From IMG/VR virus record IMGVR_UViG_3300033571_009404, positions 1 to 64,000 of that record: a stretch of 64,000 bases of DNA, one strand, 5' to 3'. Made by a program: the position numbers and the translations under genes. Numbering within the stretch: position 1 is the first letter of the stretch; every line of letters starts with the position of its first letter. Below the pieces are notes generated by a model, which was not told where the DNA came from, made no database searches, and saw only the letters and a program-made list of their open reading frames with translations. Below, piece by piece: positions 1 to 64,000 of this stretch.

Positions 1-2
1 TG

Positions 3-422
3 CGCGTGTTGCGTGAACGTTACCCGCTGCGCTCGCAGAAGGTGGAGTTCGAAACCGTACTGCGCGTGCTGTCCAACCACAACAGCAATTCGCCGTACAC
101 CCATGCCAACATCGACCTGACTTTCGACGACATCGAGCGTCTGGCCGTGGTGTACGGTGTGACGGTGGTGGTCAAGCCTGTGCAGCGTGAAATCTTCAAC
201 GTGGCATTCCGCCGTGGTGACTACACCATCTCGCGTCTGCAGCAATTACTGGAAGCACGTGGTCGTAAGACCGACGTGGGTCACGTGATTGGCATGCTTG
301 ATCCTGATCGCAAACTGGGCATTACTGCCCACACCATCCTCTCCCGCGAGGATATCCGCTACCTGGCATATCGGCTGGATTTCAAGGCCCACTTTAAGTT
401 CGGCCTGCGTCGCATGCACTAA
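3..422 (+). CDS. 5'-truncated protein with two IF2 N-terminal-domain-like repeats
   Basis: Frame open from window start; segments ANIDLTFDDIERLAVVYGVTVVVK and TAHTILSREDIRYLAYRLDF resemble the C-terminal half of the IF2_N domain. Confidence 0.6.
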   Translation, partial: RVLRERYPLRSQKVEFETVLRVLSNHNSNSPYTHANIDLTFDDIERLAVVYGVTVVVKPVQREIFNVAFRRGDYTISRLQQLLEARGRKTDVGHVIGMLDPDRKLGITAHTILSREDIRYLAYRLDFKAHFKFGLRRMH

Positions 423-452
423 CCATCAACCTCAATCAATAGAAAGAGCAAA

Positions 453-992
453 ATGACTGATACCAATGTTGACTCGCCGCAAGCTTTTGAAGACGTCATG
501 CGAGTCAAGGAAAAAGTGGCGGACTACGATGACGTGTTGATTGGCTTGGGTCGTTTGGCTCAAGCCTTCAAAGACGACATGACCATGTACGCCATTCTGA
601 TCATGAACGATCGGCGTAACGAGTCTCAGCGTACGGTCGCGGTGGCCAGCTACTATCAGAAGTTTGGTCACCTTCCCGACACCCAGGCGAAGATGGGCAT
701 TGCCTGGGAAGAGTACGAGGGTGTTCTGAAGCCTCGTATGCAGCGGTTGCTGTCGGAAGCCATCAACAGCGAGATCGAAGCTGAAAATCGTGAAATGCAA
801 GCCAAGATCACCAAGCTGCAAAACGAGATGCTTGCACAAATGCGCAAGACCCATCAACCGCATCAACTGGGTACCGTCAATGAGATCGCACAGAAGTACG
901 GGATCTCGAAGTCGGAAGTTCGCCGTCTGAAGTCCGAAGGCAAGCTGGAAGAGTTCGTGCAAGAACGTGAAAGTGGTTCTGGTAAGTCATAA
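453..992 (+). CDS. Coiled-coil protein with C-terminal HTH DNA-binding domain
   Basis: GTVNEIAQKYGISKSEVRRLK is HTH-like. Confidence 0.7.
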   Translation: MTDTNVDSPQAFEDVMRVKEKVADYDDVLIGLGRLAQAFKDDMTMYAILIMNDRRNESQRTVAVASYYQKFGHLPDTQAKMGIAWEEYEGVLKPRMQRLLSEAINSEIEAENREMQAKITKLQNEMLAQMRKTHQPHQLGTVNEIAQKYGISKSEVRRLKSEGKLEEFVQERESGSGKS

Positions 993-1019
993 CAACCAAT
1001 AGAAAGGAGTACATCGCAA

Positions 1020-1475
1020 ATGTCCAATAACCTGACGTTTTCTACTTCGGTTCAACGTATCGTTGATATTGCTCAAGTACTGAAGCTTTTCAACGATACG
1101 TGCAAGTACATGCGCACACCGCGTTTTCGTGTGTCCATGAACATTCAGACCTATGAAACCGTCCCGCTGTACGGGGACTTTGACCAACTCTCGATCCGCC
1201 AGAACATGGTGGTGGCAGTAGTGGAGTTGCGTGACATGGATCTGAACAAGGTGGTAGAGAAGGTCGGGTTCGTCATCAATGATCGTCTGATGGCTGATAT
1301 CTGGCCGTTTGTCTACTATCGTGGTGACGGTTTGGAACGCGTGACTCACTATGACCATTCGTCTGTGCTGGGTGCGGGCTATATGGCTCGCTACCTGGCC
1401 ATTCAACTGGATCGTTACATCAACCCTGAAATGATTAGCCAAGTCTTGGCAGATAAGGCAAGCTATGTCGGCTAG
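1020..1475 (+). CDS. Hypothetical protein
   Basis: ORF with AAGGAG SD. Confidence 0.75.
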   Translation: MSNNLTFSTSVQRIVDIAQVLKLFNDTCKYMRTPRFRVSMNIQTYETVPLYGDFDQLSIRQNMVVAVVELRDMDLNKVVEKVGFVINDRLMADIWPFVYYRGDGLERVTHYDHSSVLGAGYMARYLAIQLDRYINPEMISQVLADKASYVG

Positions 1476-1875
1476 TTCTGTTTCTGGATTGCGCCGTCCT
1501 GGTCTACTCGCCCAGTTGCGCATACTGTTAATTGAGTGTGCCCACACCGCCAGTAAAAAGGAACCCGAATTCGACTTGGAACGCATTGTCGATGACGGGG
1601 AACTGGTTACAGCGGTGTGGACTAAATGGATTAATGCGTATCCCGAGGCGCGCCAGTACAACGTAATCGATAATATCGATTACACGCTGACCAAGATCAT
1701 CCACTACAATCCGAATGCATTCATGAGTGCGCGTGCAAGGGATAAATGGATGAAAGAAATCATGGAAAGTTATAACAGTGCTAGACTGTTGCAAGAAGCA
1801 TTGGGTAACTATCCGTCGGATACGCAATTCCGTTTCCCTGAAATTAAAACTCTGAGAGACTTCTCAGTTAAATAA
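1465..1875 (+). CDS. Hypothetical protein
   Basis: ORF overlapping upstream stop, AAGG SD. Confidence 0.7.
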   Translation: MSASSVSGLRRPGLLAQLRILLIECAHTASKKEPEFDLERIVDDGELVTAVWTKWINAYPEARQYNVIDNIDYTLTKIIHYNPNAFMSARARDKWMKEIMESYNSARLLQEALGNYPSDTQFRFPEIKTLRDFSVK

Positions 1876-1887
1876 AAAGGATTACCT

Positions 1888-2697
1888 ATGGAACTTACTT
1901 TTTTCACCAAGACCCTCGACGGTATTGTCAAAAGCTTGGAGCGGTCCGGTGAAACCGGTGTTGGTTACCGCAATGGTTATTTGTTGATCCAGAAGGTCGA
2001 ACTCTACAGTGCGACTTCCCGTATGGTTCATCAAGATTTCCTGAGCATCGTTTATCAGGAAATCGACAACAGCTACGATGAGCGTTTCGATGGTCAGGTC
2101 AGACATCGTTACTTCAATCGTCGGTATTACAAGACGGATTACATCAGCATGATCCAATTACTGGATGCGTTCGATCGCCGTCAGCAGGATGGATCTGATG
2201 AACTCGATGATAGCTTCGGTATGACGTACCGTCAGGCCATGGAGTACATGTGTGAAAAGAACTTGCGTGACTTCATCAGAATCTACACACCGCAAGTACG
2301 CATCGAACATCTGATCAAGCGTGTCAATGACACACTCAGTAAGAGAAATTCTAACTGTCTGATGTTCGACTTGGAACAGGCGATGGCTATACTTGGTTGT
2401 CAGTTGAGACCAGGTTATTACGTAACCAAACAACAAGCTGACGAACTGGTCAATATGTTCTCTATCGAGGTGATTGAAGCATATGACCTGGCTCGCACAA
2501 TCAACGTTCGTCGTTCTATGACGATTGATAAGTACTGTGAGCGATTCAATCAGCCATTGAGCGATGTTATTAATGCCATCAGTGCTGATCCGACCTTTGC
2601 AGGTAAGGTTGTGGAACCTTCCACGAAGCTTACACCATCCGTCATCGAGAGCCTGTTGTACATGCATTTCGATGACGTTGTTGTTAATCGTAAATAA
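1888..2697 (+). CDS. Hypothetical protein with C-terminal IF2_N-like repeats
   Basis: AAGGA SD; MTIDKYCERFNQPLSDVINAI...PSTKLTPSVIESL pattern. Confidence 0.65.
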   Translation: MELTFFTKTLDGIVKSLERSGETGVGYRNGYLLIQKVELYSATSRMVHQDFLSIVYQEIDNSYDERFDGQVRHRYFNRRYYKTDYISMIQLLDAFDRRQQDGSDELDDSFGMTYRQAMEYMCEKNLRDFIRIYTPQVRIEHLIKRVNDTLSKRNSNCLMFDLEQAMAILGCQLRPGYYVTKQQADELVNMFSIEVIEAYDLARTINVRRSMTIDKYCERFNQPLSDVINAISADPTFAGKVVEPSTKLTPSVIESLLYMHFDDVVVNRK

Positions 2698-2709
2698 GGA
2701 GTAGTAAAT

Positions 2710-2907
2710 ATGGAACAAAAGATGTTCGAACGTCAGTTGAAGGAAGCAAAGGAATCACTGACGCAAGCACAAAACATCGTGGACGCATTGATGAACGAAC
2801 CCGATCAAGCCGATTTGTCACAACGTGTTGTATCGGCTGCTCGTATCGCTTCTCAGGCAGCTGCGGATCTTAACATGCTGGGCGGCGCACTGCGCTATAA
2901 CAAGTAA
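2710..2907 (+). CDS. Small helical hypothetical protein
   Basis: AAGGAG SD; 65 aa. Confidence 0.75.
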   Translation: MEQKMFERQLKEAKESLTQAQNIVDALMNEPDQADLSQRVVSAARIASQAAADLNMLGGALRYNK

Positions 2908-2919
2908 GGAGCAGTAATT

Positions 2920-3660
2920 ATGCAACTCATGATGTCTCTGCCTGTCCAGGCTGTTATCAATTCTTTCGTTGCTTTCGAGAAAGCCATCGAAGATCTCGAT
3001 CAACCCTTCGCCGTAGAAGTTCACCACTTCGAATGGCATCAAGGTCAGTTCGGTCTCATCGCTACCATCACTGGTGATGATGGCAAGAGTGGCAAGAGTG
3101 GTCTCGATAAGACTTCGGTTACGATCCACTTCTTCTACCCGAACAACAAGATCGTGGTGGAAGTTCTCGAACGCTACACCAATAATCCGGTTACGAAGTT
3201 CAGCCGGGCATTCGATGCATCTGACTTCAAGGAAGCGGTCAAGCATGCGGTGGATTCGCTTGTGGCTGAGCATATCGCCAGCATGCAAGCCAAACCAACG
3301 GTCAAGCCTTTGGTCTATGCCCCGGACACAGCCTTCTTCCTCAAGCTGTTGTCCGTGGCGCACACGAGCCTGTTCAACAACACCAAGTACCCGGTGGAAG
3401 TGAACATCGGCTCCGAGGACTTCAATCCTTACATGAAGTTCGAGATTCGTGAAGGCGACTACGACAAGGTCTTCGTCAAGTACGAGATCGATGGTCATCG
3501 TATCGAATTCGGTGTGGAAGAAGGTGGCGAGGAATGCTTCGGCGCCTTGATCGATGACGTCGTGTTCCATGAAACTCAGGTCGATGAGATCATGGCACAC
3601 GTGCTGAAGTTGCTCGACATCCTCTACACCAGCCAAGAAGCTGGCAAGTGGGACCGTTAA
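2920..3660 (+). CDS. Hypothetical protein
   Basis: AAGGAG SD; strong codon bias. Confidence 0.8.
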   Translation: MQLMMSLPVQAVINSFVAFEKAIEDLDQPFAVEVHHFEWHQGQFGLIATITGDDGKSGKSGLDKTSVTIHFFYPNNKIVVEVLERYTNNPVTKFSRAFDASDFKEAVKHAVDSLVAEHIASMQAKPTVKPLVYAPDTAFFLKLLSVAHTSLFNNTKYPVEVNIGSEDFNPYMKFEIREGDYDKVFVKYEIDGHRIEFGVEEGGEECFGALIDDVVFHETQVDEIMAHVLKLLDILYTSQEAGKWDR

Positions 3661-3681
3661 TTAATAAGTAAAGGAGTAGTC

Positions 3682-4347
3682 ATGCGGTATAACGTCGGTG
3701 AAAAGTTGTATGTGGTGAACTTCGCCTTCCATGGCCAAGAACCTGAAGAGAACGCGCTGTATCAGTCTCCGTATCTCCGGGGCCTGATGCCGCGCATCTC
3801 CCAGATCCGTCTGAATCAGTTGACGGTGGAAGAACACCACAAGGTGCCGTATATCCATGATCCGGAACAAAAACTGGAACATGACGGTTACATCCTGAAA
3901 GATGACTCGGGTCAGGTTTTCTACAACCAATACCCTTCGTCCCACTATGGTCAATTCAGCGACCACATGGACTATCGCTTCCGGATGAAAGATCCGGATA
4001 CCGATGAGGCGCGTGAAGCCTACGTCAACGACATGGAACTCAACGACCCGCTCCCGCATGAATACATGTTGCTGGAGCAATTCCTGAAGGAACTGCGTCG
4101 TGGCATCACAGCAGTATTCGATGTCATCGCCAAGTATGAAGTCGCTGGTGTTGAGGAGATGGAGAACTATCGTCCTCTGCGCTGGCAGCGTGAGTACCAT
4201 GCGGTGTTGTCCGAGCTGTTGACTGAACTCAACAAGGCATTCAGGCACGCATTCGAAGGTCATGACTACGATCTGGTCCTGAAGCCCATCGATGAGAACG
4301 ATCCCGGCAGTATGAAGTTCTGGGAAGTGGAGTTCAAGACGGTGTAA
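3682..4347 (+). CDS. Hypothetical protein
   Basis: AAGGAG SD. Confidence 0.8.
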   Translation: MRYNVGEKLYVVNFAFHGQEPEENALYQSPYLRGLMPRISQIRLNQLTVEEHHKVPYIHDPEQKLEHDGYILKDDSGQVFYNQYPSSHYGQFSDHMDYRFRMKDPDTDEAREAYVNDMELNDPLPHEYMLLEQFLKELRRGITAVFDVIAKYEVAGVEEMENYRPLRWQREYHAVLSELLTELNKAFRHAFEGHDYDLVLKPIDENDPGSMKFWEVEFKTV

Positions 4348-4348
4348 C

Positions 4349-4379
4349 GTCATAAAGGCTACCGGTTTCCCGGTAGCCT
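4349..4379. terminator. Intergenic hairpin preceded by GTCATAA tag
   Basis: AGGCTACCGG-TTTC-CCGGTAGCCT (4356-4379); no U-tract on the + strand. Confidence 0.6.
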
Positions 4380-4400
4380 AAAATAAAAGGAGTAGTACCT

Positions 4401-4772
4401 ATGAAAACAGTAGCAGGAATAAATGCATTTGTTCTCAGTCAACTTTACGTGGCACTGTATAATGCTGCTTCCGTAAAGGAGAGTGAGAACTCGGTGACCA
4501 TGAAACAGTTCTTTAGTGCGAACATGGTTGAAGTGGTTATGGGCGATGTCGCATGCAACTCAGTCAAAGCATCTTTCAAACTGATCACAGATGATGATCA
4601 TCAGGCTGAGTCGATTCAAATCGTCGTCCATCATCGCGCCAATTCCGACAAGATCATTTACAGTTCACGTGATCGTATCAAGGACTACAACTACGCGAAC
4701 CACATGAAGTTCGTGATTGATCTGATGGATAACGAGTACAATCACTTAAAGGAGTGCAATACCTATGGTTAA
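4401..4772 (+). CDS. Hypothetical protein
   Basis: AAGGAG SD. Confidence 0.75.
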   Translation: MKTVAGINAFVLSQLYVALYNAASVKESENSVTMKQFFSANMVEVVMGDVACNSVKASFKLITDDDHQAESIQIVVHHRANSDKIIYSSRDRIKDYNYANHMKFVIDLMDNEYNHLKECNTYG

Positions 4773-5013
4773 AGTAATATTGCTGATAAGGCATCTCGGT
4801 CCGGATGGTCCTCCGGCCGTTACCAGTTCCATGAAGGTCGAAGACGATGTCTACAAGATCGAGAACTACATGAAGGAAGACATGGAAAAGGCACGCGATG
4901 AATTCATCAGCACTTTCCCTGAATTCCGTCGCGCCCATTGGGCTATTCAGCTGGTGGATATCCGTAACCACGGTATGTCCAGTCTCGACCACATCAAGTT
5001 GGACCCTATTTAA
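4765..5013 (+). CDS. Hypothetical protein
   Basis: AAGGAG SD, overlaps upstream stop. Confidence 0.7.
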   Translation: MVKVILLIRHLGPDGPPAVTSSMKVEDDVYKIENYMKEDMEKARDEFISTFPEFRRAHWAIQLVDIRNHGMSSLDHIKLDPI

Positions 5014-5027
5014 AGGAGGTATTACCT

Positions 5028-6311
5028 ATGCGAAACAATCATTTCATCATGGAGACCATCCATGCTAAACGTGCAGTGGATACGGTGTTTGATTCCGTAC
5101 TCCATGGACTGTTGACGGAGGGTGTCTATCATCAACGTAACACAGTTGTTGGTGTTGACTACATGCTGAAGATCATGGAGTCTCCGCCGCCCAACAGGAT
5201 GCCGATCATCCAATTCAAGAGTTCGGCTATGAGTGCTCCCTGGAAACTGGAACGCTACTACACGCTGAGTGAAGGGCTGATGGCGGCGGTCTTCGGCATC
5301 TGGTCGTGCTGCGAGTACGGCATCAGTCCGCCTGAAAACATCATGATCGGGGACATCACCAAAGATGTTCTGGACTGCATCGAACGTCTGAAAAGTACGG
5401 AGCAATCACATCGACTACGGATGTTCTCCGATTTGCCGCGCTTTGGTTATTCGGGGGATGCAGGTGGTCCTCTGCATCAGACCGCTCAGGAGACTTATGG
5501 GCGCGGCATTTCCCCGCAGTTCGGCAGAGGCAATAGCAATATGGGATACCACCACACCATGCTTCAACCTCGGATCACGCCCGTGAATTTCCGCAGTGGT
5601 ATACGTCTGGATGTGGCGGCTCATCTGGCACATCGTTGGTGTCCTGCTGCGTTTCATGGTCTATTGGATCCGACCGCTGGTATGGTCGGCTTTTGCAATC
5701 ACTGGTGGCCAGGTCCGCAGTATACGAACGACTTCATCATGACTGAGTCCATGCTGACGACGTTCGTGAATGAGCTGGAAAGGGTACATCACGTTCGTGC
5801 TGGTGTGTCTAGCAACATCGCTGAAACGGACATCGTGTTGAAGGCGGGTGTGGAGTACACTCCACTGAGTTTTGTCGAGGAGATCCTGAAACAAGGTAAT
5901 CCTGGTCATACTCGTGATGAGTACCTGACACATCTGGGTTGTCTCGGGGTCGATTTGACCAAACCGTTGACAGATACGATGATGCATCTGTTCGCCTTCG
6001 ACTACTACCTATCGCTCAAGTTCATATCCGAGCAGAACGTTGACAAGGTGAAGCTGAAGGAAGAACTCCTGGCCAAGATCCAACCCAAGTCCAAGAGCGT
6101 AACCGTCAGGGGTGGCATCTGGCTGCGTCAGTTCGGTCGTAATGCGAAGATCGCTGATATCGACTCGCTGATCACTTACTACACGGTCTTCTATCCTGGC
6201 TGGATATCGAATGGCAGTAAACCTGGCAGGAGTGATGACTTCTGGCTGGAACCCTCGCAGGTGAGCATCATGGCCGAAGACATCGGTATCCCGAAGGTGA
6301 TTGTGAAGTAA
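5028..6311 (+). CDS. Hypothetical protein with C-terminal IF2_N-like repeats
   Basis: AAGGAGG SD; ends SDDFWLEPSQVSIMAEDIGIPKVIVK. Confidence 0.65.
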   Translation: MRNNHFIMETIHAKRAVDTVFDSVLHGLLTEGVYHQRNTVVGVDYMLKIMESPPPNRMPIIQFKSSAMSAPWKLERYYTLSEGLMAAVFGIWSCCEYGISPPENIMIGDITKDVLDCIERLKSTEQSHRLRMFSDLPRFGYSGDAGGPLHQTAQETYGRGISPQFGRGNSNMGYHHTMLQPRITPVNFRSGIRLDVAAHLAHRWCPAAFHGLLDPTAGMVGFCNHWWPGPQYTNDFIMTESMLTTFVNELERVHHVRAGVSSNIAETDIVLKAGVEYTPLSFVEEILKQGNPGHTRDEYLTHLGCLGVDLTKPLTDTMMHLFAFDYYLSLKFISEQNVDKVKLKEELLAKIQPKSKSVTVRGGIWLRQFGRNAKIADIDSLITYYTVFYPGWISNGSKPGRSDDFWLEPSQVSIMAEDIGIPKVIVK

Positions 6312-6343
6312 TTAGTTACTAGCGTACATTACGTTATGTAAAT

Positions 6344-6370
6344 GCCCTCCCTTCGGGGAGGGCTTCTTTC
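6344..6370 (+). terminator. Intrinsic terminator
   Basis: GCCCTCCC-TTCG-GGGAGGGC followed by a pyrimidine/T-rich tract. Confidence 0.8.
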
Positions 6371-6403
6371 TCATCCCTTTTCTTTTTGTATTCAAACGCA
6401 ATT

Positions 6404-6425
6404 AGAACACATATTACTAAGTTGA
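6404..6425 (+). promoter_or_regulatory. Putative phage early promoter motif
   Basis: AGAACACATATTACTAAGTTGA; one of six intergenic copies; core resembles the phiKZ early motif TATATTAC. Confidence 0.65.
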
Positions 6426-6477
6426 TAATAGAACGGTCTATTGTCCTCTTTTTAACTATGTTTAAGGAAGCCCTATA

Positions 6478-7083
6478 ATGGCACTGCTCACTACCAAGAA
6501 ATACAACATCAAAGAAGTCATCTATCGTTCCAACCCGAACCTGGGTCTGCAAGAGAACATCATGATGGCCATGGACAAGAAGAAATCCGATTTGCTGTTC
6601 CCCGGTCAAGTCAAGCCCAAGCCAGTCATCAACTACGAGTTCTATCTGGACTACGATGGCTACAAAGCCAAACTGCCGGACAGCGCCAAGTGCACGATCA
6701 CCAAATCGTACATGGACACGCTCATCAACAACGCCACCAAGCAATTCGAATCCACTCGCCTGGCGTACAACAAGTTCGTCAAGGCCGATGACAAGAGCAT
6801 CGAATACTGGCATGAGTTGAAGCGTTTCGTGGTCGATGATGAAACCTATGTCAATGACATCGACGCAGCTATCGAAAATGCATGCTACCACAGTACGCGT
6901 GCATTCGCAGAAGGTCGCTACATGCCACGTCGTGTCGTCCGTACGCAGTATCTCATCATCACAACCCACAACCTGTTCGCATTCAATCCGTGGGCTGAAG
7001 GTGAAGCACTGCGCTTGCGTCGTCTGTTTGAAGAGATGCAAGAAGAACGTCTGAAGAATCTGTCCATCACTCCTTGTAAGTAA
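6478..7083 (+). CDS. Hypothetical protein
   Basis: AAGGA SD; strong codon bias. Confidence 0.8.
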   Translation: MALLTTKKYNIKEVIYRSNPNLGLQENIMMAMDKKKSDLLFPGQVKPKPVINYEFYLDYDGYKAKLPDSAKCTITKSYMDTLINNATKQFESTRLAYNKFVKADDKSIEYWHELKRFVVDDETYVNDIDAAIENACYHSTRAFAEGRYMPRRVVRTQYLIITTHNLFAFNPWAEGEALRLRRLFEEMQEERLKNLSITPCK

Positions 7084-7109
7084 GGAGCAATTAAGAGGAT
7101 ATCCCCATT

Positions 7110-8843
7110 ATGTTTTCTCATCCATTTTATTTCTTCTGGCAAAACAAGTCTCCGTTTTCCAATTGGTATATCCGGAACTTCAAAGTCAGAGAAATGATCT
7201 TCAATTGCGTTGAGCAATACATGATGTACCAGAAGGCTGTGTTCTTTGGTGATTTGGAAACTGCTAAGCTTATCATGGCAGAATCCAAACCAAAGAAGCA
7301 GAAAGAACTGGGACGTCAGGTCAAAGGCTTCAATCGCATTGATTGGGATTCTGTAGTTGAGGATATCCTCTACACGGCTATCAAGGCCAAGTTCACCCAG
7401 CATCGTGATCTGGGTGAATTGATGCTAAGCATCACTGCGAAAGAATTCGTCGAAGCATCTCCGTATGACCGGATCTATGGTGTGCGATTGTCAATGAATG
7501 ACCCTCGCATCCAGTCAAAGAAATTATGGCTCGGCCTAAACAAGCTTGGGCGTGTGCTGACCCGAGTACGTAACTGGCTGTATGTCAAGAAGAAAGGAAA
7601 GAACATGATCGATCTGTCCCCGCATCATCCAGAAGTCATTATTCTGGATTTGACAGATGTGTTTGCCGATGCACAACGGCGGCTGGCACATACGGGTGAT
7701 GTGAATCTGCTGTTGCCCTCGATGGTCAGTAGCATCATGACGTGTGTGGAATGTCGTGATCCCGATATGACCCGGTTGGAAGTCTATGTCTCTGACTTGA
7801 TCGAACAGTTCAAGAATGATGGCATGCCAACTGAGGATGGTGAAATTGCCGCAGCTATCGCTAAAGACATCGGACGTAAGCTTGTCTATGAGATCGAGAA
7901 GATCGGCGGTTACGATGAGAACGATAATTTCGATTACGATGTCTATCGTGTGGAAATCTCCGGAGCTGTGGTACTGACTCGTCTGGATCCTGTGGGCGCT
8001 CGTGCTCAAGAGAAGAGGAAAGAATGGTTTCCTGATCCGGAAGCTGTTGGTAAATCGATTTCTTCAGGTAGCAGGGTTGACCATATGGTCATGGTCGATG
8101 ACGACGGCAATCCAATCAAGACGTCTGTAGTGGATATCCCTGAACCCACTCAAGAACAGAAGGATCATATTGCTTCTTTCGAAGTTAAACTTCCTTCGCT
8201 TGAAGAAATGGAGAATCATCCGCATCAAGGATACTTCCAAGGCCAACACAATGTGCAATATGCTGCTAAGTTAGGAGAAGTAGTCACTCCTGAACAGCAG
8301 CTGCAGAACTACGAAGCACATGAGCGTCGTGTGGTTATCGAGGAGAATGTCCCGGCTGCTGGTTTCCGTAGTCGTACGGAGTACGATCTCCCCAGTGAAG
8401 ACTTTACTTCATCGACTGTTGAGTCCAATATCAGCAACAAAATCGATAAGATGCTTCATAGCCCTAAGTTCAATATGAAGTTTGCTCCTTGCGATGATCT
8501 GGGAGAAATCTCTGTCAGATTGAACGGTCAAACCATTCAGAATCCAACACCTGAACAATTGTCCGAAGTTGCCAATAAGTTGGGTTTCGATGCAGCTGAC
8601 GTCATCATGGGACAAGACAAAGGTTATCGTGAGGTTCCCTTGTCTGAAGTCAAAGAGTCTCCTTATAAAGAGATTCTCGACAATGCGTTCCAGGATCAGG
8701 AAAGGGTTATCATCAATGCAGCTCCACGCTACGTACCCCTTGGTATCGTAGACGGCGATCAACAACAACAGAAGTGGAAAGACACTACAACAGGGGAAGT
8801 GCTTACCAACGAAGAACGATTTAATCGAGTTTCAAAAGACTAA
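7110..8843 (+). CDS. NADAR (YbiA-like) domain fused to a 412-aa unknown region
   Basis: FSNWY, EQYMMYQKA, KELGRQV, AKFTQH, VEASPYDRIYG and GLNKLG motifs in aa 1-158. Confidence 0.85.
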   Translation: MFSHPFYFFWQNKSPFSNWYIRNFKVREMIFNCVEQYMMYQKAVFFGDLETAKLIMAESKPKKQKELGRQVKGFNRIDWDSVVEDILYTAIKAKFTQHRDLGELMLSITAKEFVEASPYDRIYGVRLSMNDPRIQSKKLWLGLNKLGRVLTRVRNWLYVKKKGKNMIDLSPHHPEVIILDLTDVFADAQRRLAHTGDVNLLLPSMVSSIMTCVECRDPDMTRLEVYVSDLIEQFKNDGMPTEDGEIAAAIAKDIGRKLVYEIEKIGGYDENDNFDYDVYRVEISGAVVLTRLDPVGARAQEKRKEWFPDPEAVGKSISSGSRVDHMVMVDDDGNPIKTSVVDIPEPTQEQKDHIASFEVKLPSLEEMENHPHQGYFQGQHNVQYAAKLGEVVTPEQQLQNYEAHERRVVIEENVPAAGFRSRTEYDLPSEDFTSSTVESNISNKIDKMLHSPKFNMKFAPCDDLGEISVRLNGQTIQNPTPEQLSEVANKLGFDAADVIMGQDKGYREVPLSEVKESPYKEILDNAFQDQERVIINAAPRYVPLGIVDGDQQQQKWKDTTTGEVLTNEERFNRVSKD

Positions 8844-8870
8844 TCTTCTTAATTATCTCAGGGGCGAGAT

Positions 8871-9125
8871 ATGAGCGCTGTAAATCAGGGGACTGTTGTC
8901 CATCAGCAAACTCTGTTAAATGAGGACAACACCAAAGCAGCTACTTTGACTTATCGTAATGGTTCTAACATTCCAGCGGAGTGGGAGTTATCTCAGGATG
9001 GGGATTCTGAACGTAACTTCCTTACACTGGAATTGTACCTAGCGATCAAAGGCATTGCTTTGACCAGACAGGAATGTGGTTTGACACCGGTTGATACGGT
9101 GCAAGCTTCTTTGGAATTCGAATAG
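8871..9125 (+). CDS. Hypothetical protein
   Basis: ORF in operon, AGGGG SD. Confidence 0.6.
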   Translation: MSAVNQGTVVHQQTLLNEDNTKAATLTYRNGSNIPAEWELSQDGDSERNFLTLELYLAIKGIALTRQECGLTPVDTVQASLEFE

Positions 9126-9135
9126 GAATTGTGCG

Positions 9136-9903
9136 ATGGAAAAGAGATTGAAAATGAAGAAGGCGTCCTTCATTGTCTGCGAAGGCATGGATGGATCTGG
9201 TAAGACGACAGTGTCTAAGTATCTACTGGAGTTAATGGGTTTATTTGGCTATGATGTCAAGTGGACGCGTGAACCTGGTGGTACTCCACTGGCTGAAAGT
9301 ATCCGTAACCTGATACTGACAACTGAGATGGATTCTACTACTGAACTTCTGCTGTTTAACGCAGCACGTCGTGATCATGTAGAAAACCTGATCAAGCCGT
9401 CTTTAGCAAAGGACATCACAGTGGTATCGGATCGCTTTGTGGATTCGACCATTGCTTACCAGTGCTACGCTAATCAGCGTTCACCTCTTCATCAAGTACT
9501 ATCTCTGCACCAGACTTGTATCGATTTCGATCCTGACTATGTCATTTACCTTGACATTCTCCCTGAAGTAGCAGCAGCTCGTGCAAATCAGCGTGGCGCT
9601 GGTGACCGTTTCGACAACATGCCAGCCGACTATAAGAAGCGTCTGGAGATGGGGTACCAAGTAGGGATGCTCATGCATAAAGCTAGCACCTCTACTGAAG
9701 TCGTTACCATCGATGCCAATCAAAACCTACTCGATGTATTTGAGCAAGTGTTTAATTGGTTTGTTCGCTACTACTGCGCCACGCATCAACCTGCAGCGTC
9801 ATTCGTCTTTGATAATGAAAAGCATACTAAAGCGCTCGAAAACCCTGTACTCCAGGCGGCGTTAGAACAGCATCGTCAGCACTGGCGTCTTAACTTTAGC
9901 TAA
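9136..9903 (+). CDS. tmk: Thymidylate (dTMP) kinase
   Basis: EGMDGSGKTT P-loop, TREPGGT, SDRFVDSTIAYQ; start moved to ATG 9136 after AGGA. Confidence 0.95.
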   Translation: MEKRLKMKKASFIVCEGMDGSGKTTVSKYLLELMGLFGYDVKWTREPGGTPLAESIRNLILTTEMDSTTELLLFNAARRDHVENLIKPSLAKDITVVSDRFVDSTIAYQCYANQRSPLHQVLSLHQTCIDFDPDYVIYLDILPEVAAARANQRGAGDRFDNMPADYKKRLEMGYQVGMLMHKASTSTEVVTIDANQNLLDVFEQVFNWFVRYYCATHQPAASFVFDNEKHTKALENPVLQAALEQHRQHWRLNFS

Positions 9904-9919
9904 TACGGTAACGTCTACA

Positions 9920-10291
9920 ATGGATGAAAAATACGCATTCTTTGATGACAATGGTCGAGTAAAGGAAATTGAGTATCCGATCTTTACTAAACCATTCGAG
10001 AAAAAGGAACACTGGTTTATCAAGTTCTTGATCTGGACTGGTGCTTTAACTCGTCAGTATGAGTGGTTAAATTTCCATCAACGATACATCATGTTATCGT
10101 TAGCCAATCCCATGCGTTGGTCGATTGCGCTCATGATCCAGATCGATAGCTTAATCGATAGTAAGACTATTGACCCAAATACTCTGAGAGAGGTGAATCT
10201 CTTAATGCACGTGCATGGGGTGCCCGTTGCCCTTGCATGGTATCGTATCTTCGGATACAAGATTCCTATTAACTCAGAGGTGAGAGTATGA
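9920..10291 (+). CDS. Hypothetical protein (paralog of 10288)
   Basis: Shares PxF...H and V..LM....VPV....I.G patterns with the next gene. Confidence 0.7.
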   Translation: MDEKYAFFDDNGRVKEIEYPIFTKPFEKKEHWFIKFLIWTGALTRQYEWLNFHQRYIMLSLANPMRWSIALMIQIDSLIDSKTIDPNTLREVNLLMHVHGVPVALAWYRIFGYKIPINSEVRV

Positions 10292-10728
10292 TAGCCCTAC
10301 CTAGCTACGATTCTCCAGACATTCAAGATGAAGAAGGTACTCTGTCCCACAAGGTCAGGATTCCTATGTTCCAGTACCACATGGAACAAGATCACTTTAT
10401 CTGGAAGGTACTGGATAAGTTGCGTTGTTTGGATCGTGTTTTCATTCCCATTGACAGACGTTCTCGTTTGGTCAAGTACAGGGACCACCCTGAAATCATC
10501 AATGGTAAGTTCGATGCTAATCGTGTCTCCATGACGCGCGAGCAACTCGACGGTATTATCAAGACCATTGATGATGATGCATTTTCAGGTCGTGCTAGTG
10601 CGCGTGACTATTATTGTTATCGCGTGGATCGTTTGATGAACATCGCTAAAGTGCCGGTAGGTACATGCGATTACATCGTACTGGGTATTCGCGTCTACAC
10701 CAAGGATGTGATTTATCCAGTGAATTAA
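10288..10728 (+). CDS. Hypothetical protein (paralog of 9920)
   Basis: GAGG SD; ATGA overlap. Confidence 0.7.
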   Translation: MIALPSYDSPDIQDEEGTLSHKVRIPMFQYHMEQDHFIWKVLDKLRCLDRVFIPIDRRSRLVKYRDHPEIINGKFDANRVSMTREQLDGIIKTIDDDAFSGRASARDYYCYRVDRLMNIAKVPVGTCDYIVLGIRVYTKDVIYPVN

Positions 10729-10818
10729 TTATTGGCAAAAATTAGAGGATGCTTGTATTCTTTTGAATAGAATGCAAGTATTCCTCTAGTGCCTTTATGT
10801 CTTTCATTTAGGAAGAGT

Positions 10819-10983
10819 ATGTCTAATTTAGGTTTTATGTGGTTTAGTTTTGGTGTCATCGTTTTGATCATGTGGATTATCAAGATGTGTGAGAAACCAA
10901 AAGAACCTCCCAAACTCGATCCCAACACCCTGCCGCCAGAAGTGTTAGATGAAATCCGTAAGGAGAACAAACATGGCTTGTAA
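10819..10983 (+). CDS. Small single-TM membrane protein
   Basis: AGGA SD; hydrophobic FMWFSFGVIVLIMWII. Confidence 0.65.
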   Translation: MSNLGFMWFSFGVIVLIMWIIKMCEKPKEPPKLDPNTLPPEVLDEIRKENKHGL

Positions 10984-11107
10984 TGATGCTTTCGTGGAAT
11001 CGATGATTGTCCTCTATAGTCCTGTAGTGGCGGCAATCATCTTAACCGTGTTCACTTATGGTGCTTACCTGTTCCATAAGTACCTGAAACGTAAAGGATG
11101 GGCATGA
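10973..11107 (+). CDS. Small single-TM membrane protein (44 aa, not in ORF track)
   Basis: AAGGAG SD; MACNDAFVESMIVLYSPVVAAIILTVFTYGAYLFHKYLKRKGWA. Confidence 0.65.
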   Translation: MACNDAFVESMIVLYSPVVAAIILTVFTYGAYLFHKYLKRKGWA

Positions 11108-11316
11108 TTCAAAACGACCCACTCTTAACAGGTTTCTGCTATGGACTCCTGATTCTCTTTGTCATCTTCTTTGTGTTCTGGACTTGGATCTGGTTTATTG
11201 ATCCTCCTAAGCCTCCTTCTTACTGGGAATGGCAGGCGACAAGACGGAAGTTCGATAGCGAGATGAAGAAGATCAAAGAAAGGAAAGAAGCATGCCAGAC
11301 GAAAGAGTCGTCCTAA
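11104..11316 (+). CDS. Small single-TM membrane protein
   Basis: ATGA overlap; GLLILFVIFFVFWTWIWFI. Confidence 0.7.
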   Translation: MIQNDPLLTGFCYGLLILFVIFFVFWTWIWFIDPPKPPSYWEWQATRRKFDSEMKKIKERKEACQTKESS

Positions 11317-11498
11317 TTCGCATGGGTAATGACTGGGATTGGTGGCAGTGGTTGTTGTTATTTGTTGTCAGTCTGGTTGCTACGCTTTGCATCATTGTCT
11401 TCCCCGATAAGGGTCCTCGCATGGGTCCTGAAGTCAGGAAGATTTACAAGAGAAAGAAGATTAACAAGCTTAAAGCAAGGAGGCGCTATGGACGTTAG
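11292..11498 (+). CDS. Small single-TM membrane protein
   Basis: AAGGA SD; WLLLFVVSLVATLCIIVF then a basic tail. Confidence 0.65.
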   Translation: MPDERVVLIRMGNDWDWWQWLLLFVVSLVATLCIIVFPDKGPRMGPEVRKIYKRKKINKLKARRRYGR

Positions 11499-12072
11499 TG
11501 CAACGATGGTGCTGACGGTTCTGGCCTGCGCCATCGTCATCATACTCTCAATTGCAGTAGGTGGTATCATCCGGGCCATGAACCCTAAAAGGATGATTCA
11601 AGAATATCGCTTTGTGAAATTGCACGGCGAAAATCATCTACCCATGGTGAGTCAACGATCCACCGACGGTGTGACTTACAAAGTAGCTGTAGGTACAGAA
11701 GATCAATTCGATGCATGGATGTCGATGGGTGTTTTTGATGATGAATTTCCCTACTTCGATTTTGATTTCTTATTAGATCATCGTGGCTGGACGATGTCTG
11801 ACGGTAGCGTCTATATGGTCAACCGTAGTTCCAAAGACAACTACCATGAATATCAGAGCATCATGCATGATCTGATCAAGGAACACCAAAAGCTTTATGG
11901 CGATGAGATTGGCCTTGAATCAACGGGTATGTATATCCCCAGTTATTTACAAGCAGCCATGGAGTATGAATACGCCGATCGTTTCCCAGGGGAATGGGAA
12001 AAGTTCAAAGGTGAAAAAGAAGCAAAGAACTACGTAGAACCCATTGACCATTTCGTCAAACAACTCGCTTAA
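11488..12072 (+). CDS. N-terminally anchored membrane protein
   Basis: AAGGAGG SD before ATG 11488; N-terminal TM helix. Confidence 0.75.
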   Translation: MDVSATMVLTVLACAIVIILSIAVGGIIRAMNPKRMIQEYRFVKLHGENHLPMVSQRSTDGVTYKVAVGTEDQFDAWMSMGVFDDEFPYFDFDFLLDHRGWTMSDGSVYMVNRSSKDNYHEYQSIMHDLIKEHQKLYGDEIGLESTGMYIPSYLQAAMEYEYADRFPGEWEKFKGEKEAKNYVEPIDHFVKQLA

Positions 12073-12088
12073 CTCAAGGAGCATCAAC

Positions 12089-13081
12089 ATGCCTCGTACC
12101 CTGAAAGACCTGATCAGCAATTCCATCTCGCAATCCAAGGTGCCAACCTTCAACGACATCAAAGCACCAGCATCATCGAAACCCCTGCCCTGGGAAAACA
12201 AGCAATCTCGTCTGACTCCGGAACAAGAGTTCCAGAAGTCGCTGAAGAAAGACGACAAGCCTGCTACGGTTGACCGCAGTGGCCTGGAACAAGTGAGCGA
12301 TCCGGTCATGAAAGAAAACCTCACGCGTCTGGCTGATGCTGCTGAACGTATCGTGGCCAAGAAGCCTACCATCAAGGCAGTGGTCAAGCCCAAGAAGAAG
12401 CCGATGGTTTCCAAGGGTAAGGTCAAGCCGATCGATAAGCCTGCTCCGAAGCGTGAATCGATCACCCCCAAGGCCAAACCTACCGTGATCAAGACCAAGG
12501 CTGTGACGCCTATCAAGTCTGGTAAAATGTCGGTCGGTGGTTTCGTGCAAGAGCTTAACAAAGCTGTCGGTAACACCAACGTGACTGCGGCACCGGAACA
12601 AAAGAAAGGGGATGTGAATGCAGGTCAAAAGAAGGCTGGTCCCGGTCGTCCGAAGAGTGAAGGTAAGACCGCAGCACAAAAGCCGGGTAAGAGTGCACCT
12701 GCTAAGGGGGCTCCGGTGGGTAAGGCAGCAGCTGATAAACAAGCAGCTGTGAAGAAGGAAGTCAACAAGCCCAAGACGATGAAGAAGATCATCGACGCGG
12801 TTTCCGATCGCAAAGCATCGCCCAAGGAAATCGGTAAGAAGGTCGCTGACATCGTCGTGGAAGCCAAGAACGTGGCTACTAACAAAGAGATCGTTATCAA
12901 TGCAAAAAACACCCCGGTTCAAGACAAGAAGGTTCCGGCCAAAGCGCTTCAATCTGCAGAAAAGCCCGCACCGAAGAAAGTCGTTCACGGTAAGGGTAAT
13001 GTGTCTGCGCATAGCAGCAAGGCAAAACCGGTTCAATCTGGCAAAGCAGCTGGCAAAGCTGGCGTGAAGGCTAAGAAGTAA
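12089..13081 (+). CDS. Lys/Ala/Pro-rich histone H1-like protein with AT-hook-like GRP motif
   Basis: AAGGAG SD; low-complexity K/A/P composition; KKAGPGRPKS. Confidence 0.7.
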   Translation: MPRTLKDLISNSISQSKVPTFNDIKAPASSKPLPWENKQSRLTPEQEFQKSLKKDDKPATVDRSGLEQVSDPVMKENLTRLADAAERIVAKKPTIKAVVKPKKKPMVSKGKVKPIDKPAPKRESITPKAKPTVIKTKAVTPIKSGKMSVGGFVQELNKAVGNTNVTAAPEQKKGDVNAGQKKAGPGRPKSEGKTAAQKPGKSAPAKGAPVGKAAADKQAAVKKEVNKPKTMKKIIDAVSDRKASPKEIGKKVADIVVEAKNVATNKEIVINAKNTPVQDKKVPAKALQSAEKPAPKKVVHGKGNVSAHSSKAKPVQSGKAAGKAGVKAKK

Positions 13082-13101
13082 TTTTCACAAAAGGTGAGTA
13101 C

Positions 13102-13284
13102 ATGATGAAGAAAAGGAAACTGCGTTACAGACGCTGGCAAGTACCACGAGAAAGAGATCCGAACTTCCGTCGGATGTTTATCAAGTCGTGGCGTCGTGAA
13201 CATTCTCGTATTCGTTATCCCTTGATGTTCCGGGAATGCTACATGATCCATCCTGAGTATTCCAGCTACCTGTTACACGGTTAA
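13102..13284 (+). CDS. Small Arg-rich protein
   Basis: AAGGTG SD; MMKKRKLRYRR. Confidence 0.55.
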   Translation: MMKKRKLRYRRWQVPRERDPNFRRMFIKSWRREHSRIRYPLMFRECYMIHPEYSSYLLHG

Positions 13285-13319
13285 GTACTCACCACCCTCA
13301 ACTAAAAAGAAAGCTATTC

Positions 13320-14183
13320 ATGCTGAAAGTTCAAGTCGATTACCACGATGATGCTTTGTTCGACAGCACAGACTTCGAGCCGAAGATCATTACTTTCCCT
13401 GGCGGGGAATGTCATGTGACTCTACCGGATGAATTGCTGGACAATCCACGTGCCCGTGCGTTTACCATTAAGACGCTGATCAAGAACGCCGACCACATCA
13501 TGCATTTGCTGATGGTTACAGACGCGATTCGTCGCCACTACGCGGGCTATCCGATTTTCCTACACATGCCGTACATTCCGTACGCACGTCAAGACCGCGT
13601 AGCCAACCACGGCGAGTCTTTGTCGGCTCGTGTGTTCTGTGATCTGATCAATGCTCAGAACTACGAAGTCGTCAGCGTCGCTGATCCGCACAGCCCGGTG
13701 GTGGAAGCGCTGCTGAACCGCATCGACGTGGTCGATCCGATTTACATGGTCGAAGAAGTGCTGCAAAGCGATCTCTTCAAGGACGGTGTGGCGCTGGTTG
13801 CACCGGACGCAGGTGCCCGAAAGCGTGTGCTGAATATGGCCATGGAAGTCAACGTCGAAGACGTGATCTTTGCTGACAAGGTACGCGATACCAAGACTGG
13901 CAAGATCACCGGTACCGTGGTCAACAACGAAGTTCCTCAAGGTAAAGCTATTCTGGTCGTGGATGACATCTGTGACGGTGGTCGTACCTTCCTGGAACTG
14001 GGTAAGGTCTTAAAGGAGAAGACCGACCAACCGCTGTACCTGTACATTACCCATGGCATCTTCAGCAAAGGTCTGGAAGAACTCGGTAAGTATTACGACC
14101 GTATCTTCACTGCCTACAACTGGAATGATGAAGAAGCCAACAATCCCCAACTGACCTTGATCAAGGAAGGAAATCTGCTGTGA
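13320..14183 (+). CDS. Ribose-phosphate pyrophosphokinase-like protein (probable ADPR-PP synthetase, Adps)
   Basis: FPGGE, PYIPYARQDR, DPHS, APDAGA and VDDICDGGRTF motifs; coupled to a Nampt-like gene. Confidence 0.9.
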   Translation: MLKVQVDYHDDALFDSTDFEPKIITFPGGECHVTLPDELLDNPRARAFTIKTLIKNADHIMHLLMVTDAIRRHYAGYPIFLHMPYIPYARQDRVANHGESLSARVFCDLINAQNYEVVSVADPHSPVVEALLNRIDVVDPIYMVEEVLQSDLFKDGVALVAPDAGARKRVLNMAMEVNVEDVIFADKVRDTKTGKITGTVVNNEVPQGKAILVVDDICDGGRTFLELGKVLKEKTDQPLYLYITHGIFSKGLEELGKYYDRIFTAYNWNDEEANNPQLTLIKEGNLL

Positions 14184-15883
14184 GCGAACAACAAGAAAAC
14201 ATCGTCGAGAAAGTTGCCAATGGTCTCGTGCCATTCAACCTGGCAGACTTCTACAAGACTGGTCACCCAGCCATGTATCCTCAGGGTACTGAAACCCTGG
14301 TGGCCAACTTTACCCCGCGCTCGGCCAAGTACGCTCCGGTACTGCCGGAATTGTTCGATAACAAGATCGTTTGGTTCGGCCTGCGTGGTTTCATCCAGGA
14401 ATGGCTGATCGATGTCTTCAATCGCGAGTTCTTCCAAAAACCCAAGGAAGAAGCCATCAAGAAGTACCGTCGTCGTATGGACACTTCTCTCGGTCCTGGT
14501 GCTGTCAGCATGAAGAAGCTGGAACTGCTCCATGATCTGGGTTACCTTCCGCTGGAAATTCGCGCCCTACCTGAAGGCGCTCGTGTGAACATCAAGGTAC
14601 CGCCGGTACTGTTCATCAACACCGCTGGCCCTGAACTGTCGTGGGTGGCTACCTACTTCGAAACTCTGATGTCCTGCGAAAGCTGGAAAATCTCGACGGT
14701 CGGTACCATTGCTTTCGAGTTCCACAAGCTGCTGACCTACTTCGCTGTGTCCACTGGCGCGCCTCTGGACTTTGTGCGTTGGCAAGGTCACGACTTCTCG
14801 TTCCGTGGCATGTCGGGTGTGCATGATGCAATGCGTACCTGCTCGGCTCACTTGCTGTCGTTCATGGGTACCGATACCATCCCGTCTATCGACTACCTGG
14901 AAGACTACTACGACGCCGATTCCGACAAGGAACTGGTGGGTGGTTCGATCCCAGCATCGGAACACAGTGTGATGGCTCTGCGCATTCTGCTGAAGCTGAA
15001 GGAACTGGCCAAGCTGCCGGAGAACGCAGGTCTGACTCACAAGCAACTACGTAAGGCAGCTGAGCTGGAAGTGGTGCGTGACTATGCCATCAAGGAATAC
15101 GACACTGGTCTGGTCTCCATGGTCTCGGATACCTTCGACTTCTGGAATGTGATCACTCACATCGCCAAGGTCCTGAAGCCTGAAATCATGCAACGCAAGC
15201 CGGATGTGTTCGGTAATGCCAAGGTCGTCTTCCGTCCTGATTCGGGTGATCCAGTGTACATCCTGACCGGTTACAAGAACAGTGAAATCGTTGCTAATGG
15301 CGATGGTACTTTCACTGTCAATGCAACTGGCAGAGTCATCCAAGATCACGAGCGTCGTGGTGCTGTGGAATGCCTGTGGGATATCTTCGGTGGTACCGAA
15401 ACCAGTCTCGGCTACAAGCTGCTGGATTCCCACGTCGGTCTGATCTACGGTGACTCGATCACTCTGCCGCGTGCTATGCGTATCCTGCGTCGTCTGCAAG
15501 ACAAGGGCTTCGCATCCACCAACGTAGTCTTCGGTATCGGTTCGTACACTTACAACATGCTCTCCCGTGACGTCTTCGGTTGGGCCATGAAGGCGGTGTA
15601 CGCGGTAGTCGATGGTGAGCCGGTTGAGATCTACAAGGATCCAGCAACTGACGACGGTATGAAGAAGTCGGCCAAGGGTCTGCTGCGTGTGGATAAGGTA
15701 GGTAACAACTACTTCCTGACGGAGAACTGCACCCCGGAAGAGTTCGAAGGCGGTGAACTCAAGCCGGTGTTCCGTAATGGTGAGATGTTGGTCAAGCCTA
15801 CCTTTAAGGAAGCCAAGGAACGTCTGCACCTTTCTTGGACGTGTCCGGAACCTAATAGCATCGTCTGGCAAGACGCTGCTTAA
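14180..15883 (+). CDS. Nicotinamide phosphoribosyltransferase-like protein (probable Namat)
   Basis: DFYKTGH, HDFSFRG, PASEHSV, VSDTFD, RPDSGDP, LIYGDSIT, KDPATD and KKSAKG motifs; GTGA overlap. Confidence 0.92.
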   Translation: MSEQQENIVEKVANGLVPFNLADFYKTGHPAMYPQGTETLVANFTPRSAKYAPVLPELFDNKIVWFGLRGFIQEWLIDVFNREFFQKPKEEAIKKYRRRMDTSLGPGAVSMKKLELLHDLGYLPLEIRALPEGARVNIKVPPVLFINTAGPELSWVATYFETLMSCESWKISTVGTIAFEFHKLLTYFAVSTGAPLDFVRWQGHDFSFRGMSGVHDAMRTCSAHLLSFMGTDTIPSIDYLEDYYDADSDKELVGGSIPASEHSVMALRILLKLKELAKLPENAGLTHKQLRKAAELEVVRDYAIKEYDTGLVSMVSDTFDFWNVITHIAKVLKPEIMQRKPDVFGNAKVVFRPDSGDPVYILTGYKNSEIVANGDGTFTVNATGRVIQDHERRGAVECLWDIFGGTETSLGYKLLDSHVGLIYGDSITLPRAMRILRRLQDKGFASTNVVFGIGSYTYNMLSRDVFGWAMKAVYAVVDGEPVEIYKDPATDDGMKKSAKGLLRVDKVGNNYFLTENCTPEEFEGGELKPVFRNGEMLVKPTFKEAKERLHLSWTCPEPNSIVWQDAA

Positions 15884-15887
15884 TTAG

Positions 15888-15925
15888 GGCATAAGGACCG
15901 GTGTGGGTAACTCCACACCGGTTTT
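15888..15925 (+). terminator. Hairpin/terminator preceded by GGCATAA tag
   Basis: ACCGGTGTGG-GTAACT-CCACACCGGT followed by TTT. Confidence 0.7.
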
Positions 15926-15943
15926 CAACTTTACTTTACTCTC

Positions 15944-16543
15944 ATGGAAAACAATCTTATCGTATTAGACGGTGATGGTGTATTGGTCGACTACCATCAC
16001 GCCTATGCTCAGGCATGGGGTAAAGCATTCGGTGAAGTACCTGCAATCAAAGATCCCGATGCTTACTGGGCATTGGATCGTTACGATGTTCGTAAGCTTC
16101 ATGGTGATGAACTGGATCACTTCAAGAAGCATATGGACTATGAATTCTGGGCTACCATGCCCGCCATGCCTGGTGCTGTAGAGGCATGTCAAAAACTGGT
16201 AGATGCAGGTTACAAATTGATCTGTGTAACCGCATTGGAAGATGAACACAAATCTGCGCGCTGGAAGAATCTGTTAGATCTGGGTATGCCTCTGGAAGGT
16301 ATAGTTTGTACAGGACATGGGAATGATACGGCCAGTCCCAAGGCATCAGTCTTAAGTGTCTTGAATCCGGTGGCATTCGCAGATGACTTCGTGCACTATA
16401 TGCGCGGCATTCCACCACACATCCATGCAGCTTTGATCATGCGTTCTAAGAACGGTACACCGAACGTCGGTCCTGATCTTAAGTTAGCTCATTCTCAACA
16501 TGCTGATATTCTTAGCTTTGCGGAATATTGGGTCAATCGTTAA
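15944..16543 (+). CDS. HAD-superfamily phosphatase (5'(3')-nucleotidase-like)
   Basis: LDGDGVLVD motif I, PAMPGA, CVT motif II, K, FADD motif IV. Confidence 0.85.
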   Translation: MENNLIVLDGDGVLVDYHHAYAQAWGKAFGEVPAIKDPDAYWALDRYDVRKLHGDELDHFKKHMDYEFWATMPAMPGAVEACQKLVDAGYKLICVTALEDEHKSARWKNLLDLGMPLEGIVCTGHGNDTASPKASVLSVLNPVAFADDFVHYMRGIPPHIHAALIMRSKNGTPNVGPDLKLAHSQHADILSFAEYWVNR

Positions 16544-16547
16544 CCCG

Positions 16548-16579
16548 GAAGGGGAGTTTTGCGACTCCCTTTCTTTTTT
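16548..16579 (+). terminator. Intrinsic terminator
   Basis: GAAGGGGAGTT-TTGC-GACTCCCTTTC followed by T6. Confidence 0.8.
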
Positions 16580-16599
16580 GTCTTAAATAAGGAACTATC

Positions 16600-17472
16600 A
16601 TGTCCGATCAACCCCAAGACCAAACACACACCTTATTGCCTGAACGCTTATATACCACAGCTGTCCAGTGGTCCAAGTTCGTCTCGATGACTGACCCCAT
16701 CGTTGAAGAGACGGTGCCCAACGTGGTGCAGCTGCACAAGAACCTCCTGCAGTACACCTCCCTCATGGGCGGTAACCTGTACTGCCTGCCTGCTGGTAAT
16801 GGCGGTCGCTTCGCTATCCTCCACAAACATCGTGCTGGTGTGAACCTGCGCGGTTGGGTGATGGGTGTTTATCAGGGTGATCTCGAACAGCTGTTCGAAC
16901 GTTTCACCGAAGAACTCCCTCCCAACATCGGTTACAACATCCAGTTCGCTCGTCCACTGGTATTGACCAAGGACATCAACTCGATGGACTTCGCTGGTAT
17001 TCTCGACGGCTATAGCGAAGCTGGTGATGAAGGATCGACTGGCATTAAGGGTAAGTTCATTACGAATACCGATGAACTGCTTCCGTATGACGAGATGATC
17101 AGCGAACTGTTGCAGGTCATGTCCGAGATGCCGGAGTATGAAAGCTACAAGATCGAAATGGTGCGTGCGCTGAAGATTGACTCCGTCACAGCTAATGTGA
17201 TTAAGGTTGAACTGATCATCGCCATCACCTGGAAGTCCTGGGTCAAACAGGATAACTCGGTCGACAAGCTGTCGCAGCATGTGACCATCAATTTCTATCC
17301 AGAAATCGAATCAAGTGCAGACTTCACGACCAAAGAGGGATGCGAACGTCACCTGCGTGCATTGCAACAGCGCAAAGAAGCCGGTGGTGAAGTCAATGAG
17401 GTGACGATCAATGCACTGAATGATCGCATCAAGACTTTCGTCTCGATGACCCAAGGCGGCGAACTGAATTAA
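16600..17472 (+). CDS. Hypothetical protein (C-terminal domain shared with 20486 and 21101)
   Basis: AAGGA SD; PEYESYKI...SQHVTINF. Confidence 0.8.
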   Translation: MSDQPQDQTHTLLPERLYTTAVQWSKFVSMTDPIVEETVPNVVQLHKNLLQYTSLMGGNLYCLPAGNGGRFAILHKHRAGVNLRGWVMGVYQGDLEQLFERFTEELPPNIGYNIQFARPLVLTKDINSMDFAGILDGYSEAGDEGSTGIKGKFITNTDELLPYDEMISELLQVMSEMPEYESYKIEMVRALKIDSVTANVIKVELIIAITWKSWVKQDNSVDKLSQHVTINFYPEIESSADFTTKEGCERHLRALQQRKEAGGEVNEVTINALNDRIKTFVSMTQGGELN

Positions 17473-17477
17473 TTTGT

Positions 17478-17500
17478 AGATACATATCACTAAAGTGTAG
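17478..17500 (+). promoter_or_regulatory. Putative phage early promoter motif
   Basis: AGATACATATCACTAAAGTGTAG. Confidence 0.7.
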
Positions 17501-17532
17501 GTTAACCTAACTTACTCTTGTAAAGAGAAATC

Positions 17533-18345
17533 ATGAACACGAAATATCTGGACGAAGTATTGAAGCAAAAGGGCTACTCTTTAGTGATTAACGAACACCG
17601 CTACGGTAGTGGGTTGTACGCGGTTATCTCTTACGGCATCGAGAATGCGTCTGATATTGCTGACAGCTTTACCGGCGGTGATGATGATTACGATATCGTA
17701 GAACAGTTCTACGGTAGTGGTAATCCGATTGCACTCTATAGCACCAAAGAAACTATCAGTGAACTGATGGTTGATCTTGATGAGAAATGTCGTCGTCTTC
17801 TGGCTATTGGCTGGTACGACTGGACAGATCTCATGTGTTATGTAGCAGATGAGTATCGAGCATGTTGTGAGAACCCTGGTGGTGAGCGTGATTTCTCAGC
17901 TGCCCTTCAGGTTAAGATCAGTGACATGAAGGCAAGGCTAGATGCAGTCTATAGTCTAGGCGGTACAGCACCTCCTATGAAGAAAGAAGATGGTCAGCAG
18001 TTAATTCGACTGCTTAAAATGAACATCGAAGTCAAACCTGAATTGAAGGATTTGTTCAGAGGCTTGTTTGGTGGCTATGTCGCTGACGGTGTCCAAGGTG
18101 AGCATTCTATTTATGCAAGTAATTGGAAGGTAATCAACAATTACCTATTAGCACCGTTTCGTGCAATACCTGAATTGAGTGGTGATGAAATTCTGGATCC
18201 GAAAGAGGGTATTCCACTGCTGCGTTGTTTGTCTTCAGGTGAATCGCAGATCTTTGAACTGACATTGGAATCATGTCCTAGGGGTAGTCCGATTCCCTTG
18301 CGTCTACCAGTGCAGTTTGTTCTCGTTATCGACAACTTCAATTAA
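17533..18345 (+). CDS. Hypothetical protein (N-terminal domain shared with 21874)
   Basis: LDEVLKQKG...RYG...FYGSGNPIALY. Confidence 0.75.
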   Translation: MNTKYLDEVLKQKGYSLVINEHRYGSGLYAVISYGIENASDIADSFTGGDDDYDIVEQFYGSGNPIALYSTKETISELMVDLDEKCRRLLAIGWYDWTDLMCYVADEYRACCENPGGERDFSAALQVKISDMKARLDAVYSLGGTAPPMKKEDGQQLIRLLKMNIEVKPELKDLFRGLFGGYVADGVQGEHSIYASNWKVINNYLLAPFRAIPELSGDEILDPKEGIPLLRCLSSGESQIFELTLESCPRGSPIPLRLPVQFVLVIDNFN

Positions 18346-18359
18346 TCGAAAGGGTTGTT

Positions 18360-18638
18360 ATGTTTGGTTGGATCAAGAAATTGTTGGGTGTCAGGGAGTA
18401 CGCAGAGAATGGAGAAGTGGTTCGTCTCTACAAACGAGGTAGCATTCAAGGTGAGGTTATCGAACAACCTCCTGGTGTGATCACGAACATGAAGGAAGTA
18501 AAGCTCCCCAATGAAGGTGGTCACTTTATCGAAAAACAAGTCACTGTCCGCCGGGCTGATGGTACGACGTTCAATGTAGCTTTTGATCGTCTGCGTATCA
18601 GTGGTCATGATCGTGGCTTCTACCTCTTCGAGGATTAA
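18360..18638 (+). CDS. Small beta-rich (SH3-like) hypothetical protein
   Basis: AAGGG SD. Confidence 0.7.
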   Translation: MFGWIKKLLGVREYAENGEVVRLYKRGSIQGEVIEQPPGVITNMKEVKLPNEGGHFIEKQVTVRRADGTTFNVAFDRLRISGHDRGFYLFED

Positions 18639-18992
18639 ATGCTGAAAGAGTTATTGAGTAAGCTCTTTAAACCTACAATAACCATTTTCGACACCCCTCA
18701 GGATAAGGTTGATGAATCCTTTCCGGATCGTATCTTTCTTATGGGAATGTACGGTATGATGGAATGCGTCACAGGCGATGATGAACAGTTTGATCATTTA
18801 TTCAACTCCGACATCTGGAGGTCTCATCCCAAGGATGTCCGTCAGAAGTTTAAAGACATGGCGCGTGGGTATGAATCAGGTCTGTGGTTAATGCCATATA
18901 TGACCATCCCTACTGAGGATGACTTCATGTTAGCCTGTGAAGAGTTCTCCAGTATCATCGGAAGCGAGATCAATGCCGTAGGTATTGGATAA
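18639..18992 (+). CDS. Hypothetical protein
   Basis: GAGGA SD, abuts upstream stop. Confidence 0.7.
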   Translation: MLKELLSKLFKPTITIFDTPQDKVDESFPDRIFLMGMYGMMECVTGDDEQFDHLFNSDIWRSHPKDVRQKFKDMARGYESGLWLMPYMTIPTEDDFMLACEEFSSIIGSEINAVGIG

Positions 18993-19003
18993 ATTTACCG
19001 TCC

Positions 19004-19210
19004 TAGCCTATAGTGTGTTGAGAAGAGAAATATCTTGAAGACGAGTGCCAGAATTGGTATATGGAACCGATAGCTACATGCTTGTGGTGCATGGATGTTG
19101 ATCGGTGAGTCGGTGGAGCACCACTGATCGGCTGTCATTGGCCGGACGCTAAGCGCAATTGGGGATTCGCATTCCCCCTCAGAGAGCAATGACCATACTT
19201 CGAGAGGCTA
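19004..19210 (+). ncRNA. Candidate structured non-coding RNA of unknown family
   Basis: No + ORF of 60 aa or more in the 276-bp gap; ends pair (TAGCCT/AGGCTA, AGTGTG/CATACT) and enclose several nested stems; followed by a terminator. Confidence 0.55.
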
Positions 19211-19212
19211 CA

Positions 19213-19246
19213 AAAAGCGGGAGGATTCGTCCTCTCGTTTTATGCC
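19213..19246 (+). terminator. Terminator hairpin followed by TTATGCC tag
   Basis: AAAAGCGGGAGGA-TTCG-TCCTCTCGTTTT then ATGCC. Confidence 0.75.
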
Positions 19247-19268
19247 CTTAACCTAAAAAGGAAAACAA

Positions 19269-19937
19269 ATGGGCCACTACAATTACCACGCATCTAAGTT
19301 CAAAATCAAGAAAGAGACGCCACCTGAAGTCATGGGTATACTGAACAGTCTCTTCGCACATGACCCTGATTACGAAGAATTCATCAAGGATCCGTCTAAC
19401 GATGTCTTGATTGATCGTAACTCCACGGTCTATAACTACAGAGAGTTTTGGCGTTTCTTCCAAGGCAATAGCGTCGGTATGTCTTGCAATGGTTGGCGGG
19501 TCAAAGAAGACATGGGTGACCATTGGTTGTTCGAGTCTCGTTCCAACTGCAAATACCAGAGTGGTATGGACATCTCGATCTGTGAATTCTTCTCCAAGCT
19601 CAAGCCGTGGTTGATCGCTGAAGAAGGTGATATCCTTCATCGCCAGATCTTTGAATCGGCTAACCGTGAAACACTCTTCTGTATCAAAGATGGAGAGGTT
19701 CAGATCGATACCAAGTCGGGATGTCGTTACGAGGTGGACTACGAGTATGTCTTAGATGATCGTCATCCCGTGCGACATGAGGATCTCTCTGATGATATTA
19801 ACATGAGTCCTTTGGGTCGTGGTCGCAATAATCCGAGCAACTGGATGCCGCCCTGGACAGTGAAAGAATTAGCACCCATCAATGAAGAGTTCGAAAAGAA
19901 TAAGCGCGGGCAGGCGGACTCTCATTGGGGTTTCTAA
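19269..19937 (+). CDS. Hypothetical protein
   Basis: AAGGA SD. Confidence 0.8.
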   Translation: MGHYNYHASKFKIKKETPPEVMGILNSLFAHDPDYEEFIKDPSNDVLIDRNSTVYNYREFWRFFQGNSVGMSCNGWRVKEDMGDHWLFESRSNCKYQSGMDISICEFFSKLKPWLIAEEGDILHRQIFESANRETLFCIKDGEVQIDTKSGCRYEVDYEYVLDDRHPVRHEDLSDDINMSPLGRGRNNPSNWMPPWTVKELAPINEEFEKNKRGQADSHWGF

Positions 19938-19963
19938 GAAACAGTATTTAAAAGGAAGAAGTA

Positions 19964-20209
19964 ATGCAAATTCCCCCTCATTGGAACCATGTCTCCAGTC
20001 GTAGTGAGACTGCTACTCGTGTGATGGTCGCACTGGGTGTATATGAGACTTACAAGAATGTCATCGAAGAAGCTTACGAGTACTTCGAAGATCAACTCTG
20101 GAACAAACACATGGAGTTAGGTGAAGTCCAGTTGTTGCTGAAGAACAACAAGGAAGAACTGGTCAAGTTATTTACTGAGCAAAAAGCCAGTAAGTGCCTT
20201 GTCAACTAA
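19964..20209 (+). CDS. Hypothetical protein
   Basis: AAGGA SD. Confidence 0.7.
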   Translation: MQIPPHWNHVSSRSETATRVMVALGVYETYKNVIEEAYEYFEDQLWNKHMELGEVQLLLKNNKEELVKLFTEQKASKCLVN

Positions 20210-20218
20210 GGAGTTATC

Positions 20219-20482
20219 ATGCTGCTGTATCGTGGTGTGGTCGTAGGGTCTTCTGATCTGTATACAGCGCTACGTGAAAAGAAGAAGGAAGCTGCAAGAG
20301 ATATCTTCAAGGACACGAAGCGACGTTATGAAGAGTTGTATTCGAAAGAAGACCGAGAGTGGTTCGATAAGAAATCCCAAGAGGGATGGCCTATGGACCT
20401 GATGAGGAAAAAGAAAGAGGAAGATGAAGATGCAATCATTGATCTACTCGCTCGTTTCCTTAAAATGAAAAAGAAAGGATAG
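20219..20482 (+). CDS. Charged hypothetical protein
   Basis: AAGGAG SD. Confidence 0.7.
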   Translation: MLLYRGVVVGSSDLYTALREKKKEAARDIFKDTKRRYEELYSKEDREWFDKKSQEGWPMDLMRKKKEEDEDAIIDLLARFLKMKKKG

Positions 20483-20485
20483 GTC

Positions 20486-21097
20486 ATGATTACCGTTAAG
20501 CGATACGTGCCAGGCTTTGTTGACATTGATGAAGAAGAGAAGGTTCCGACCAATGTCGATTGCCCCGTAGAGATTTTGAAGATTCCATTCGTTGCTCGAT
20601 TGTTTACCGAAGGCTTCAGTCTCACAGTCAAGAAGTATCCTGAAGAAGAACGAATTCATCTGAAGGCTATGTTAGTGAACGACGAGGCTTCGCATACTGT
20701 TGCTTTCATCAATGGTGTTAGCATCAGTGAATTGCTTACTGTATTTCCCATCGAAGAACTCACGTTTAAAGAACGTGCTGTACGAAACGTTATAACCCCA
20801 CTTACCATCAACATACTGGATAACGATGGGCGTTCCGGATTGCTCTTTTTATCCATCCAGCAGCAGTGGGGTATGCCTGGTGATAAATTAGATTGGGCGA
20901 TTGAAGTATTGAAAGAAGTCATCAGTAACAGTCCTCCATACGAAGGTTATGAGATCGTCAATATCTTCGACCTTGAAGTACATCTGAAGACTGGTAAACA
21001 TTACAGTTTGGAAGTTAGTGCTACAGTGCAGGGTATGAGCAGCGGACAGTCACTTGCTTTTCAACATCGCGTCACTGTTAACTTTCTGAAAGGATAA
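20486..21097 (+). CDS. Hypothetical protein (paralog of 21101/16600)
   Basis: MITVKRYVPG...EILKIPFV; PPYEGYEI...QHRVTVNF. Confidence 0.8.
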   Translation: MITVKRYVPGFVDIDEEEKVPTNVDCPVEILKIPFVARLFTEGFSLTVKKYPEEERIHLKAMLVNDEASHTVAFINGVSISELLTVFPIEELTFKERAVRNVITPLTINILDNDGRSGLLFLSIQQQWGMPGDKLDWAIEVLKEVISNSPPYEGYEIVNIFDLEVHLKTGKHYSLEVSATVQGMSSGQSLAFQHRVTVNFLKG

Positions 21098-21100
21098 ATC

Positions 21101-21829
21101 GTGATTCAAATTCGTCGTTATGTAGCGGGTGATTACGATCCCCGCACAGGTCCACTGCATTTCGCAGTGCAGACCCCACAGGAAATCCTGCAACAACCAT
21201 TCATTCGTAGCGTCGTCGAAGAAGATGGCTTCGTCTTGAAGTTCACTGACGATGGTCAAGGTCGCATCATCATTCAAGGTGAGTGCCCGATGTCCAAACA
21301 ACGCAAGATCGTTGCTGTGGTTGAAGGTACTAACGTTGATGAGATGAAGAAAATCATGCCGTACCTTCAGCATACCTTGGCTACCATTGCTGAACGTAAC
21401 CGTATTGCACCGGTGGAGATTCGTTACGAGCCGCCGTCGATTGACTTCCTCGAACGTTTCATGGATAGCTTTGTAGCAGCTGTCCGTTATAACGACTACA
21501 AGGGTGTGGCGCATCTCATCAAGAATGAGATCCTGAAGAACTCTCCAGTCTTCATCGGTTACACGGTATACGAAGCCATGAAGTTCGCTATGTCTTTGAA
21601 CACTCGTGGCAACGGTATTGAACTGGTGGTGCTGTGTGGTGTTCATGCATGTCGTAACGGTCTGAAGGTAGAAGAGTTCATGTTCTCTCAAGAAGTGAAG
21701 ATCACTTTCGGTACGATGCCACATGCTGAGAAGGAACCGACTGCAGCACCACGGACAGCAGTCCAAGAGACATCGCTGATCGACACCCCCATCGTCTCGT
21801 CTGGACTGCACTCGAATCTGGCACTCTAG
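21101..21829 (+). CDS. Hypothetical protein (paralog of 20486/16600)
   Basis: GTG start after AAGGA; MIQIRRYVAG...EILQQPFI; SPVFIGYTV...SQEVKITF. Confidence 0.8.
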   Translation: MIQIRRYVAGDYDPRTGPLHFAVQTPQEILQQPFIRSVVEEDGFVLKFTDDGQGRIIIQGECPMSKQRKIVAVVEGTNVDEMKKIMPYLQHTLATIAERNRIAPVEIRYEPPSIDFLERFMDSFVAAVRYNDYKGVAHLIKNEILKNSPVFIGYTVYEAMKFAMSLNTRGNGIELVVLCGVHACRNGLKVEEFMFSQEVKITFGTMPHAEKEPTAAPRTAVQETSLIDTPIVSSGLHSNLAL

Positions 21830-21873
21830 TCAGATTTTAAAGAAGTCAACGATCAGTATGTAAAGGAGTAGTA

Positions 21874-22332
21874 ATGGGTATTTGTCCAACTGTAGATTTG
21901 AGAAGTTTAGATGCATTCTTGAAAAATCGCGGTATGGCGTTTGGTGAGTCGCGCTATGGTGATAAAGACTATCAGTTGATGATCTCGCATAGCGTGAAAC
22001 ACGCCCACAGCGTCATCGATACTGAAAATGAATCAGGTGATGGATTCTCGTGGGTTGATGACTATTATGGAAGTAATCCCATTTCCATGTATCTCACCGG
22101 ACCCAATCTCCTGACATGCTTGCGAGAAGCTAACCGTCGTGCTTATGCGATTCAGTCGGTAGGTGTGAAGGAATGGGAAGATCTGATGGGTGAATTTAAT
22201 CAACTCTTCTATCTCGCTTGCAATAGTTTCCGAGAAGGCGTGTCTCGTAAACCCATTAGTCCAGAGCTTCAAGCTAAACGCGATGATTATGCGCAACGCA
22301 TGGAAAAAGCACTGAGAACATTTATCTATTAA
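21874..22332 (+). CDS. Hypothetical protein (paralog of 17533)
   Basis: AAGGAG SD; LDAFLKNRG...RYG...YYGSNPISMY. Confidence 0.75.
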   Translation: MGICPTVDLRSLDAFLKNRGMAFGESRYGDKDYQLMISHSVKHAHSVIDTENESGDGFSWVDDYYGSNPISMYLTGPNLLTCLREANRRAYAIQSVGVKEWEDLMGEFNQLFYLACNSFREGVSRKPISPELQAKRDDYAQRMEKALRTFIY

Positions 22333-22343
22333 GGAATAAAACA

Positions 22344-23399
22344 ATGCAACAATATTTAGCCGTCATGCGTGACATCCGTGAGAACGGGGAATGGAAAGAA
22401 AACCGCACTGGCATTCGCACCCTGATGATCGATGGTGCTATGGCACGCTACGATCTGCGTAAAGGCTTTCCTGCCGTAACCACTAAGAAGCTGGCATGGA
22501 ATGCCGTTAAGGGTGAGCTGTGCGGTTTCCTGCGCGGTTTCACCAGCGCTGCTGACTTCCGTGACTTCGGTTGTCGCGTCTGGGATCAAAATGCAAATGA
22601 AAACAAGCAATGGCTGGACAATCCTTTCCGTAAGGGCACTGATCATCTGGGTCCGGTCTATGGTGCTCAATGGCGTAACTGGAAAGCTTACAAGAAGATC
22701 AATGACTATTCACAGAACGCTACTAACATCGCACACAAGTTGATCAAAGAAGACGGCTGGGAATCCATTGTCGACGATGCTGAAAACATTGACTTCGCTA
22801 TCTACTACAAGGAGATCGATCAGATCCGTGAATGTATCACCAAGATCTTCAAGGATCCTGACAACCGTCGCAACATCTTCCACGCCTGGAACTTCGCTGA
22901 ACTGGATGAGATGGCTCTGGTACCGTGCCACCTGCTGTACCAGTTCCTGCCGAACAAGGATACCAAGGAAATGTCGCTGGTCATGTACCAACGCAGCTGC
23001 GACTACTTCCTGGGCGTGCCGTTCAATGTGGCGTCGGCTTCTCTGTTGTTGGAGATCGTCTGTCACCTGACTGGCTACAAGCCTAAGAACTTCGTTCACT
23101 TCATGGCTGATGTACATCTTTACGAAAACCATCTGGATCAAGTTGATGAACAGCTGTCGCGTGAACCGCTCCCACTGCCGACTTTGAAGATCACGGGTCT
23201 GAAGTCCTACGATGAGATCTACAAGCAAGCTTTCATCGAACGTCCGCCGCGTGATGGTGTATATCCGGCAGGATACGATCCTCAAGCAGACACCATGATC
23301 GATCTGGTCATGAAGGAAATCGACAACCTCCACCCCGACATGTTCGAGTTGGAGAACTATCAACATCACGCCGCTATCAAAGCACCGATGGCAGTCTAA
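22344..23399 (+). CDS. thyA: Thymidylate synthase
   Basis: NRTG, FPAVTTKK, GPVYGAQWR, MALVPCH, YQRSCD, GVPFN, HLYENH, C-terminal APMAV. Confidence 0.97.
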   Translation: MQQYLAVMRDIRENGEWKENRTGIRTLMIDGAMARYDLRKGFPAVTTKKLAWNAVKGELCGFLRGFTSAADFRDFGCRVWDQNANENKQWLDNPFRKGTDHLGPVYGAQWRNWKAYKKINDYSQNATNIAHKLIKEDGWESIVDDAENIDFAIYYKEIDQIRECITKIFKDPDNRRNIFHAWNFAELDEMALVPCHLLYQFLPNKDTKEMSLVMYQRSCDYFLGVPFNVASASLLLEIVCHLTGYKPKNFVHFMADVHLYENHLDQVDEQLSREPLPLPTLKITGLKSYDEIYKQAFIERPPRDGVYPAGYDPQADTMIDLVMKEIDNLHPDMFELENYQHHAAIKAPMAV

Positions 23400-23438
23400 G
23401 GGTACGTGTTCGATTGGTGTTAAAAGATAGGAGTTAAT

Positions 23439-23819
23439 ATGGGGGTTCTTATCCAGGTCTCCAAATTTAATGCTGATTACTTCGATGACAACTTCATATA
23501 CGACGGATACAATAATCGAGTGTTGGATTTTGATGCAGCGCATCGTGCACTTGATGGCGTGAAGTCTGAGTTTTCCAATTACACACGTAGTCAGGCAATT
23601 ATTGAGAATGTTCTCTTTGTCCTGTCTGGCGTTCGTTGTTGGAGTAATGTTAGTCCAATGTGTTACGAACTAACTAAGGAAAACTTATTGGAATTGAAGC
23701 AGTGTATGCCTGAAGGATATACTGATAATCTGTGGGATGACTTCTTAGAAGACGTAGATGAAATTTTGTCTAAGTTAGAAAAATCTGATCATTACGTCTT
23801 CACAATTGACTGGGGTTAA
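23439..23819 (+). CDS. Hypothetical protein
   Basis: AGGAG SD. Confidence 0.7.
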   Translation: MGVLIQVSKFNADYFDDNFIYDGYNNRVLDFDAAHRALDGVKSEFSNYTRSQAIIENVLFVLSGVRCWSNVSPMCYELTKENLLELKQCMPEGYTDNLWDDFLEDVDEILSKLEKSDHYVFTIDWG

Positions 23820-23820
23820 T

Positions 23821-23854
23821 AGGATGGAGGGTGTAATGCCCTCCGTCTTATGAC
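23821..23854. terminator. Hairpin followed by TTATGAC tag
   Basis: AGGATGGAGGGTG-TAA-TGCCCTCCGTCTT then ATGAC. Confidence 0.65.
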
Positions 23855-23868
23855 TGAAAGAATTCAAG

Positions 23869-24351
23869 ATGAACATTCGTATTGAACAAGCAGTAAATCT
23901 GGATCGCTGCGATGAATTCAGTCAGGTCTACGATCATTACTGGCGTGAAAATAGTCCAGATGAAGAAAGTGCTGCAGATACAGCAGCTGTCGCGTTTAAG
24001 AATTACCTTGCCAGTCCAGACAAGTATCGGTCTTTCTTCTTGATTGACGGTGATACTAATGCGATCGTTGGCTTTGCTAACATCCACATTAACGTAGAGT
24101 TCTGCTCCTATGAACATGCGGTGTATGTAGCTGACCTATATGTTGCTCCGGAGTATCGGTATTACGGATTAGCAACACGAATGATAAACCATCTAGTAGA
24201 ACTCTGCCAGCAAAATAACTGGAAGAAACTCTACTGGGTAACAGTATTGGAAAATGCTGAAGTAGAAGGTATTTGTACCAGACTTGCGAAGAGAAGAACG
24301 CATGTCTGGTATGAAATTCCAGTTCTGTATCAAGATCCAATTGATGAATAA
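23869..24351 (+). CDS. GNAT family acetyltransferase
   Basis: IVGFA, DLYVAPEYRYYGLATRMI (acetyl-CoA motif A), LYWVT..N. Confidence 0.85.
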   Translation: MNIRIEQAVNLDRCDEFSQVYDHYWRENSPDEESAADTAAVAFKNYLASPDKYRSFFLIDGDTNAIVGFANIHINVEFCSYEHAVYVADLYVAPEYRYYGLATRMINHLVELCQQNNWKKLYWVTVLENAEVEGICTRLAKRRTHVWYEIPVLYQDPIDE

Positions 24352-24363
24352 AATAGTTCTTAA

Positions 24364-26846
<2,483 letters not shown>

Positions 26847-26848
26847 AT

Positions 26849-27040
26849 ATGGCTGATGAAGTACCAGATCGTCCTGATTCACCGTGTGTAGCGGTTTGCA
26901 CCACAACCTTCGATCCCGTTTGTCGTGGTTGTGGGAGAACCGTTTACGAGGCTGCGAATTGGGTAGCAATGACTCCAGAAGAAAAGGAAGTCGTATGGAA
27001 AAGGATAACGTTACAAGGTTTCCCGAAAAGAAACCCGTAG
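26849..27040 (+). CDS. DUF1289-like Cys-rich protein
   Basis: SPCVAVC...CRGCGRT..E...W..MTPEEK..VW. Confidence 0.85.
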   Translation: MADEVPDRPDSPCVAVCTTTFDPVCRGCGRTVYEAANWVAMTPEEKEVVWKRITLQGFPKRNP

Positions 27041-27354
27041 TAAAAGAGAAGGGATCATTGGACTGGGTGGATACTCCGGTACGTCGTGATTACTTTGTTG
27101 AACCGCCAACGGTTGCGATGACTATGATGTCCACCGTTAGTCCAGCTGCATTGAAAGCAGCTAAGCAGCGGGTATTGGCTAGACGTCGTGCAAAGGTAAT
27201 AAGAGACCTGAAGCTCAATGAAGGGTTGGAGCACCACATCGTAGCACAAGGTCAACTCCAGATCAATGAAATGATCAGGAAGAAAGAAGAACGCGGTGAG
27301 AAGCACGGTATGGAGTATTACCTTATGCTTCAGCTTGTAGTTGACAATACCTAA
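26995..27354 (+). CDS. Hypothetical protein
   Basis: AAGGA SD before ATG 26995; overlaps the upstream gene. Confidence 0.6.
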   Translation: MEKDNVTRFPEKKPVVKEKGSLDWVDTPVRRDYFVEPPTVAMTMMSTVSPAALKAAKQRVLARRRAKVIRDLKLNEGLEHHIVAQGQLQINEMIRKKEERGEKHGMEYYLMLQLVVDNT

Positions 27355-27388
27355 AAAGCCAGTAAAATAGTGGATTCTAAATAATTTC

Positions 27389-27410
27389 AGATCTATATAA
27401 CTGGCTTGAG
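27389..27410 (+). promoter_or_regulatory. Putative phage early promoter motif
   Basis: AGATCTATATAACTGGCTTGAG. Confidence 0.55.
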
Positions 27411-27433
27411 TAGTAAGAGAAGTAAAGTTTCAA

Positions 27434-27466
27434 AGAGGTAATTTGGGCTCCTCTATTCTAGCCCAA
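27434..27466 (+). promoter_or_regulatory. Predicted H-type RNA pseudoknot in 5' leader
   Basis: AGAGG/CCTCT and TTGGGCT/AGCCCAA interleaved stems ending 4 nt before the AAGGAG SD. Confidence 0.5.
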
Positions 27467-27482
27467 CCATAAGGAGTTACGC

Positions 27483-27866
27483 ATGCAATTCGAAAGCATG
27501 GTCAGGAAGCCTGAAGAAATCATTCCAGGGAATATTCTCTGGCGGGTTCAAGTCACTCTGAATGAAGACGGTAGCGTAAATGTTGCCGCCCCATACAAAG
27601 TGATTCCTCGCACTGAAGCTAAGCAACTGTCGGATACTCAATATTTCGTCGGTATCCGTAACGTCATGGGCGGATTCATTATCCCTCTCGCCCTGGACGC
27701 ATTTGCTGTTGGTCACAGTGAGGATTCAGATGAGTTTCGGTTCACTCATTCCCGGTTGTTCCGCAAACGTAAGGATGCGATCAACTACGGGCGTGAGATG
27801 CAATCCTATCAACCTCCCTTAGAAGAAATGAAGTATCATTTCACCATCAAAGGAGATGAAAAGTGA
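27483..27866 (+). CDS. Hypothetical protein
   Basis: AAGGAG SD. Confidence 0.75.
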   Translation: MQFESMVRKPEEIIPGNILWRVQVTLNEDGSVNVAAPYKVIPRTEAKQLSDTQYFVGIRNVMGGFIIPLALDAFAVGHSEDSDEFRFTHSRLFRKRKDAINYGREMQSYQPPLEEMKYHFTIKGDEK

Positions 27867-29566
27867 AAGCACCGAAACCCAAGTCAGAACCCATCAAGGA
27901 TTTCATGACAATGGCGCAAGTCATTGGCAAAGACACCCTGCCTGAAACATCCCAAAACAACAAGGAGCAACAAGCTATGCAAATGCAATCGAATGTGAAC
28001 ATCATCGACACCGACTTCGTCAACCGCGACTGGCTGTGCCGTATCGATCCTGATGCCGAGATGCAAGCCAACATCGTGAATCTGATGGCAGACCGCCGTC
28101 CGTTCACGGTCAAGGAAATCGGCGACGTCTTCGAATTCTTCGGCGACGCTGGTGATCGTGTGAAGTCCGCGCATGTCATGCTGCAGATGAATGCCAAGGG
28201 TTTCTTCAAGACCGTCTCCGGTGGCAACATCGAGATGTACATCCTGAAGGATCGTTTGCCTGGCATGGATCGCCCGAAGCAACCGAAGCTGTTCCGTACT
28301 CCTGATTACTTCGATCGTGATCCGATCGGCGAGATCAAGCGTGCTGATGGCGTCGACATGGCGATCTTCAAGATCCTGTTGTCCGATGGCGAAAAGCGCA
28401 CCGCACAAGAACTGCGTGCTCTGCTCTATCCCTTCGGCTTCACGGCTAATGAAATCTCTGGCAAGCTGAAGACCCTGATGCTGGGGTCCAGTGGCGATGT
28501 CTGGATCGAACGCATCCAACGTGGTTCCGATGTCTGGTACACGGTCAAGAAGGGCTGGAACCTGGCTCGCTTCATCAAGGCACGCAAGGGCAAGCCATCC
28601 GTCGTTTACACGGGTGACGAGCCGGAACTGCCTGCAGCAAAGATCGATGACAAGCAAGAGTCTCTGACTCCGGCAGTCACCGGTCGTGCTGGTACGCACG
28701 TGTCTGTCAGCGAAGTTCAAGCTGCATCTCAGGAGGAAGCTGTGGAAACCAACCAAGTCGACCTGGTCGTGACTGCCAAGGACACGATGGATCAAGCGAT
28801 CTGGAAGGTTACGCAAGACCGCGCAACCTACCTGGTCTCTGAAGTCGCTGCTCTGATCGAAGACTTCGGCTTCAACAAGGGCACTGTCGGTGTGCGCATG
28901 GCCAAGCTGGCTGAAATGGGTTGGTTCACGCGTACTCCTGAGGGTCGTGCTTTCAAGTACACCATGGTGGAAGGTACTGCTTTCCCTATGGCGCAACTTG
29001 AAGTGGTCAAGCCGACTTCGCAAGTTCAGTCTGAACCTGCTGAAGGTAACAAGGTCGAAACCAAGGCACAAGAAGCCATCGTCACCACCAAGGCCGGTCC
29101 GAAGGTCGTGGCTCTGGATGAAGTCCAGAAACCGCGTATCAGCGTGACCGAACTGGCTCAAGAACTGGATGTGACGCCTACTGGCCTGATGTTCTACATC
29201 AAGTCGCGCGGTTTCACCGGTGTCCTGGACATCGATACCCAGTTGACCATCGAACACGCTGCTGCATTGCGTGTTAACTTCAACAAGAACGATGCAAAGG
29301 AAATCGATATGGGTACTGTCACCAATCTGGCAGATGCAGTGAAGAACGACCAAGAACAACCGGCTCTGTTCACCATGATCGTCCAGATCAAGGGTGTGAA
29401 CTTCAGCCTGGTTGAACTGAAGGAACTGACTGTGGAACTGGACGAAGCCATTTCGTTCCTGACCAAGGTCAAGTCCCTGGATGCGAAGATCACCATCAAG
29501 ACCATCCCGCTGTCGCTGGATGAAATGAAGGAACTCGCAGAACGCATCCGCGAACTGAAGCTGTAA
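27863..29566 (+). CDS. Multi-domain nucleic-acid-binding protein: three winged-helix-like repeats plus an IF2_N-like domain
   Basis: Repeats of form D.AI.K...D......E...L...GF....; RISVTELAQELDVTP; alternative start ATG 27977 has an AAGGAG SD. Confidence 0.7.
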   Translation: MKAPKPKSEPIKDFMTMAQVIGKDTLPETSQNNKEQQAMQMQSNVNIIDTDFVNRDWLCRIDPDAEMQANIVNLMADRRPFTVKEIGDVFEFFGDAGDRVKSAHVMLQMNAKGFFKTVSGGNIEMYILKDRLPGMDRPKQPKLFRTPDYFDRDPIGEIKRADGVDMAIFKILLSDGEKRTAQELRALLYPFGFTANEISGKLKTLMLGSSGDVWIERIQRGSDVWYTVKKGWNLARFIKARKGKPSVVYTGDEPELPAAKIDDKQESLTPAVTGRAGTHVSVSEVQAASQEEAVETNQVDLVVTAKDTMDQAIWKVTQDRATYLVSEVAALIEDFGFNKGTVGVRMAKLAEMGWFTRTPEGRAFKYTMVEGTAFPMAQLEVVKPTSQVQSEPAEGNKVETKAQEAIVTTKAGPKVVALDEVQKPRISVTELAQELDVTPTGLMFYIKSRGFTGVLDIDTQLTIEHAAALRVNFNKNDAKEIDMGTVTNLADAVKNDQEQPALFTMIVQIKGVNFSLVELKELTVELDEAISFLTKVKSLDAKITIKTIPLSLDEMKELAERIRELKL

Positions 29567-29568
29567 CA

Positions 29569-29650
29569 GGCATAACTGACTGAGCTAGCTAGGATAGAAT
29601 CTTAATTGATTCTATCCTAGCTGCTCTTTCTCTTATGTCTTTTTTTTTTT
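29569..29650 (+). terminator. Long hairpin terminator tagged on both sides
   Basis: GGCATAA...15-bp perfect stem AGCTAGGATAGAATC/GATTCTATCCTAGCT...TTATGTC then T11. Confidence 0.8.
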
Positions 29651-29707
29651 GATGTGAAATTTACAGACTTGCTATATGGTCTGACTAATAACCTAGAAGG
29701 AGTCACT

Positions 29708-30853
29708 ATGGCTTTGATTTCCCAATCAGTAGACGGCGAGCGTCTGGATCAGCTGGTGCAAAACCGCATCAACACCAATGAAATTATGGACCGTATCCGT
29801 CAGATCAAGAAAGAATCTGAAGGTGTGATCGGTGGTCCTGATGGTGAGTACATCGCCTTATCCGCACTGTTCAAAGAGATCGCTGATATTGGCATTGATG
29901 AGATGGCCAAAGCCGCTGCAGTCCATGTCAAGCGCAAACCGCCAATGAGTGAGGTGGAGTTTGCTAAGCTGTTCTCCAGTGGTAACGATGAAAGCGAGAA
30001 AAGCGAGAAAGATGACTTCATCGTGAATACGCATCGTGATGATCATAAGGACGGTGGTTTCGCATTCACTCCCGGATATTCGCAAGAAGAGTTCGATGCA
30101 TTGCCGCCAGCTACTCAGATCCTTCGTATTGCTGATGAGACTGTACGCGTTATCGTAAGTGATAAAGTACCCGCTAATGGTAAAGAATCGGTGATCCACA
30201 CCATGCAGTCTTTACAATGGGTTAGTAAGTTCGTACAACTGATTGAGAAGTATCTGGGCGTTCAGTATACTGAGAAGTTCACATCGATTCTCGGTTCATA
30301 TGCTGAACAATTGGAGATCTATCAGAATAACAAAAACAGCGCTCTATGGATGCCTGTTCAGATGGTACGTAATGAAATCGAAGACGAGATCAAGATGATC
30401 ATGAACATCCATCCGGATAAGATTCCTGAACTAACCAAACATGAACCCAAGATCGACATCGTCATACGTTCCAATGGACGTCAACAAGGCGCTAGCTATC
30501 TGTCTAACACCATTTATGATTCTCTGAAGATATTGGGTTATCGCAATCTCAGTCAGAACAATCTGCAAGAAGGTAACGGTAGTATTCACAGTCATCACCG
30601 CACGAACTACGAACGCAATGGCATAGCTGTTCAGTATCTACTGGAAATACCGATCACTATCGAAATTGAACAGTTCGATAATGAAGACAAGCAGTGGCGT
30701 GATGGTAAGGGTAATGTGATCGGTGAGCGTAAAGTCAAATTCGATTTTGATGTCGATACCTCTAACCTGCCAGAACATCTGAAAGCACATGGGACTTTGG
30801 TTGATATTCCCAAAGTCTGGCCGAGTACTACTGACACTAACAATAAAGGATAA
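29708..30853 (+). CDS. Hypothetical protein (domain shared with 31358)
   Basis: AAGGAG SD before ATG 29708. Confidence 0.8.
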   Translation: MALISQSVDGERLDQLVQNRINTNEIMDRIRQIKKESEGVIGGPDGEYIALSALFKEIADIGIDEMAKAAAVHVKRKPPMSEVEFAKLFSSGNDESEKSEKDDFIVNTHRDDHKDGGFAFTPGYSQEEFDALPPATQILRIADETVRVIVSDKVPANGKESVIHTMQSLQWVSKFVQLIEKYLGVQYTEKFTSILGSYAEQLEIYQNNKNSALWMPVQMVRNEIEDEIKMIMNIHPDKIPELTKHEPKIDIVIRSNGRQQGASYLSNTIYDSLKILGYRNLSQNNLQEGNGSIHSHHRTNYERNGIAVQYLLEIPITIEIEQFDNEDKQWRDGKGNVIGERKVKFDFDVDTSNLPEHLKAHGTLVDIPKVWPSTTDTNNKG

Positions 30854-30858
30854 GAAAC

Positions 30859-31356
30859 ATGGCGTACGACCGTCAACTCCCATTTGAAATGGGAGAAGGT
30901 ACTACCAAGGCAGCGGTGCTTGCAAACTACCCCGCAATCACAGAAGTCAGTAGACGTGTCCGAGAAGAACACGCTAAAGTCAATCCGGTACTTCCGAAAG
31001 GACCTACGGTGGAAAAAGAGAACCCCATACAAGTTTTCCGGAGTGAATACTTCGCAAATGATCCAGAGATGATCAAACGCCTGCTATTCACTCATCGTCA
31101 AAATCTCCCCAAGACTTCTGACTCGTACTGTGATTACAATCGCTTCAGGGATGTGCATAATAACTACACCAGATCGATCTTAGAAATCGTTCGTGAAGTT
31201 GCTCATGTCGGTACTGGCATCCGGTGCAAGAGCTTTGGCATTGTGTTCGATATTTACAACGGTGCTGAAATCATTTATCAAGAGGTTAACTCTAATGTGG
31301 AACACCGCATTAAGATCACACAACCTCCCAAATATTCTTTTCCTGAAAGGACCTGA
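30859..31356 (+). CDS. Hypothetical protein
   Basis: AAGGA SD. Confidence 0.7.
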   Translation: MAYDRQLPFEMGEGTTKAAVLANYPAITEVSRRVREEHAKVNPVLPKGPTVEKENPIQVFRSEYFANDPEMIKRLLFTHRQNLPKTSDSYCDYNRFRDVHNNYTRSILEIVREVAHVGTGIRCKSFGIVFDIYNGAEIIYQEVNSNVEHRIKITQPPKYSFPERT

Positions 31357-31357
31357 A

Positions 31358-32509
31358 GTGGAACAAAACAACTCTGCTGTTTCTCATCGACCACTGCCAT
31401 TGATCGAAGTCGACGTCAAATGCAATAAAGGACACATCGGCGGTAACTTCATGGCACAGCTGATCGGGCAAGCTCTGACCATTGCCGGGTATAGCCAAAT
31501 CAACTTAAGTCCTACGGTCATGGAGGGTGGTGATCTGCTCTCCAACAAACACCACATCCAAGGACTGCGTCAACGCGTTCACGACATTCCAGTGTTCATC
31601 CATAGTCAGATCATAGAGCGTGATCCTTACCTGCCTCTGCCGACTACGGTAGAATCAGAAATGGAGAAGGTCATGAACGCCGCCATGGAGTACGCCCACA
31701 AGTATTCATTCGTGGGTGATGACTCGATGGTTATTGCCAAGAATCATCTGCAAGAAGTACTGAGTCAATACGGTCAGGAGCTGTATCGCTTAGGCAAACA
31801 ACCAGTACATGGTCTTCCTCTGGAGCAAGAACCCAAGTACACCGTGGATGGCAATCACGTCATCAATCGTTCTTCGGGTGAAGCTATTCCACATGAAGAA
31901 CCTGTCTTCATCTTCCGTGGTCGTGACTCTCTGGCGGTAACAGCACTCATGCTGTATGTGACGTACTTCAATGAAGCCACACCGCACTACAAAGCCATCA
32001 TGAATCGCATTGATGACTTTAAGAAGTTCGCCAAAGAGTATCCGGATCGCATGAAGATGCCTGACACGGTATTGCAAGCCGGTCCTCTGGAACAGCTGAC
32101 CAAAGAGAACGTCATTGCACATAACGTCAATCTGACCAAGAATACCTTGGCTACATTGGCTAACATCTGGCGAGATGGTGTTAAGCGTGATTCGCGCATC
32201 GTAGCTGGTCTTGAGTACTTGATCGAACGTCTGGATCACATTCATGATGATCGCTGGAAATGGGCAGGTGACGAAGCCGAATATGAACGTATGCGTTTAG
32301 CTGCTTGTGGTATTGCAGCGCTGGGTAATACGGAAGAAGCCGTCAAACAGCGCATCGGTCGTGACCATCAATACTTCTCAGCTAGCTACGATGACGTCTG
32401 TCGTTCAGTTGACGCTGAGATCAAGTATCGCGATGAAGCCGCAGCGCTCAAAGATGAAAATGAGAAACTGCGTGCCGAGATTGCTCAACTGAAGAAGTTC
32501 AACGGTTAA
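31358..32509 (+). CDS. Mosaic multi-domain hypothetical protein
   Basis: GTG start after AAGGA; contains IPHEEPVFIFRGRD module and C-terminal coiled coil. Confidence 0.75.
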   Translation: MEQNNSAVSHRPLPLIEVDVKCNKGHIGGNFMAQLIGQALTIAGYSQINLSPTVMEGGDLLSNKHHIQGLRQRVHDIPVFIHSQIIERDPYLPLPTTVESEMEKVMNAAMEYAHKYSFVGDDSMVIAKNHLQEVLSQYGQELYRLGKQPVHGLPLEQEPKYTVDGNHVINRSSGEAIPHEEPVFIFRGRDSLAVTALMLYVTYFNEATPHYKAIMNRIDDFKKFAKEYPDRMKMPDTVLQAGPLEQLTKENVIAHNVNLTKNTLATLANIWRDGVKRDSRIVAGLEYLIERLDHIHDDRWKWAGDEAEYERMRLAACGIAALGNTEEAVKQRIGRDHQYFSASYDDVCRSVDAEIKYRDEAAALKDENEKLRAEIAQLKKFNG

Positions 32510-32539
32510 TTAATAACCATCAACCAATAGGAGAATACC

Positions 32540-32851
32540 ATGCCTGAAGTAAGCCCTATCGAAACCCCATTGACCCGTGACAGCATCGACGATCTGGACA
32601 TCCTGATCCGTAACCAGATCAATGCCGTCTTCCTGAATCTCGGCAGCCTGGAACTGGAACTGAGTTCCATCCTGAACTACCAGCCCAATCTCAAGAGCGA
32701 TGAGGAAAGCGAGACCGTAGAAGTTAAACGCAATGACGAAAGTGAAAAGCCGTCGTCTGAAATGGTTTCGCGTCTGCGTGTCCGTCTGGAACGTCTGGAA
32801 GAACTGAACGCCGCTATCACCAAGATCAAGACGGGCTCGACCCTGAATTAA
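32540..32851 (+). CDS. Helical hypothetical protein
   Basis: AGGAG SD. Confidence 0.75.
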   Translation: MPEVSPIETPLTRDSIDDLDILIRNQINAVFLNLGSLELELSSILNYQPNLKSDEESETVEVKRNDESEKPSSEMVSRLRVRLERLEELNAAITKIKTGSTLN

Positions 32852-32859
32852 GGAGAGTC

Positions 32860-33480
32860 ATGTCCAGAATCGCTTCTGGGAAATACATTGACTGTCTGAT
32901 ACAAGCCAGACCCGTAATGGCACGTAAGTCAGACTTACGTGCTGCCCAGCTGAGGAAAGAACAACCTCAGCTGGGTATCGGTGAAGATGAAGAGATCCTA
33001 TTTGGTCCAGCTGTACCTTCGTTCATGGATTTTCATGAAGGACCAAATTGGCCTGCGTCCTTTGGTATTGAGGATAGGGATCAACGTCAATTCTCGGCAG
33101 CGACATTCCAAGTCAATCGTCCTAATCCCAAGGACACCATCCGTAGTTTGCATCTGTTTCGTAAACCCACATTAACAGAGATTCTCTTTGATAATGAGAA
33201 GTTCGCATTGATGCATGCGTCGTCCATGAGAATCGAAGTACCGTTTATCGGTGGTCGGTTGTTAGACAGTACGATGACGCTTTGGCAAGAACTCTTCATG
33301 GATAAAGAGTATCTTTACAAAGGTGAACGATTTACTCTGTCATCTCTGGATTTCGTAACGGAGATCTATGACCAGCGTCAGCGTCATTTCACCATGTATG
33401 CACGTACTGAGTCCATTGATGTACGTGGGACGTTGTGGGTAGAACGTGAAGACCACAAACTAATCATCAAACCGCTATGA
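32860..33480 (+). CDS. Hypothetical protein
   Basis: AAGGAG SD. Confidence 0.75.
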   Translation: MSRIASGKYIDCLIQARPVMARKSDLRAAQLRKEQPQLGIGEDEEILFGPAVPSFMDFHEGPNWPASFGIEDRDQRQFSAATFQVNRPNPKDTIRSLHLFRKPTLTEILFDNEKFALMHASSMRIEVPFIGGRLLDSTMTLWQELFMDKEYLYKGERFTLSSLDFVTEIYDQRQRHFTMYARTESIDVRGTLWVEREDHKLIIKPL

Positions 33481-33848
33481 TTAAAATCAAATCACTTTAC
33501 CTAAAGTCAGTTATCGGCACCATTGAAGTGGATATCGAGAATGCTCCTGGTAGTGTCTGTAACAAAGAGGACAAGTTGTGGGTCATTGATTTCAGTGTAG
33601 AAAGACTGATTAAAGATGAGCGCACATTCTGGCAAAAGGTAAAGGGATTCCTCTTTGAAGGTAAACACTTTACTCTGAAGCAATTCATGATGACATTCCA
33701 CGTCCATGGTTGGGCCGACTTCAGAGACAGTACTTTAGACATCAATACCGACGGTGTTGGCAACACGAAGTATCTTCCTGAAGTTGTTGGCTACGGTACA
33801 GAAGCATGGCGTGTGAGCGTCAAACCAGAACTAATAGGTCAATCATGA
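33477..33848 (+). CDS. Hypothetical protein
   Basis: ATGA overlap. Confidence 0.7.
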   Translation: MIKIKSLYLKSVIGTIEVDIENAPGSVCNKEDKLWVIDFSVERLIKDERTFWQKVKGFLFEGKHFTLKQFMMTFHVHGWADFRDSTLDINTDGVGNTKYLPEVVGYGTEAWRVSVKPELIGQS

Positions 33849-34153
33849 AGCTATTTGTATTTCGTCCTAATGGACACGGTAGTGAGACGTTTATGGTTGT
33901 GCAAGAAGATGAAGCTGCTGCTCGGACTGCAGTAGATAATCTAATTGCTAAGAACAAGCAAGAATACCAAGAGTACCGACAACGATGCGATAAGGTGCGA
34001 GGTCTACGTGGTACTCGTACTTACATTCCACCTGGTCCTGAGTATCGATATCCTGAGCCAGTGTATGAATTGAATTCTGATGGCTGGGGTACTGATTACT
34101 ACGAGATGGAAGTCTACGAACCCGGTCAAGTGGCCACTAACGAGAATTCGTGA
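33845..34153 (+). CDS. Hypothetical protein
   Basis: ATGA overlap at 33845. Confidence 0.7.
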   Translation: MKLFVFRPNGHGSETFMVVQEDEAAARTAVDNLIAKNKQEYQEYRQRCDKVRGLRGTRTYIPPGPEYRYPEPVYELNSDGWGTDYYEMEVYEPGQVATNENS

Positions 34154-34154
34154 T

Positions 34155-34961
34155 ATGGAAGAACCTAATCCATTTGAGTTATCCCCAGAGCAGATCAAGC
34201 AGTTTCATGAGGAACTTCCTCGTGTAATGAGTCAGCGGCTTGATCTCGATGAGGTAATAAGGGTACAACGAATTCGTAATGAGAGAAAAATGAAAGATCC
34301 AACATACGCACCGGTGTATGCAGCGCTGTACCCTGAGCTGACAAAGATAGCCCGTAAACACGGCTATGCGATGGCGGTTCATGGAACACTTGCAAGGGAT
34401 ATGGACTTGATCTGTGTCCCGTGGATGGACCACGCATCCAAACCTGACGATGTGATTGATGAGATTGTCAATTCGTTCCACATCGTTCGTGTGGGCGGTC
34501 TCACCAGACATGCTCACAATCGTGTTGTTCAAACGATCAGCATCGGACATGGTGAATGCTTCCTCGATCTGTCTTTCATGTATCGTTGGAATACGATTGA
34601 TGAAGTCGATGGCATGCAACGTAGTGAACTTGCTGTATGGAATCTGATTGATTTTTGTGGCAAGAACCCAGTCGAAATCAAAGCAGTCGATCAGAGAGCG
34701 TGGGAGCATCTGATGATCTATATCCCTAAAGAAACACTTCTGAAGGGATTGGAGTTCAAGATGAAACATTCGGATGACCCTGAGAAGCTGCAAAAGGAAA
34801 TCACCCGTATCACAGGTAAGCAACCGGATACATTAGCATCTGTCGAAGAAGCTGAGTTAAACGGTGGTCAGCCTATTGTTCAAGGTGAGTCACACAAGGT
34901 ATTTCAACGGGTAGGGGATCCTATTCCAGACCCATCTAATCAAAAGGAAAACAACACATGA
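34155..34961 (+). CDS. Protein with minimal nucleotidyltransferase-like motif
   Basis: AVHGTLARDMDLICVPW...FLDLSF. Confidence 0.6.
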   Translation: MEEPNPFELSPEQIKQFHEELPRVMSQRLDLDEVIRVQRIRNERKMKDPTYAPVYAALYPELTKIARKHGYAMAVHGTLARDMDLICVPWMDHASKPDDVIDEIVNSFHIVRVGGLTRHAHNRVVQTISIGHGECFLDLSFMYRWNTIDEVDGMQRSELAVWNLIDFCGKNPVEIKAVDQRAWEHLMIYIPKETLLKGLEFKMKHSDDPEKLQKEITRITGKQPDTLASVEEAELNGGQPIVQGESHKVFQRVGDPIPDPSNQKENNT

Positions 34962-35851
34962 ACTACGAAGAAATGCAACAGGCTAAAGTCGATGCCGCAG
35001 AACAGAAACAAAAACAACTTTACCGTCGTATCAAAATAATCGCGGCGGTATTCTTCCTCTTGGTTGTGGGGGTTGTCTTAAATCCGGTGGTGATCGTACA
35101 GCCGGGTTATCGCGGTGTGGTGACACACATGGGCGCTACCCAAAAGGTTGTCTTGGAAGAAGGCTTGAATTTCGTCATGCCGATCCGTGACTCCGTACAT
35201 CAGATTTACGTCGGTATCAAGAAGACTGAAACTGATGGTGAATCGGGTACATCGGATTCCCAGAAAGTCGATGTGAAGGTAGCGATCAATTGGCACCAAC
35301 TGCCGAACTCGACACCTTACATCTACAAAGAACTGGGTAATGATGCTGAATCTCGTATTCTCATGCCAGCAATTCTGGATGCGATGAAGGGTGCTGTTGG
35401 TAAGTTCCGTGCAGAAGAATTGATTGTACAGCGTGACGAAGCACGGAACAAGATTACCGAACGTCTGCGCAAGATCGTTAACCCTCATGGTATCGAAATT
35501 GATGAGACGTCTATCACCAGTCTGTCATTCTCCAAAGCATTCGATAAATCGATCGAAGAGAAGATCGTAGCTGAGCAAAAGAAGAAACAAGCTGAATTCG
35601 ATTTGGCTCGTATCGAAGTGGAAGTGCGCCAAGAGTTAGCCAAGGCTACTGGTGTTGCTGCTCAGATGAAAGCTAAGAGTAAGGAAATCACTCCTGACCT
35701 TCTGGCACAGCAAAAGCTGGATAATGAGCGCGCAGCCATTGATAACCAGAAAGACTTCATTGCTAAGTGGGATGGCAAGCTGTCTAATGTTTCTGGTAGC
35801 GGCGGCATGCCGTTCTTTATGACTTTGCCTTCTACTGGCTCTGGTAAATAA
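34958..35851 (+). CDS. SPFH/Band 7 (prohibitin-like) membrane protein
   Basis: N-terminal TM; VQPGYRGVV..G...LEEGLNF..P; SIEEKIVAEQ; KWDGKL. Confidence 0.92.
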   Translation: MNYEEMQQAKVDAAEQKQKQLYRRIKIIAAVFFLLVVGVVLNPVVIVQPGYRGVVTHMGATQKVVLEEGLNFVMPIRDSVHQIYVGIKKTETDGESGTSDSQKVDVKVAINWHQLPNSTPYIYKELGNDAESRILMPAILDAMKGAVGKFRAEELIVQRDEARNKITERLRKIVNPHGIEIDETSITSLSFSKAFDKSIEEKIVAEQKKKQAEFDLARIEVEVRQELAKATGVAAQMKAKSKEITPDLLAQQKLDNERAAIDNQKDFIAKWDGKLSNVSGSGGMPFFMTLPSTGSGK

Positions 35852-35852
35852 C

Positions 35853-35884
35853 GACATAAGTGGAGTGGGTGATCCCACTCCATT
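35853..35884. terminator. Hairpin preceded by GACATAA tag
   Basis: TGGAGTGGG-TGAT-CCCACTCCA; no U-tract on the + strand. Confidence 0.6.
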
Positions 35885-35898
35885 AACAAGGATAATAA

Positions 35899-37149
35899 AT
35901 GGAAGATACTCGCGTTTTAGCACGCATCGTCCGTATCGACGATGTTTTACCTCACCCCAATGCCGACAAGATGCAACTGGGCATCGTCGGTGGTTGGCAG
36001 TGCTGCATCAAACTGGACGAATTTAAGAAGGGCGATCTGGCCTTGTACTGCGAGATCGATTCTCTCTTGCCTGTCTCGGTCCCTGAATTTGCTTTCCTGG
36101 AAGACCGTAAGGAATCCATCAAGGTAGTCAACGAAGTCGTCTACTCCCGTATCAAGACGATCCGGCTGCGTAAGGAACTGTCCCAAGGTCTGTTGGGTAA
36201 GATCCCACGTCAACTGGGTAAAGTAGTTGAAGGTCAAGACGTGACTGAAGCACTTGGCATCATCAAATACGAGAAGAAGCAAACTCGTGTCAGTGACGGT
36301 CCTGAACTGAAACCTGGTCTGATCAAACGCTTCTGCGAATGGCTGAGGAAAGACATCAAGGATGATCTGCTGCTGCCATGGCCTTACTTCATCAAGAAGA
36401 CAGAACAAGAGCGCGTTCAGAATCTGCATTCCCAGTACCTCAAAGCAGTTGAGGATGGTGAGACCTTTGAAGAATCGGTGAAGTTAAACGGTGAATCGTT
36501 TACTGCCTTCTTCGTATTCAAAGATGGTGTCCATGGTCACGCTGGTGTTTGCTCACGCAACTATGAGATCCAGACTACTGATGTAGTTTGGACCTGGAAG
36601 CAATCCTTCCGTTATTGGCTGTCTCGCTTCGTGGGTGGTAACTCTCGTATTCTGCGGACCCGGCACTTTGTCTGGCCTGATTGGCGTACTGGCGTCAAAG
36701 CCGATGATGATCCATTCGTACGCCACTGGAAACGTTTGGATCTGGCTAAGAAGCTGGAAGACTACCAGTACAAGTCAGGTGTACAGATTGCCATTCAGGG
36801 TGAGTTAGCTGGTCCTGGACATCAGAGCAATAAGGAAGGTCTGGAGACTGCTGACGTCTACGTGTATCAAGTATACGTGATCGATTCTGACTTCGGTATG
36901 AAGATGGGTCTGCTATTACCAGAAGACGCACGTCGGGTGACAGAGGAACTTGGTCTGAAGTACGTTCCTGTTCCTGAGAAGAACGCTAAGCTACCACCTA
37001 CCATCAAGGAAGCCTTGCTGCGTGCGGATGGTCCGGCTTATTTCGATAAGAGCCGCAGTCGTGAAGGTCTGGTCTACAAGAGCAATACCCGTGACTTCTC
37101 GTTCAAGGTGATTAGTAACAAGTTCTTGGAAAAGAACGAGGACGAATAA
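35899..37149 (+). CDS. ATP-dependent RNA ligase, DRB0094/Rnl2-like family
   Basis: HPNADK..GGWQC, YCEIDS, LRKELSQGL, KLNG motif I, CSRN, QGE, EGLVYK, FKVISNKF. Confidence 0.9.
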   Translation: MEDTRVLARIVRIDDVLPHPNADKMQLGIVGGWQCCIKLDEFKKGDLALYCEIDSLLPVSVPEFAFLEDRKESIKVVNEVVYSRIKTIRLRKELSQGLLGKIPRQLGKVVEGQDVTEALGIIKYEKKQTRVSDGPELKPGLIKRFCEWLRKDIKDDLLLPWPYFIKKTEQERVQNLHSQYLKAVEDGETFEESVKLNGESFTAFFVFKDGVHGHAGVCSRNYEIQTTDVVWTWKQSFRYWLSRFVGGNSRILRTRHFVWPDWRTGVKADDDPFVRHWKRLDLAKKLEDYQYKSGVQIAIQGELAGPGHQSNKEGLETADVYVYQVYVIDSDFGMKMGLLLPEDARRVTEELGLKYVPVPEKNAKLPPTIKEALLRADGPAYFDKSRSREGLVYKSNTRDFSFKVISNKFLEKNEDE

Positions 37150-37162
37150 CCTAGAAAATTGA

Positions 37163-37185
37163 AGACACTTATTATTAAAGTGTAG
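37163..37185 (+). promoter_or_regulatory. Putative phage early promoter motif
   Basis: AGACACTTATTATTAAAGTGTAG. Confidence 0.55.
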
Positions 37186-37271
37186 TAGGAAACAGGAGTT
37201 GCTTACAGAGAACTCCTGTCGTAGCACCTTTAGGCAACTGTGCCGCTAACTGAGTGATGAAAGGAATGATC

Positions 37272-37949
37272 ATGGAAATGATGAAGATGATGTTACGCAA
37301 TACCAATAGTGAACTGATCGTTCACGATGACAATCTGATTACGCTGCGAACCATGCGTGGCGTTATCGTCAGTCAAAACCCTGAAGAGGATTCCAATCCT
37401 CGTGAGGGTAAGTTCTACCGTTTGCTGAAACAGTTGTATCTCAGCGAGTTCTACAAGAACCCGTGGGACAACATGATCTGGTCGGCTCACTACAATGCGG
37501 ACGACGCCATCAAAGATACCTACCTCAGCATCTTGAACGAATACAGCAAGAAGTTCTACGGTACTGATCTGGCGAAGTGGGCAATTCAAAATGAGTTCGC
37601 CTACACGAAGAAAGTAAAAGTCGAAGTGCTGGGCATCAAGCGCGATCTTCGTCTGAAGTATACGTTCAATACTCATGGTGAGACGATGAACATCCTCCTG
37701 GAGGGATACATTGCTCACAGCACTGAGAAAGACGAGCAAGCTGTTTGGCCGACTGATGAAGTTGGTGCCTCATTCATCCAGTCTGTTTTCGATGACAACA
37801 ATATCGAGTTGACGATGAAGATTAAACCGAAGTCCATTGGTCGTGGCGAGGTTGAAATCCCTACGTTCATCCCTACCTCGGATGACATCATCGCAGCCAA
37901 CATGAAGAAGTTGGAAGCGTTCTATCACACCACTGAATTCAAATTCTAA
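37272..37949 (+). CDS. Hypothetical protein
   Basis: AAGGA SD before ATG 37272. Confidence 0.8.
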   Translation: MEMMKMMLRNTNSELIVHDDNLITLRTMRGVIVSQNPEEDSNPREGKFYRLLKQLYLSEFYKNPWDNMIWSAHYNADDAIKDTYLSILNEYSKKFYGTDLAKWAIQNEFAYTKKVKVEVLGIKRDLRLKYTFNTHGETMNILLEGYIAHSTEKDEQAVWPTDEVGASFIQSVFDDNNIELTMKIKPKSIGRGEVEIPTFIPTSDDIIAANMKKLEAFYHTTEFKF

Positions 37950-37953
37950 TAAA

Positions 37954-38175
37954 ATGAGCAGCCAATATCTCACTCCAGATGACGAAACCGTAATCGTTAC
38001 TACTAGATCAAAAGGTAATATGAACAATCAAGAACTGCTGGCTGTTCTGCGTCAAACAGGTGGCGGGTTCGCTGCCGCTATGATCAACACCATCGGTGAA
38101 TTCGATCAAGAAATTCATCTGGTTCAAGGTTATAGCGGTGAAGATGATCCCGCTAAGAAACCCACTCTGAATTAA
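37954..38175 (+). CDS. Hypothetical protein
   Basis: ORF in operon. Confidence 0.65.
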   Translation: MSSQYLTPDDETVIVTTRSKGNMNNQELLAVLRQTGGGFAAAMINTIGEFDQEIHLVQGYSGEDDPAKKPTLN

Positions 38176-38188
38176 TAAGGAGAAGTTC

Positions 38189-38584
38189 ATGTATCAAGGT
38201 ATCATCAATTTTCAAGACATCGAAAAGATGCAGCGTCAGTTCGTAGGACGTTTTGCTCCTCTGAAAGATGCTCCGATCAGTTTCAACTTCGTCAATTCGT
38301 TGGGTCTGTGTGGTCTGTACGGGAAGATCATCAACATGCGCATGATCGACGGTAAAGAAGACGGTCACTTCTTTGTCGATCTGGCTCTGGAAACTCCGGT
38401 CGATGGCTTCTACACCGTGCACAAGGATATGCTCTGCGTATTCATGCTCGGTGATGATGGCAACAGCACTCATCCGGATGGTGTCTGGGCACTTTGCTTG
38501 GCTGAAGAATACAGTCAGGTTAAGGCACTCCTGGATCAGTATCACGACAGCCTGGAAGCTGGCGACGATTCACCACCACATTGA
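38189..38584 (+). CDS. Hypothetical protein
   Basis: AAGGAG SD. Confidence 0.75.
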   Translation: MYQGIINFQDIEKMQRQFVGRFAPLKDAPISFNFVNSLGLCGLYGKIINMRMIDGKEDGHFFVDLALETPVDGFYTVHKDMLCVFMLGDDGNSTHPDGVWALCLAEEYSQVKALLDQYHDSLEAGDDSPPH

Positions 38585-38596
38585 TAAGGACTCATC

Positions 38597-39346
38597 ATGC
38601 CTCGGGAAATTACTGAGATGGAAGGATGGGTAGATATGGAGGTGCGTCTGCGCATCTTCCCGTTCTACTACAAGAAGAAGCTCGAACAGTTGTACAAGGA
38701 CGGTAAGGTCAAGAAGGAAGAAGACTTCGCTGTCGTCAAAGAACTGATGCGCGTACTGGATGGGTTCGGTGTCCCCTTCTATGGTGGTGACTTCGAGATG
38801 ATCAAGGGTCAGTGGCCCGAGGCTGAAGTACAGTTCTCTGAGATGTTGGAACCATCTGCACGTTTGAAGTATCTGACTCCAGAACAGCGCAAGCAGTTAG
38901 AGGACGTCATGGGTGACTGTAATCCAGAGAACAACACCGTCTGGGATAACATCCTGAGGGCACTGGAAGTAGCGCGTCAACTGGATCAGTGGGGTATTCC
39001 TCACCATGAATTCCCGCCACCGAAGAGTGACATGGACTGGATGATGCAGGAAATGAAGACGTATCGTCCTTATTACTCTGTACCTTACCATGAAATGATC
39101 ACTAAGCAATGGCAGAAAGGTCTCTCAACTCAGCAGCAGATCGATTGTCTATTCCCACATGAGAAGGAGATCTTGGCTCCTGAACTGATCGCCTACATCG
39201 AAGCCAACACCCCTGAGAAGCGATGGAATTGTGAGAAAGCATTGGAGCGAGCCATGAAGGTGTTGGGTGTTCCCAGTACGGTCAGTGAACTCAATTCCCG
39301 TAATGCATTCAAAGATCGTATTTTGGCTGTTATCGAAAAGGAGTAA
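38597..39346 (+). CDS. Hypothetical protein
   Basis: AAGGA SD. Confidence 0.8.
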   Translation: MPREITEMEGWVDMEVRLRIFPFYYKKKLEQLYKDGKVKKEEDFAVVKELMRVLDGFGVPFYGGDFEMIKGQWPEAEVQFSEMLEPSARLKYLTPEQRKQLEDVMGDCNPENNTVWDNILRALEVARQLDQWGIPHHEFPPPKSDMDWMMQEMKTYRPYYSVPYHEMITKQWQKGLSTQQQIDCLFPHEKEILAPELIAYIEANTPEKRWNCEKALERAMKVLGVPSTVSELNSRNAFKDRILAVIEKE

Positions 39347-39349
39347 TTG

Positions 39350-39922
39350 ATGGCGAACTTCACCAAGGTGAGGGAGGGTGTCTACATCGTCCGTACACAG
39401 GCTGGCTTCAGACGAGCCTTTAAGGACTGGGATGGTGGTAGCTCAGATAACCTGAGTGAATCATTACGTCGTATGTCCGGATATCCAAAGTCGTACCCGT
39501 CCTTGGTGATGTTTTCCTATGGCGGGCGTGACTGGGATCCATACCCGGTATGTACAGACGTGCACGTCAACGTGTTGCAAGGAGCGATTGTTGAATCTGA
39601 GCAACAACAGCGTATTAAGTTAGGATTACCTGTGGAAAAGACCAAAGAAGAATTAGCAGCTGAAGTACATCAGTTGCGCAAAGAGAATCAACTGATGCAT
39701 TATCGCATGGCTGCGCTGGAACTCAAAGCCAAGCAGTACAAGATGCATTATGAGTCCGCTAACAAGGCTCGTCTGAAAGCAGATGATTTCCGGGCAGAGA
39801 CATGGTCTGGATTGAATGCGTCCGTGGACAAAGCCTATAGCGAAATCAAGAATGATCCGAGTATGCTGAGCGCGACCTTTGTTGAACTGAAAGAACGTAT
39901 CGTTTCGTTGTTTAGCAAGTGA
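39350..39922 (+). CDS. Hypothetical protein with coiled coil
   Basis: AAGGAG SD. Confidence 0.75.
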   Translation: MANFTKVREGVYIVRTQAGFRRAFKDWDGGSSDNLSESLRRMSGYPKSYPSLVMFSYGGRDWDPYPVCTDVHVNVLQGAIVESEQQQRIKLGLPVEKTKEELAAEVHQLRKENQLMHYRMAALELKAKQYKMHYESANKARLKADDFRAETWSGLNASVDKAYSEIKNDPSMLSATFVELKERIVSLFSK

Positions 39923-39927
39923 TTATT

Positions 39928-39959
39928 GGGAGAGGGCTTAGGCTCTCTCCCTTTATGCC
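39928..39959 (+). terminator. Hairpin followed by TTTATGCC tag
   Basis: GGGAGAGGGC-TTAG-GCTCTCTCCC-TTTATGCC. Confidence 0.75.
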
Positions 39960-40006
39960 TTCTTATTTTTACTGTACTGTTCTATTGGATGTAGCTATTA
40001 ACTAAC

Positions 40007-41023
40007 ATGGAAATGAACATGAACAAAGTCGCCCTGAAAGAACTCCTGCTGGAAAAGATCGAAGATGAAGAATACGTAGCTTCGATCTGGAGAGGTATCC
40101 CTAACAATGTCGCCGATACCCAGCAGCTGGGGATGGCTTTGGTTACTGCAATCAACGACACCCGTAAACTCACGGGTAAGAAAGAGATGATCGAACTGAC
40201 AGAACTGGACTTTGAGTTCCAGTACCTGCTGGCAGTTCATAAGCTGGGTAGCCACAGCGTCATCCTGAACGCACATCACCAATCTGAAAAGGTGGAGGGT
40301 TCCATTGAAGTTTCTTTCATGAAAAATGGTCATGTCATCCGTGTGTCTGAAACGCCGGAAGAGATCCGTGCCAGTATGGCTGAGATCGCTGTCGATCCGA
40401 ATGCATCGGCAGACGAACGTTTAGCCGCTCAAGCTGTTGAACTGGGGAAAGATCAGGTTGAGAACCTGTCTCAAGCACTGGCCGCTACCCAAGCCAAACT
40501 GAACGATCTGCAGATGCTCCATGATGACGTCATGAACCGTCTGACTGGTCGTGATCTGACGATTGTGGTGCATGGTGGTTCTGATGAGCATAACAGCATC
40601 ATCACCAACTACATCGTCAAAAACATCGTCGACCAGATGTTCATCGAAGAAGATGGCGTTCGCCGTCTGAAGCCTGAAATCTTTGATACCGAAGATGTTA
40701 CCACTGGTGAAGACCTTCGCTACGTGATCGGCGAACTGATTCTGGTACACCCGCACTTGAAGACTATTCAGCTGCGTGAACTGTACACTGCAGTGGTTCA
40801 GGCTATCAGTAACATGAACGTTTTGCAGAGCGCTGCAAGTGATCTGGGTATCCGTCTGATGGATGAGAGCGGTGCACCGTCTGGTGAACCACAAGCCGAA
40901 CGTCTGGGCAGGCTTTGCGCCGACGTCATGAGCGTGACTGCTTTCGTACTGGCTGAAGGTTTGGAAGTAGCACTGATCGACAATCGCGACATTAACCGTG
41001 AAGAGGTGAATGATGCCAACTGA
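40007..41023 (+). CDS. Hypothetical protein
   Basis: Long ORF with codon bias. Confidence 0.8.
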   Translation: MEMNMNKVALKELLLEKIEDEEYVASIWRGIPNNVADTQQLGMALVTAINDTRKLTGKKEMIELTELDFEFQYLLAVHKLGSHSVILNAHHQSEKVEGSIEVSFMKNGHVIRVSETPEEIRASMAEIAVDPNASADERLAAQAVELGKDQVENLSQALAATQAKLNDLQMLHDDVMNRLTGRDLTIVVHGGSDEHNSIITNYIVKNIVDQMFIEEDGVRRLKPEIFDTEDVTTGEDLRYVIGELILVHPHLKTIQLRELYTAVVQAISNMNVLQSAASDLGIRLMDESGAPSGEPQAERLGRLCADVMSVTAFVLAEGLEVALIDNRDINREEVNDAN

Positions 41024-41363
41024 AGGTGAGCACGTAGATAAACCGGTGGATGATAGATATTATCAGGCCAGACCGACGTTCTATTCCGGCATTGTCAATG
41101 AACGGACATCGGACGCCATGACCAGTCTGAAGTGTAATCTCATTGTCGCATTGATAAATGCTGGTGTTGTCGATGCGCGTGTTGGTATGGAACCCTGTGA
41201 ACTGAGCATCATTTTGAATGATACTCGTGTACGGGTTGAGATGAACAACTGGGGAATGAAGTCGACCTTTGAGATCGATATCAGTGAGCAGACCAAAGTG
41301 GCAGCGGCAAGAAGCGGCTCTATGGTCGATTCCCTCTCAATAGCTGCGATGAAATGTACCTAA
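41010..41363 (+). CDS. Hypothetical protein
   Basis: GAGGTG SD. Confidence 0.65.
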   Translation: MMPTEGEHVDKPVDDRYYQARPTFYSGIVNERTSDAMTSLKCNLIVALINAGVVDARVGMEPCELSIILNDTRVRVEMNNWGMKSTFEIDISEQTKVAAARSGSMVDSLSIAAMKCT

Positions 41364-41626
41364 CCCCTCTTGGTTGGGCAATTGTGTCAGGGGTGATCAT
41401 TCTGTTGATCACCCTGCTCTTGCTCATTGGCTATGGAATACATCGTTTCTTCCAGACCTTAAAAGAAATCTCCGAACACTTAGGTGAAGTCAGAGATGAA
41501 CTGGATCGGGCTGGAGATAAACTAGACAACTCTTTTAAATCTATCAAAGACGGTCTGGATGACTGTCAGTTGTCATTAAAAGAGATCGATACCACCTTAG
41601 ATGCTGAATATCGATTAAAAAGGTAA
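41354..41626 (+). CDS. Single-TM protein with coiled-coil tail
   Basis: WAIVSGVIILLITLLLLIGYGI then heptad repeats. Confidence 0.75.
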   Translation: MYLTPLGWAIVSGVIILLITLLLLIGYGIHRFFQTLKEISEHLGEVRDELDRAGDKLDNSFKSIKDGLDDCQLSLKEIDTTLDAEYRLKR

Positions 41627-41629
41627 ATC

Positions 41630-42241
41630 ATGCTGATCAAAAAGAATGACGACGGTTCATTTCAAGTACTGCTGGCTTATGAAGGTCAGACTATCGGTAA
41701 TCTCAAAGCAGTGGTGTCTGCTAAGGTCTTGGATGAAACTTATCTCGACTTCAAGACGGGTAAACGCCACTTCCAATCGGAACTGGATCATCCTCGCTAT
41801 AAGTTTGATCCGATGAAACAAGCGCAAGCAATCATCGATGATAACTTAGGTGATCCTCAGATGGAAGCGATGGAGCGCGCTATGACGATCAAGCTTGAGA
41901 ACGTCTGCGGTTACATCACTGACATGTTACTGCTTCGTCCTGAGTCTATCGGGATCGACATTCTGATTGGTACGTGGAAGTTCAACGGACCGATGAAAGA
42001 AGTAGCAGAGAAGTGCTATAAGGAAACAGGTGATGTGAAACTGTCTCTGCGTGCATTCTCCAATGGTACCGGTACCTGCAACGGTATTAATGTCGTCAAG
42101 GTCATCACCTGGGACTTCGTTGACCCCAACGAAAAGTACAAGCAGGATCTGTACGAGACGCTTGGCCAAGAGAAGGCAGATAGCCTGATTCGTTATCTGA
42201 ACAACGAACCCCTTACTCAACCGGATAATCATGCTGATTGA
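41630..42241 (+). CDS. S80/prohead-protease-like protein, probably degenerate
   Basis: SELDHP, IKLENVCGYI, NGP, LSLRA, VITWDFVDP. Confidence 0.65.
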   Translation: MLIKKNDDGSFQVLLAYEGQTIGNLKAVVSAKVLDETYLDFKTGKRHFQSELDHPRYKFDPMKQAQAIIDDNLGDPQMEAMERAMTIKLENVCGYITDMLLLRPESIGIDILIGTWKFNGPMKEVAEKCYKETGDVKLSLRAFSNGTGTCNGINVVKVITWDFVDPNEKYKQDLYETLGQEKADSLIRYLNNEPLTQPDNHAD

Positions 42242-42845
42242 AAAATACGACGATGGTTCATGTTTGGTTCTGCTGGCGTTTACCGAACAGATCATGAACA
42301 ACAATGCGATCCTGACGTATACGGCGATCGATAAACTGATGCAGCGTTATAATAACGAAGAATGTCGTCGCAGTCCGTTTTATACGGAATACGGTCATCC
42401 GCATCTGGATCGTCGGGATTACTATACAGATGAACTGGATGGTGAAGGTAAGGTATTGAACGACCGCCTATTCCAGTTCAACATGGATCGTGTTTGCGGG
42501 ATGATCGATGATCTGCATGTGGAGAAGCGCCCTAACCTGCGGCACATCTTGACCGGTGTTTGGTCACCCTATGGACCATATGCTTCTGAAGCAGCGAAGC
42601 TGATCCATGAAACAGGTCAAATCAAATTGGGTCCACGGTCACTGTGTGATTTGGTTTCCAATGGTAAAGGCGGTATGACTGGTACAGTAGCCAAACTCAT
42701 TGGTTGGGACTTCATGAACCCGTATGACCAATCCATCACTTCCATGGCTAAACTGGATACACACATCTGTCATCCTGTTCGCTACTGGATAGATGACAGT
42801 GCTCCTCCAGTCCCACTCCCAGAAAAACAACTCGAACTAGGTTGA
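42231..42845 (+). CDS. S80/prohead-protease-like protein, probably inactive
   Basis: YTEYGHP, NMDRVCGMI, PYGPY, LGPRS, LIGWDFMNP. Confidence 0.65.
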   Translation: MLIEKYDDGSCLVLLAFTEQIMNNNAILTYTAIDKLMQRYNNEECRRSPFYTEYGHPHLDRRDYYTDELDGEGKVLNDRLFQFNMDRVCGMIDDLHVEKRPNLRHILTGVWSPYGPYASEAAKLIHETGQIKLGPRSLCDLVSNGKGGMTGTVAKLIGWDFMNPYDQSITSMAKLDTHICHPVRYWIDDSAPPVPLPEKQLELG

Positions 42846-42865
42846 GATACATATCACTACTTTGG
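42845..42865 (+). promoter_or_regulatory. Putative phage early promoter motif
   Basis: AGATACATATCACTACTTTGG. Confidence 0.7.
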
Positions 42866-42884
42866 TAAAACAAAGGAGAAAGTA

Positions 42885-43115
42885 ATGGTCTGGATCTTAA
42901 TCATGTTCTCGATGCCCATGTGGGAGCGCACGGCACCGGCGATGTACAGTGTTGAATTCAATGACGAGGCTGCATGTCAAACGGCGATGGAGAGTCGTAT
43001 TCGCTTCATCCGCCGTGTTGACCGTCGTAGCTACGAGTCTGGTCGCATTGATTTCGAATGTGTCCCGAAGACTACTCCCAAGAACAAACAACAATCCCCT
43101 GCTAACCGAGGTTAA
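42885..43115 (+). CDS. Small protein with hydrophobic N-terminus and a Cys pair
   Basis: AAGGAG SD; EFNDEAAC...ECVPK. Confidence 0.7.
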   Translation: MVWILIMFSMPMWERTAPAMYSVEFNDEAACQTAMESRIRFIRRVDRRSYESGRIDFECVPKTTPKNKQQSPANRG

Positions 43116-43117
43116 GT

Positions 43118-43729
43118 ATGCAGAAATTCCGTACCTTCCAGATGGTCACAACGAACCAAGCGTTGTCCTCTGTGAAGAACAACAACATCAAGCTACCAGC
43201 AGGTAGCGAGGTCATTGTCCGTAGGTTCGTCACTGGTGGGGTGTTTAACCATTACGAAGTCTTTGAAATTGAAGACTACGATCAAGAACGTCCCTTCCAA
43301 GCACAGACACACCAACTGGTTGAAAGTTACGTCAAAGGTAATTCAGCCATGCGTGTGTATCTGGCTGGACCGATGGCTGGTTACCCTGAGAATAACTACC
43401 CCGCATTCCATCGAGGAGCGGCGTGGCTGCGTTCTAAAGGCTACGAGGTAGTTTCTCCCGCCGAGATTAACTTCGACGCTCCTAAGCGCTATAAAGAGCT
43501 TGAGAGTAAATTCACAGGCGATGAACTGAGTCTTGAAAAACAAAGCATTGTCAATGAATGCCTGAAGAAAGACTTTGTTGAACTGTTGAGTTGTGAACTC
43601 ATTGTCAAGATGAAGGGTTGGCAAGAATCGACGGGTGTCAACAAAGAAATTGATCTGGGTAACTTTGTCGCTATTGGCAGCGTTGAGCTGAGTGAAATCA
43701 TGATGATCACCGACGGGGTGGTGACGTGA
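43118..43729 (+). CDS. DUF4406 (nucleoside deoxyribosyltransferase-like) domain protein with N-terminal extension
   Basis: RVYLAGPMAG...NYPAF...VSPAE...C...GWQESTG...E. Confidence 0.85.
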   Translation: MQKFRTFQMVTTNQALSSVKNNNIKLPAGSEVIVRRFVTGGVFNHYEVFEIEDYDQERPFQAQTHQLVESYVKGNSAMRVYLAGPMAGYPENNYPAFHRGAAWLRSKGYEVVSPAEINFDAPKRYKELESKFTGDELSLEKQSIVNECLKKDFVELLSCELIVKMKGWQESTGVNKEIDLGNFVAIGSVELSEIMMITDGVVT

Positions 43730-44172
43730 GCGTCTATGAAGTGGGTTGTGTATTAGGCCCACGACCAGAGGAGAAAGAAATGGCTTGTATGGATGGAAGT
43801 GATGACACACTAACGGCAGAGGAAGTCCAGGATCGTCGCCGGGAGCAACATCTTCTGGATGAAGCTGAGAAAGAACGCAATAGTCGTCGTACCACGCACA
43901 ACGACATTATCGAGAAAGCACTCTCGATTAAGCGTAACCTCAGCTACAATAACACGCCGACCGAAGCCGCTGCAAAACACATCATCAATGAACTCTGTCA
44001 TCGCTTTGGCGACACCATTGTCAAGGTGAAGCATGAAAGTAATGGCGGTGGTGGTCCCAAGGTGTGGTTCATTATCAGTCTCTTTGGCCGTCGTCGTGAG
44101 ATGACCTGGTTTGAAGTCCGGATGTGGAAGTGGTTTGGTTGGCCACCCAAAGGCGCTATCTTAGATGAGTGA
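43726..44172 (+). CDS. Hypothetical protein
   Basis: GTGA overlap; start uncertain. Confidence 0.6.
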   Translation: MSVYEVGCVLGPRPEEKEMACMDGSDDTLTAEEVQDRRREQHLLDEAEKERNSRRTTHNDIIEKALSIKRNLSYNNTPTEAAAKHIINELCHRFGDTIVKVKHESNGGGGPKVWFIISLFGRRREMTWFEVRMWKWFGWPPKGAILDE

Positions 44173-44371
44173 GGACAACATGGCTGTATGCATGACGTGT
44201 GGTAAAGGTTTCAAAGAAGGCGTGAGTCTGTTCCGCGTCAATGAGAAGGGTCAATCTGGTATCTGGGCATGTGAATCTCACTTCCCGAAAGAGAAGAAGA
44301 TCGACCCCACGGTGTACGAAACCGTTTCTGCAATCGAGAAGGGTCAAACTCCACCGGGTTCGATCCAGTAA
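44165..44371 (+). CDS. Small putative zinc-finger protein
   Basis: CxxC...CxxH. Confidence 0.7.
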   Translation: MSEDNMAVCMTCGKGFKEGVSLFRVNEKGQSGIWACESHFPKEKKIDPTVYETVSAIEKGQTPPGSIQ

Positions 44372-44452
44372 GACCAAGCTCAATCTGTATGTGATTAACC
44401 AACCTCAGGAGGCGCTATGCGGGATCTATCTAAATAACCGCAAGGAGCTATC

Positions 44453-44635
44453 ATGAGCAGGACGAAGAAGGGTGGTAAATCATTCGGACACGAGTTTTGG
44501 GCAGGGCGTGGTGGTGGTATCGTTGACGGCTGGTCCGCTGGCGGTCACACCTCCAAGAAGTACAAAACCCTGACGCACAAGCGTGAACGTAGATTGCAGA
44601 CCATCGACCTGCGCAAGCAATTGAAGGACGTGTAA
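44453..44635 (+). CDS. Small basic protein
   Basis: AAGGAG SD; MSRTKKG...EFW..R...THKRERR. Confidence 0.75.
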   Translation: MSRTKKGGKSFGHEFWAGRGGGIVDGWSAGGHTSKKYKTLTHKRERRLQTIDLRKQLKDV

Positions 44636-44640
44636 GAACT

Positions 44641-44677
44641 ATAAATAGGGAGAGGGCAACTTCTCCCTATTTATGCC
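44641..44677 (+). terminator. GNRA hairpin ending in TTATGCC tag
   Basis: ATAAATAGGGAGAGG-GCAA-CTTCTCCCTATTTAT then GCC. Confidence 0.75.
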
Positions 44678-44695
44678 CATCGTAAAGGAAATGTA

Positions 44696-44977
44696 ATGCC
44701 TGAACAAGAAATCAAACCTACTGTTAAGATGCGTCTGAAAGTTGGTGCATCTGTCTTTCAAGACTTCGGGTTCTATCGCTGGCCTGAACTGCGTCGTGGT
44801 GCCGCGCCGGTGGACACCCTGTTTAACGTAGAGTTCATGGATGATGGTAAGCGTGCTCGCTTGTCTGCACCAGGGTACGGGGATGACAGTAGTCCCAATG
44901 CCTATGGTTCCGGTGCCATTCATGTGTTCGTCAGCAATCTTCAATTCGTCAAAGAAGACGTGAAAGAAGCTGCATGA
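44696..44977 (+). CDS. Hypothetical protein
   Basis: AAGGA SD. Confidence 0.75.
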   Translation: MPEQEIKPTVKMRLKVGASVFQDFGFYRWPELRRGAAPVDTLFNVEFMDDGKRARLSAPGYGDDSSPNAYGSGAIHVFVSNLQFVKEDVKEAA

Positions 44978-45126
44978 TCACCGTTACCACATACTCTCAG
45001 ATGCTATCTCTGACCATCGATGGTGAACGGTCACTGACTGGTTTAGAACTCGCCATCACAATCGCCGTCGTTGTAGTTGGTGTATTGGCGATTGCATTGA
45101 TGTATCGAGCAATGAAGAAAGGTTGA
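44974..45126 (+). CDS. Small single-TM protein (50 aa, not in ORF track)
   Basis: ATGA overlap; LAITIAVVVVGVLAIALMYRAMKKG. Confidence 0.6.
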   Translation: MITVTTYSQMLSLTIDGERSLTGLELAITIAVVVVGVLAIALMYRAMKKG

Positions 45127-45127
45127 C

Positions 45128-45559
45128 ATGCTGAAAGTTCAAATCATCTATCCGGCTTATAATCAGAGTTTAGATCAGCCGGGTATGTGGGAGTTGTTAA
45201 GGCATATGTGGAGTGAAACACCTGGTGGTTTGATGGTCAGGGGCGCATACATCACTAACATTCCTAACGATCCTTCCACAGGAGTTGATCCCATCTACTT
45301 CTTTGGACGTCGTCCAGATTCACCAGAGGTCTGGCATGGCGATGTTGCACATGCTCAACTGTTTAGCAACATCCAAGACCTGATCAGTGAACTAGAGAAG
45401 ATGCGTCAAGAGTCTTCTCGTGGGAACGATGATGGTCAGTACTTTAACCATGAGCATCGTAGTCAGTTGGGTTACAGGGTATCGGTTTATCCGGTTTACT
45501 GGAATCCGCTTTATACGCCCCATTTTGAAATGGTAAGGGATAAACAACACTATGGCTAA
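45128..45559 (+). CDS. Hypothetical protein (family with 47021, 48772)
   Basis: YFFG...P..W......LF...VSVYPVY. Confidence 0.75.
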   Translation: MLKVQIIYPAYNQSLDQPGMWELLRHMWSETPGGLMVRGAYITNIPNDPSTGVDPIYFFGRRPDSPEVWHGDVAHAQLFSNIQDLISELEKMRQESSRGNDDGQYFNHEHRSQLGYRVSVYPVYWNPLYTPHFEMVRDKQHYG

Positions 45560-45950
45560 GACGCTCCTTGAATTGGTCAAAGGCACGATTGAACGCGGCA
45601 TCGCGTGCCCTTATGATGATGAACCCGTTGCACCGCATGACCTTGGTCGTATTGCAGCAGTGTCAGTCATTGCTGATCTGACCGATCGTCGAGGCATCAA
45701 GAATGGTTTCAATGACATTGATGACGATGTCCGTAAATCTATCGTTGATGATCTGACCAACATCATCAACGCCGTTCACTCTCCTGAATTCAAGTTCGAA
45801 GACTTTACTGGATTTCGTGATCAACTGATCGAATCGGAGAAGAGATTTGAAGCATTGACCGAAGAGGAGTTGAAAGAACTTGCAGAATATGTCGAGCGAC
45901 GTGATCGAGAGTTCTACGCTTCATTAAACAGAGTTAACCAAATATTTTAG
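45552..45950 (+). CDS. Hypothetical protein
   Basis: AAGGGA SD; ADLTDRRGIK module. Confidence 0.75.
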   Translation: MAKTLLELVKGTIERGIACPYDDEPVAPHDLGRIAAVSVIADLTDRRGIKNGFNDIDDDVRKSIVDDLTNIINAVHSPEFKFEDFTGFRDQLIESEKRFEALTEEELKELAEYVERRDREFYASLNRVNQIF

Positions 45951-45956
45951 GACGAC

Positions 45957-47021
45957 GTGATGAATGTTGACAAAAGACAATATATCGATCACGACACATT
46001 AGATATTGAAGAACGTGTCATTGTCGCAGTTAATTATCTCCCCAAGGATATTGATCCCCGGTTTGAAGGTCTGGGGATTGAAAACTATTCAAGCAAGTAC
46101 AACGAGTATTTTTGCTGGGGTAGGCACTATCAAACTAAGGTTGATAAGGAACTTCAGGAATTAGGCATTCCGGGTAATAAATACGGTTTCGTCCCCAAGA
46201 AGATACCGCGAATCATCCAATGCTTGGAGTATTACGGTGTGCCGCGTTTTAAAGAAGAATTAACGAACGATGACGTAGATGCATTGATGAAACACATAGC
46301 GTATCAGTGGAACTTCAATGGATTCGAAGAACATATGTGTAGTTCAGCAGAAAGAGCTTTTTCTGATGATCTGGAATCTCGTGACGAATATGTCTATAAT
46401 AAACTGTCGCAGATGGTTTATGAAGATTACATCACGACCATCGAAGCAGGTTATCTTGAGGCTAAAAGTTTGCAACTAGGGATGGAGTATTCCATATTCC
46501 CTTTCTACAAACATCGTAAATGGTTGTTTCCATGGGCTGCTGATTTATTGACCGACTTTCGTTTGAATGGGTTCCCCAGCTGGTATATTGGATCAGTGCT
46601 CAGTTACTACCGTAAACCAATCAGTGAAGACGAGAAATATCATTACCGTCCAGTTTATACTGCATTTTTATTTGGTGATATCGAACGTAAGTACGAAAAG
46701 CTATTAGTAGATATCGCTAAGTACCATGGTATTGATGAATATATTGCCAAAGTCCGCTACATCGATCAAAACGAGACTCTGACATACCACCGTCATCATA
46801 CCAGGCTGAAGTTGGAGAAACTGAGGAAAGAGTCAAGACAGGCAGATGAGGAATTGAAAGACCTCTTGCAAAAATGCACTAATGCCACCGAGGTTTCAGT
46901 TCAAAGTAAACCTAATAACGACGACATCACGATGAAAGAGTTTTTGCTCGATACCGTGATGTTCTGGCGTAGTCTACTCAAATTAGCGAAACGCTATTTC
47001 GCTAAGAATAAGGAGAAATAA
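45957..47021 (+). CDS. Hypothetical protein
   Basis: Long AT-rich ORF. Confidence 0.75.
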   Translation: MMNVDKRQYIDHDTLDIEERVIVAVNYLPKDIDPRFEGLGIENYSSKYNEYFCWGRHYQTKVDKELQELGIPGNKYGFVPKKIPRIIQCLEYYGVPRFKEELTNDDVDALMKHIAYQWNFNGFEEHMCSSAERAFSDDLESRDEYVYNKLSQMVYEDYITTIEAGYLEAKSLQLGMEYSIFPFYKHRKWLFPWAADLLTDFRLNGFPSWYIGSVLSYYRKPISEDEKYHYRPVYTAFLFGDIERKYEKLLVDIAKYHGIDEYIAKVRYIDQNETLTYHRHHTRLKLEKLRKESRQADEELKDLLQKCTNATEVSVQSKPNNDDITMKEFLLDTVMFWRSLLKLAKRYFAKNKEK

Positions 47022-47818
47022 TGCATTTAGGTAAACTGACGTTAAGTGAACTCCAAAAGATCGTCCACGCATTGTTCAACGAGGACAAACCTGAATCACC
47101 GATGAAGATCGTCGGTGCGTACATCGTGGCTGATTTCGTTGATCCGGAACTGGGTCGTCGTTACTATGGTTATCATGACCATCGACCACGTGAGTTGTGG
47201 TTCGAACAGAAGAGTTTGGCTCACCTCTACATCGCTGACGATTGTGCAGTGGATATCGCTCATGCATTGGTCGGTATTCTGAATGAGATGGAAGAGGTCA
47301 TCAATGTCACGGGTGGTGCTGATCCCGATAAGGAATATCAGGTCTTCTCTTACTGGAATATCAACCGTCTGAAGACACTCAAGGGTGTGACTATCAGTCT
47401 TTTGCCAGTGTACGAACTGAAGGAAGAAGGAGAAGACCTACGCGCGATTAAGGTTGTTCCTCGTATCAGGACAATCGGTGAGCTGAGGGATGAGATGTTG
47501 AAAGTCGCGCGCGGAGATACCCCAATTCCATCCAGTGCGTCACATCCATCTGTAGAACCAAACGCATCGATGAATTACCGCACGTTGGCTAAGGTTCATG
47601 CTGAAGCGAGCGCCGTCGACGCACATGCCGTACAAGGCGAAAACGTTACTGCGATTATGGACATATTGAAAGATCCTCATTTGGTTCATGTCAATATGTT
47701 GGCTGGTAAAATAGCCAAGATCGGCATGCGTGAATTAGCACACGTGCATGGTGATGAGATGTCAGCCCGCTGGCGTGCTTTCGAAGAATGGGAAGCTTCC
47801 CAAAAGGAAGGTAAATGA
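47021..47818 (+). CDS. Mosaic hypothetical protein (family with 45128, 48772)
   Basis: AAGGAG SD; RYYG...P..LW...ISLLPVYEL. Confidence 0.75.
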   Translation: MHLGKLTLSELQKIVHALFNEDKPESPMKIVGAYIVADFVDPELGRRYYGYHDHRPRELWFEQKSLAHLYIADDCAVDIAHALVGILNEMEEVINVTGGADPDKEYQVFSYWNINRLKTLKGVTISLLPVYELKEEGEDLRAIKVVPRIRTIGELRDEMLKVARGDTPIPSSASHPSVEPNASMNYRTLAKVHAEASAVDAHAVQGENVTAIMDILKDPHLVHVNMLAGKIAKIGMRELAHVHGDEMSARWRAFEEWEASQKEGK

Positions 47819-48012
47819 CCCCATATCTCATCAATCGTGCTGATGGCGTTAAAGGCCACTTCGTCATCGCTCGTAATACTTCTCGTGGTGGCTTGGAGTT
47901 TTGGAGCAAGAAGAATAAATGCTGGTGTGGCTGCGCTGACTTTAAACCCCTGGGTAAAAAGAAAGCAAAGAAGCTCTTGGCTAAAATCATTAAAAAGGAG
48001 TCCAATGAATAA
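47815..48012 (+). CDS. Small basic protein
   Basis: ATGA overlap. Confidence 0.65.
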   Translation: MTPYLINRADGVKGHFVIARNTSRGGLEFWSKKNKCWCGCADFKPLGKKKAKKLLAKIIKKESNE

Positions 48013-48190
48013 ACGTTGTACCTGTGGTCGCATGCGTTATTGCGATACAGTTGTGACTTGCCCTCGCGCTGGTATTAATCAAATGGGCGATGCACGTAAG
48101 CGTCAGCAGATGGGTGGTTTTATTGTCCCACTGCATAAGCAACCTGATCGTCCACGTAACAAACATCAACAGGAGCAGCCATATGGCTAA
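48005..48190 (+). CDS. Small Cys-rich protein
   Basis: AAGGAG SD; MNKRCTCG...C.....C. Confidence 0.6.
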   Translation: MNKRCTCGRMRYCDTVVTCPRAGINQMGDARKRQQMGGFIVPLHKQPDRPRNKHQQEQPYG

Positions 48191-48365
48191 GGGTAAGTAT
48201 AAGTCACCTCCGAAGTATCCCGAATTGCAAGGGGATGTACTGAAGAACAAAGCAAAAGACTTTATGCTGACCGTGCCACCCACTGCTGTGGGTGGTAACT
48301 TCGATCAAAAGAGAAACATCGCCTACTTTGGTAAAGAGGCTATCGATAAGAAAGAACCCCAATGA
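48183..48365 (+). CDS. Small hypothetical protein
   Basis: AGGAG SD before ATG 48183. Confidence 0.6.
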   Translation: MAKGKYKSPPKYPELQGDVLKNKAKDFMLTVPPTAVGGNFDQKRNIAYFGKEAIDKKEPQ

Positions 48366-48763
48366 TTCCATTCCTGCAAGACCCCGCTCATATCTGGCAC
48401 GTTGCCATTCTCCTGGTGTTTGCGCATTGTTTGGCAGACTATCCCCTGCAAGGTGATTTCATGGCTCAAGCCAAGAATCGTAACCATCCAGTATTCAACG
48501 CCCATGGGGACCCCAAGAAACCCGTTTACTGGAAATGGGTATTGCCGTCCCATGGGTTGATCCATGCCGGGTTCGTATACCTGATCACAGGGATGTGGGT
48601 GCTGTTCTTGGCTGAGTTCGTCATGCACACCGTGATTGACTTCTTCAAGTGCGATGAGAAGATTTCGTATAACACCGATCAAGCCCTGCATCTGTTTTGC
48701 AAGGTTGCATGGCTGATTGTGTTTTATTCAGAAATCACTTTCAAAATCTATCTGGCTAAATAG
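48362..48763 (+). CDS. DUF3307 family membrane protein
   Basis: H..ADYPLQ, H..IH, H..ID..K and DQ.LH motifs; several TM helices. Confidence 0.85.
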   Translation: MIPFLQDPAHIWHVAILLVFAHCLADYPLQGDFMAQAKNRNHPVFNAHGDPKKPVYWKWVLPSHGLIHAGFVYLITGMWVLFLAEFVMHTVIDFFKCDEKISYNTDQALHLFCKVAWLIVFYSEITFKIYLAK

Positions 48764-48771
48764 GAGATATA

Positions 48772-49188
48772 ATGCCAACTGGACTGAACCTCGATTCGAT
48801 CTACCAAGCATCGAAGAAGGCAATCGAAGTACCCATCCATACCGATGACCTGCTGGGTTTCGATCTGATCGTCGCTGAATCTCTGATTAAACTCTCGTTC
48901 ATCGACGGTCATTCGTACTACTACGGTGAACCCGATGGTCGACCGCACCAGCCACGTACTCACTGGTATCACGATCAAACCGATCCCAATGTGTTCCGTT
49001 ATACCGACGCCAAGTCGTTAGCTGAGGCGCTGGAATCTCTGCGCAAGATCATCGACGGTGAATCTGAAGGCGATATCTTCTCCATCGTACCTGAAGGTAT
49101 CCCTGCTCTGGTGTCGGTGGTGCACCTCTATCGTCTTTCCCCTGAAACATCGCCAGTCGTGGTGATGAAGTACGACAGAGAAATTTAA
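48772..49188 (+). CDS. Hypothetical protein (family with 45128, 47021)
   Basis: AGGAG SD; YYYG...P..HW...VSVVHLYRL. Confidence 0.75.
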   Translation: MPTGLNLDSIYQASKKAIEVPIHTDDLLGFDLIVAESLIKLSFIDGHSYYYGEPDGRPHQPRTHWYHDQTDPNVFRYTDAKSLAEALESLRKIIDGESEGDIFSIVPEGIPALVSVVHLYRLSPETSPVVVMKYDREI

Positions 49189-49197
49189 GGAGTCGTA

Positions 49198-49623
49198 ATG
49201 ACAAACCGTATGATCGCAGCGTCGTATGGTCAGCAAAGACCGCTCGACCTGAAGTTTGAACTATCACGCGTCTCATGCGTGAAGATCGAGAAAGAAGTCT
49301 TCCACCTTGACCAGTTCAAGAATGGTACATGGCGTTTGACCTACACCGATTCTCTGATTCCTCACATCGATCGTTTCAACAGGTTGATTATCAACCAAGT
49401 CGAGAAGAAGATTGAAGTCTGGCAAAAGGATATCGAGGGTACGTCTGGCAAGATCCGAGAACTTTCCCTGAAGTCGATCATCAAGACTGGCAGCGAAGTC
49501 GGCATGCTCCATATCGAACCAGATGCTCGGGGTAACTACCGTATCTTGGTCTCGCCCGGTCTGATCAATGACTTTAAGTTGTTCGATGGTCTGCTCATGT
49601 TGCGTGAGGTCGTCAAGACTTAA
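49198..49623 (+). CDS. Hypothetical protein with internal tandem duplication
   Basis: FHLDQFKNGTWRLTYTDSLI vs LHIEPDARGNYRILVSPGLI. Confidence 0.75.
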   Translation: MTNRMIAASYGQQRPLDLKFELSRVSCVKIEKEVFHLDQFKNGTWRLTYTDSLIPHIDRFNRLIINQVEKKIEVWQKDIEGTSGKIRELSLKSIIKTGSEVGMLHIEPDARGNYRILVSPGLINDFKLFDGLLMLREVVKT

Positions 49624-49644
49624 ATTACAGGAGTCGATTAAGGT

Positions 49645-49995
49645 ATGAGTATCTTCAAGTGGCAGCGTGGACGTCAGGACACAGGCTATGACAAGGTGCT
49701 TCTTCTGACGGGTAAATGGCCATTAGGCTTTGATTGTTATTTGATCAAGTATCCTGAAGGATCGTCTATTCCACCCCATAAAGACCCAGTGGCTACTGGG
49801 CGGCATTACAGACTCAATATCATCCTCTGGAAGTCTCCAGAAGGTGGTGAGTTCGTATGTGACAATCCCATCCTCAGTTTACCGAGGATCAAACTCTTCC
49901 GACCAGATCAATCTGAACATAGCGTAACCACTGTTAAAGGTGGATCACGTTACATCTTATCGATCGGTTGGATATTCAAAAAGGAACCGCAGTGA
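49645..49995 (+). CDS. 2OG-Fe(II) oxygenase
   Basis: PPHKD...GGEF...HSVT...RY (HxD...H...R). Confidence 0.85.
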   Translation: MSIFKWQRGRQDTGYDKVLLLTGKWPLGFDCYLIKYPEGSSIPPHKDPVATGRHYRLNIILWKSPEGGEFVCDNPILSLPRIKLFRPDQSEHSVTTVKGGSRYILSIGWIFKKEPQ

Positions 49996-50651
49996 GCGAT
50001 CAACAACCCCAAGCACAAAACGAACAACAAGGTTACACCGACGAGCAAGTCGAGACCATGAACCTGCTGGAGCAATTCAAGATCCCAGCTGGTACTTCCT
50101 CCGATGTACTGACCAAAGCCATCCCCCTGCTGGAAGTTGCAGCTGGTGCTGTGAAAGCCGCCATCGAGCACATGGAAGAACAACGTAACTTCATGGGTGC
50201 TGACTGGAAGGCACTGCCGGTGGCTGAAGACACGCTGAACAAGTGGGTCCAAGAACACACTGCACGCATCGAGTTCATTGCACACCTCCAATACATGCTC
50301 GAAGCCTGCAAGAAGTGGGAAGAACAACTCGATGAAGGTCACCTGGAACAAATGCGTCTGGTCGTTGACCTGGACAAGGCCATCAGCGAAATCGCCAGCC
50401 TGAATGCCGACATTGACAAACTCAATGCGAAGTTCCCGCAGATGTTTGTCAATGCAGAAGAATCTCCACTGATCCAGCGTCGTACCGAACTGGTTGGCGA
50501 GATCTCTGACAAGCTGCGTTTCCTGGTGCGGCCGTCTCTGCCTGCTTATTACCTGCACAATCAGAACGGCAATCAACCGCGTCACTTCGGTGAACCGGTC
50601 TGGGGCGTGGAAGACATCGTTGCCAACTTCAAGGTTGCTGCACCTACCTAA
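49992..50651 (+). CDS. Helical hypothetical protein
   Basis: GTG start after AAGGA. Confidence 0.8.
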   Translation: MSDQQPQAQNEQQGYTDEQVETMNLLEQFKIPAGTSSDVLTKAIPLLEVAAGAVKAAIEHMEEQRNFMGADWKALPVAEDTLNKWVQEHTARIEFIAHLQYMLEACKKWEEQLDEGHLEQMRLVVDLDKAISEIASLNADIDKLNAKFPQMFVNAEESPLIQRRTELVGEISDKLRFLVRPSLPAYYLHNQNGNQPRHFGEPVWGVEDIVANFKVAAPT

Positions 50652-50658
50652 ACCGTAA

Positions 50659-50694
50659 GGCATAAAGAGGAGGGGAATTCCCCTCCTCTATGAC
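50659..50694. terminator. Hairpin flanked by GGCATAA and TATGAC
   Basis: AGAGGAGGGG-AATT-CCCCTCCTCT; no U-tract. Confidence 0.65.
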
Positions 50695-50710
50695 AACAAA
50701 GGAAATTACC

Positions 50711-51289
50711 ATGGCGTATGGTGACGAATTCGGTATTAGCAAAGAAGAGTTTCAAACACTCTTCCAAGTTGAAATCAACATCGCACTTGATATGTTGATT
50801 GCCAAGTTTAAGCCGGTGATCAATCAGTTGCAAATTCAGCCTTATGAAATTGCATCCTTCGTTGGTCGAGCACTGGCCCACAAGATCAGTACTGACCTAT
50901 TGATCAGTGACAACGATACCTTGCCACCTGATGGTCACATGCAGGCAGTGCGTTGCGGTATGAATGCAATGACGGCTTATCTACAAGGTGTGGATGAAAT
51001 CCACCATCCTGAAATGCGTGAAGATCTTTACCAGCGCATCCAGAAGGTGATTGATGCTAAGATCGATAAATCCTTGCCTGAAGGTATCGATGTTAATTAT
51101 CAAATCAGTGTGGGTGTAGTTCGTCCAGAATCCATGCGGGCAGCAAATGCCTTATTGAGTGATCTTTCGGTTAAGGATGCAACTGGCAAAGAGATGGGTC
51201 GTGATTACATGATCGCACTCATTGCAAATGCACTGGATCAATACCGTGAAACCGTCACTGGTTCGCAGTATCGTTTCCTGAAGGGATAA
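50711..51289 (+). CDS. Hypothetical protein (family with 51291, 53029)
   Basis: AAGGA SD before ATG 50711. Confidence 0.75.
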   Translation: MAYGDEFGISKEEFQTLFQVEINIALDMLIAKFKPVINQLQIQPYEIASFVGRALAHKISTDLLISDNDTLPPDGHMQAVRCGMNAMTAYLQGVDEIHHPEMREDLYQRIQKVIDAKIDKSLPEGIDVNYQISVGVVRPESMRAANALLSDLSVKDATGKEMGRDYMIALIANALDQYRETVTGSQYRFLKG

Positions 51290-51290
51290 C

Positions 51291-51677
51291 ATGAACAACA
51301 AACCTGAATTGACAGCAGAACAACATGAAGAACGCATGAACTTTATGCGTGAATTTCAGTTGAGCATGCTGCGCAGTATCAAAGAAGTCTACAACAAGCA
51401 TGAGGACCAAGCAGTAGCGCTGGATCTTCAGCTCGGTGAATTGGTCTGGCATAGTGGTTCATCGTTTGCTGGCGTTGTCTATAGCTTCTTTGCTAACCAC
51501 AGCAATCTGCCAGCTGACTTCGAAATGCGTAAGTACATGCAGGCTTACGGTGAACAGTTCATGCGTGGTTATATGTCCAAAATGGACATCTTGACCGATG
51601 AGGCTAAACTGAAAGAAGCCATCGCATCGGGTAACCTAACTGTCATTAACGGAGAAAACAAAGATGAGCAAGGTTGA
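51291..51677 (+). CDS. Hypothetical protein (family with 50711, 53029)
   Basis: AAGGGA SD. Confidence 0.75.
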   Translation: MNNKPELTAEQHEERMNFMREFQLSMLRSIKEVYNKHEDQAVALDLQLGELVWHSGSSFAGVVYSFFANHSNLPADFEMRKYMQAYGEQFMRGYMSKMDILTDEAKLKEAIASGNLTVINGENKDEQG

Positions 51678-51876
51678 TAAACTGTTTCCTGACTGTCCGA
51701 CGATCTACGATGCAGAAAATCTGAAGGAATACGTCAATACCACTGGTGCGCGGGTAGATGGCAAGATTGTTCCTTGCCGTCCTCTTCCCTTCTGGGGTCT
51801 GATGCTGCGTCAGCGCTTCAAGGCGGCCTGGATGGTCTTCACTGGTAAGGCTGACGTGGTGACTTGGAAGTACTGA
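51664..51876 (+). CDS. Small hypothetical protein
   Basis: GGAG SD; VPCRP...R.KAAW.VFTGKAD..W. Confidence 0.75.
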   Translation: MSKVDKLFPDCPTIYDAENLKEYVNTTGARVDGKIVPCRPLPFWGLMLRQRFKAAWMVFTGKADVVTWKY

Positions 51877-52058
51877 TGAAGTCAATCAAGGAGAGGGTAT
51901 TAGAGAGACCCTCTCCAGAGGAGCTACAAAGACGGCGTACTGCCGAAATGCTAGATTCTCTGGAAAGGTTAGATCTCATCTTCAGTACACCCAGAAAAGT
52001 GACTGATCCCATCAAGCCATCCATCTGTGAACGTATCTTAAGGAAACTAGGGATATGA
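51876..52058 (+). CDS. Small hypothetical protein
   Basis: TGATG overlap. Confidence 0.6.
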   Translation: MKSIKERVLERPSPEELQRRRTAEMLDSLERLDLIFSTPRKVTDPIKPSICERILRKLGI

Positions 52059-52504
52059 AAGTATTGAAAGAAGGACAGCTGTCTATTGCACAGACTAAGC
52101 AATACGACGCAGTTAAGAAAGCAGCACTTCAAGATAAGTTCCTGCAAGATGGACCTCTGGATTATCCAAATCGCAACATCATCGTTACTGACGATGGCGA
52201 TGTAGCTGGATATTACACTCCACATCGTTCGTCGTTGAAGGGTAAACCGGCTTGGCGTCCTGGTGCTCTTTTCATCGCTCCGGCATTCCGTGGGCAGAAT
52301 CTGATGTTCCAAGCTCTTTCGGAATTCTATCAGAAACCTCCACGTAGAGGTGTTGCATGGATTGATGATCGCAATTCAGCATCAATAGCGTTGTTCACTA
52401 AGTTAGGTTTCCTTAAGGACAAACCTTACGAAGATGAAGGCTATCCTGGCCATTGGTGGATTCTCGATAAAGTGAGTCAACCCGGCTATACTCACTGGAA
52501 GTAG
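52055..52504 (+). CDS. GNAT family acetyltransferase
   Basis: LFIAPAFRGQNL motif A; N.ASIALFTKLGF motif B. Confidence 0.9.
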   Translation: MKVLKEGQLSIAQTKQYDAVKKAALQDKFLQDGPLDYPNRNIIVTDDGDVAGYYTPHRSSLKGKPAWRPGALFIAPAFRGQNLMFQALSEFYQKPPRRGVAWIDDRNSASIALFTKLGFLKDKPYEDEGYPGHWWILDKVSQPGYTHWK

Positions 52505-52512
52505 GAGAACCA

Positions 52513-52827
52513 ATGACAGATGTACATCTGAAAGACTGTCCTTTCTGTGGGGCAACACCACCGAAGGACTTGTCTGATACTCTGTATCCATCTGGTACCT
52601 GGTGGCGAATTAATGATGGTTATCGCCACTATGTCGCCCATCGAGACCGGGAGCCAGGAGACAACATGTGTTGGCAAGTAATCTGTAATGAAGTCTATGG
52701 CGGATGTGGTGCCGAGATATCAGCAGATAGCGAGCAAGAAGCAATTGATAAGTGGAACCATCGCGATACGTGGTTCAAGCGCACCTGGAGAAAGTTATGC
52801 CGTTTGCTCAAGCGCAGGAAAGTCTGA
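52513..52827 (+). CDS. Lar-family restriction alleviation-like zinc protein
   Basis: LKDCPFCG...C....GCGA...EQEAIDKWN. Confidence 0.8.
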   Translation: MTDVHLKDCPFCGATPPKDLSDTLYPSGTWWRINDGYRHYVAHRDREPGDNMCWQVICNEVYGGCGAEISADSEQEAIDKWNHRDTWFKRTWRKLCRLLKRRKV

Positions 52828-53028
52828 CGTTATTCGTTCCTCGGAATTCGTATATTTCTCGACGAGGTCGATGGATCAAGGCACCAGGTCAATCGCTTTG
52901 TACAGAAATTCAGTGGCACACTCACGTATTTGTACAAGCTCATGCGTCAGGTGCTGTCCCTACCATCATCCATCATGTTGTTAAGTCACTCTATCCAAGA
53001 GATGTTTAAATCAGCTTAGGAACTAATA

Positions 53029-53400
53029 ATGTCCAATGAAGACAGAACAACACGTGCTATGAGTGACTTGGAAATAAGACTCCAGTTGAAGCTTTTACAG
53101 TTCATTGATGAGAACCAAGAATTCATTACAGCTAATAAGGTTGATTTCTCCAACCTGGCACGGGTGGCTGGGAGTGCTGTAGCCTCCACGTTTTATAGCC
53201 TGGCACGACAGCACCCAGTGGCTGGTCCGCGCGTTGTGGATAATCCAGTTGGTGCAATGGAAACCATTAAGAGTTACATTGTCGAATCTTTTGACAAAAA
53301 GACAGATATTCTTGTTGACCCTGAAAAATTAAAAGCTTCTACTGTCTCGTACGAAGAAGCTGTAAAGGCTCAAGGAGTGCCAAGGCGTGACCAATCCTGA
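53029..53400 (+). CDS. Hypothetical protein (family with 50711, 51291)
   Basis: AGGA SD. Confidence 0.7.
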   Translation: MSNEDRTTRAMSDLEIRLQLKLLQFIDENQEFITANKVDFSNLARVAGSAVASTFYSLARQHPVAGPRVVDNPVGAMETIKSYIVESFDKKTDILVDPEKLKASTVSYEEAVKAQGVPRRDQS

Positions 53401-53776
53401 TAAGGTCGTTATTGTGGGAGGTGGCTACCTCTCGCAAAGCATTCTCTCAGCCATCAACAGCATACCAGGTTATTCTGGCAGAATGGCTCAGGATGTTGAC
53501 GTTTTGGGTCCTATCTATAAAGCAGCTGCGGATGCTCGTAGAGAAATGGATATCATTGGACCAGACATGATGATCGCTTCGGAAGAATATACTGCCTACC
53601 TTGATTATGTATTAAAGTACACTGTCGTGGTCGGTAGTTGTCCTAGTGGTCAAGTCTGGCGTGTTGACAAGCGTTACTTAAGGATACCCAAGGTTCAAGG
53701 TATTCGCCGTCGTAAGTCAGTTCTCTATCAACAGTTGAGTGCTGTCATTCGTAATCGTTTTTCGTTCCCGTATTAA
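53387..53776 (+). CDS. Hypothetical protein
   Basis: GTG start after AAGGAG. Confidence 0.6.
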   Translation: MTNPDKVVIVGGGYLSQSILSAINSIPGYSGRMAQDVDVLGPIYKAAADARREMDIIGPDMMIASEEYTAYLDYVLKYTVVVGSCPSGQVWRVDKRYLRIPKVQGIRRRKSVLYQQLSAVIRNRFSFPY

Positions 53777-53801
53777 CCCTCATGACTAAAGGAAAGTCGT
53801 A

Positions 53802-54581
53802 ATGTCTACCAAGAAGAAACCCCAACCGTTCCAATACCAACCGATCGCCTCGGTCAAGATGCAAGAGCAAGCCAAGGCCAAACAAGAGTTCAAGAATCTG
53901 ATCGACAAGCACAATGAGCGCTTGAACTACGAAGCCAGCATGGGCATCCACATCAACGTGGTCAATACCGTGGGTGACCGTGTGGTCATGCCGGTTGATG
54001 AATTCCGCCGCAAGTATCTGGTCACGATCGATCCGCGTCCGGATGCTACCAACGTCTTCGTGGCCATGGATGCACTGACTGGTTCGGTCTATCGCCGTAA
54101 CAATGGCAATCCGGAAGAACTGGTCGAGTACGTCGAGGTCAACATCAATGCCAAGGAACCCGTCTTTACCACCGATCTGGAAAAGACGCTGGCCAAGGCA
54201 GCTACTGACTTCGCCAATGGCGATGAGTCTGCACTGAATCGTCTGGAAGAGAACGCCGAACAACTGGTGAAAGAAGCCGTGGCTGAAGAAGCCAAACAAC
54301 CTCGTGGTCGTGGCGTGATTCCTGGTCTGCAGCCGCTGGATGAATTCGGTAATCCGATTGGTCCGATGGTTCCTCTGGAATCTGCTGACAATGCCGATAA
54401 GTCCACTACCACTGAAGCGTTGGATACGATGCTCGATATGGCCGGTAAGATGGCGGATGCGCGCAATGAAGCCAACGCTGCATTCACAGGTGCACAGGGT
54501 ACCCATGATGTTGGCTTGGAAGGGACTCCATCGGTCAGTGATGCTCCTGCCGACGATGAGTCCTTTTCTCTGCCGGGTTAA
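53802..54581 (+). CDS. Hypothetical protein with acidic C-terminus
   Basis: AAGGA SD; strong codon bias. Confidence 0.8.
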   Translation: MSTKKKPQPFQYQPIASVKMQEQAKAKQEFKNLIDKHNERLNYEASMGIHINVVNTVGDRVVMPVDEFRRKYLVTIDPRPDATNVFVAMDALTGSVYRRNNGNPEELVEYVEVNINAKEPVFTTDLEKTLAKAATDFANGDESALNRLEENAEQLVKEAVAEEAKQPRGRGVIPGLQPLDEFGNPIGPMVPLESADNADKSTTTEALDTMLDMAGKMADARNEANAAFTGAQGTHDVGLEGTPSVSDAPADDESFSLPG

Positions 54582-54610
54582 GTAACACAATCAAGATACA
54601 AGGAAACCAA

Positions 54611-55390
54611 ATGAAAGTAAGTGACATCCCATCAACAATTGGCTGGGAAGTAGTTGTCAATGGTGGACGTGATCTGGGAATGGATACAGAGAAACGTAAA
54701 CTCATTGGGAAGACTTGTATCTTGATCAAGCAGTGCAAGAGCGGTCTCATGCAGATCAGTTACAAGGGTAATCTCTACAGTGTACCCTTGACTGCGCTGG
54801 ATGTCAAGTCAGACAATCCAGCATTAAACATCAGAAAACACAATCAAAGGAATAACATGACTCAAGACGTCATCACCAACGAAACAACCAAGGTTCGCCT
54901 GACCACCAACTTCGGTGAGATCCTGCTGGAACTCAACAATGCCGCTGCCCCGGAAACCGTCAAGAACTTCCTACAATACGTCAACGACAAGTTCTACGAC
55001 GGTACCATCTTCCATCGCGTCATCGACGGCTTCATGATCCAAGGTGGTGGTTACACCTCCATCACGAGCGAAAAGCACGTGCCCAAGGAAACCCGTGAAG
55101 CCATTCCGAACGAAGCCAAGAACGGTCTGAAGAACGAGCCTTACACCATCGCCATGGCACGTACCGCAGCACCTCAATCGGCTACGGCTCAGTTCTTCAT
55201 CAACGTGAAGAACAACAGCTTCCTGGACTATCCGGGTCAAGACGGTTGGGGTTACTGCGTCTTCGGTAAGGTGATCGACGGTGAGAAGACCATCGATCGT
55301 ATCAAGGCAGTCAAGACCGAACGCCGTGGCATGTTTGCTGACGTACCTGTGGATGAAGTTGTCATCCAGAAAGCCGAAGTGGTGGAATGA
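54611..55390 (+). CDS. Cyclophilin-type peptidyl-prolyl isomerase (core from ATG 54857) with N-terminal extra domain
   Basis: APETVKNF, FYDGTIFHRVIDGFMIQGGG, IAMART, SATAQFFIN, GYCVFGKV. Confidence 0.93.
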   Translation: MKVSDIPSTIGWEVVVNGGRDLGMDTEKRKLIGKTCILIKQCKSGLMQISYKGNLYSVPLTALDVKSDNPALNIRKHNQRNNMTQDVITNETTKVRLTTNFGEILLELNNAAAPETVKNFLQYVNDKFYDGTIFHRVIDGFMIQGGGYTSITSEKHVPKETREAIPNEAKNGLKNEPYTIAMARTAAPQSATAQFFINVKNNSFLDYPGQDGWGYCVFGKVIDGEKTIDRIKAVKTERRGMFADVPVDEVVIQKAEVVE

Positions 55391-55698
55391 ACAAGATCAT
55401 CCTGGCGGCGTTACTGCTGTTAGCTGGCTGTGGTCCCAAACCAGATACAGCCATGAAGGTGTCGTCTCCCACAATCGGTGACGAAGCAGTCGCTAAGAAA
55501 GACAAAGGCGATGGTCGCTTCAGAATCGAACGTGTGGGTGTGGTTTATGATGATCTCGCTTACGAGAGCAAGCGCGGCATCTACGTCATCATCGATACCA
55601 AGACCGGTAAGGAATACTTCGGTATGTCCGGTATTGGCATTACTGAGACGGGCAATCACAACTGTGGCAAGAACTGCAACAGAGACGACGAGCGGTAA
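55387..55698 (+). CDS. Lipoprotein
   Basis: MNKIILAALLLLAGC lipobox; IIDTKTGKEY. Confidence 0.8.
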   Translation: MNKIILAALLLLAGCGPKPDTAMKVSSPTIGDEAVAKKDKGDGRFRIERVGVVYDDLAYESKRGIYVIIDTKTGKEYFGMSGIGITETGNHNCGKNCNRDDER

Positions 55699-55707
55699 CA
55701 TTCATTT

Positions 55708-55735
55708 CCCACACTCCTTCGGGGGTGTGGGTTTT
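55708..55735 (+). terminator. Intrinsic terminator
   Basis: CCCACACTCC-TTCG-GGGGTGTGGG-TTTT. Confidence 0.8.
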
Positions 55736-55763
55736 GATCTCCTCTTTCTTTTTAGAAATAATT

Positions 55764-55785
55764 AGACACATATCACTAGCTTGAG
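55764..55785 (+). promoter_or_regulatory. Putative phage early promoter motif
   Basis: AGACACATATCACTAGCTTGAG. Confidence 0.7.
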
Positions 55786-55827
55786 TAACAAATGCTCTTT
55801 ATGACTAAAACGAAAGAGGAGTAACAA

Positions 55828-56031
55828 ATGAAACAAGATCAAACTGGACCGATTAGTCCGCCCGATAAGAGTCTCATTGAGATTCAAGAAGAATTCGTAC
55901 AGTATCCCATCATCCCGCCACGTATATGCAATCTTCGTGAATCGGCTGAACGTATCCGACAGATGGGGACCTTCAGTCATATCACAGATTCTGTCGAATG
56001 GCAACGAGAGATGCGCTCGGACTGGGACTAA
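55828..56031 (+). CDS. Small hypothetical protein
   Basis: GAGGAG SD. Confidence 0.6.
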   Translation: MKQDQTGPISPPDKSLIEIQEEFVQYPIIPPRICNLRESAERIRQMGTFSHITDSVEWQREMRSDWD

Positions 56032-56078
56032 ATCCTACGTCTCGTAGAGACGACTGATTAACTATTTAAATATCAAAC

Positions 56079-56366
56079 ATGACTACTGAAATCCAAACCA
56101 TCGAAGTACAACATCGCAAAGTCGCTCAAGAACCGTTTGAGTGGATGGACAAACAAGGTGCGCGTTACAAGCTGACTGATGGTCACTTCACCGCCAAGCA
56201 TGACGGTCGCGATATTCTGGTCGTGCGCTATGAAGCTGCCTCTGGTACGGAATACAAATACGTCTATCTGGATACCAACAAGGACGTTGAGTTCAAGCTG
56301 GGTAACTGGATCTCCATTCCGGAAAGTGCTGTGCTGGAGCGCGTACCTCTTCCCTGGAAGAAGTAA
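56079..56366 (+). CDS. Hypothetical protein
   Basis: Codon bias; AT-rich leader. Confidence 0.7.
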   Translation: MTTEIQTIEVQHRKVAQEPFEWMDKQGARYKLTDGHFTAKHDGRDILVVRYEAASGTEYKYVYLDTNKDVEFKLGNWISIPESAVLERVPLPWKK

Positions 56367-56367
56367 C

Positions 56368-56559
56368 ATGGAGCCGCAGTTTTATCCGTTCGAAGAGTTC
56401 AGGAAATTTATTGACAATCTTCCCAAATCACTTCGTGAGAAGAGAATCAATCCCGTACCTGACTTCTATGTCAAGCCGGAATACATCACTGAAGTTAAAG
56501 GTGATTGTTTCCAGCTTGACCCCAAACACATCGTCTGGAATAAGGATAAGAAGAAATGA
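56368..56559 (+). CDS. Small hypothetical protein
   Basis: ATG directly after upstream stop. Confidence 0.6.
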   Translation: MEPQFYPFEEFRKFIDNLPKSLREKRINPVPDFYVKPEYITEVKGDCFQLDPKHIVWNKDKKK

Positions 56560-56924
56560 AATTCAACAATAGTGACACCATCAACATCGTCAATGCAATC
56601 CAAGGACTGATGTCTTTGGATCGTAACTGCATCTGTTACAAGGACATTGAAGTTACTGTTGATTACATCCAGGACAGGGATGGTAAACAGATGGGGCGCT
56701 TTACCCGGACTACGGGTCTGGCTGCTGGTGAGAAGGTAAGTGTGACGGTCTCTCGCTATGATGCTCCAGATAACAAGATCTACGTCATGGCTCTGTATCA
56801 CAATGGGGAAGACGGTAAGTATACCGATGAACAGTACGATTTCAGTGAACTGCAGGAAGCCGCACAATTCGTAGGGACGCACCTGACTACTACGTGGTGG
56901 GTGCCTGACAAGAAAGGTGAATGA
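56556..56924 (+). CDS. Hypothetical protein
   Basis: ATGA overlap. Confidence 0.75.
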   Translation: MKFNNSDTINIVNAIQGLMSLDRNCICYKDIEVTVDYIQDRDGKQMGRFTRTTGLAAGEKVSVTVSRYDAPDNKIYVMALYHNGEDGKYTDEQYDFSELQEAAQFVGTHLTTTWWVPDKKGE

Positions 56925-57259
56925 TGGACACTTCAGATGTTCGGAAACGGATGATGAATCGGTCTGCTGAAAGACTCTTAGCAACACAAGAAGCCCTTAA
57001 CCAGATCCAAGAGAGGAAGGACGCATTGCAAAGACGATTAATGCTCTTTCCACATGTCGTTGATCGTCAACAACCTCAACCGGGTGACCACATCATCGAT
57101 GTGAATGGCGTTGTTCATATCGCAATGCAGGCGCAGGGTCGCCGCATTCTGACGGGTTACGAAGGGGTACTTGCCAACACGCCTCAAACACCGACCATCA
57201 ATGAAAGCGACATTGAAACTTGTCCTGTAATCGGTAGCAAAGACCATTTGCGATTGTGA
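56921..57259 (+). CDS. Hypothetical protein
   Basis: AAGGTG SD; ATGA overlap. Confidence 0.7.
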   Translation: MMDTSDVRKRMMNRSAERLLATQEALNQIQERKDALQRRLMLFPHVVDRQQPQPGDHIIDVNGVVHIAMQAQGRRILTGYEGVLANTPQTPTINESDIETCPVIGSKDHLRL

Positions 57260-57266
57260 GGCAAGC

Positions 57267-57461
57267 TTGAAAATCCGCAAACGTAAAAGACTGCTTGACT
57301 TGACTGCCATCCCCTTCATTCAAAACAAATACGATCTGCGTTTCTACGTAGACAGGAATTACTATCGCTTTGTCAAGAACTTGGGATGGCAAAAATCTAA
57401 GCGTGTGTTTGGCATCACTGCTCGCAATCTCGTGGCGGTGCCATTACTTAAGGTGGAGTGA
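57267..57461 (+). CDS. Small basic protein
   Basis: TTG start after GAGG; MKIRKRKR. Confidence 0.55.
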   Translation: MKIRKRKRLLDLTAIPFIQNKYDLRFYVDRNYYRFVKNLGWQKSKRVFGITARNLVAVPLLKVE

Positions 57462-57769
57462 TGAATATCCGTAAACGTAAGCGCAAGGTCGAAGCTTCTA
57501 CTTGGTTTAACAGGATCGTTCACTATCCTGATGTAGATGCACCCACTCAAACAGCGCAATGCACCCAGCACAACTTTGAATGGAAGGATAAACATTCGCA
57601 GCGTGCTGAGAACAAATACGAGCGTCAAAGCTTGCGTAATTTCCGTCGGCATGGGAAATGGTGGAAGTGGCGCCCCTATGGTACTCTTTCTCCAGTGACT
57701 TACTGGAAGAGAACCAAGAAACGCTTAGCTGAAGAAAAGAAGGCGCTGGCTCAAGCAACTTCAGTCTAA
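57458..57769 (+). CDS. Basic hypothetical protein
   Basis: MNIRKRKRK N-terminus. Confidence 0.65.
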   Translation: MMNIRKRKRKVEASTWFNRIVHYPDVDAPTQTAQCTQHNFEWKDKHSQRAENKYERQSLRNFRRHGKWWKWRPYGTLSPVTYWKRTKKRLAEEKKALAQATSV

Positions 57770-57780
57770 AGGACATTGAC

Positions 57781-58380
57781 ATGAAGCAAAGGAAACATAA
57801 ACGCCGTCTGTATGGTCGTATTCAATCTGACGCTATTGACTACTACAAGAATTACGACTGGGAAGCTTTCAAGAAAGTTGTAATGGATCGTAGTAAACAT
57901 ACCAAGCTTAGCTGGATAATCTTGGATGCGGAGTTTGCCGATAGTCAGCCGGAACACAAGAAGTGGCAGAGTCTAGCCGCTGAGTCTCTTAAGATTCATC
58001 GCAGGCAGATGTTCCGTAAACGCCGTCCTCGATTGAATATGGCATATGGCGGTCAATTCTCCATGACATCGATTCCCAATCCATTCCCTGATCCTCGTAG
58101 TCGTAGTAATCGTGATCTCGTGACGGTTGGTGAGATCACAGACTTCGATCCTAAGCCATTCATCGTCAAGGAACGTCATTTCATGCGGCGAGTAGCACCT
58201 GCTGCGTTAAAAGGAGAGCATAGCCATCCTGATGTGACTGAAGTCAAGATCGGCAATGGTGACAGGGAGTTCTATGCTGTTGATCCCGGCTCAGATAAAT
58301 GCATAGGTATGCGTGGGTTTATCGATGAGAATGGTCATTTACACCAGACCTCGTTCAATCTAGTCAATCCTGGGAAATAA
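57781..58380 (+). CDS. Basic hypothetical protein
   Basis: AAGGA SD; MKQRKHKRR. Confidence 0.7.
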   Translation: MKQRKHKRRLYGRIQSDAIDYYKNYDWEAFKKVVMDRSKHTKLSWIILDAEFADSQPEHKKWQSLAAESLKIHRRQMFRKRRPRLNMAYGGQFSMTSIPNPFPDPRSRSNRDLVTVGEITDFDPKPFIVKERHFMRRVAPAALKGEHSHPDVTEVKIGNGDREFYAVDPGSDKCIGMRGFIDENGHLHQTSFNLVNPGK

Positions 58381-58383
58381 ATT

Positions 58384-59145
58384 ATGGATGACGATAATGT
58401 CATGAAGCGTCTGACTAATGCATTACAGTCAGAAGAGATGCAAAAGAAGTTGAGGGAGATGCAATTGCGTTTTATGCCTACTTCCGAGATGACTCCAGAA
58501 GATGTAGAGAAAGCATTAAGACGTCGATTCAATGAATTGATCGGTACTGAACAAGGTTCGAGAATCGAGCTTGTTGCGGTTCATCCGGACTCCATTCGTG
58601 AGATGACGGTATCTATGGTTATGCCCCCTGAGGTTAAAGACTTGCTGTTTACCAAAATGGGCAATCTCCCTGCGGCCATTATGCCTCCGATCAAGATCCC
58701 TATGGTCAAACCTGAGAACTTCTCTCGTTCCGTCGAAGGGATTGAGCCTGATGAGATCTCTGGCTGGATCAGTAATGAGAACAACGGTGATGATGACTAT
58801 GTGGTCTTCGTTCGGCAGAAAGATTCCAAAGACTACTGGGATGATAAACCGCTAGCGGATCTCATGCGGGAGAAGTACTCAAATAAGTTAGTCACTATCC
58901 ATTACTGGACCTGTGACCGTGAGTTACCTCCTGAAGTCTTGAAGACAGCTGCCTTAGAACATATCTTCGGTATCACTGAAGCTGACTATCAAACGCACTA
59001 TTCGGATACGACCGGTTATCTCTGGTTGGATCAGGATATCAAGATTGGTGGTCACGATCTGTTAGAAGAACTACGTTCTCATGCAGGCAAGTATCTTTAC
59101 ATGGAGATCTTTGTACATGAACACCCGCCAATTAAAGCGGTATAA
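58384..59145 (+). CDS. Hypothetical protein
   Basis: YSDTTGYLW...IGGHDLLEEL module. Confidence 0.8.
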   Translation: MDDDNVMKRLTNALQSEEMQKKLREMQLRFMPTSEMTPEDVEKALRRRFNELIGTEQGSRIELVAVHPDSIREMTVSMVMPPEVKDLLFTKMGNLPAAIMPPIKIPMVKPENFSRSVEGIEPDEISGWISNENNGDDDYVVFVRQKDSKDYWDDKPLADLMREKYSNKLVTIHYWTCDRELPPEVLKTAALEHIFGITEADYQTHYSDTTGYLWLDQDIKIGGHDLLEELRSHAGKYLYMEIFVHEHPPIKAV

Positions 59146-59333
59146 AAACAATCAATCTCTTGTGCGCCTTAAGTTCTTGGTGCATGGAGAAATCCAAGCT
59201 TTGATGAAACGGTTCCCTTACCGTCGCATTGAAGACCTGATAGCTTATCACATGGTTCGTAGTGATCAAGTCATTGTGACCAAGATGATGAGCACTTATT
59301 TGAAACAACTACCGGTACCTAGGAGAATCAGAA

Positions 59334-59516
59334 ATGGCTAAAGAACAACAACCTCATCGTGTCCTGAACGGCATCTTCAGCAAGGTCATCGATCAGAGCG
59401 TTAAAGACAAGGGCGTCAGTCCCGGCCTAGCCAAGAAACAGCTGGTGGAGTCGTTCCCTCAGGCTAAGCCCAAGCACAAGCCGAAATCCAAGAAACCGCA
59501 GCAACAGGTGCGTTAA
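59334..59516 (+). CDS. Small basic protein
   Basis: AGGAG SD. Confidence 0.65.
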   Translation: MAKEQQPHRVLNGIFSKVIDQSVKDKGVSPGLAKKQLVESFPQAKPKHKPKSKKPQQQVR

Positions 59517-59923
59517 TGGATTTCATTAATCCAGCCACGATGCGAGTAGGTGACTTATACTTCATCGTGGCATTGCAATTTAGTAACGATCAATCCTTAG
59601 CTAGCATTGTCCGACTTGGGGTCATAGTGACTTCCAAGCAGGACAGTGCTGATCGAATACAAGTAAAGGTCGTCTTCCGTGCTAAAGGTAATGTTAAAGA
59701 GCACCCAGCATTCGAATATGAATATCTCATCGATGTTAGTAAAAAGGCTAAGATGATTGGGATGGATGAGGTTGCTGTGTTTAACACGGGAGCTAAGGCA
59801 GCGTCGTTTAATCGACATGTTTCTGATGTCATGTGGGCATTTAACGTTGAATCGCTACCAAGGTCGGAAGCGATTCGATTGTTGAAAGTTCCTTTCTTCA
59901 GAAACTTCAATAGTGGGGTATAA
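59516..59923 (+). CDS. Hypothetical protein
   Basis: TAATG overlap. Confidence 0.7.
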   Translation: MDFINPATMRVGDLYFIVALQFSNDQSLASIVRLGVIVTSKQDSADRIQVKVVFRAKGNVKEHPAFEYEYLIDVSKKAKMIGMDEVAVFNTGAKAASFNRHVSDVMWAFNVESLPRSEAIRLLKVPFFRNFNSGV

Positions 59924-60817
59924 ATGGCATCAATTGTCAATTACGAACAAGACCATAATTCATTCATGGCAGAGACTGTTGCGATGTTTGCCCATGAAGC
60001 AACTGGTCAACGTCGTGTTGTCTTTTCAGATGGTCAACGTGAAGAGGGTGATGAACCCTATTACAATCACCCGCTGCGTGTAGCTGGTGGTGTGCGTAAC
60101 TTCTTTAATACGGATGCCTGGAAGCGCATGAGCTTTGTCAACCATGACAAAGACAAACTTCGCTGGGCTGCTATTAATGCGGCCTATCTTCACGACGTTA
60201 TCGAAGACACCAAGATTAAGCGTGAGTATATCGAAGAGTATTTCGGTCTTACCACGATGACCATCGTCATGGGTTGTACTTCGGTGCTGTCAGATCGTAA
60301 GGATCTTCCCCGTGCAGTCAAGAAGGCAGTTAATCGTTGTCGTTTATTTAATGCCAGTCATGCACACGCATACGCACCCTTCATTTACCTGATCAAGACG
60401 GAAGACCATAGCGACAACTGGTTTAACAATAACCGGGATGACCTGAATAATCGCAGTCGTACTCTGACTGAGATCATCATCAATGTAGCGACTTACATCT
60501 GCGCATTACAACGTGGTCCTAACGACAGCGTGTTCCTGCAGGCATATCTGAACGGTGTCATCGATGGGATTATGTCAGACGCCGCTCAACTGGGTATTCA
60601 TCCTACCAGTGTGGCGACGCATTATGTCTCTATGATGGATCTCTGGGCTAAGGCTGGTAAAGACGACAACTTTACCTACAACCTGAAGTCACTCCCACAC
60701 GACTGGGCAAAGAGTATGGCTGACTACATGCCTGTAGTTGATCTTATTAAAGATAACTTAGAGCATCTGTTCTCGCGCTATGTTCGGATCTTCAATCACA
60801 AAAACGAAGCAGGATAA
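59924..60817 (+). CDS. RelA/SpoT-type HD-domain hydrolase (small alarmone hydrolase/Mesh1-like)
   Basis: AH...GQRR, EPYYNHPLRVA, AAYLHDVIEDT, IK..D..DN. Confidence 0.8.
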   Translation: MASIVNYEQDHNSFMAETVAMFAHEATGQRRVVFSDGQREEGDEPYYNHPLRVAGGVRNFFNTDAWKRMSFVNHDKDKLRWAAINAAYLHDVIEDTKIKREYIEEYFGLTTMTIVMGCTSVLSDRKDLPRAVKKAVNRCRLFNASHAHAYAPFIYLIKTEDHSDNWFNNNRDDLNNRSRTLTEIIINVATYICALQRGPNDSVFLQAYLNGVIDGIMSDAAQLGIHPTSVATHYVSMMDLWAKAGKDDNFTYNLKSLPHDWAKSMADYMPVVDLIKDNLEHLFSRYVRIFNHKNEAG

Positions 60818-60822
60818 CGCTC

Positions 60823-60862
60823 ATTTCTCGTAAATGTTGGGATTACCACCTTTACGAGAAAT
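60823..60862. terminator. Intergenic inverted repeat
   Basis: ATTTCTCGTAAA...TTTACGAGAAAT, 12-bp perfect stem. Confidence 0.5.
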
Positions 60863-60891
60863 ACTATCGTAATTCAAAGACGGAATTCTAA

Positions 60892-61722
60892 ATGGACTAT
60901 TCGGAGGGAAGGATGGACGAACATCAGTTCGAAAGTTCCAAGATGACAGATGAGATGTTTAACCAGAATTGGGAAAACACGATCCGGCATTTGGAAGCGA
61001 AGAATCAAGAAGCAATGAAGAAAGAATGGGAATGGGCAGAAAGTCCCTATGCCAATCTCCTTCTGCTGTTGAATCTCGGTAGTCACACGCCACATCAACT
61101 GTTTGCGTTGTTCTTGGATAAGTTGAATATCCCACTGGACATGCGTGCAGTCATCGAGTCGTTCCCAACGCTTTACAATTCGATACTGCGTCGTGTTGAG
61201 TACATGATCCGTCGCTCGTTGCCTAGCCCAGGTAAAACAAGACCGGGTGATGTAGATGAGGCGTTCGGTATGGCTTCGGTTTCACTCCATACATCGGGAC
61301 GTCAGACTGGTAAGAGCTTGATGAACCTTCATGTTCAGTCCAGTGCAGAAGCCATTCTTGCATTCATATTCAAGGGAGCGAATATGGATGTCACTGAGAT
61401 GGTCAAGATACGTGACATCTTTTACAGTAAATACCCGGATCCCATAAGGGAAGGTCGTCATGGTCATGTGGTGATCGATGAAGCCATCATCACCGATCCA
61501 CCAAACCGGATGTTCAAAACCAGAAATTCTTCTATATCAGGTGCGCACTATGCTCCTGTATTAAGTACATCTGTCCGTCCTGATGATCTATCGCCTAAAT
61601 TTGTCAGGCACCGTGTAGAAGAACCAGAACAAACTGATTGCGATGACTACGGGTCGCCGGATCACAACGGCAACCACGCAGCACCATCTGATTTACTCAT
61701 GAGGCTCATGGGTCGCATCTAA
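60892..61722 (+). CDS. Hypothetical protein with terminase-like Walker A/B motifs
   Basis: SGRQTGKS and HVVIDEA. Confidence 0.6.
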   Translation: MDYSEGRMDEHQFESSKMTDEMFNQNWENTIRHLEAKNQEAMKKEWEWAESPYANLLLLLNLGSHTPHQLFALFLDKLNIPLDMRAVIESFPTLYNSILRRVEYMIRRSLPSPGKTRPGDVDEAFGMASVSLHTSGRQTGKSLMNLHVQSSAEAILAFIFKGANMDVTEMVKIRDIFYSKYPDPIREGRHGHVVIDEAIITDPPNRMFKTRNSSISGAHYAPVLSTSVRPDDLSPKFVRHRVEEPEQTDCDDYGSPDHNGNHAAPSDLLMRLMGRI

Positions 61723-61734
61723 GAAAGGAAAACA

Positions 61735-62211
61735 ATGTGTCAACATGATGGCACCAGACGTACTCCGATTATCTGTCCCGTTAAGGATCAGGGTCGGATT
61801 AAGTATTGGACTGGGGTTCAGGAAATGTACACCACTCTCACAGAGAACCTGAACCCTACAGAAGACGCTAACTTGATTCAGTACATCAAGTGTCAGCTGG
61901 ACGAGGTTGAGAGAGTGTTAGAGAACCCTCTGAACCCTTACAGTGTACTGAAGTTCATCTCGACGTGCACGCATCAATATCATCGTGGATTGGTCGTCCA
62001 TGACATTTATGCGATACATTGCAACGATGGTGATGACGCTATTAACATTCCGCGCTATTTCCAGAACTCAAGTAATCCAGATGAAGTAAAGAGCGTTTAC
62101 TGGAGGGCGGAGTTTAAAGTCCGTGAAGTCTTCGTCCCGCATCTGAAGATGTATAAGGTCAATACATTCGAATTTGTGGGTATTTCTGTTCGTAAAGGAA
62201 AGTCAACATGA
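61735..62211 (+). CDS. Hypothetical protein
   Basis: AAGGA SD. Confidence 0.7.
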   Translation: MCQHDGTRRTPIICPVKDQGRIKYWTGVQEMYTTLTENLNPTEDANLIQYIKCQLDEVERVLENPLNPYSVLKFISTCTHQYHRGLVVHDIYAIHCNDGDDAINIPRYFQNSSNPDEVKSVYWRAEFKVREVFVPHLKMYKVNTFEFVGISVRKGKST

Positions 62212-62813
62212 AAAGCATGACAAAGAAGCAGTTTGAAATCATCGATGCTGTGGTCAAGCAGCGTTTCATCAGCGTGTTGTTCGAGCTATATGAAATCAAA
62301 CAAGGTCTGAGTAAGTTCAAACAGGATGCGGTCTTTGGTGAGTTTCCTGGTTACAACACCAATGGGATGAACGCCTACGTTCACGATGGTTATGTGAACG
62401 TAATCGATGGGTCTTTAGTCATCACGGATAAAGGCGAACAGCTTTTGGCGGACTATATTGGCGCCCATACCGTCATGGATGCCCATACCCGCTATCAGTT
62501 CCTGAAAGAAGATATTCCTCGTAATGTCCGTGTTTACATCGCTCAATCCGTTTTCGGACTTTACACCTTCGGTATGGCGACGACTGACTTCGATAAATGC
62601 GATGAAGACTGCGCGATGAATAATTCGCGTGTTCCTTATAGTTGGGATCAGATCGATCGCATGACGTTTATCAAACTTATTAAATATTTCTCTGAGGATG
62701 TGACGAGTACATTCCCGTTGGTCGATGACGGTCAAGGGTACTACTTCAGTGATCTGGGTGAAAAGGATCTGACGCTGCAAGATGAAGCAGAAGATGCTGA
62801 AAAGGAGAAATGA
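62208..62813 (+). CDS. Winged-helix-like protein (family with 63160, 63771)
   Basis: GYV...DGSLVITDKGEQLLADYIG. Confidence 0.7.
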   Translation: MKSMTKKQFEIIDAVVKQRFISVLFELYEIKQGLSKFKQDAVFGEFPGYNTNGMNAYVHDGYVNVIDGSLVITDKGEQLLADYIGAHTVMDAHTRYQFLKEDIPRNVRVYIAQSVFGLYTFGMATTDFDKCDEDCAMNNSRVPYSWDQIDRMTFIKLIKYFSEDVTSTFPLVDDGQGYYFSDLGEKDLTLQDEAEDAEKEK

Positions 62814-63163
62814 TGAGTAGTGTAGAAACCATGGAAGTCATCCTCAAGGCTTTGGAAGAAGCTCGTGACAAAGGCGAACTGAACTATGTAATCGTCGACG
62901 GCGCTTTGGATAGTAAGCGTATCAAGCTGATTCCCAAAGGTCCGTCTATCCATAGTCGCAATGTTCTTATCGTTCAGAAGAACCACAGCGAGCGTGATCT
63001 GGTGTTTAACGATTTGGGTCCTGGTGGTGGATTGCCTCACTATCGCTACTACTTCAAAACAGCAGATCTCATTCCAGGTAAAGAGAATTGCAATGTCGAG
63101 AACATCGGGCGTGACGTTGTTGCTTATCTGATGGATGGCACTCTCCCGGAAGGAACAGCATGA
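62810..63163 (+). CDS. Hypothetical protein
   Basis: AAGGAG SD; ATGA overlap. Confidence 0.75.
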   Translation: MMSSVETMEVILKALEEARDKGELNYVIVDGALDSKRIKLIPKGPSIHSRNVLIVQKNHSERDLVFNDLGPGGGLPHYRYYFKTADLIPGKENCNVENIGRDVVAYLMDGTLPEGTA

Positions 63164-63774
63164 CCAAACTGTGTATCGATATCCCTCGATACGCTGAGAT
63201 CGACAGAGCAGTCAGGCATGGCACCCTGATTGCTGTGTTTAACGCACAGACCACTTCTGTGAAGATCCACAGCGAACTCGATACCCCAGCCAACCGTGAA
63301 GCTGTAGCTAGAGGTTATCTGCTATATGACGTCCTCTTTGGTCAGTACCAGATCACTGAGAACGGCAAAGATCTCCTAAAGCAGTATGCAGGACGGGATC
63401 ACATTGGCTCAACGATTGCTTACATCAAGCGTCTCCAACGTACTGAGATCCATCCCAGGTGCCGTTATTGGCTGGGTGTGGTGTACTTTGCCAACTATCC
63501 AGATAAGTATCGTTATACCAATGCAGAACTGGCCAAGTTGAACCGTATGCCTGATGAGCTGGGAAAGTATCTGGACATCATCGGGGTACCACGCTACTTG
63601 ATTGATCTGACACGTAAAGACATCAACTTCTTACGGTCGTATCAGTTCGAGGAGTTTGACAACAAGTTCTGGCATAGTTATCAACAGAGTGATCTGGGTC
63701 GCTTTGACCGACACATGGTCATGGACTACGTCGCTGGATGCAATGAAGCCAACAGGAAAGGAACCACACTGTGA
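63160..63774 (+). CDS. Winged-helix-like protein (family with 62208, 63771)
   Basis: IDRAV...RGYL...QITENGKDLLKQYAG. Confidence 0.7.
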   Translation: MTKLCIDIPRYAEIDRAVRHGTLIAVFNAQTTSVKIHSELDTPANREAVARGYLLYDVLFGQYQITENGKDLLKQYAGRDHIGSTIAYIKRLQRTEIHPRCRYWLGVVYFANYPDKYRYTNAELAKLNRMPDELGKYLDIIGVPRYLIDLTRKDINFLRSYQFEEFDNKFWHSYQQSDLGRFDRHMVMDYVAGCNEANRKGTTL

Positions 63775-64000
63775 ACTTAATGGAATATCTCCAGGTAGAC
63801 CGTGCTGTTAAAACCAAGCAACTGTATCTGACTTACGATGTGGTCTATCGTAATGGCGCAATCAATGAAGCAGCGCGCCTTGAAGGATCTGATGCTTGGG
63901 TTGATGAAGCACTGGTACGTCAGTTCATGCGGGTTGAACGTGACGGTAGCTTGGCGATCTGTAATCAAGGCATTAAGCTACTCTTGAATTACACTGGGAC
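63771..64000 (+). CDS. 3'-truncated third member of the 62208/63160 family
   Basis: GTG after AAGGA; VDRAVK...DGSLAICNQGIKLLLNYTG, open to window end. Confidence 0.65.
   Translation, partial: MNLMEYLQVDRAVKTKQLYLTYDVVYRNGAINEAARLEGSDAWVDEALVRQFMRVERDGSLAICNQGIKLLLNYTG

What the first reader, a model, noticed from the sequence alone, without database searches (positions are those of the whole stretch)
3..6311. Dispersed family of proteins built from IF2 N-terminal-domain-like repeats
Seen: ORFs 3-422, 1888-2697 and 5028-6311 contain repeated ~50-aa units. Each unit reads as short strand, helix, helix, then L(T/S)xxxxxxLAxxxGxxV, e.g. NIDLTFDDIERLAVVYGVTVVVK, HTILSREDIRYLAYRLDF, STKLTPSVIESLLYMHF and DFWLEPSQVSIMAEDIGIPKVIVK. 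A fourth copy lies in ORF 27863 (ISVTELAQELDVTPTGLMFYIKSRG...DTQLTIEHAAAL, ~29132-29281). Known: this pattern is typical of the IF2_N domain of bacterial initiation factor 2, a small nucleic-acid-binding fold in the IF2 region that associates with the ribosome. Inference: the phage has expanded a stand-alone IF2_N-like module into a multigene family. It may act as an IF2 mimic or ribosome adaptor that redirects translation initiation, or as a DNA/RNA-binding array.
Basis: partly seen in the sequence, partly recalled or inferred. Interest (0 to 1): 0.72.

Follow-up and report, generated by a model that had tools for sequence, protein, structure and literature searches.

The report
IF2-N-like modules in orphan phage proteins
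Two or three otherwise unrelated, one-of-a-kind proteins of a phiKZ-like giant phage appear to carry a small three-helix module shaped like the N-terminal domain of bacterial initiation factor IF2, but they are not a detectable gene family and nothing yet shows that they touch the ribosome.

Summary
The four ORFs and the quoted motifs are real. ORF 3-422 is the 3' part of a 225-aa gene (P0001) that crosses the origin of a 310-kb phiKZ-like phage record.

At sequence level there is no repeat family. The units are no more alike than shuffles. The motif fails leave-one-out. The IF2_N HMM gives one sub-threshold hit in the whole genome (ORF27863, 13.9 bits against a cut-off of 25.3). All four proteins are orphans in billions of sequences.

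ORF5028 and units U1 and U4 cannot be judged. ORF27863 is mainly three winged-helix repeats.

Best reading: real, selected orphan genes that share a small IF2-N-like docking module. Function is unknown. The ribosome-mimic idea is untested. In E. coli this domain binds NusA, not the ribosome.

The parts
3..422 (+). 3' part (aa 87-225) of gene P0001. The full gene is 225 aa, pI 9.5, and starts at record base 309,772 across the record's origin.
3..176 (+). Unit U1 of P0001 (aa 78-144; the first 9 residues lie before the origin). Predicted helix-helix-strand-helix-strand, but pLDDT is under 50, so the fold cannot be judged.
216..401 (+). Unit U2 of P0001 (aa 158-219), an IF2-N-domain-like module. 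It is the only confidently modelled part of P0001 (pLDDT 59-77).
453..992 (+). Neighbouring 179-aa gene with a C-terminal helix-turn-helix (aa 141-167, nt 873-953). The Pfam and PHROG hits to Sigma70_r4, HTH_17 and excisionase-type families are sub-threshold.
1888..2697 (+). Gene P0002 (269 aa, pI 5.5). It is an orphan even under exhaustive HMMER against 1.84 billion representatives.
2248..2415 (+). Candidate unit U4 of P0002 (aa 121-176). It is helical in the model, but pLDDT is under 50. It is only tentatively part of a tandem IF2-N-like arrangement.
   Evidence: IF-2 N-terminal regions aligned to aa 126/144-261, not significant.
2512..2688 (+). Unit U3 of P0002 (aa 209-267), the best-supported IF2-N-domain-like module (pLDDT 67-74).
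5028..6311 (+). Gene of 427 aa, an orphan, last gene of the block. The claimed unit U5 is aa 362-427 (nt 6111-6308). There is no evidence for or against an IF2-N-like fold.
   Evidence: ESM model pLDDT 0.35, no IF-2 neighbours.; variants mostly synonymous.
6344..6363 (+). GC-rich hairpin with a T-rich tail, terminator-like, closing the gene block. A similar hairpin lies at record bases 309,724-309,746, just upstream of P0001.
27863..29566 (+). Gene P0003 (567 aa, orphan). It holds three homologous winged-helix repeats: W1 nt 28058-28252, W2 nt 28346-28558, W3 nt 28775-28978. After them come unit U6 and a C-terminal coiled-coil-like tail.
   Evidence: PaaX and Penicillinase_R at aa 312-368.. 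W2-W3 z 9.4, W1-W3 z 3.9..
29132..29287 (+). Unit U6 of P0003 (aa 424-475). It is the only stretch of the whole phage genome that the IF2_N HMM touches (13.9 bits, below the 25.3 cut-off). The same stretch also hits HTH_24, HTH_20 and HTH_11.
   Evidence: hhalign probability 75%, E 2.6e-5.

Best explanation
SETTING. The region is a block of about 11 tightly packed + strand orphan genes, from record base 309,772 across the origin to window base 6311. It lies between two GC-rich hairpins in a phiKZ-like jumbo phage.

WHAT THE GENES ARE. They are real and under purifying selection, but they are not paralogues of one another.

THE SHARED MODULE. At least two of them carry a roughly 55-65-residue module: a short strand, two short helices, a strand, then a longer helix. 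These are P0001 (unit U2, perhaps also U1) and P0002 (unit U3, perhaps also U4). Its predicted geometry is that of the IF2 N domain (the Pfam IF2_N fold, N1 of E. coli IF2). A third protein outside the block, P0003, combines three winged-helix repeats with a module that is weakly IF2_N/HTH-like in sequence.

INFERRED MECHANISM (not shown). In IF2 this domain is a peripheral, non-catalytic binding module. By analogy, the phage module would be a small autonomous docking domain. It would tether the variable remainder of each protein to a nucleic acid or to a protein of the gene-expression machinery. P0001 is basic and a candidate nucleic-acid binder. P0003 is a multi-winged-helix DNA binder.

ORIGIN. 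Ancient capture of IF2_N and convergence on a simple fold cannot be told apart.
For: REAL GENES.
- Tight + strand tiling.
- 18 synonymous against 4 non-synonymous codon changes in variants from rhizosphere and biofilm metagenomes.

FOLD.
- AF2 DSSP pattern, with pLDDT 59-77 in U2 and U3 only.
- 4b3x residues 1-69 is described as two small helices folded on a long helix (PMC3663118).
- ESM Atlas neighbours of P0002 are all IF-2 or IF2_N proteins with the ESM model.
- Rows 1-4 of the Atlas search with the AF2 model are also IF2_N proteins, including stand-alone IF2_N proteins of 131 and 218 aa (59 residues aligned, rmsd 2.9-3.3).
- IF-2 is 9-10 of the top 30 Swiss-Prot AFDB hits for both models.
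- As a control, the poorly modelled ORF5028 gives no IF-2 neighbours.

U6. IF2_N at 13-13.9 bits. hhalign against 28 true IF2_N copies gives probability 75%, and 0 of 60 shuffles reach the score.

P0003. The winged-helix repeats are significant.

CONTEXT.
- The phage is phiKZ-like: PhiKZ_VTX at 228 bits, a split RNAP beta-like gene, and a PhiKZ014 homologue.
- Early phiKZ proteins are known to bind host ribosomes (PMC10914614).
Against: - The models are single-sequence, with mean pLDDT 39-41. Only about 50 residues in each are usable.
- Foldseek against PDB and BFVD gives only noise.
- The AFDB IF-2 hits have E 0.4-1.6 and rmsd 12-33 A. They may partly reflect disordered, helical N-terminal regions of IF-2 models.
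- AF2 and ESM may reproduce a memorised domain from a loosely compatible pattern.
- There is no sequence support for U1-U5.
- U3 is acidic and its second helix has no basic residues, which argues against DNA binding for that unit.
- The NusA docking test gave no answer.
Confidence: 0.45

Rival explanations
1. There is no shared module. The four stretches are unrelated helical segments that happen to fit a loose amphipathic pattern (an N-capped helix after a short strand). The IF2-N hits come from low-confidence single-sequence models of a very simple three-helix arrangement.
For: - No pairwise similarity between units.
- The motif profile fails leave-one-out.
- The best in-genome sequence match to a unit (U3, z 13.9) lies in an antisense, non-coding frame inside a 797-aa gene. 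This shows what chance can produce.
- Foldseek against PDB and BFVD gives noise.
- Whole-model pLDDT is about 40.
Against: - Two unrelated sequences independently put the same pre-specified domain at rank 2 and rank 3 of 48,161.
- Independent predictors (ESM and AF2) and independent libraries agree for U3.
Confidence: 0.3
2. The modules are helix-turn-helix or winged-helix type DNA-binding domains. By my recollection, the IF2 N domain, MerR, Xis and gpNu1 fall in one SCOP 'putative DNA-binding domain' superfamily. On this reading the block encodes phage transcription or DNA regulators.
For: - U6 hits HTH_24, HTH_20 and HTH_11 better than it hits IF2_N.
- P0003 has three winged-helix repeats.
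- The neighbouring ORF 453-992 has an HTH.
- P0001 is basic, with basic inter-helix loops.
- Its language-model neighbours are HTH or transposase clusters, though with scores under 0.7.
- Structural hits include the pSK1 Par DNA-binding domain, phage Mu C and TFB2M.
- A true IF2_N sequence itself weakly hits a MarR winged helix.
Against: - P0001 and P0002 have no HTH family hit.
- U3 is acidic and has no basic 'recognition' helix.
- IF2-N outranks the DNA-binding folds in both searches.
- In a nucleus-forming phiKZ-like phage, DNA binders would need import into the phage nucleus. This is unknown here.
Confidence: 0.15
3. The phage captured IF2_N and expanded it into a multigene family. Its members mimic IF2 or act as ribosome adaptors that redirect translation initiation.
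For: - Fold-level resemblance to IF2-N.
- Precedent that early phiKZ proteins bind ribosomes (PMC10914614).
- phiKZ-like phages depend wholly on host ribosomes.
Against: - No homology among the members, and no Pfam membership.
- No G domain or other IF2 parts.
- E. coli N1/Domain I binds NusA and is reported not to bind ribosomes noticeably (PMC12297416).
- This phage's PhiKZ014-like candidate ribosome binder lies elsewhere, at record bases 181,966-182,616.
- No IF2_N-like phage proteins were found by tblastn. The only hits were host infB contamination.
Confidence: 0.1

Closest known systems
IF2 N domain (Thermus thermophilus IF2 residues 1-69, PDB 4b3x; E. coli N1, aa 1-50; Pfam IF2_N PF04760)
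   Same: - Size about 55-65 aa.
- Short strand, two short helices, strand, longer helix.
- Predicted superposition at 2.4-2.6 A over 51-59 residues.
- A peripheral position in a larger protein.
   Different: - No sequence membership: 0-13.9 bits against a cut-off of 25.3. True copies score 28-73 bits.
- The module is C-terminal rather than N-terminal.
- No translational GTPase is attached.
- Longer loops between helix 2 and helix 3.
Stand-alone bacterial IF2_N-domain proteins (ESM Atlas clusters of 131, 170 and 218 aa; a DGR target protein with IF2_N plus FGE-sulfatase, PMC5758913)
   Same: IF2_N-type module outside IF2. They are the best domain-level structural neighbours of U3.
   Different: Those proteins pass the Pfam model and the phage proteins do not. 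Their function is equally unknown.
PhiKZ014 and other early phiKZ ribosome-associated proteins (PMC10914614)
   Same: Small early proteins of phiKZ-like phages that could dock onto the host translation machinery. PhiKZ014 also ends in a helix-loop-helix domain.
   Different: No homology: PHROG 16056 does not hit these ORFs. The phage's PhiKZ014 homologue is a different gene, at record bases 181,966-182,616.
Winged-helix regulators (PaaX, BlaI/Penicillinase_R, MarR type)
   Same: P0003 repeats W1-W3, and perhaps U6.
   Different: Three tandem copies in one chain plus a coiled-coil tail. The scores are just under the Pfam cut-offs. Not applicable to P0001 or P0002.
C-terminal domain of KsgA / TFB2M rRNA methyltransferase-like proteins
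   Same: Structural neighbour of both units: 6ero_B is rank 1 for P0002 and rank 13 for P0001, and KsgA chains also appear.
   Different: It is only part of a larger enzyme fold. No methyltransferase domain is present here.

Membership tests
Pfam IF2_N (PF04760) | Score at or above the curated gathering cut-off (25.3 bits) against the family HMM | tested here: not met
   The whole phage genome gives one match, 29135-29272, at 13.9 bits. hmmscan gives 13 bits for ORF27863 and nothing for the other three. True IF2 copies in 65 bacterial genomes score 27.7-72.9 bits.
Pfam IF2_N (PF04760) | Three-dimensional fold of the IF2 N domain (two short helices packed on a longer helix, with small strands) | tested here: inconclusive
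Pfam IF2_N (PF04760) | Usual context: N-terminal to the G domain of a translational GTPase | tested here: not met
   None of the four proteins has a GTP_EFTU or IF-2 domain. In P0001, P0002 and ORF5028 the modules are C-terminal.
IF2 N1-type function | Binding to NusA KH2/AR1 (E. coli N1) or to ribosomal subunits | not testable with these tools
   Complex prediction with the C-terminal half of a Methylophilus NusA returned 'no answer' (score 0.00). The tool states this is no evidence either way.
Paralogous multigene family within the phage | Detectable sequence homology between members | tested here: not met
   BLASTP finds nothing. Unit pairs score z<2. The leave-one-out profile is at background. 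By contrast, genuine families in the same genome are found easily, such as 12-13 DUF7941 paralogues at E down to 1e-100.
Winged-helix / HTH DNA-binding domains (Pfam HTH clan) | Match to an HTH-clan HMM, or significant similarity to a recognised winged helix | tested here: inconclusive
   P0003: PaaX 21.4 bits (cut-off 24.8), HTH_24 20.5 (cut-off 21.9), Penicillinase_R 15.6. Its internal repeats W1-W3 are significant. P0001 and P0002: no HTH hit.
PhiKZ014-like ribosome-binding proteins (PHROG 16056) | Match to the PHROG profile | tested here: not met
   None of the ORFs of the finding hits it. The genome's only match is at record bases 181,966-182,616.

The most novel reading that the evidence does not exclude
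A phiKZ-like jumbo phage has placed IF2-N1-like docking modules on several otherwise unrelated host-takeover proteins. The modules would plug these proteins into the site that IF2alpha uses on the host gene-expression machinery: NusA KH2/AR1 on transcribing RNAP, or a ribosomal site. There they would compete with IF2 or relocate phage effectors to nascent host or phage mRNAs. This would be a modular 'IF2-N mimicry' strategy not described for any virus.
Probability: 0.1. Interest if true: 0.75.

Novelty: new variant of a known kind. Interest (0 to 1): 0.4.

Why it matters
The function of the bacterial IF2 N domain has long been unclear. A NusA link that may couple transcription to translation initiation was found only in 2025.

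If phage proteins really reuse this fold as a docking module, they would be natural probes of that interface. They would also add to the very short list of phage factors that target translation initiation or the expressome.

As it stands, the finding mainly shows two things. First, a pattern read by eye can point to a real fold-level resemblance that no sequence method detects. Second, 'family' and 'IF2 mimic' are claims well beyond the data.

Tried and rejected
1. Sequence homologues. Four searches returned only the proteins themselves:
- the 5.8-billion word-indexed search for P0001, P0002 and P0003;
- exhaustive HMMER over 1.84 billion representatives for P0002.
Further searches found nothing either: megablast and tblastn against 50,697 phage records and IMG/VR pattern scans. 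So no alignments were available for AF2.
2. Synteny. I looked for diverged orthologues next to relatives of the neighbouring NADAR gene. 22 viral loci share only the NADAR domain.
3. Pfam, PHROG and PDB sequence searches of the three main ORFs found nothing.
4. My own IF2_N HMM, built from 28 proteobacterial copies, gave P0001, P0002 and ORF5028 no signal above shuffles.
5. An apparent paralogue of U3 (record bases 140,888-141,397, z 13.9) was rejected as a gene. It is antisense inside a 797-aa ORF and shows no DNA similarity.
6. I tested whether the ORFs are distant members of the large DUF7941 paralogue array at 272-287 kb. They are not.
7. Foldseek of whole low-confidence models against PDB and BFVD gave noise. 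The Atlas shape search with the P0001 model gave mixed results.
8. NusA docking by complex prediction gave no answer.
9. tblastn of a true IF2_N domain against phage records returned only host infB contamination.


Full report
**1. Setting**

The window is the first 64 kb of a 310,114-bp virus record. The record has an 87-bp direct terminal repeat, so the unit length is 310,027 bp. GC is 48%.

The phage is phiKZ-like:
- a PhiKZ_VTX vertex protein at 228 bits;
- a split multisubunit-RNAP beta-like gene;
- a homologue of the ribosome-binding protein PhiKZ014.

All three lie outside the window.

The phage has no close relative in the phage, IMG/VR or protein collections.

Downstream of the flagged region the window holds nucleotide and NAD metabolism genes:
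- NADAR
- thymidylate kinase
- a PRPP-synthetase-like gene
- NAMPT/NAPRTase
- ThyA
- NAD-dependent ligase
- RNA ligase

**2. The observation**

All four ORFs and all quoted peptides are present.

ORF 3-422 is only the 3' part of a gene. That gene starts at record base 309,772 and crosses the origin. Its product is P0001, 225 aa.

From P0001 to ORF 5028-6311 there are about 11 + strand genes, tiled without gaps. The long antisense ORFs in this stretch are shadows.

The block is framed by two GC-rich hairpins. One lies at record bases 309,724-309,746. The other is a terminator-like one at window 6344-6363. A promoter-like site follows at 6452-6479.

The genes are real. Contigs of related strains in a rhizosphere metagenome and a biofilm metagenome differ from the window at 22 codons. 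Of these changes, 18 are synonymous.

**3. Is there a repeat family in sequence? No.**

- BLASTP finds no similarity among the four proteins.
- I cut out seven candidate units.
- A profile of the 23-residue tail motif was built while leaving each protein out. It ranks the left-out protein 10th, 10th, 34th, 220th and 110th of 388 phage proteins. The next-best real protein scores no better than shuffled proteomes.
- The only significant match to a unit is U3 against record bases 140,888-141,397 (z 13.9). That stretch is an antisense frame inside a 797-aa gene and has no DNA similarity. I treat it as chance, and as a warning.
- Genuine paralogue arrays in the same genome are detected without effort.

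**4. Is it IF2_N in sequence? Only marginally, and only for ORF27863.**

- The Pfam IF2_N model, run over the six-frame translation of the whole phage, gives one match, 29135-29272. It scores 13.9 bits against a cut-off of 25.3.
- hmmscan gives 13 bits for that stretch. The same residues match HTH_24, HTH_20 and HTH_11 better.
- True IF2_N copies in 65 bacterial genomes score 27.7-72.9 bits.
- hhalign of each unit against 28 true copies supports U6 (probability 75%, and 0 of 60 shuffles reach the score). U3 is marginal (7% of shuffles). It gives nothing for U1, U2, U4 and U5.
- All four proteins are orphans. For P0002 this holds even under exhaustive HMMER against 1.84 billion representatives.

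**5. Is it IF2-N in fold? Probably, for two units.**

Without alignments, AF2 gives poor whole-protein models, with mean pLDDT 40.5 and 38.6. In each protein one stretch is modelled at pLDDT about 60-77.
- U2 (P0001 aa about 160-210)
- U3 (P0002 aa 210-256)

DSSP gives strand, helix, helix, strand, helix for both.

VIA-align against 48,161 solved chains:

|---|---|---|---|---|---|---|
| P0001 aa 153-214 | 4b3x_A res. 1-55 | 4.6 | 2.4 A | 51 | 3 | 52 |
| P0002 aa 205-269 | 4b3x_A res. 1-59 | 5.3 | 2.6 A | 59 | 2 | 61 |

4b3x is Thermus thermophilus IF2. Its N domain (residues 1-69) is described as two small helices folded on the tip of a long helix (PMC3663118).

Independent support for U3:
- The ESM Atlas model of P0002 (pLDDT 0.54) has only IF-2 or IF2_N neighbours in its ten rows.
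- The AF2 model searched against the Atlas returns IF2_N-bearing clusters in rows 1-4. These include stand-alone IF2_N proteins of 131 and 218 aa (59 residues aligned, rmsd 2.9-3.3).

In AFDB Swiss-Prot, IF-2 is 10 of the top 30 hits for P0001 and 9 of the top 18 for P0002. The alignments span U1+U2 and U4+U3. E-values are 0.4-1.6 and rmsd values are large, so this is weak. It may partly reflect disordered N-terminal regions of IF-2 models.

As a control, ORF5028 has an ESM model at pLDDT 0.35 and gets no IF-2 neighbours.

Foldseek against PDB and BFVD with the whole models gives noise.

U1, U4 and U5 cannot be judged.

**6. ORF27863 (P0003)**

It holds three homologous winged-helix units: aa 66-130, aa 162-232 and aa 305-372. 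W2-W3 scores z 9.4. The third unit matches PaaX and Penicillinase_R just under the cut-offs.

U6 is not similar to these units.

P0003 is best read as a multi-winged-helix DNA-binding protein with one extra IF2_N/HTH-like module and a coiled-coil-like tail.

**7. Function**

Nothing here shows function.

That is doubtful for the best-studied copy. E. coli Domain I/N1 (aa 1-50 plus strands 57-90) binds NusA KH2/AR1. The evidence is pull-down, photo-cross-links and loss of binding on deletion of the NusA C-terminus. The same paper reports that it does not noticeably bind ribosomes (PMC12297416).

I tried a docking prediction of the module-bearing halves of P0001 and P0002 against the C-terminal half of a Methylophilus NusA. 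It gave no answer, which is no evidence either way.

The host guess rests only on three things:
- the phage ligase's best bacterial matches, at about 47% identity;
- GC content;
- the sample types.

phiKZ-like phages transcribe with their own RNA polymerases. That makes a NusA target less obvious. They rely fully on host ribosomes, and early phiKZ proteins do bind ribosomes (PMC10914614). So a translation-side partner remains possible.

- P0001 is basic (pI 9.5), with basic inter-helix loops.
- P0002 and U3 are acidic.
- A single shared ligand is therefore not obvious.

**8. Verdict**

- Observation: partly confirmed. The stretches are real and the helix pattern is real. There is no sequence repeat, and the proteins are not 'built from' repeats.
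- Interpretation: partly supported. An IF2-N-like fold is plausible for U2 and U3. U6 has weak sequence similarity to IF2_N. Family membership, gene-family expansion and IF2 mimicry are not supported or are untested.

The best reading is a small IF2-N-like docking module shared, by descent or by convergence, among otherwise unrelated orphan genes of a singleton phiKZ-like phage. Confidence is 0.45. The main rival is a chance resemblance of simple helical segments, at 0.3.

Noticed in passing
window 1-87 and record bases 310,028-310,114: There is an 87-bp exact terminal repeat, so the record is circularly closed or permuted. The first window ORF is therefore a gene cut by the record's origin. 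The database copy of the protein differs at one residue (E91V).
   Followed up: yes
window 28058-28978: ORF27863 contains three homologous winged-helix repeats (W2-W3 z 9.4) with a shared 'FGF' turn. It looks like a tandem multi-winged-helix DNA-binding protein and has no relatives in the databases.
   Followed up: partly
record bases 140,888-141,397 (minus strand; L001:3889-4398): An antisense ORF inside a 797-aa + strand gene matches unit U3 of ORF1888: 34% identity over 61 aa, z 13.9, in-genome E 0.003. There is no DNA similarity. Probably chance, but unusually strong.
   Followed up: partly
record bases 271,936-287,142 (L100): A tandem array of 12-13 paralogues of Pfam DUF7941 (E down to 1e-100). 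Next to it is a second array of five roughly 350-aa paralogues at 280-286 kb. A third array of four paralogues lies at 130-135 kb on the minus strand. These are the real multigene families of this phage.
   Followed up: partly
record bases 181,966-182,616; 186,881-187,786; 234,577-235,716: Three phiKZ-type markers: a homologue of the ribosome-binding protein PhiKZ014 (PHROG 16056, E 3.5e-8), the PhiKZ_VTX vertex protein (228 bits), and a multisubunit-RNAP beta-like gene. The phage belongs to the phiKZ-like jumbo phages.
   Followed up: partly
window 7110-15883: An NAD-related cluster: a NADAR-domain protein with a long unknown C-terminal extension (577 aa), thymidylate kinase, a PRPP-synthetase-like gene, and a NAMPT/NAPRTase-family gene. 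It resembles phage NAD+ reconstitution sets used against NAD-depleting defence (that comparison is from memory).
   Followed up: no
window 24373-26406: The NAD-dependent DNA ligase's best bacterial matches are Methylophilus species (about 47% identity). The phage's DNA is also present at low depth in a rhizosphere metagenome and a biofilm metagenome. This is a weak hint that the host is Methylophilaceae or another betaproteobacterium.
   Followed up: partly
window 6344-6363, 6452-6479; record bases 309,724-309,746: GC-rich GGGAGG/CCTCCC hairpins frame the orphan gene block. A 10/12 sigma-70-like site follows the downstream hairpin. Only 8 such hairpins occur in the whole genome.
   Followed up: partly
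models of P0001 (aa 28-211) and P0002 (aa 134-269): The flagellar regulator Flk (Flk_N, PF27202) recurs as a structural neighbour of both models. In AFDB it is rank 1 for P0001 and rank 17 for P0002, and it is Atlas row 6 for P0002. Its cytoplasmic part may contain similar small modules.
   Followed up: no

Follow-up and report, generated by a model that had tools for sequence, protein, structure and literature searches.

Tagged hairpins at the gene ends of a metagenomic phiKZ-like jumbo phage are probably phiKZ-type intrinsic terminators

The window analyzed here comprises the first 64,000 nt of the 310-kb genome of a phiKZ-like jumbo phage of metagenomic origin. Searches by tblastn returned matches to Chimalliviridae-type phages, the nearest deposited relative being Burkholderia phage FLC9 (46% amino acid identity). 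PHROG matches revealed split RNAP beta/beta' subunit genes and a GP123 homologue is encoded at 115147-116739; together with the tblastn matches, these identify the virion and non-virion multisubunit RNAPs characteristic of phiKZ-like phages. Our own gene calling placed all 171 genes of the first 102 kb on the plus strand, in agreement with the first-pass annotation. That annotation had described intergenic hairpins bearing a 7-nt tag, TTATGHC or its reverse complement, on one side or the other. All ten tags that it cited were found, each adjoining an intergenic stem-loop, and the stems are indeed unrelated to one another in sequence. A further copy, at 10795, was absent from its list and follows a long hairpin. 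The tagged hairpins of the window, and three untagged ones for comparison, are as follows.

4349..4379, minus strand: hairpin with minus-facing tag (GTCATAA 4349-4355; dG -19.8, gap 1)
6343..6363, plus strand: untagged comparison hairpin with T-rich 3' flank TTCTTTCTC
10742..10801, plus strand: long hairpin, then TTTATGTC, sense-facing (tag 10795-10801)
15888..15922, minus strand: hairpin 15897-15922 with minus-facing tag (GGCATAA 15888-15894; dG -18.7, gap 3)
16547..16574, plus strand: untagged comparison hairpin resembling a canonical intrinsic terminator, then TTTTTTG
19215..19246, plus strand: hairpin (TTCG loop), then sense-facing tag TTTTATGCCCTTAA (TTATGCC at 19240; dG -14.2)
23822..23854, plus strand: hairpin, then sense-facing tag TCTTATGAC (TTATGAC at 23848; dG -18.3)
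29569..29650, unstranded: atypical, probable two-sided copy (GGCATAA 29569-29575; TTATGTC 29633-29639)
35853..35884, minus strand: hairpin with minus-facing tag (GACATAA 35853-35859; minus strand ACTTATGTCGTTAT; dG -15.8)
39928..39959, plus strand: hairpin, then sense-facing tag CTTTATGCC (TTATGCC at 39953; dG -18.0)
44644..44677, plus strand: hairpin, then sense-facing tag ATTTATGCC (TTATGCC at 44671; dG -18.0)
50659..50694, unstranded: two-sided copy between co-directional genes (GGCATAA/CTATGAC; dG -19.7 and -18.1)
55708..55731, plus strand: untagged comparison hairpin, then TTTTGATC; a promoter-like motif follows at 55769

The first of these hairpins occupies 4356-4379, with a 10-bp stem and a TTTC loop, and lies between two plus-strand genes; its tag reads CTTTATGACGTTAC on the minus strand, and the TAA stop codon of the upstream gene lies 1 nt off, within the extended motif. 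At 10742 the stem extends to TGCC and ends 2 nt before TATG. The element at 35853 begins 1 nt past the stop codon of the upstream gene and 14-16 nt before an RNA ligase gene, and an NAD-dependent DNA ligase gene begins 14 nt downstream of the hairpin at 23822..23854. The earlier observation that coding-strand U-tracts are missing holds at 4349, 35853 and 50659 but fails at 15888, where the plus-strand flank TTTTCAAC contains a short T run (TTTT). Of the two copies described as two-sided, that at 50659 (10-bp stem, AATT loop) does carry a tag on each side, the right-hand one being CTATGAC rather than TTATGAC. The copy at 29569 is a probable, not a certain, two-sided element: 6-nt spacers flank an AT-richer stem-loop of 20/19 nt (29582-29626), a spacing beyond the 6-nt limit of our catalogue, and a run of 11 T (29640-29650) follows the right-hand tag. 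Ordinary T-tract hairpins coexist with the tagged ones in the window, at 6343, 16547 and 55708; a variant of the promoter-like motif CATATCACTA lies about 45 nt beyond the first of them.

Within the window TTATGHC occurs at chance level (21 observed, 23.9 expected). About half of the 21 copies adjoin intergenic GC-rich hairpins, and 10 are background 7-mers, mostly in coding sequence (986, 25607, 35817, 52795, 55799, 58472, 58619, 58679, 60570 and 60622). The signal is hairpin adjacency, not 7-mer frequency. Genome-wide, the top 5-mer directly 3' of perfect stems of at least 8 bp was TTATG, with 36 occurrences against 1.24 expected. When adjacency was defined as a hairpin of dG <= -14 within 6 nt before TATGNC, and 11 permuted cores served as control, 73 of 434 TATGNC sites in the genome (17%) followed a hairpin, compared to 175 of 7382 permuted cores (2.4%; odds ratio 8.3, p = 1e-34); at the stricter dG <= -18 the counts were 48/434 and 35/7382. 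The association of tag and hairpin reported in the first-pass annotation is hence commoner than for permuted cores and not a product of chance.

Our catalogue holds 58 loci and 73 half-elements, with the stem-to-tag gap limited to 6 nt. A position weight matrix built from 59 half-elements defined the full tag as a T-rich stretch followed by TATG-[A/C]-C-[C/G]-T-[T/C]-A. T occupies positions -2 and -1 in 37/59 and 41/59 half-elements, and TAT and then G-M-C follow, which makes a short, interrupted U/A tract. To set the U-tract required by host terminators against a tag of this kind was therefore too sharp a contrast, since the tag itself opens with a short U-rich run (T-T-TAT). Stems measure 8-14 bp, mostly with 4-nt loops and with no conserved stem bases, and the gap to the tag varies from 0 to 6 nt. 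Over half of the loci are one-sided; the two-sided copies are near-perfect palindromes spanning 36-41 bp, one of them 50. Exact duplicates of two-sided cassettes of 38-40 nt occur in inverted orientation with unrelated flanks (129292/142758 and 194436/256147).

The elements are distributed according to gene orientation. Convergent junctions carried an element in 17 of 19 cases, 12 of them two-sided, compared to none of 19 divergent junctions (Fisher p = 1.2e-8). Of the copies between co-directional genes, 23 were tagged on the sense side only, 8 on the antisense side only and 2 on both, so that in this phage orientation follows gene direction (23 vs 8, p = 0.011). Most co-directional elements begin 1-17 nt past the upstream stop codon, and sense-facing tags sit 14-138 nt before the next start codon. 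Elements follow homologues of the same late genes as in relatives, namely those of the major head protein (113709-113753), gp129 and gp130.

An element of this kind has been mapped in two relatives. Sequencing of phiKZ transcripts by ONT-cappable-seq placed the terminator motif BCCYCCCCHWWDGGGRRGGBYTTATKYYGT at 61 mapped transcription termination sites (TTS) and gave six bidirectional terminator regions between convergent genes (Putzeys et al. 2024, Microlife, PMC10914365). For 201phi2-1, the published data comprise 132 mapped TTS, 15 of them bidirectional, a motif A (n = 59) that resembles the phiKZ motif, and a co-occurring motif B that lengthens the hairpin (PMC11512511); that elongated A/B hairpin probably corresponds to the two-sided form seen here, with motif B as the 5' tag. 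De novo counting of 5-mers 3' of hairpins placed TTATG-type words on top in phiKZ (15 vs 0.93 expected) and in 201phi2-1 (10 vs 0.35, 28-fold), and CTATG in FLC9 (6 vs 0.11), while the hairpin with its tag was not found in the genomes of SPN3US or AR9. In the phiKZ Table S4 rows compared with the sequence, RNA 3' ends at tagged faces fell 5-8 nt past the stem and -1 to +2 nt from the G, positions which carry a resolution of a few nucleotides and for which true termination and exonuclease trimming are indistinguishable by ONT.

The elements of the present phage share with the phiKZ motif a GC-rich stem-loop with a tetraloop followed by Y-TTAT-G/T-N-N-G/S-T (Y-TTAT-K-N-N-S-T), as seen both in the 59-half-element matrix and in the 73-half-element catalogue. 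They likewise lie in intergenic positions at gene 3' ends, are two-sided when genes converge, and belong to a jumbo phage that encodes multisubunit RNAPs of its own. They differ in the distal segment, G-[A/C]-C-[C/G]-T-[T/C]-A here versus G/T-Y-Y-G-T in phiKZ, and in stems that are far more diverse than the CCCTCCC/GGGAGGG type of phiKZ; the element here is known from sequence. The distal segments differ in step with GC content (48% here, 37-38% in phiKZ).

We conclude that the tagged hairpins are most likely phiKZ-type intrinsic terminators of a jumbo phage with its own split multisubunit RNAPs, a reading to which we give a probability of roughly 0.8. Termination in this phage is thus proposed on the grounds of homology and context. 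Among the options raised in the first-pass annotation, a terminator specific to phage RNAP is the one that the data favor, given an architecture that matches the motif mapped in phiKZ and 201phi2-1 and a distribution that takes in 17/19 convergent junctions but no divergent one (0/19). The kind of motif is already known from 3'-end sequencing of these two phages; what is new is its occurrence in a metagenomic relative. In each unit a GC-rich stem-loop, whose sequence is free to vary, would be followed on the transcribed strand by a few U-rich nucleotides and then by a conserved distal part, so that the DNA after the stem reads T-T-TATG-[A/C]-C-[C/G]-T-[T/C]-A. As we infer the release mechanism, the nascent RNA would fold into the hairpin, the weak UUAU hybrid would permit hairpin invasion, and the polymerase would be released within a few nucleotides of the tag's G. 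Tags on both sides would create a bidirectional terminator, as found between convergent genes, and a tag on one side only would indicate for which direction of transcription the element acts as a full terminator.

Canonical bacterial intrinsic terminators have an uninterrupted U-tract, typically of at least 4-8 U. The phage elements resemble them in the GC-rich hairpin, the weak U/A-rich tract at the stem and the presumed release 5-8 nt past it, and they resemble bidirectional bacterial terminators in an A-rich 5' arm that mirrors the 3' arm; unlike in bacteria, the U-tract is an interrupted one (UUUAU) of no more than about 4-5 nt, and a conserved G/C-containing segment reaches beyond the likely release point. 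The class II pause and termination signals of T7 RNAP are sequence-specific, independent of a hairpin and recognized by a single-subunit enzyme. The parallel is a phage RNAP that would obey conserved DNA sequence where it stops, and not a U-tract alone; the present elements differ in that every one has a hairpin and the polymerases are multisubunit.

The core of phiKZ late promoters is TATG with the G as +1, which is necessary but not sufficient, downstream sequence mattering too (PMC4666361; structure, PMC12809450). The tag contains TATG by construction, in the same register, and phiKZ 3' ends lie near the very G that is the promoter +1. Hairpin-near TATG could therefore be a late promoter of the non-virion RNAP, the elements being terminator-promoter cassettes or outward promoters; the next start codon lies only 14-138 nt beyond sense-facing tags, and in phiKZ late promoter P075 is found 10 nt past terminator T064. 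We nevertheless regard this as improbable. The elements sit at gene ends and avoid divergent junctions, where promoters are expected, while at the 17 convergent junctions they would drive antisense transcription of both genes. No transcription start mapped in the 114-146 kb interval of phiKZ falls on a tag next to a hairpin, and the TATG of P075 is a different one. The model late promoter of phiKZ, P119L (TATG-TAGACAG), shares TATG and lacks the extended tag, and promoter-like positions in the present phage are taken by another motif, AGAtaCATATCACTA, which in two cases lies shortly after a tagged hairpin. N4-type hairpin promoters of virion RNAP, which have a 5-7-bp stem, a 3-nt loop and conserved stem and loop bases and lie upstream of early genes, were likewise rejected as a match, given the stems of 8-14 bp, the mostly 4-nt loops and the location described above. 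Even less credible is an element acting on DNA, be it a cruciform, a protein-binding inverted repeat (GNCATA...TATGNC) or a REP/IS200-like hairpin recognized by a Y1 transposase. The near-perfect palindromes of fairly constant span, the duplication of cassettes and an SbcC-like palindrome nuclease subunit encoded by the phage would fit such an element; the prevalence of one-sided loci, the unrelated stems, the variable gap, the ties to gene direction and gene 3' ends, and the RNA 3' ends at homologous elements in the phiKZ rows compared all argue against it. REP/BIME or IS200/IS605-type hairpins were also discarded on account of the unrelated stems and the lack of a Y1 (HUH) transposase, a PF01797 search of the whole genome being negative while positive controls worked.

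The eight antisense-facing copies between co-directional genes have counterparts in relatives. In 50-kb samples of phiKZ and 201phi2-1, co-directional sites included 5 sense-only and 7 antisense-only copies, and among 85 mapped phiKZ TTS from the table portion used, classified by hand, the tag was confined to the 3' side of the transcript in about 10 and to its 5' side in about another 10. Tag polarity in these two phages is weaker than a simple model predicts. Antisense-tag hairpins are not idle on the coding strand in phiKZ: among the tabulated sites considered, sense 3' ends occur at ten hairpins with a 5' tag only (T052, T054, T062, T063, T067, T074, T088, T097, T107 and T112). Downstream of T054 and T063 there is neither tag nor U-tract, which indicates that a hairpin by itself may suffice to produce a 3' end; no antisense 3' ends at these two hairpins were present among the phiKZ Table S4 rows examined.

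In the terminator reading, antisense-only-tag hairpins would most simply be full terminators for antisense transcripts, and their sense-strand 3' ends may reflect less efficient termination or transcripts trimmed back as far as the hairpin. The first-pass suggestion that half of the copies stop antisense transcription is plausible in this light. It is possible, if rather unlikely, that antisense tags have no function on the antisense strand and are relics of copied or inverted cassettes, or serve to extend the RNA hairpin as its A-rich 5' arm, the hairpin alone acting on the coding strand. The inverted exact duplicates show that cassettes are copied in either orientation, and the ten phiKZ sites and the hairpin-lengthening motif B that co-occurs with motif A in 201phi2-1 (PMC11512511) would agree with this. 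Yet the extended consensus is equally good in antisense-only and sense tags (S at +6 in 7 of 8 antisense-only and 17 of 21 sense tags; T at +7 in 5 of 8 and 12 of 21, respectively), a one-sided 5' tag without a 3' partner cannot lengthen a stem, and recurrence of the pattern in four phages whose RNAP subunits share <50% amino acid identity argues against neutral relics.

A more speculative extension, which we consider doubtful, joins one TATG pocket for starts and stops (in the beta-like subunit, GP123 in phiKZ) with antisense insulators. The pocket that reads non-template-strand TATG and fixes late-promoter starts would bind again in the course of elongation and arrest the enzyme at ...UAU/G, immediately beyond a hairpin, so that initiation and termination would be signalled by one and the same 4-base word. 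Tagged hairpins that face antisense between co-directional genes would then be dedicated insulators against antisense transcription, placed there because a 4-base promoter would fire promiscuously on both strands.

A stable hairpin followed by T-T-TATG-M-C-S-T offers a cheap and specific annotation marker for the ends of transcription units in phiKZ-like jumbo phages, useful where RNA-seq is impossible for want of a known host, as for the phage described here. By this motif the clade can also be told from SPN3US-like phages, whose terminators are of the plain T-tract type. Our literature search found no biochemical work on termination by the non-canonical jumbo-phage RNAPs, and the conserved bases past the U-rich run, the start word TATG shared with promoters and the recurrent antisense-facing copies supply well-defined templates on which termination could be assayed in vitro. 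Jumbo-phage engineering would also gain from having, as parts, terminators to which phage RNAPs respond within the phage nucleus.

The virus record, of which the window is the first 64 kb, is 310,114 bp long with direct terminal repeats and 47.9% GC. Alongside split multisubunit RNA polymerase (RNAP) subunits it codes for phiKZ-type structural proteins and a large terminase. Among deposited phages, Burkholderia phage FLC9 is the nearest relative, with only 46% amino acid identity in one beta-like subunit of the non-virion RNAP (nvRNAP); the Ralstonia RP12/RP31 and Pseudomonas phiKZ groups come next. This gene set and these distant relatives identify it, on sequence grounds, as an uncharacterised phiKZ-like jumbo phage. 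An 8-kb megablast query gave no match among deposited phages, a nicotinamide phosphoribosyltransferase (NAMPT) search of IMG/VR returned unrelated phages with the same auxiliary gene and no close relatives, the RNA ligase search for close relatives gave no matches, and the nvRNAP subunit search gave a single contig at 46% identity. Comparing contigs of runs X5, X6 and X1 with genome positions 98501-104400 was uninformative; X6 proved near-identical and fragmentary, with its 4 SNPs all outside the elements described here. The source metagenomes are runs X1-X4, and a search of RNA runs found none that contains this phage. Our codon-usage-based gene caller, trained on the genome's own long ORFs, placed 341 genes on the + strand and 35 on the - strand; the first 102 kb are wholly +, as the first-pass annotation had stated for the window. 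Three window genes with PHROG matches place NAD+ salvage and repair functions in this + block:

14180-15883, + strand, nicotinamide phosphoribosyltransferase
24373-26406, + strand, NAD-dependent DNA ligase
35899-37149, + strand, RNA ligase

Every copy of the tag (TTATGHC, reverse complement GDCATAA) listed beside window hairpins by the first-pass annotation was present. The 7-mer alone is not enriched in the window, with 21 matches against 23.9 expected; 11 of the 21 directly abut intergenic GC-rich stem-loops, and the remaining 10 are scattered, mostly within coding sequence. The signal is the adjacency of tags to hairpins only, not their overall number. Genome-wide, with hairpins defined by RNAfold and the stem end at most 6 nt from the motif, a hairpin of dG <= -14 preceded 73 of 434 TATGNC copies, compared to 175 of 7,382 when the core was permuted in 11 ways (odds ratio 8.3, p = 1e-34). 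At dG <= -18 the counts were 48/434 and 35/7,382. These thresholds replaced an initial cut-off of dG <= -9, which was too lax (15% background), and a boundary-based classifier of coding-strand flanks was dropped as too noisy, with stems running into tags. A genome-wide scan that assumed no motif, covering the 14 nt directly 3' of perfect stems of at least 8 bp on both strands, returned TTATG as the most enriched 5-mer (36 observed, 1.24 expected). These tests show a clear excess of tags next to hairpins over chance, and the original observation is real and highly non-random.

Half-elements aligned on TATG consist of a stem, 0-6 nt that are mostly T, TATG, [A/C], C, [C/G], T, [T/C] and A, a consensus that extends further than the 7-mer. 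TATG[AC]C[CG]T[CT]A has 33 copies in the genome, 29 of them intergenic; 23 of the 33 were in our first hairpin catalogue, and several others follow imperfect hairpins. Stems are 7-14 bp long with loops mostly of 4 nt, and comparison of the elements confirmed that the stems are mutually unrelated in sequence. The last three consensus bases read TAA or TGA in reverse complement, and for upstream-side tags the stop codon of the upstream gene usually lies 1-4 nt from the tag, within the extended motif. Sites at which no gene runs through these bases conserve them as well, so they are not merely a stop codon. Many loci are two-sided, carrying tags on both flanks as an inverted repeat, GNCATA...TATGNC. 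One probable case is atypical:

29569-29639, two-sided element followed directly by a run of 11 T (29640-29650)

The controlled catalogue comprises 58 loci, 50 intergenic and 8 intragenic, the latter close to the roughly ten false positives expected. Their distribution over gene junctions was as follows.

Tagged hairpins at gene junctions of the whole genome
Convergent junctions: 17 of 19 occupied, 12 two-sided and 5 with one tag
Divergent junctions: 0 of 19 occupied (Fisher p = 1.2e-8)
Between co-directional genes: 23 sense-facing only, 8 antisense-facing only, 2 two-sided

Orientation correlates with gene direction in this genome (23 vs 8, p = 0.011). Since the element is found where transcripts end and never where they begin, gene context marks it as a probable terminator, not a promoter. 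The two-sided terminators are near-perfect palindromes of 36-41 bp, and the genome carries dozens of them despite coding for an SbcC-like palindrome-specific endonuclease subunit (137728-140292).

Termination has been mapped by ONT-cappable-seq in two relatives, with 133 regions in phiKZ, 6 of them bidirectional between convergent genes (PMC10914365), and 132 sites in 201phi2-1, 15 of them bidirectional (PMC11512511). The main 201phi2-1 motif (n = 59) is closely similar to that of phiKZ, and a second motif co-occurs with it and elongates the hairpin (PMC11512511). TTATG-type words topped our motif-free scan of 50-kb pieces of phiKZ (15 vs 0.93), 201phi2-1 (10 vs 0.35) and, in the form CTATG, FLC9 (6 vs 0.11). 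In the same scan the tag was absent from 50-kb samples of SPN3US, which has ordinary T-tracts, and AR9, where GC-rich hairpins are almost lacking. The variable tag bases track genome GC content, being G-Y-Y in phiKZ but G-[A/C]-C here and in FLC9. Elements stand after homologues of the same late genes in this phage and its relatives. Behind the major head protein gene, phiKZ and 201phi2-1 have the flank TTTATGTTGT in common, and their stems are distinguished by paired changes. In this phage the stem there is longer and unrelated, and TTTATGCCGTCA comes after it (113709-113753). Sequence comparison identifies the element as the terminator of phiKZ type that was published in 2024 for two relatives and is here found in a divergent uncultured phage. 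The first-pass annotation's proposal of a phage-RNAP-specific terminator was essentially right, given the match to the phiKZ and 201phi2-1 motifs and the split between convergent and divergent junctions.

The same annotation had also considered a hairpin+TATG promoter, which the empty divergent junctions do not support. The phiKZ transcription start site table has no entry from 114 to 146 kb at the position of a tag beside a hairpin, the only late promoter beside a terminator (P075, after T064) has a separate TATG 10 nt further on, and the model late promoter P119L reads TATG-TAGACAG, without the extended tag. Together, these data led us to reject a promoter function for the homologous phiKZ elements. 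A DNA-level palindrome, acting as a cruciform or protein-binding site, fared no better in view of the many one-sided copies, the variable spacing, the bias with gene direction and the RNA ends at homologues. A REP/IS200-like element was rejected because the stems are unrelated and a whole-genome search found no Y1 transposase, and an N4-type hairpin promoter because geometry and position are wrong.

To place RNA ends on homologous elements, we combined phiKZ Table S4 (bioRxiv version; entries T034-T118 of T001-T133 covered) with the phiKZ sequence. On tagged faces, the 3' ends lay 8, 7, 5, 8 and 6 nt past the stem, at -1 to +2 nt relative to the TATG G, four of five immediately before GT; on untagged faces they lay 5, 3, 5, 3 and 4 nt past it, a comparison of few sites at an ONT resolution of a few nucleotides. 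Among the covered entries, T037, T058 and T083 fall within long A-runs (AAATAAAAAAAAAATAAAGACAT...), some 25-30 nt before a tagged hairpin, and instead of true 3' ends they may be artefacts of poly(A) tailing in the ONT method. The PHIKZ221 5'UTR has a strong premature terminator, T102 (223931), in which CTTATGTTGT is accompanied by no GC-rich hairpin, only by a CATATAC...GTATATG pairing; it is possibly a case of the tag acting with minimal structure.

In four window copies, at 4349, 15888, 35853 and 29569 (left side), the only tag faces the minus strand, and eight such loci lie between co-directional genes genome-wide. Antisense-facing tags fit the extended consensus as well as sense-facing ones. 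They also occur in sequence pieces of FLC9 (L095:27492), phiKZ (L096:15946, 37159, 42923) and 201phi2-1 (L097:20017, 24692, 26556, 37774); judged from these sequences, they are a conserved habit of the clade and not an accident of one genome. Within T034-T118, phiKZ hairpins with an antisense-facing tag carry mapped sense-strand 3' ends, so such a hairpin is not idle on the coding strand. T052, T062, T067, T074, T088, T097, T107 and T112 combine a U-rich sense flank with an antisense-facing tag, and downstream of T054 and T063 there is neither a tag nor a U-tract. Across 85 sites of this part of the table inspected by hand, the tag lies on both sides of the hairpin relative to the transcript at about 14, only 3' at about 10 and only 5' at about 10. 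Judged by these entries, a 3' end does not strictly depend on the tag and could reflect weaker termination or trimming to the hairpin.

It is a reasonable inference that antisense-facing tags would terminate antisense transcription; the covered part of Table S4 lists no antisense 3' ends at T054 and T063, where antisense RNA may be too rare to call. A live rival is that these tags are relics, or products of cassette copying. Whole two-sided cassettes of 38-40 nt have exact, inverted duplicates between flanks that are unrelated (129292/142758 and 194436/256147), although the recurrence of antisense-facing tags in FLC9, phiKZ and 201phi2-1 speaks against an accident of this genome. Exact recurrences of this kind, inverted and at different convergent junctions with unrelated flanks, suggest that terminator cassettes are copied or converted between sites:

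129292-129330 and 142758-142796 (also 218206-218235), exact cassette recurrence, different convergent junctions
194436-472 and 256147-183, exact cassette recurrence, different convergent junctions
158732-769, 266562-600 and 292068-106, exact cassette recurrence, different convergent junctions

The element runs from hairpin through a short U/A-rich run to a conserved distal segment, and the RNAs of the relatives end near the G. Such terminators would act much like intrinsic ones, with the hairpin-proximal UUAU providing a weak hybrid. The elemental pause signal of multisubunit RNAPs has Y at -1 and G at +1, and the 3' end would similarly come at a pyrimidine that precedes G (or S, in the case of this phage). 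A 2026 structure of phiKZ nvRNAP on P119L shows that recognition of TATG (-3 to +1) on the non-template strand falls to a pocket of GP123, the beta-like core subunit, and not to the sigma-like subunit (PMC12809450). More speculatively, a pocket in the core stays with the enzyme during elongation and could therefore bind TATG again, in an unchanged register, at terminators; according to the same paper (PMC12809450) the transcribing complex has an incomplete pocket, so we offer this only as a hypothesis. In an uncertain alignment at about 30% identity, this phage retains pocket residues F151, K190, H331, S334 and Q466 and has aromatic swaps at positions 185 and 406, and tag-less SPN3US differs at 185, 186, 190 and 334, at most a hint that the pocket is partly conserved here and less so in SPN3US.

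A second conserved intergenic motif, roughly TCAAA-N(8-12)-AGAtaCATATCACTA, has about 17 intergenic copies genome-wide, all on +. They lie at promoter-like positions 20-150 nt upstream of genes, two of them just after a tagged hairpin:

17483, 42850 and 55769, + strand, AGAtaCATATCACTA motif in the window, with a variant near 6407-6421
68447, 74186, 90400, 94434, 113803, 155822, 197363, 219831, 297203 and 305132, + strand, examples of further copies

From its position, the motif is probably a phage promoter class, perhaps early or middle; it matches none of the early, middle and late phiKZ motifs given in the papers compared. Two terminator flavours also stand side by side, a hairpin followed by TTATG... 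and a hairpin followed by a plain T-tract, the latter in the window at:

6343-6363, 16547-16574 and 55708-55731, plain T-tract hairpins

Within the covered phiKZ entries the plain T-tract flavour reads TTTATTTT (T087-T118) and dominates in the + block past about 196 kb. Each flavour might belong to a different RNAP (virion vs non-virion) or to a different temporal class.

Our analysis goes slightly beyond the literature consulted in the extended consensus and the clean convergent/divergent split, and in a clade distribution that takes in phiKZ, 201phi2-1, FLC9 and this phage but not the SPN3US and AR9 samples. It also does so in the recurrence of antisense-facing tags in four phages and in the coincidence of mapped 3' ends with the promoter word TATG.

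What the first reader, a model, noticed from the sequence alone, without database searches (positions are those of the whole stretch)
13320..15883. NARP1-type NAD+ reconstitution operon (Adps-like + Namat-like)
Seen: a PRPP-synthetase-like gene overlaps (GTGA) a Nampt-like gene, and no NMN adenylyltransferase is present in the window. Known: this two-gene arrangement matches the phage NARP1 pathway, in which ADP-ribose is pyrophosphorylated and joined to nicotinamide to rebuild NAD+ depleted by SIR2/TIR-type defences such as Thoeris and DSR. Inference: an anti-defence module that would also sustain the phage's own NAD-dependent ligase (24373). The system is described; its context with NADAR, HAD and LigA is the added interest.
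Basis: partly seen in the sequence, partly recalled or inferred. Interest (0 to 1): 0.6.

Follow-up and report, generated by a model that had tools for sequence, protein, structure and literature searches.

The report
Jumbo-phage NARP1 NAD+ rebuilding gene pair
Two overlapping genes in a 310-kb phage genome are a typical, untested member of the known NARP1 pathway, by which phages rebuild NAD+ from the fragments left by bacterial NAD+-destroying defences; it is a fairly ordinary find.

Summary
Window 13320-14183 (+) encodes a 287-aa PRPP-synthetase-like protein. It overlaps by GTGA a 567-aa Nampt-like gene at 14180-15883 (+). The window is the start of a complete 310,114-bp jumbo phage record. 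That genome has no NMN adenylyltransferase domain (PF01467), no second Nampt, no second Prs and no Nudix.

The NARP1 reading is supported.
- In trees, both proteins fall on the Adps/Namat side of strongly supported splits, away from canonical Prs and from KVP40-type Nampt.
- The Nampt-like protein is closest, by sequence and by predicted fold, to the solved SPbetaL1 Namat.
- It keeps the catalytic core and the adenine "selectivity clamp", with one deviation: Met where the consensus has an aromatic residue.
- The Prs-like protein keeps Lys185, the acceptor residues, the Adps-type hairpin and PP loop, and lacks the Prs C-terminal module.

The nearest kin of both proteins (62% and 70% identity) lie in betaproteobacterial chromosomes, in NrtR-controlled "prs-nadV" operons. 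The phage copy has no NrtR and no NrtR operator. The proposed functional context is weak: the HAD gene is an NT5C-type nucleotidase rarely found beside NARP1, NADAR lies 4.5 kb away, and LigA's products are not NARP1 substrates.

This is a new member of a known kind.

The parts
13320..14183 (+). adps-like gene (287 aa, P0001): PRPP-synthetase-fold enzyme predicted to pyrophosphorylate ADP-ribose to ADPR-PP
   Evidence: PF13793 + PF00156 and phrog_619 at 1e-86. It scores below the cut-off of every canonical Prs equivalog and of the other subfamily models. It lies in the Namat-associated clade, split from canonical Prs at SH-like 97-98. R90, H124, D163, K187, D215-D219 and F224 match ICP1 Adps R87, H121, D161, K185, D212-D216 and F221, and the C-terminal Prs module is missing.
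14180..15883 (+). namat-like gene (567 aa, GTG start, P0002): Nampt-fold enzyme predicted to join ADPR-PP and nicotinamide into NAD+
   Evidence: PF04095 and phrog_448 at 6.5e-172. Best PDB sequence match is SPbetaL1 Namat 9w5x at 4e-124, against 1e-47 for mammalian NAMPT. The AF2 model (pLDDT 94.4) is best matched by 9w5x, TM 0.94. It sits in the Adps-associated clade, split from KVP40-type Nampt at 100. Clamp residues are K50-Y51 and GSYTYNMLSRD at 454-464.
14164..14183 (+). Shine-Dalgarno-like AAGGAAGGA (14164-14172) and GTGA start/stop overlap (14180-14183): translational coupling of the two genes
   Evidence: Read directly from the sequence. The Duganella homologues show the same 4-base overlap (9147-10004 / 10001-11698 in L003).
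15894..15925 (+). Strong stem-loop immediately after the namat stop, followed by UUUU: possible (leaky) terminator that closes the two-gene unit
   Evidence: RNA fold gives -23 kcal/mol, z = -4.7, and 0 of 200 shuffles fold as well. It missed the terminator scan only because its T-run is short.
15944..16543 (+). HAD-superfamily, NT5C-type hydrolase (199 aa, P0361). It is a neighbour and may be co-transcribed, but is probably not part of the pathway.
   Evidence: PF00702 and PF06941. DGDGV motif I. Atlas clusters are NT5C-type 5'-nucleotidases. No homologue was found beside NARP1 in 83 loci, and 1 of 94 flanking ORFs is NT5C.
16547..16574 (+). Intrinsic-terminator-like hairpin plus T-run after the HAD gene
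   Evidence: 12-pair stem followed by TTTTTTGTCTT. Fold gives -17.3 kcal/mol, z = -3.5.
7110..8843 (+). NADAR-domain protein (577 aa; NADAR in residues 8-157, the rest unassigned). This is context only.
   Evidence: PF08719 at 1.9e-42. PDB 8bau at 8e-11. NADAR genes abut NARP1 genes in 4 of 80 viral loci.
24373..26406 (+). NAD+-dependent DNA ligase LigA (677 aa), an NAD+ consumer of the phage. This is context only.
   Evidence: PF01653, PF03120, BRCT, HhH and the Ia domain PF22745.

Best explanation
The two genes are a NARP1 module. It is expressed as a translationally coupled pair from a phage promoter that I could not identify.

Step 1 (inferred from homology): the Prs-fold enzyme Adps transfers the beta,gamma-pyrophosphate of ATP to the 1'' hydroxyl of the distal ribose of ADP-ribose, giving ADPR-PP + AMP. 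Lys187, on a KVRDTKTG hairpin, acts as the key catalytic residue.

Step 2 (inferred from homology): the Nampt-fold enzyme Namat, a head-to-tail dimer, displaces the pyrophosphate with nicotinamide and yields NAD+ directly. Specificity for the adenylated donor comes from an adenine clamp made of Lys50/Tyr51 of one protomer and Tyr456, Met460, Ser462 and Asp464 of the other.

The substrates, ADPR and nicotinamide, are exactly what SIR2-, TIR- and DSR-type defences make from NAD+. The module would therefore restore the NAD+ pool during infection without any NMN adenylyltransferase, which the phage lacks.

Shown here: gene structure, family and clade membership, signature residues, fold, and absence of NMNAT. 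Inferred: both reactions, the substrate preference, and the anti-defence role.
For: - Gene structure and overlap.
- The genome is complete and has no PF01467, no second Nampt or Prs, and no Nudix. KVP40 serves as a positive control for PF01467.
- Namat tree: a 100-supported split between KVP40-like/NadM-linked Nampt and the Adps-associated clade, with P0002 deep inside the latter.
- Adps tree: canonical Prs split off at 97-98, with P0001 inside the Namat-adjacent clade and with the same partners as P0002.
- 74 of 80 related IMG/VR loci carry an Adps-like ORF beside the Namat; the other 6 are cut at a contig end. 40 of 46 of their records lack PF01467.
- The NAD+-contact residues of SPbetaL1 Namat map onto P0002 as F206, S207, R209, D232, A259, H262, R352, D354, G424, D425, G454, S455, Y456, R463, D464, D23 and Y25 (residue list from PMC12774641).
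- Motif GS[YF]T[YF] is present, against GG[GA]LLQ in all 18 Nampt-clade sequences in which the motif was found, of 19 examined.
- Adps residues and the DDICDGGRTF loop are identical to the FelixO1/Bas63-type Adps, and the Prs C-terminal helices are absent (features from PMC13586617).
- The predicted fold is closest to the Namat crystal structures.
Against: - No assay exists for this protein pair or for any member of its subclade.
- Clamp position 7 is Met460 instead of the consensus aromatic (Tyr396 in SPbetaL1), and Thr398 is Ser. However, about 10 of 79 Adps-associated viral Namats also carry Met, Leu or Val there.
- Adps Phe92 and Phe223 of ICP1 are Ala95 and Glu226 here.
- Namat enzymes keep Nampt activity in vitro (PMC12774641).
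- H. ducreyi NadV, a working Nampt with no Adps partner, nests inside the same clade. Clade membership alone therefore does not fix the substrate.
- The closest kin are bacterial chromosomal 'prs-nadV' operons, long read as PRPP/NMN salvage (PMC2330246).
- The host and its defences are unknown; only metagenomic runs hold the sequence.
Confidence: 0.78

Rival explanations
1. Conventional salvage. The first enzyme is a dedicated PRPP synthetase and the second a nicotinamide phosphoribosyltransferase that makes NMN. The host's own NMN adenylyltransferase (NadR, NadM or NadD) or PncC finishes NAD+ synthesis.
For: Pfam and NCBIfam names. Namat enzymes retain about half of human Nampt activity on PRPP (PMC12774641). 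H. ducreyi NadV lies in the same clade and works as a Nampt. The homologous bacterial operons were interpreted this way (PMC2330246). Clamp position 7 is not aromatic.
Against: P0001 lies outside canonical Prs and fails the cut-off of every canonical Prs equivalog and of the other subfamily models. HdNadV has lost its partner gene and the clamp aromatics (GAQTYQRNTRD; SCL SNEQ), whereas P0002 keeps both. Phage Nampts that make NMN form a separate clade and travel with an NMNAT (KVP40; 94% according to 10.1101/2024.02.11.579819), and this phage has none. Bas63, with the same gene type, countered defence in a pncC nadR double mutant (same preprint).
Confidence: 0.12
2. Same NARP1 chemistry but a housekeeping purpose. 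The pair recycles ADP-ribose and nicotinamide released by the phage's own NAD+-consuming or ADP-ribose-processing enzymes (for example ADP-ribosylation reversed by NADAR or Macro proteins) to keep NAD+ up for LigA and host metabolism, rather than to counter a defence system.
For: The closest kin are non-mobile-looking bacterial operons under the ADPR-sensing repressor NrtR, which suggests a homeostatic role there. The phage encodes NADAR, a Macro protein and LigA. The pair sits among nucleotide-metabolism genes: thymidylate kinase, NT5C-type hydrolase and thymidylate synthase.
Against: I did not search the genome for a phage ADP-ribosyltransferase or NADase. Every NARP1 tested so far gives anti-defence phenotypes (10.1101/2024.02.11.579819; PMC12774641; PMC13586617). 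The two roles are not exclusive.
Confidence: 0.1
3. A three-gene unit, adps-namat-HAD. The HAD phosphatase would prepare a phosphorylated ADPR derivative (such as ADPR-1''-phosphate made by RES-type defences) for NARP1, as a non-Macro analogue of the NARP1-AP phosphatase Adpp.
For: The HAD gene starts 60 nt after namat on the same strand, and the clearest terminator follows the HAD gene. The HAD catalytic motifs are intact. NARP1 operons extended by a phosphatase exist (10.64898/2026.01.28.702374). One other viral locus also has an NT5C-type gene beside NARP1.
Against: A strong hairpin separates namat from the HAD gene. The protein is of the NT5C deoxyribonucleotidase type, common in phage nucleotide metabolism. 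No homologue sits beside NARP1 in 83 loci. Known Adpp enzymes are Macro-domain proteins, and none lies within two genes here.
Confidence: 0.05

Closest known systems
NARP1 of phages Bas63 (JohannRWettstein), SPbetaL1, FADO and ICP1 (Adps + Namat; 10.1101/2024.02.11.579819, PMC12774641, PMC13586617)
   Same: Adjacent, same-strand adps then namat. Both proteins lie in the same clades. The catalytic residues, the K-Y type SCL as in ICP1 and Bas63-type Namats, the GS[YF]T[YF] SCH start and the DDICDGGRTF loop (as in FelixO1) are all present. There is no NMNAT in the genome.
   Different: Identity is only 39-44% (Namat) and 31-32% (Adps) to ICP1 and FelixO1. Clamp position 7 is Met and Thr398 is Ser. 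Two well-folded inserts, about residues 267-300 (helical hairpin) and 366-391 (beta hairpin), make the protein about 75 aa longer than SPbetaL1 Namat. The host phage is a 310-kb jumbo phage.
Bacterial NrtR-regulated 'prs-nadV' operons (Chromobacterium, Shewanella, Acinetobacter; PMC2330246) and bacterial NARP1 (Paenibacillus foliorum; PMC12774641)
   Same: These are the nearest relatives of both proteins: 62% and 70% identity, in Duganella, Chromobacterium, Paraburkholderia, Ralstonia and Burkholderia. They share a 99-100 supported subclade in both trees, the same inserts, the same M/L at clamp position 7, and in Duganella the same 4-base overlap.
   Different: All 5 bacterial loci examined have an NrtR regulator gene beside the pair. 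Candidate TTAGTTG-N7-CAACTAA boxes lie upstream of the Adps-like gene in all five, clearly in tandem in four. The phage has no Nudix/NrtR gene and no such box near the pair.
NARP2 of Vibrio phage KVP40 (NadV Nampt + NatV NMNAT/Nudix)
   Same: Same Nampt fold and catalytic core, and the same end product, NAD+.
   Different: 29% identity. It lies on the other side of the 100-supported split. Its motif is GGGLLQQLDRD without aromatics. It needs an NMNAT, which is present in KVP40 and absent here. KVP40 has no Adps.
Haemophilus ducreyi NadV (plasmid pNAD1; PDB 9ke8/9keo)
   Same: 36-38% identical, the second-best solved structure. It nests inside the Adps-associated clade.
   Different: It is an orphan gene with no Adps on the 5.6-kb plasmid. 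The clamp aromatics are replaced: GAQTYQRNTRD, with SNEQ in the SCL. It is described as an NMN-forming enzyme in the PDB titles.
NARP1-AP (Adps-Adpp-Namat with a Macro-domain ADPR-1''-phosphatase; 10.64898/2026.01.28.702374)
   Same: Core Adps + Namat, and a hydrolase gene lies next to the pair.
   Different: The neighbour is a HAD/NT5C enzyme, not a Macro domain. The genome's only Macro gene lies at about 240.6 kb, far from the pair.

Membership tests
NARP1 (Adps + Namat pathway) | The Prs-like protein belongs to the Adps clade, separate from canonical Prs | tested here: met
   FastTree with 88 rows: Prs on one side at 97. IQ-TREE LG+C20 with 41 rows: 98. P0001 scores 123 bits on TIGR01251, against 407 bits for the canonical Prs of Duganella.
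NARP1 (Adps + Namat pathway) | A Namat homologue within 10 genes of adps | tested here: met
   The genes are adjacent on the same strand with a 4-base overlap.
NARP1 (Adps + Namat pathway) | The Nampt-like protein belongs to the Adps-associated clade, not the NMNAT-associated Nampt clade | tested here: met
   A 100-supported split in three trees, with P0002 nested deep in the Adps-associated side.
NARP1 (Adps + Namat pathway) | The genome lacks an NMN adenylyltransferase (this distinguishes it from NARP2 and NARP3) | tested here: met
   PF01467 gives no hit at E<=1 in the complete 310-kb record. The KVP40 controls are positive.
NARP1 (Adps + Namat pathway) | ADPR + ATP gives ADPR-PP; ADPR-PP + nicotinamide gives NAD+; the pair rescues phage from NAD+-depleting defence | not testable with these tools
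   This needs purified proteins with LC-MS, and plaque assays.
Namat (PMC12774641) | Nampt-like catalytic core (F189, R192, D215, H245, R306, D308, and D13'/Y15' of SPbetaL1) | tested here: met
   F206, R209, D232, H262, R352, D354, D23 and Y25 are aligned and invariant.
Namat (PMC12774641) | [quoted passage not shown] | tested here: inconclusive
   GSYTYNMLSRD at 454-464. Position 3 is Tyr (met). Position 7 is Met (not aromatic) and Thr is replaced by Ser. Met, Leu or Val at position 7 also occurs in about 10 of 79 Adps-linked viral Namats. All 18 Nampt-clade sequences in which the motif was found, of 19 examined, read GG[GA]LLQ.
Namat (PMC12774641) | SCL loop supplies an adenine-stacking residue: third residue Arg, or Lys/Tyr followed by an aromatic fourth residue | tested here: met
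   S48-A49-K50-Y51. ICP1 has HGKY and FelixO1 has SDKW.
Adps (PMC13586617) | Catalytic Lys185 on the beta-hairpin, and acceptor residues R87, H121, D161, D212, D213, D216 | tested here: met
   K187 (in KVRDTKTGKI), R90, H124, D163, D215, D216 and D219.
Adps (PMC13586617) | Remodelled PP loop and donor site (ICP1 C215-S220, F221, F223) | tested here: inconclusive
   DDICDGGRTFLE: C218 and F224 are kept, A218/A219/S220 become G/R/T, and F223 becomes E226. The loop is identical to FelixO1 (Bas63 genus) Adps, and differs from E. coli Prs DDMIDTGGTL.
Adps (PMC13586617) | Aromatic contacts to the ADPR adenine (F18 of the neighbouring protomer, F92) | tested here: inconclusive
   F92 aligns with Ala95, and with Met in FelixO1 and Cys in the bacterial kin. 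F18 aligns with Phe19, but that stretch of the alignment is poor.
Adps (PMC13586617) | Loss of the C-terminal alpha11-alpha12 filament/regulatory module of Prs | tested here: met
   P0001 ends about 20 residues before E. coli Prs, like ICP1 and FelixO1 Adps.
NARP1-AP (10.64898/2026.01.28.702374) | A Macro-domain phosphatase (PF01661, PF14519 or PF20016) within two genes of the pair | tested here: not met
   The flanking ORFs have no Macro hit. The only PF01661 hit in the genome is at 240,632-240,934.
NARP2 (KVP40 type) | KVP40-clade Nampt plus an NMNAT in the genome | tested here: not met
NARP3 (PMC13464706) | PnuC-like transporter plus a NadR-like kinase/adenylyltransferase | tested here: not met
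   No PF01467 domain anywhere in the genome. PnuC itself was not searched.
NrtR-regulated bacterial prs-nadV operon (PMC2330246) | Adjacent NrtR (Nudix + winged helix) gene and palindromic NrtR operators upstream | tested here: not met
   No PF00293 hit in the genome. No TTAGTTG-N7-CAACTAA box within 3 mismatches near the pair; there are 2 hits elsewhere in 64 kb against 2.5 expected by chance.

The most novel reading that the evidence does not exclude
The phage pair belongs to the same lineage as the ADP-ribose-induced, NrtR-repressed 'prs-nadV' operons of Betaproteobacteria. Either the phage captured the pair from such an operon or donated it; the direction is unresolved.

If so, those long-known operons would be an inducible bacterial NARP1. 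That would answer the 2008 puzzle of why a second 'Prs' is co-regulated with NadV by an ADPR sensor. The phage would run the same module with the repressor and operator stripped off.

A further, less likely twist is that the adjacent NT5C-type HAD phosphatase feeds the pathway as a non-Macro analogue of Adpp.
Probability: 0.5. Interest if true: 0.45.

Novelty: new member of a known kind. Interest (0 to 1): 0.3.

Why it matters
NARP1 is an established counter-defence, reported in about 4% of sequenced phages, and Nampt-like genes occur in about a third of jumbo phages. Another instance changes little on its own.

Its value is as a well-documented, divergent example.
- It comes from a complete jumbo phage with no NMNAT, so the pair must either make NAD+ directly or depend on the host.
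- Its clamp carries a natural Tyr-to-Met change, and the protein has two extra structured inserts. These test how strict the published Namat signature is.
- It links phage NARP1 to the NrtR/ADP-ribose-controlled bacterial 'prs-nadV' operons, which suggests an ADPR-inducible bacterial version of the pathway.
- The placement of H. ducreyi NadV inside the Namat clade is a caution for annotation: clade membership without the Adps partner and the clamp residues does not establish ADPR-PP use.

Tried and rejected
- HAD gene as a conserved NARP1 partner: rejected. There is no homologue beside NARP1 in 80 viral and 3 bacterial loci, and only 1 of 94 flanking ORFs is NT5C-type. The protein has no PDB sequence hit and looks like a deoxyribonucleotidase.
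- NrtR control of the phage copy: rejected. I derived the box from five bacterial upstream regions and found none near the pair. The genome has no Nudix gene.
- Recent transfer seen in base composition: not supported. GC3 of the two genes is 0.63 and 0.64, against an ORF mean of 0.54 (sd 0.08), which puts them at the 86th-90th percentile only.
- Sigma-70 promoter upstream: none found on the + strand. This is uninformative for a jumbo phage.
- Near-identical phages: megablast found only a 321-base, 75% match. The best phage protein match is 50% identical.
- Close KVP40 NadV relatives in IMG/VR: only 2 loci, so the Nampt clade was taken from the word-based protein search instead.
- Synteny with the other jumbo contig that carries a related pair (L025, 324 kb): only the pair itself and one unrelated gene match.
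- Spread in the host order: apart from the Duganella genome used as the centre, a homologue (50% identity) was found in only 1 of 120 evenly sampled genomes. At class level, 2 of 40 had only distant Nampt-type matches. The operon is patchy.
- Sequencing runs: only metagenomes hold the sequence, one study holds it in full, and there are no RNA runs.
- The 'careful' IQ-TREE run did not finish in time, so the 'quick' LG+C20 trees with SH-aLRT support are reported.
- Locus L109 comes from an unpublished genome (G088).
- The large representative protein search and complex prediction were not needed. Published pull-downs show no stable Adps-Namat complex.


Full report
**What is there**

The window is bases 1-64000 of a single-contig virus record of 310,114 bp. 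The record has direct terminal repeats and is rated complete, so it is a jumbo phage. Nearly all long ORFs run on the + strand.

At the reported place there are two ORFs: 13320-14183 (ATG, 287 aa, P0001) and 14180-15883 (GTG, 567 aa, P0002). They overlap by GTGA. GTG 14180 is the first start codon after the in-frame stop at 14129-14131, and it has AAGGAAGGA 8 nt upstream. The next Met would remove residues that bind nicotinamide. The start and the translational coupling are therefore sound.

- P0001 hits Pribosyltran_N, Pribosyltran and phrog_619 (1e-86). On NCBIfam it only just passes the broad ribP_PPkin subfamily model (123 bits, cut-off 113). It fails every canonical Prs equivalog and the other subfamily models by wide margins.
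- P0002 hits NAPRTase (2e-35), phrog_448 (6.5e-172) and NF006629 (501 bits).

**The rest of the genome**

A six-frame search of the whole record finds the following.
- No CTP_transf_like domain, the fold of all known NMN adenylyltransferases, at E<=1. The same search finds KVP40's two such genes.
- One Nampt-like and one Prs-like gene only.
- No Nudix.
- One Macro domain far away, at 240.6 kb.
- One NADAR gene at 7110-8843.

**What defines NARP1**

Osterman et al. (10.1101/2024.02.11.579819) defined NARP1 as follows.
- An Adps clade separate from Prs, 97% of whose members sit next to a Namat.
- A Namat clade separate from the NMNAT-linked Nampt clade typified by KVP40 (NARP2).

Lan et al. (PMC12774641) solved SPbetaL1 Namat. 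They defined an adenine 'selectivity clamp' with two parts: an SCL loop carrying a stacking residue, and an SCH motif GSX-phi-X-phi-X-phi-TRD with aromatics at positions 3 and 7.

Liu et al. (PMC13586617) solved ICP1 Adps. They named Lys185, the acceptor residues R87/H121/D161/D212/D213/D216, the remodelled PP loop, the aromatic contacts F18/F92, and the loss of the Prs C-terminal helices.

**Tests on the Nampt-like protein**

Against the PDB by sequence, the best match is SPbetaL1 Namat (9w5x/9w5w) at 4e-124. Next comes H. ducreyi NadV (9ke8) at 7e-106, then mammalian NAMPT at about 1e-47, and Xanthomonas Nampt at 1e-37. An AlphaFold2 model (pLDDT 94.4, pTM 0.93) gives the same order by Foldseek:

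| Match | TM (target) | Identity |
|---|---|---|
| SPbetaL1 Namat | 0.94-0.95 | 40-41% |
| H. ducreyi NadV | about 0.94 | 36% |
| Mammalian NAMPT | about 0.90 | 26% |

The NAD+-contacting residues of SPbetaL1 map onto P0002 as follows: F206, S207, R209, D232, A259, R352, D354, G424, D425, S426 (Ala in SPbetaL1), G454, S455, D23' and Y25'. The catalytic histidine is H262.

In the clamp, R40 of SPbetaL1 corresponds to K50-Y51. This is the Lys-plus-aromatic variant also seen in ICP1 (K-Y) and FelixO1/Bas63-type (K-W) Namats. The SCH reads GSYTYNMLSRD. Tyr456 stands for Phe392, and Arg463 and Asp464 are kept. Met460 replaces Tyr396 and Ser462 replaces Thr398.

In my sample, all 18 Nampt-clade sequences in which the motif was found (of 19 examined) read GG[GA]LLQ..[DNH]RD. 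The 79 Adps-linked viral Namats in which it was found read S[YF]T[YF][QNE]..., and about 10 of them also have Met, Leu or Val at position 7. I score the SCH feature as inconclusive rather than failed. The published single mutants in the clamp lose only 1.3-1.7-fold activity.

Relative to SPbetaL1, P0002 has two inserts: about residues 267-300, just after the catalytic His, and 366-391. Both are modelled with high confidence, as a helical hairpin and a beta hairpin. Their role is unknown.

**Tests on the Prs-like protein**

I aligned P0001 with ICP1 Adps, FelixO1 Adps (the same genus as Bas63), bacterial kin and E. coli Prs.
- Kept: R90, H124, D163, K187, D215, D216, I217, C218, D219 and F224.
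- The hairpin reads KVRDTKTGKI, against KIRDVKTGDI in ICP1 and DK-RRPRANVS in E. coli Prs.
- The PP loop DDICDGGRTF is identical to FelixO1.
- The protein ends before the Prs alpha11-alpha12 module.
- Not kept: F92 is Ala95 and F223 is Glu226. Neither is conserved in FelixO1 either.

**Phylogeny and context of relatives**

I collected 80 IMG/VR loci related to P0002. Of these, 74 carry an Adps-like ORF next to the Namat, almost always just upstream. The other 6 are cut at a contig end. Of 46 of their records searched, 40 lack PF01467.

Namat trees:
- A FastTree of 116 rows and two IQ-TREE (LG+C20) trees of 48 and 45 rows put the KVP40-like Nampt proteins on one side of a 100-supported long branch. 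That side includes a Ralstonia megaplasmid NadV encoded next to nadM.
- P0002 sits deep within the other, Adps-associated side.

Adps trees:
- Canonical Prs (E. coli, Duganella and four other genomes) separates at 97-98.
- P0001 sits inside the Namat-adjacent clade.

In both families the query falls in the same 99-100 supported subclade. That subclade holds betaproteobacterial proteins and two viral contigs, L025 (324 kb) and L043 (93 kb). The pair has therefore evolved as a unit.

**A caution from H. ducreyi NadV**

The classical NadV of H. ducreyi plasmid pNAD1 has no Adps partner, yet it nests inside the Adps-associated clade, next to SPbeta-like Bacillus Namats. It has lost the clamp aromatics: GAQTYQRNTRD in the SCH and SNEQ in the SCL. 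Clade membership alone does not prove ADPR-PP use. What supports the Namat call for P0002 is the combination of clade, retained partner and retained clamp.

**Nearest kin are bacterial**

The best phage match to P0002 is only 50% identical. The closest proteins overall are 62% (Adps) and 70% (Namat) identical. They come from Duganella, Chromobacterium, Paraburkholderia, Achromobacter, Burkholderia and Ralstonia, often on megabase contigs, and the same contigs appear in both hit lists.

- In all five loci examined, the pair lies beside an NrtR gene (Nudix + WHD_NrtR).
- Candidate 21-bp boxes, TTAGTTG-N7-CAACTAA, lie upstream of the Adps-like gene in all five, and they are clearly in tandem in four.
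- This is the 'nrtR-prs-nadV' operon of Rodionov et al. 2008 (PMC2330246). They showed that ADP-ribose releases NrtR from the operator, and they noted that the purpose of a second, co-regulated Prs was unexplained.
- Duganella has a canonical Prs (407 bits) as well as the paralog (114 bits).
- The operon is patchy. Apart from the Duganella genome used as the centre, a homologue (50% identity) was found in only 1 of 120 evenly sampled genomes of the order.

Neither Osterman et al. nor Lan et al. mention NrtR by name. The former allude to ADPR-dependent regulation, and the latter show that a Paenibacillus NARP1 is active.

The phage copy has no NrtR gene and no such box. Its GC3 is only mildly above the genome mean. 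The direction and date of transfer are open.

**Neighbourhood in the window**

- Upstream lie a thymidylate kinase (9091-9903), several unassigned ORFs and a small basic ORF (13102-13284).
- Directly after the namat stop there is a strong hairpin at 15894-15925 (-23 kcal/mol, z -4.7) followed by UUUU.
- Next comes a 199-aa HAD hydrolase of the NT5C type with an intact DxDxV motif.
- A clear terminator follows at 16547-16574.
- Further on are thymidylate synthase, two GNATs and a complete NAD+-dependent ligase.

The HAD gene has no homologue beside NARP1 in 83 loci. Among 94 ORFs lying between or just after adps/namat in the viral loci, the commonest families are Nuc_deoxyri_tr2 (4) and NADAR (3), with NT5C once. 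NADAR abuts NARP1 genes in L080, L096, L102 and L066. The NADAR association with phage NAD-salvage genes is already described (PMC9503650). LigA converts NAD+ to AMP and NMN (established enzymology), not to ADPR and nicotinamide, so NARP1 cannot recycle its products. It can only keep the pool filled.

**Verdict**

The interpretation as a NARP1-type Adps/Namat pair is supported as far as sequence, structure prediction, phylogeny and genome content can take it, and I give it a confidence of 0.78. The main rival, plain PRPP/NMN salvage completed by the host, gets 0.12. A housekeeping role with the same chemistry is not exclusive of the anti-defence role.

It is not NARP1-AP, NARP2 or NARP3. It is a new, divergent member of a known kind. 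The points worth keeping are the kinship with NrtR-controlled bacterial operons, the natural Met variant of the clamp, and the HdNadV caution. The enzymatic and phenotypic tests listed under next steps would settle it.

Noticed in passing
L003:8344-11698, L005:8279-11689, L113:2296-5713, L114:1560-4936, L115:2949-8361: In five betaproteobacterial genomes, the closest homologues of the phage pair lie beside an NrtR (Nudix + winged-helix) regulator gene. TTAGTTG-N7-CAACTAA boxes lie upstream of the Adps-like gene, in tandem in four of the five. This is the ADP-ribose-derepressed 'prs-nadV' operon of Rodionov 2008, which now looks like an ADPR-inducible bacterial NARP1. The NARP1 papers I read do not name NrtR.
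   Followed up: partly
L116:3828-5315 (H. ducreyi plasmid pNAD1): The classical NadV of H. ducreyi has no Adps partner and sits on a 5.6-kb plasmid with phage-like genes. It nests inside the Adps-associated Namat clade, next to SPbeta-like Bacillus Namats (55% identity), but has lost the adenine-clamp aromatics. It looks like a Namat lineage that reverted to plain Nampt use.
   Followed up: partly
L005:11772-12676: In Chromobacterium piscinae, an Xre-type antitoxin and a RES-domain toxin pair lie immediately downstream of the NrtR-Adps-Namat operon. RES toxins of this kind degrade NAD+.
   Followed up: no
L096:5525-5989, L102:3723-4244, L080:5867-6352, L066:10047-10550: NADAR-domain genes sit between adps and namat, or directly after namat, in four of 80 viral NARP1 loci. 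Nucleoside 2-deoxyribosyltransferase-like genes (PF15891) occur beside NARP1 in four. These are possible accessory enzymes that feed ADP-ribose to the pathway.
   Followed up: partly
window 7110-8843: The NADAR protein is 577 aa long, but only residues 8-157 match NADAR. The C-terminal ~420 residues have no Pfam, PHROG or PDB sequence match.
   Followed up: no
window 13102-13284: A 60-codon ORF encodes a very basic peptide (rich in Arg and Lys). It has a good Shine-Dalgarno-like AAAGGTGAG upstream and ends 35 nt before adps. It may be a small gene at the head of the transcription unit.
   Followed up: no
window 27863-29566: A second ORF of exactly 567 aa (GTG start) is unrelated to Namat. It has only weak PaaX and winged-helix hits. 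The equal length is a coincidence.
   Followed up: partly
L117:2859-5410 (Ralstonia solanacearum megaplasmid) versus L114: The Ralstonia genus carries both systems in different records: a nadM-nadV (NMNAT/Nudix + Nampt-clade) operon, and in another strain the NrtR-Adps-Namat operon. Only the latter is related to the phage pair.
   Followed up: partly
G000:C1:83242-83694 versus L025:2524-2976: A ~151-aa stretch is 85% identical between this phage and the 324-kb IMG/VR contig that carries the next-closest viral NARP1 pair. No other synteny is seen around the pair.
   Followed up: no
G000:C1:240632-240934 (-): The genome's only Macro-domain ORF (161 aa) lies outside the window, on the opposite strand, far from the NARP1 pair. 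Whether it could act in trans as an ADPR-1''-phosphatase is unknown.
   Followed up: no
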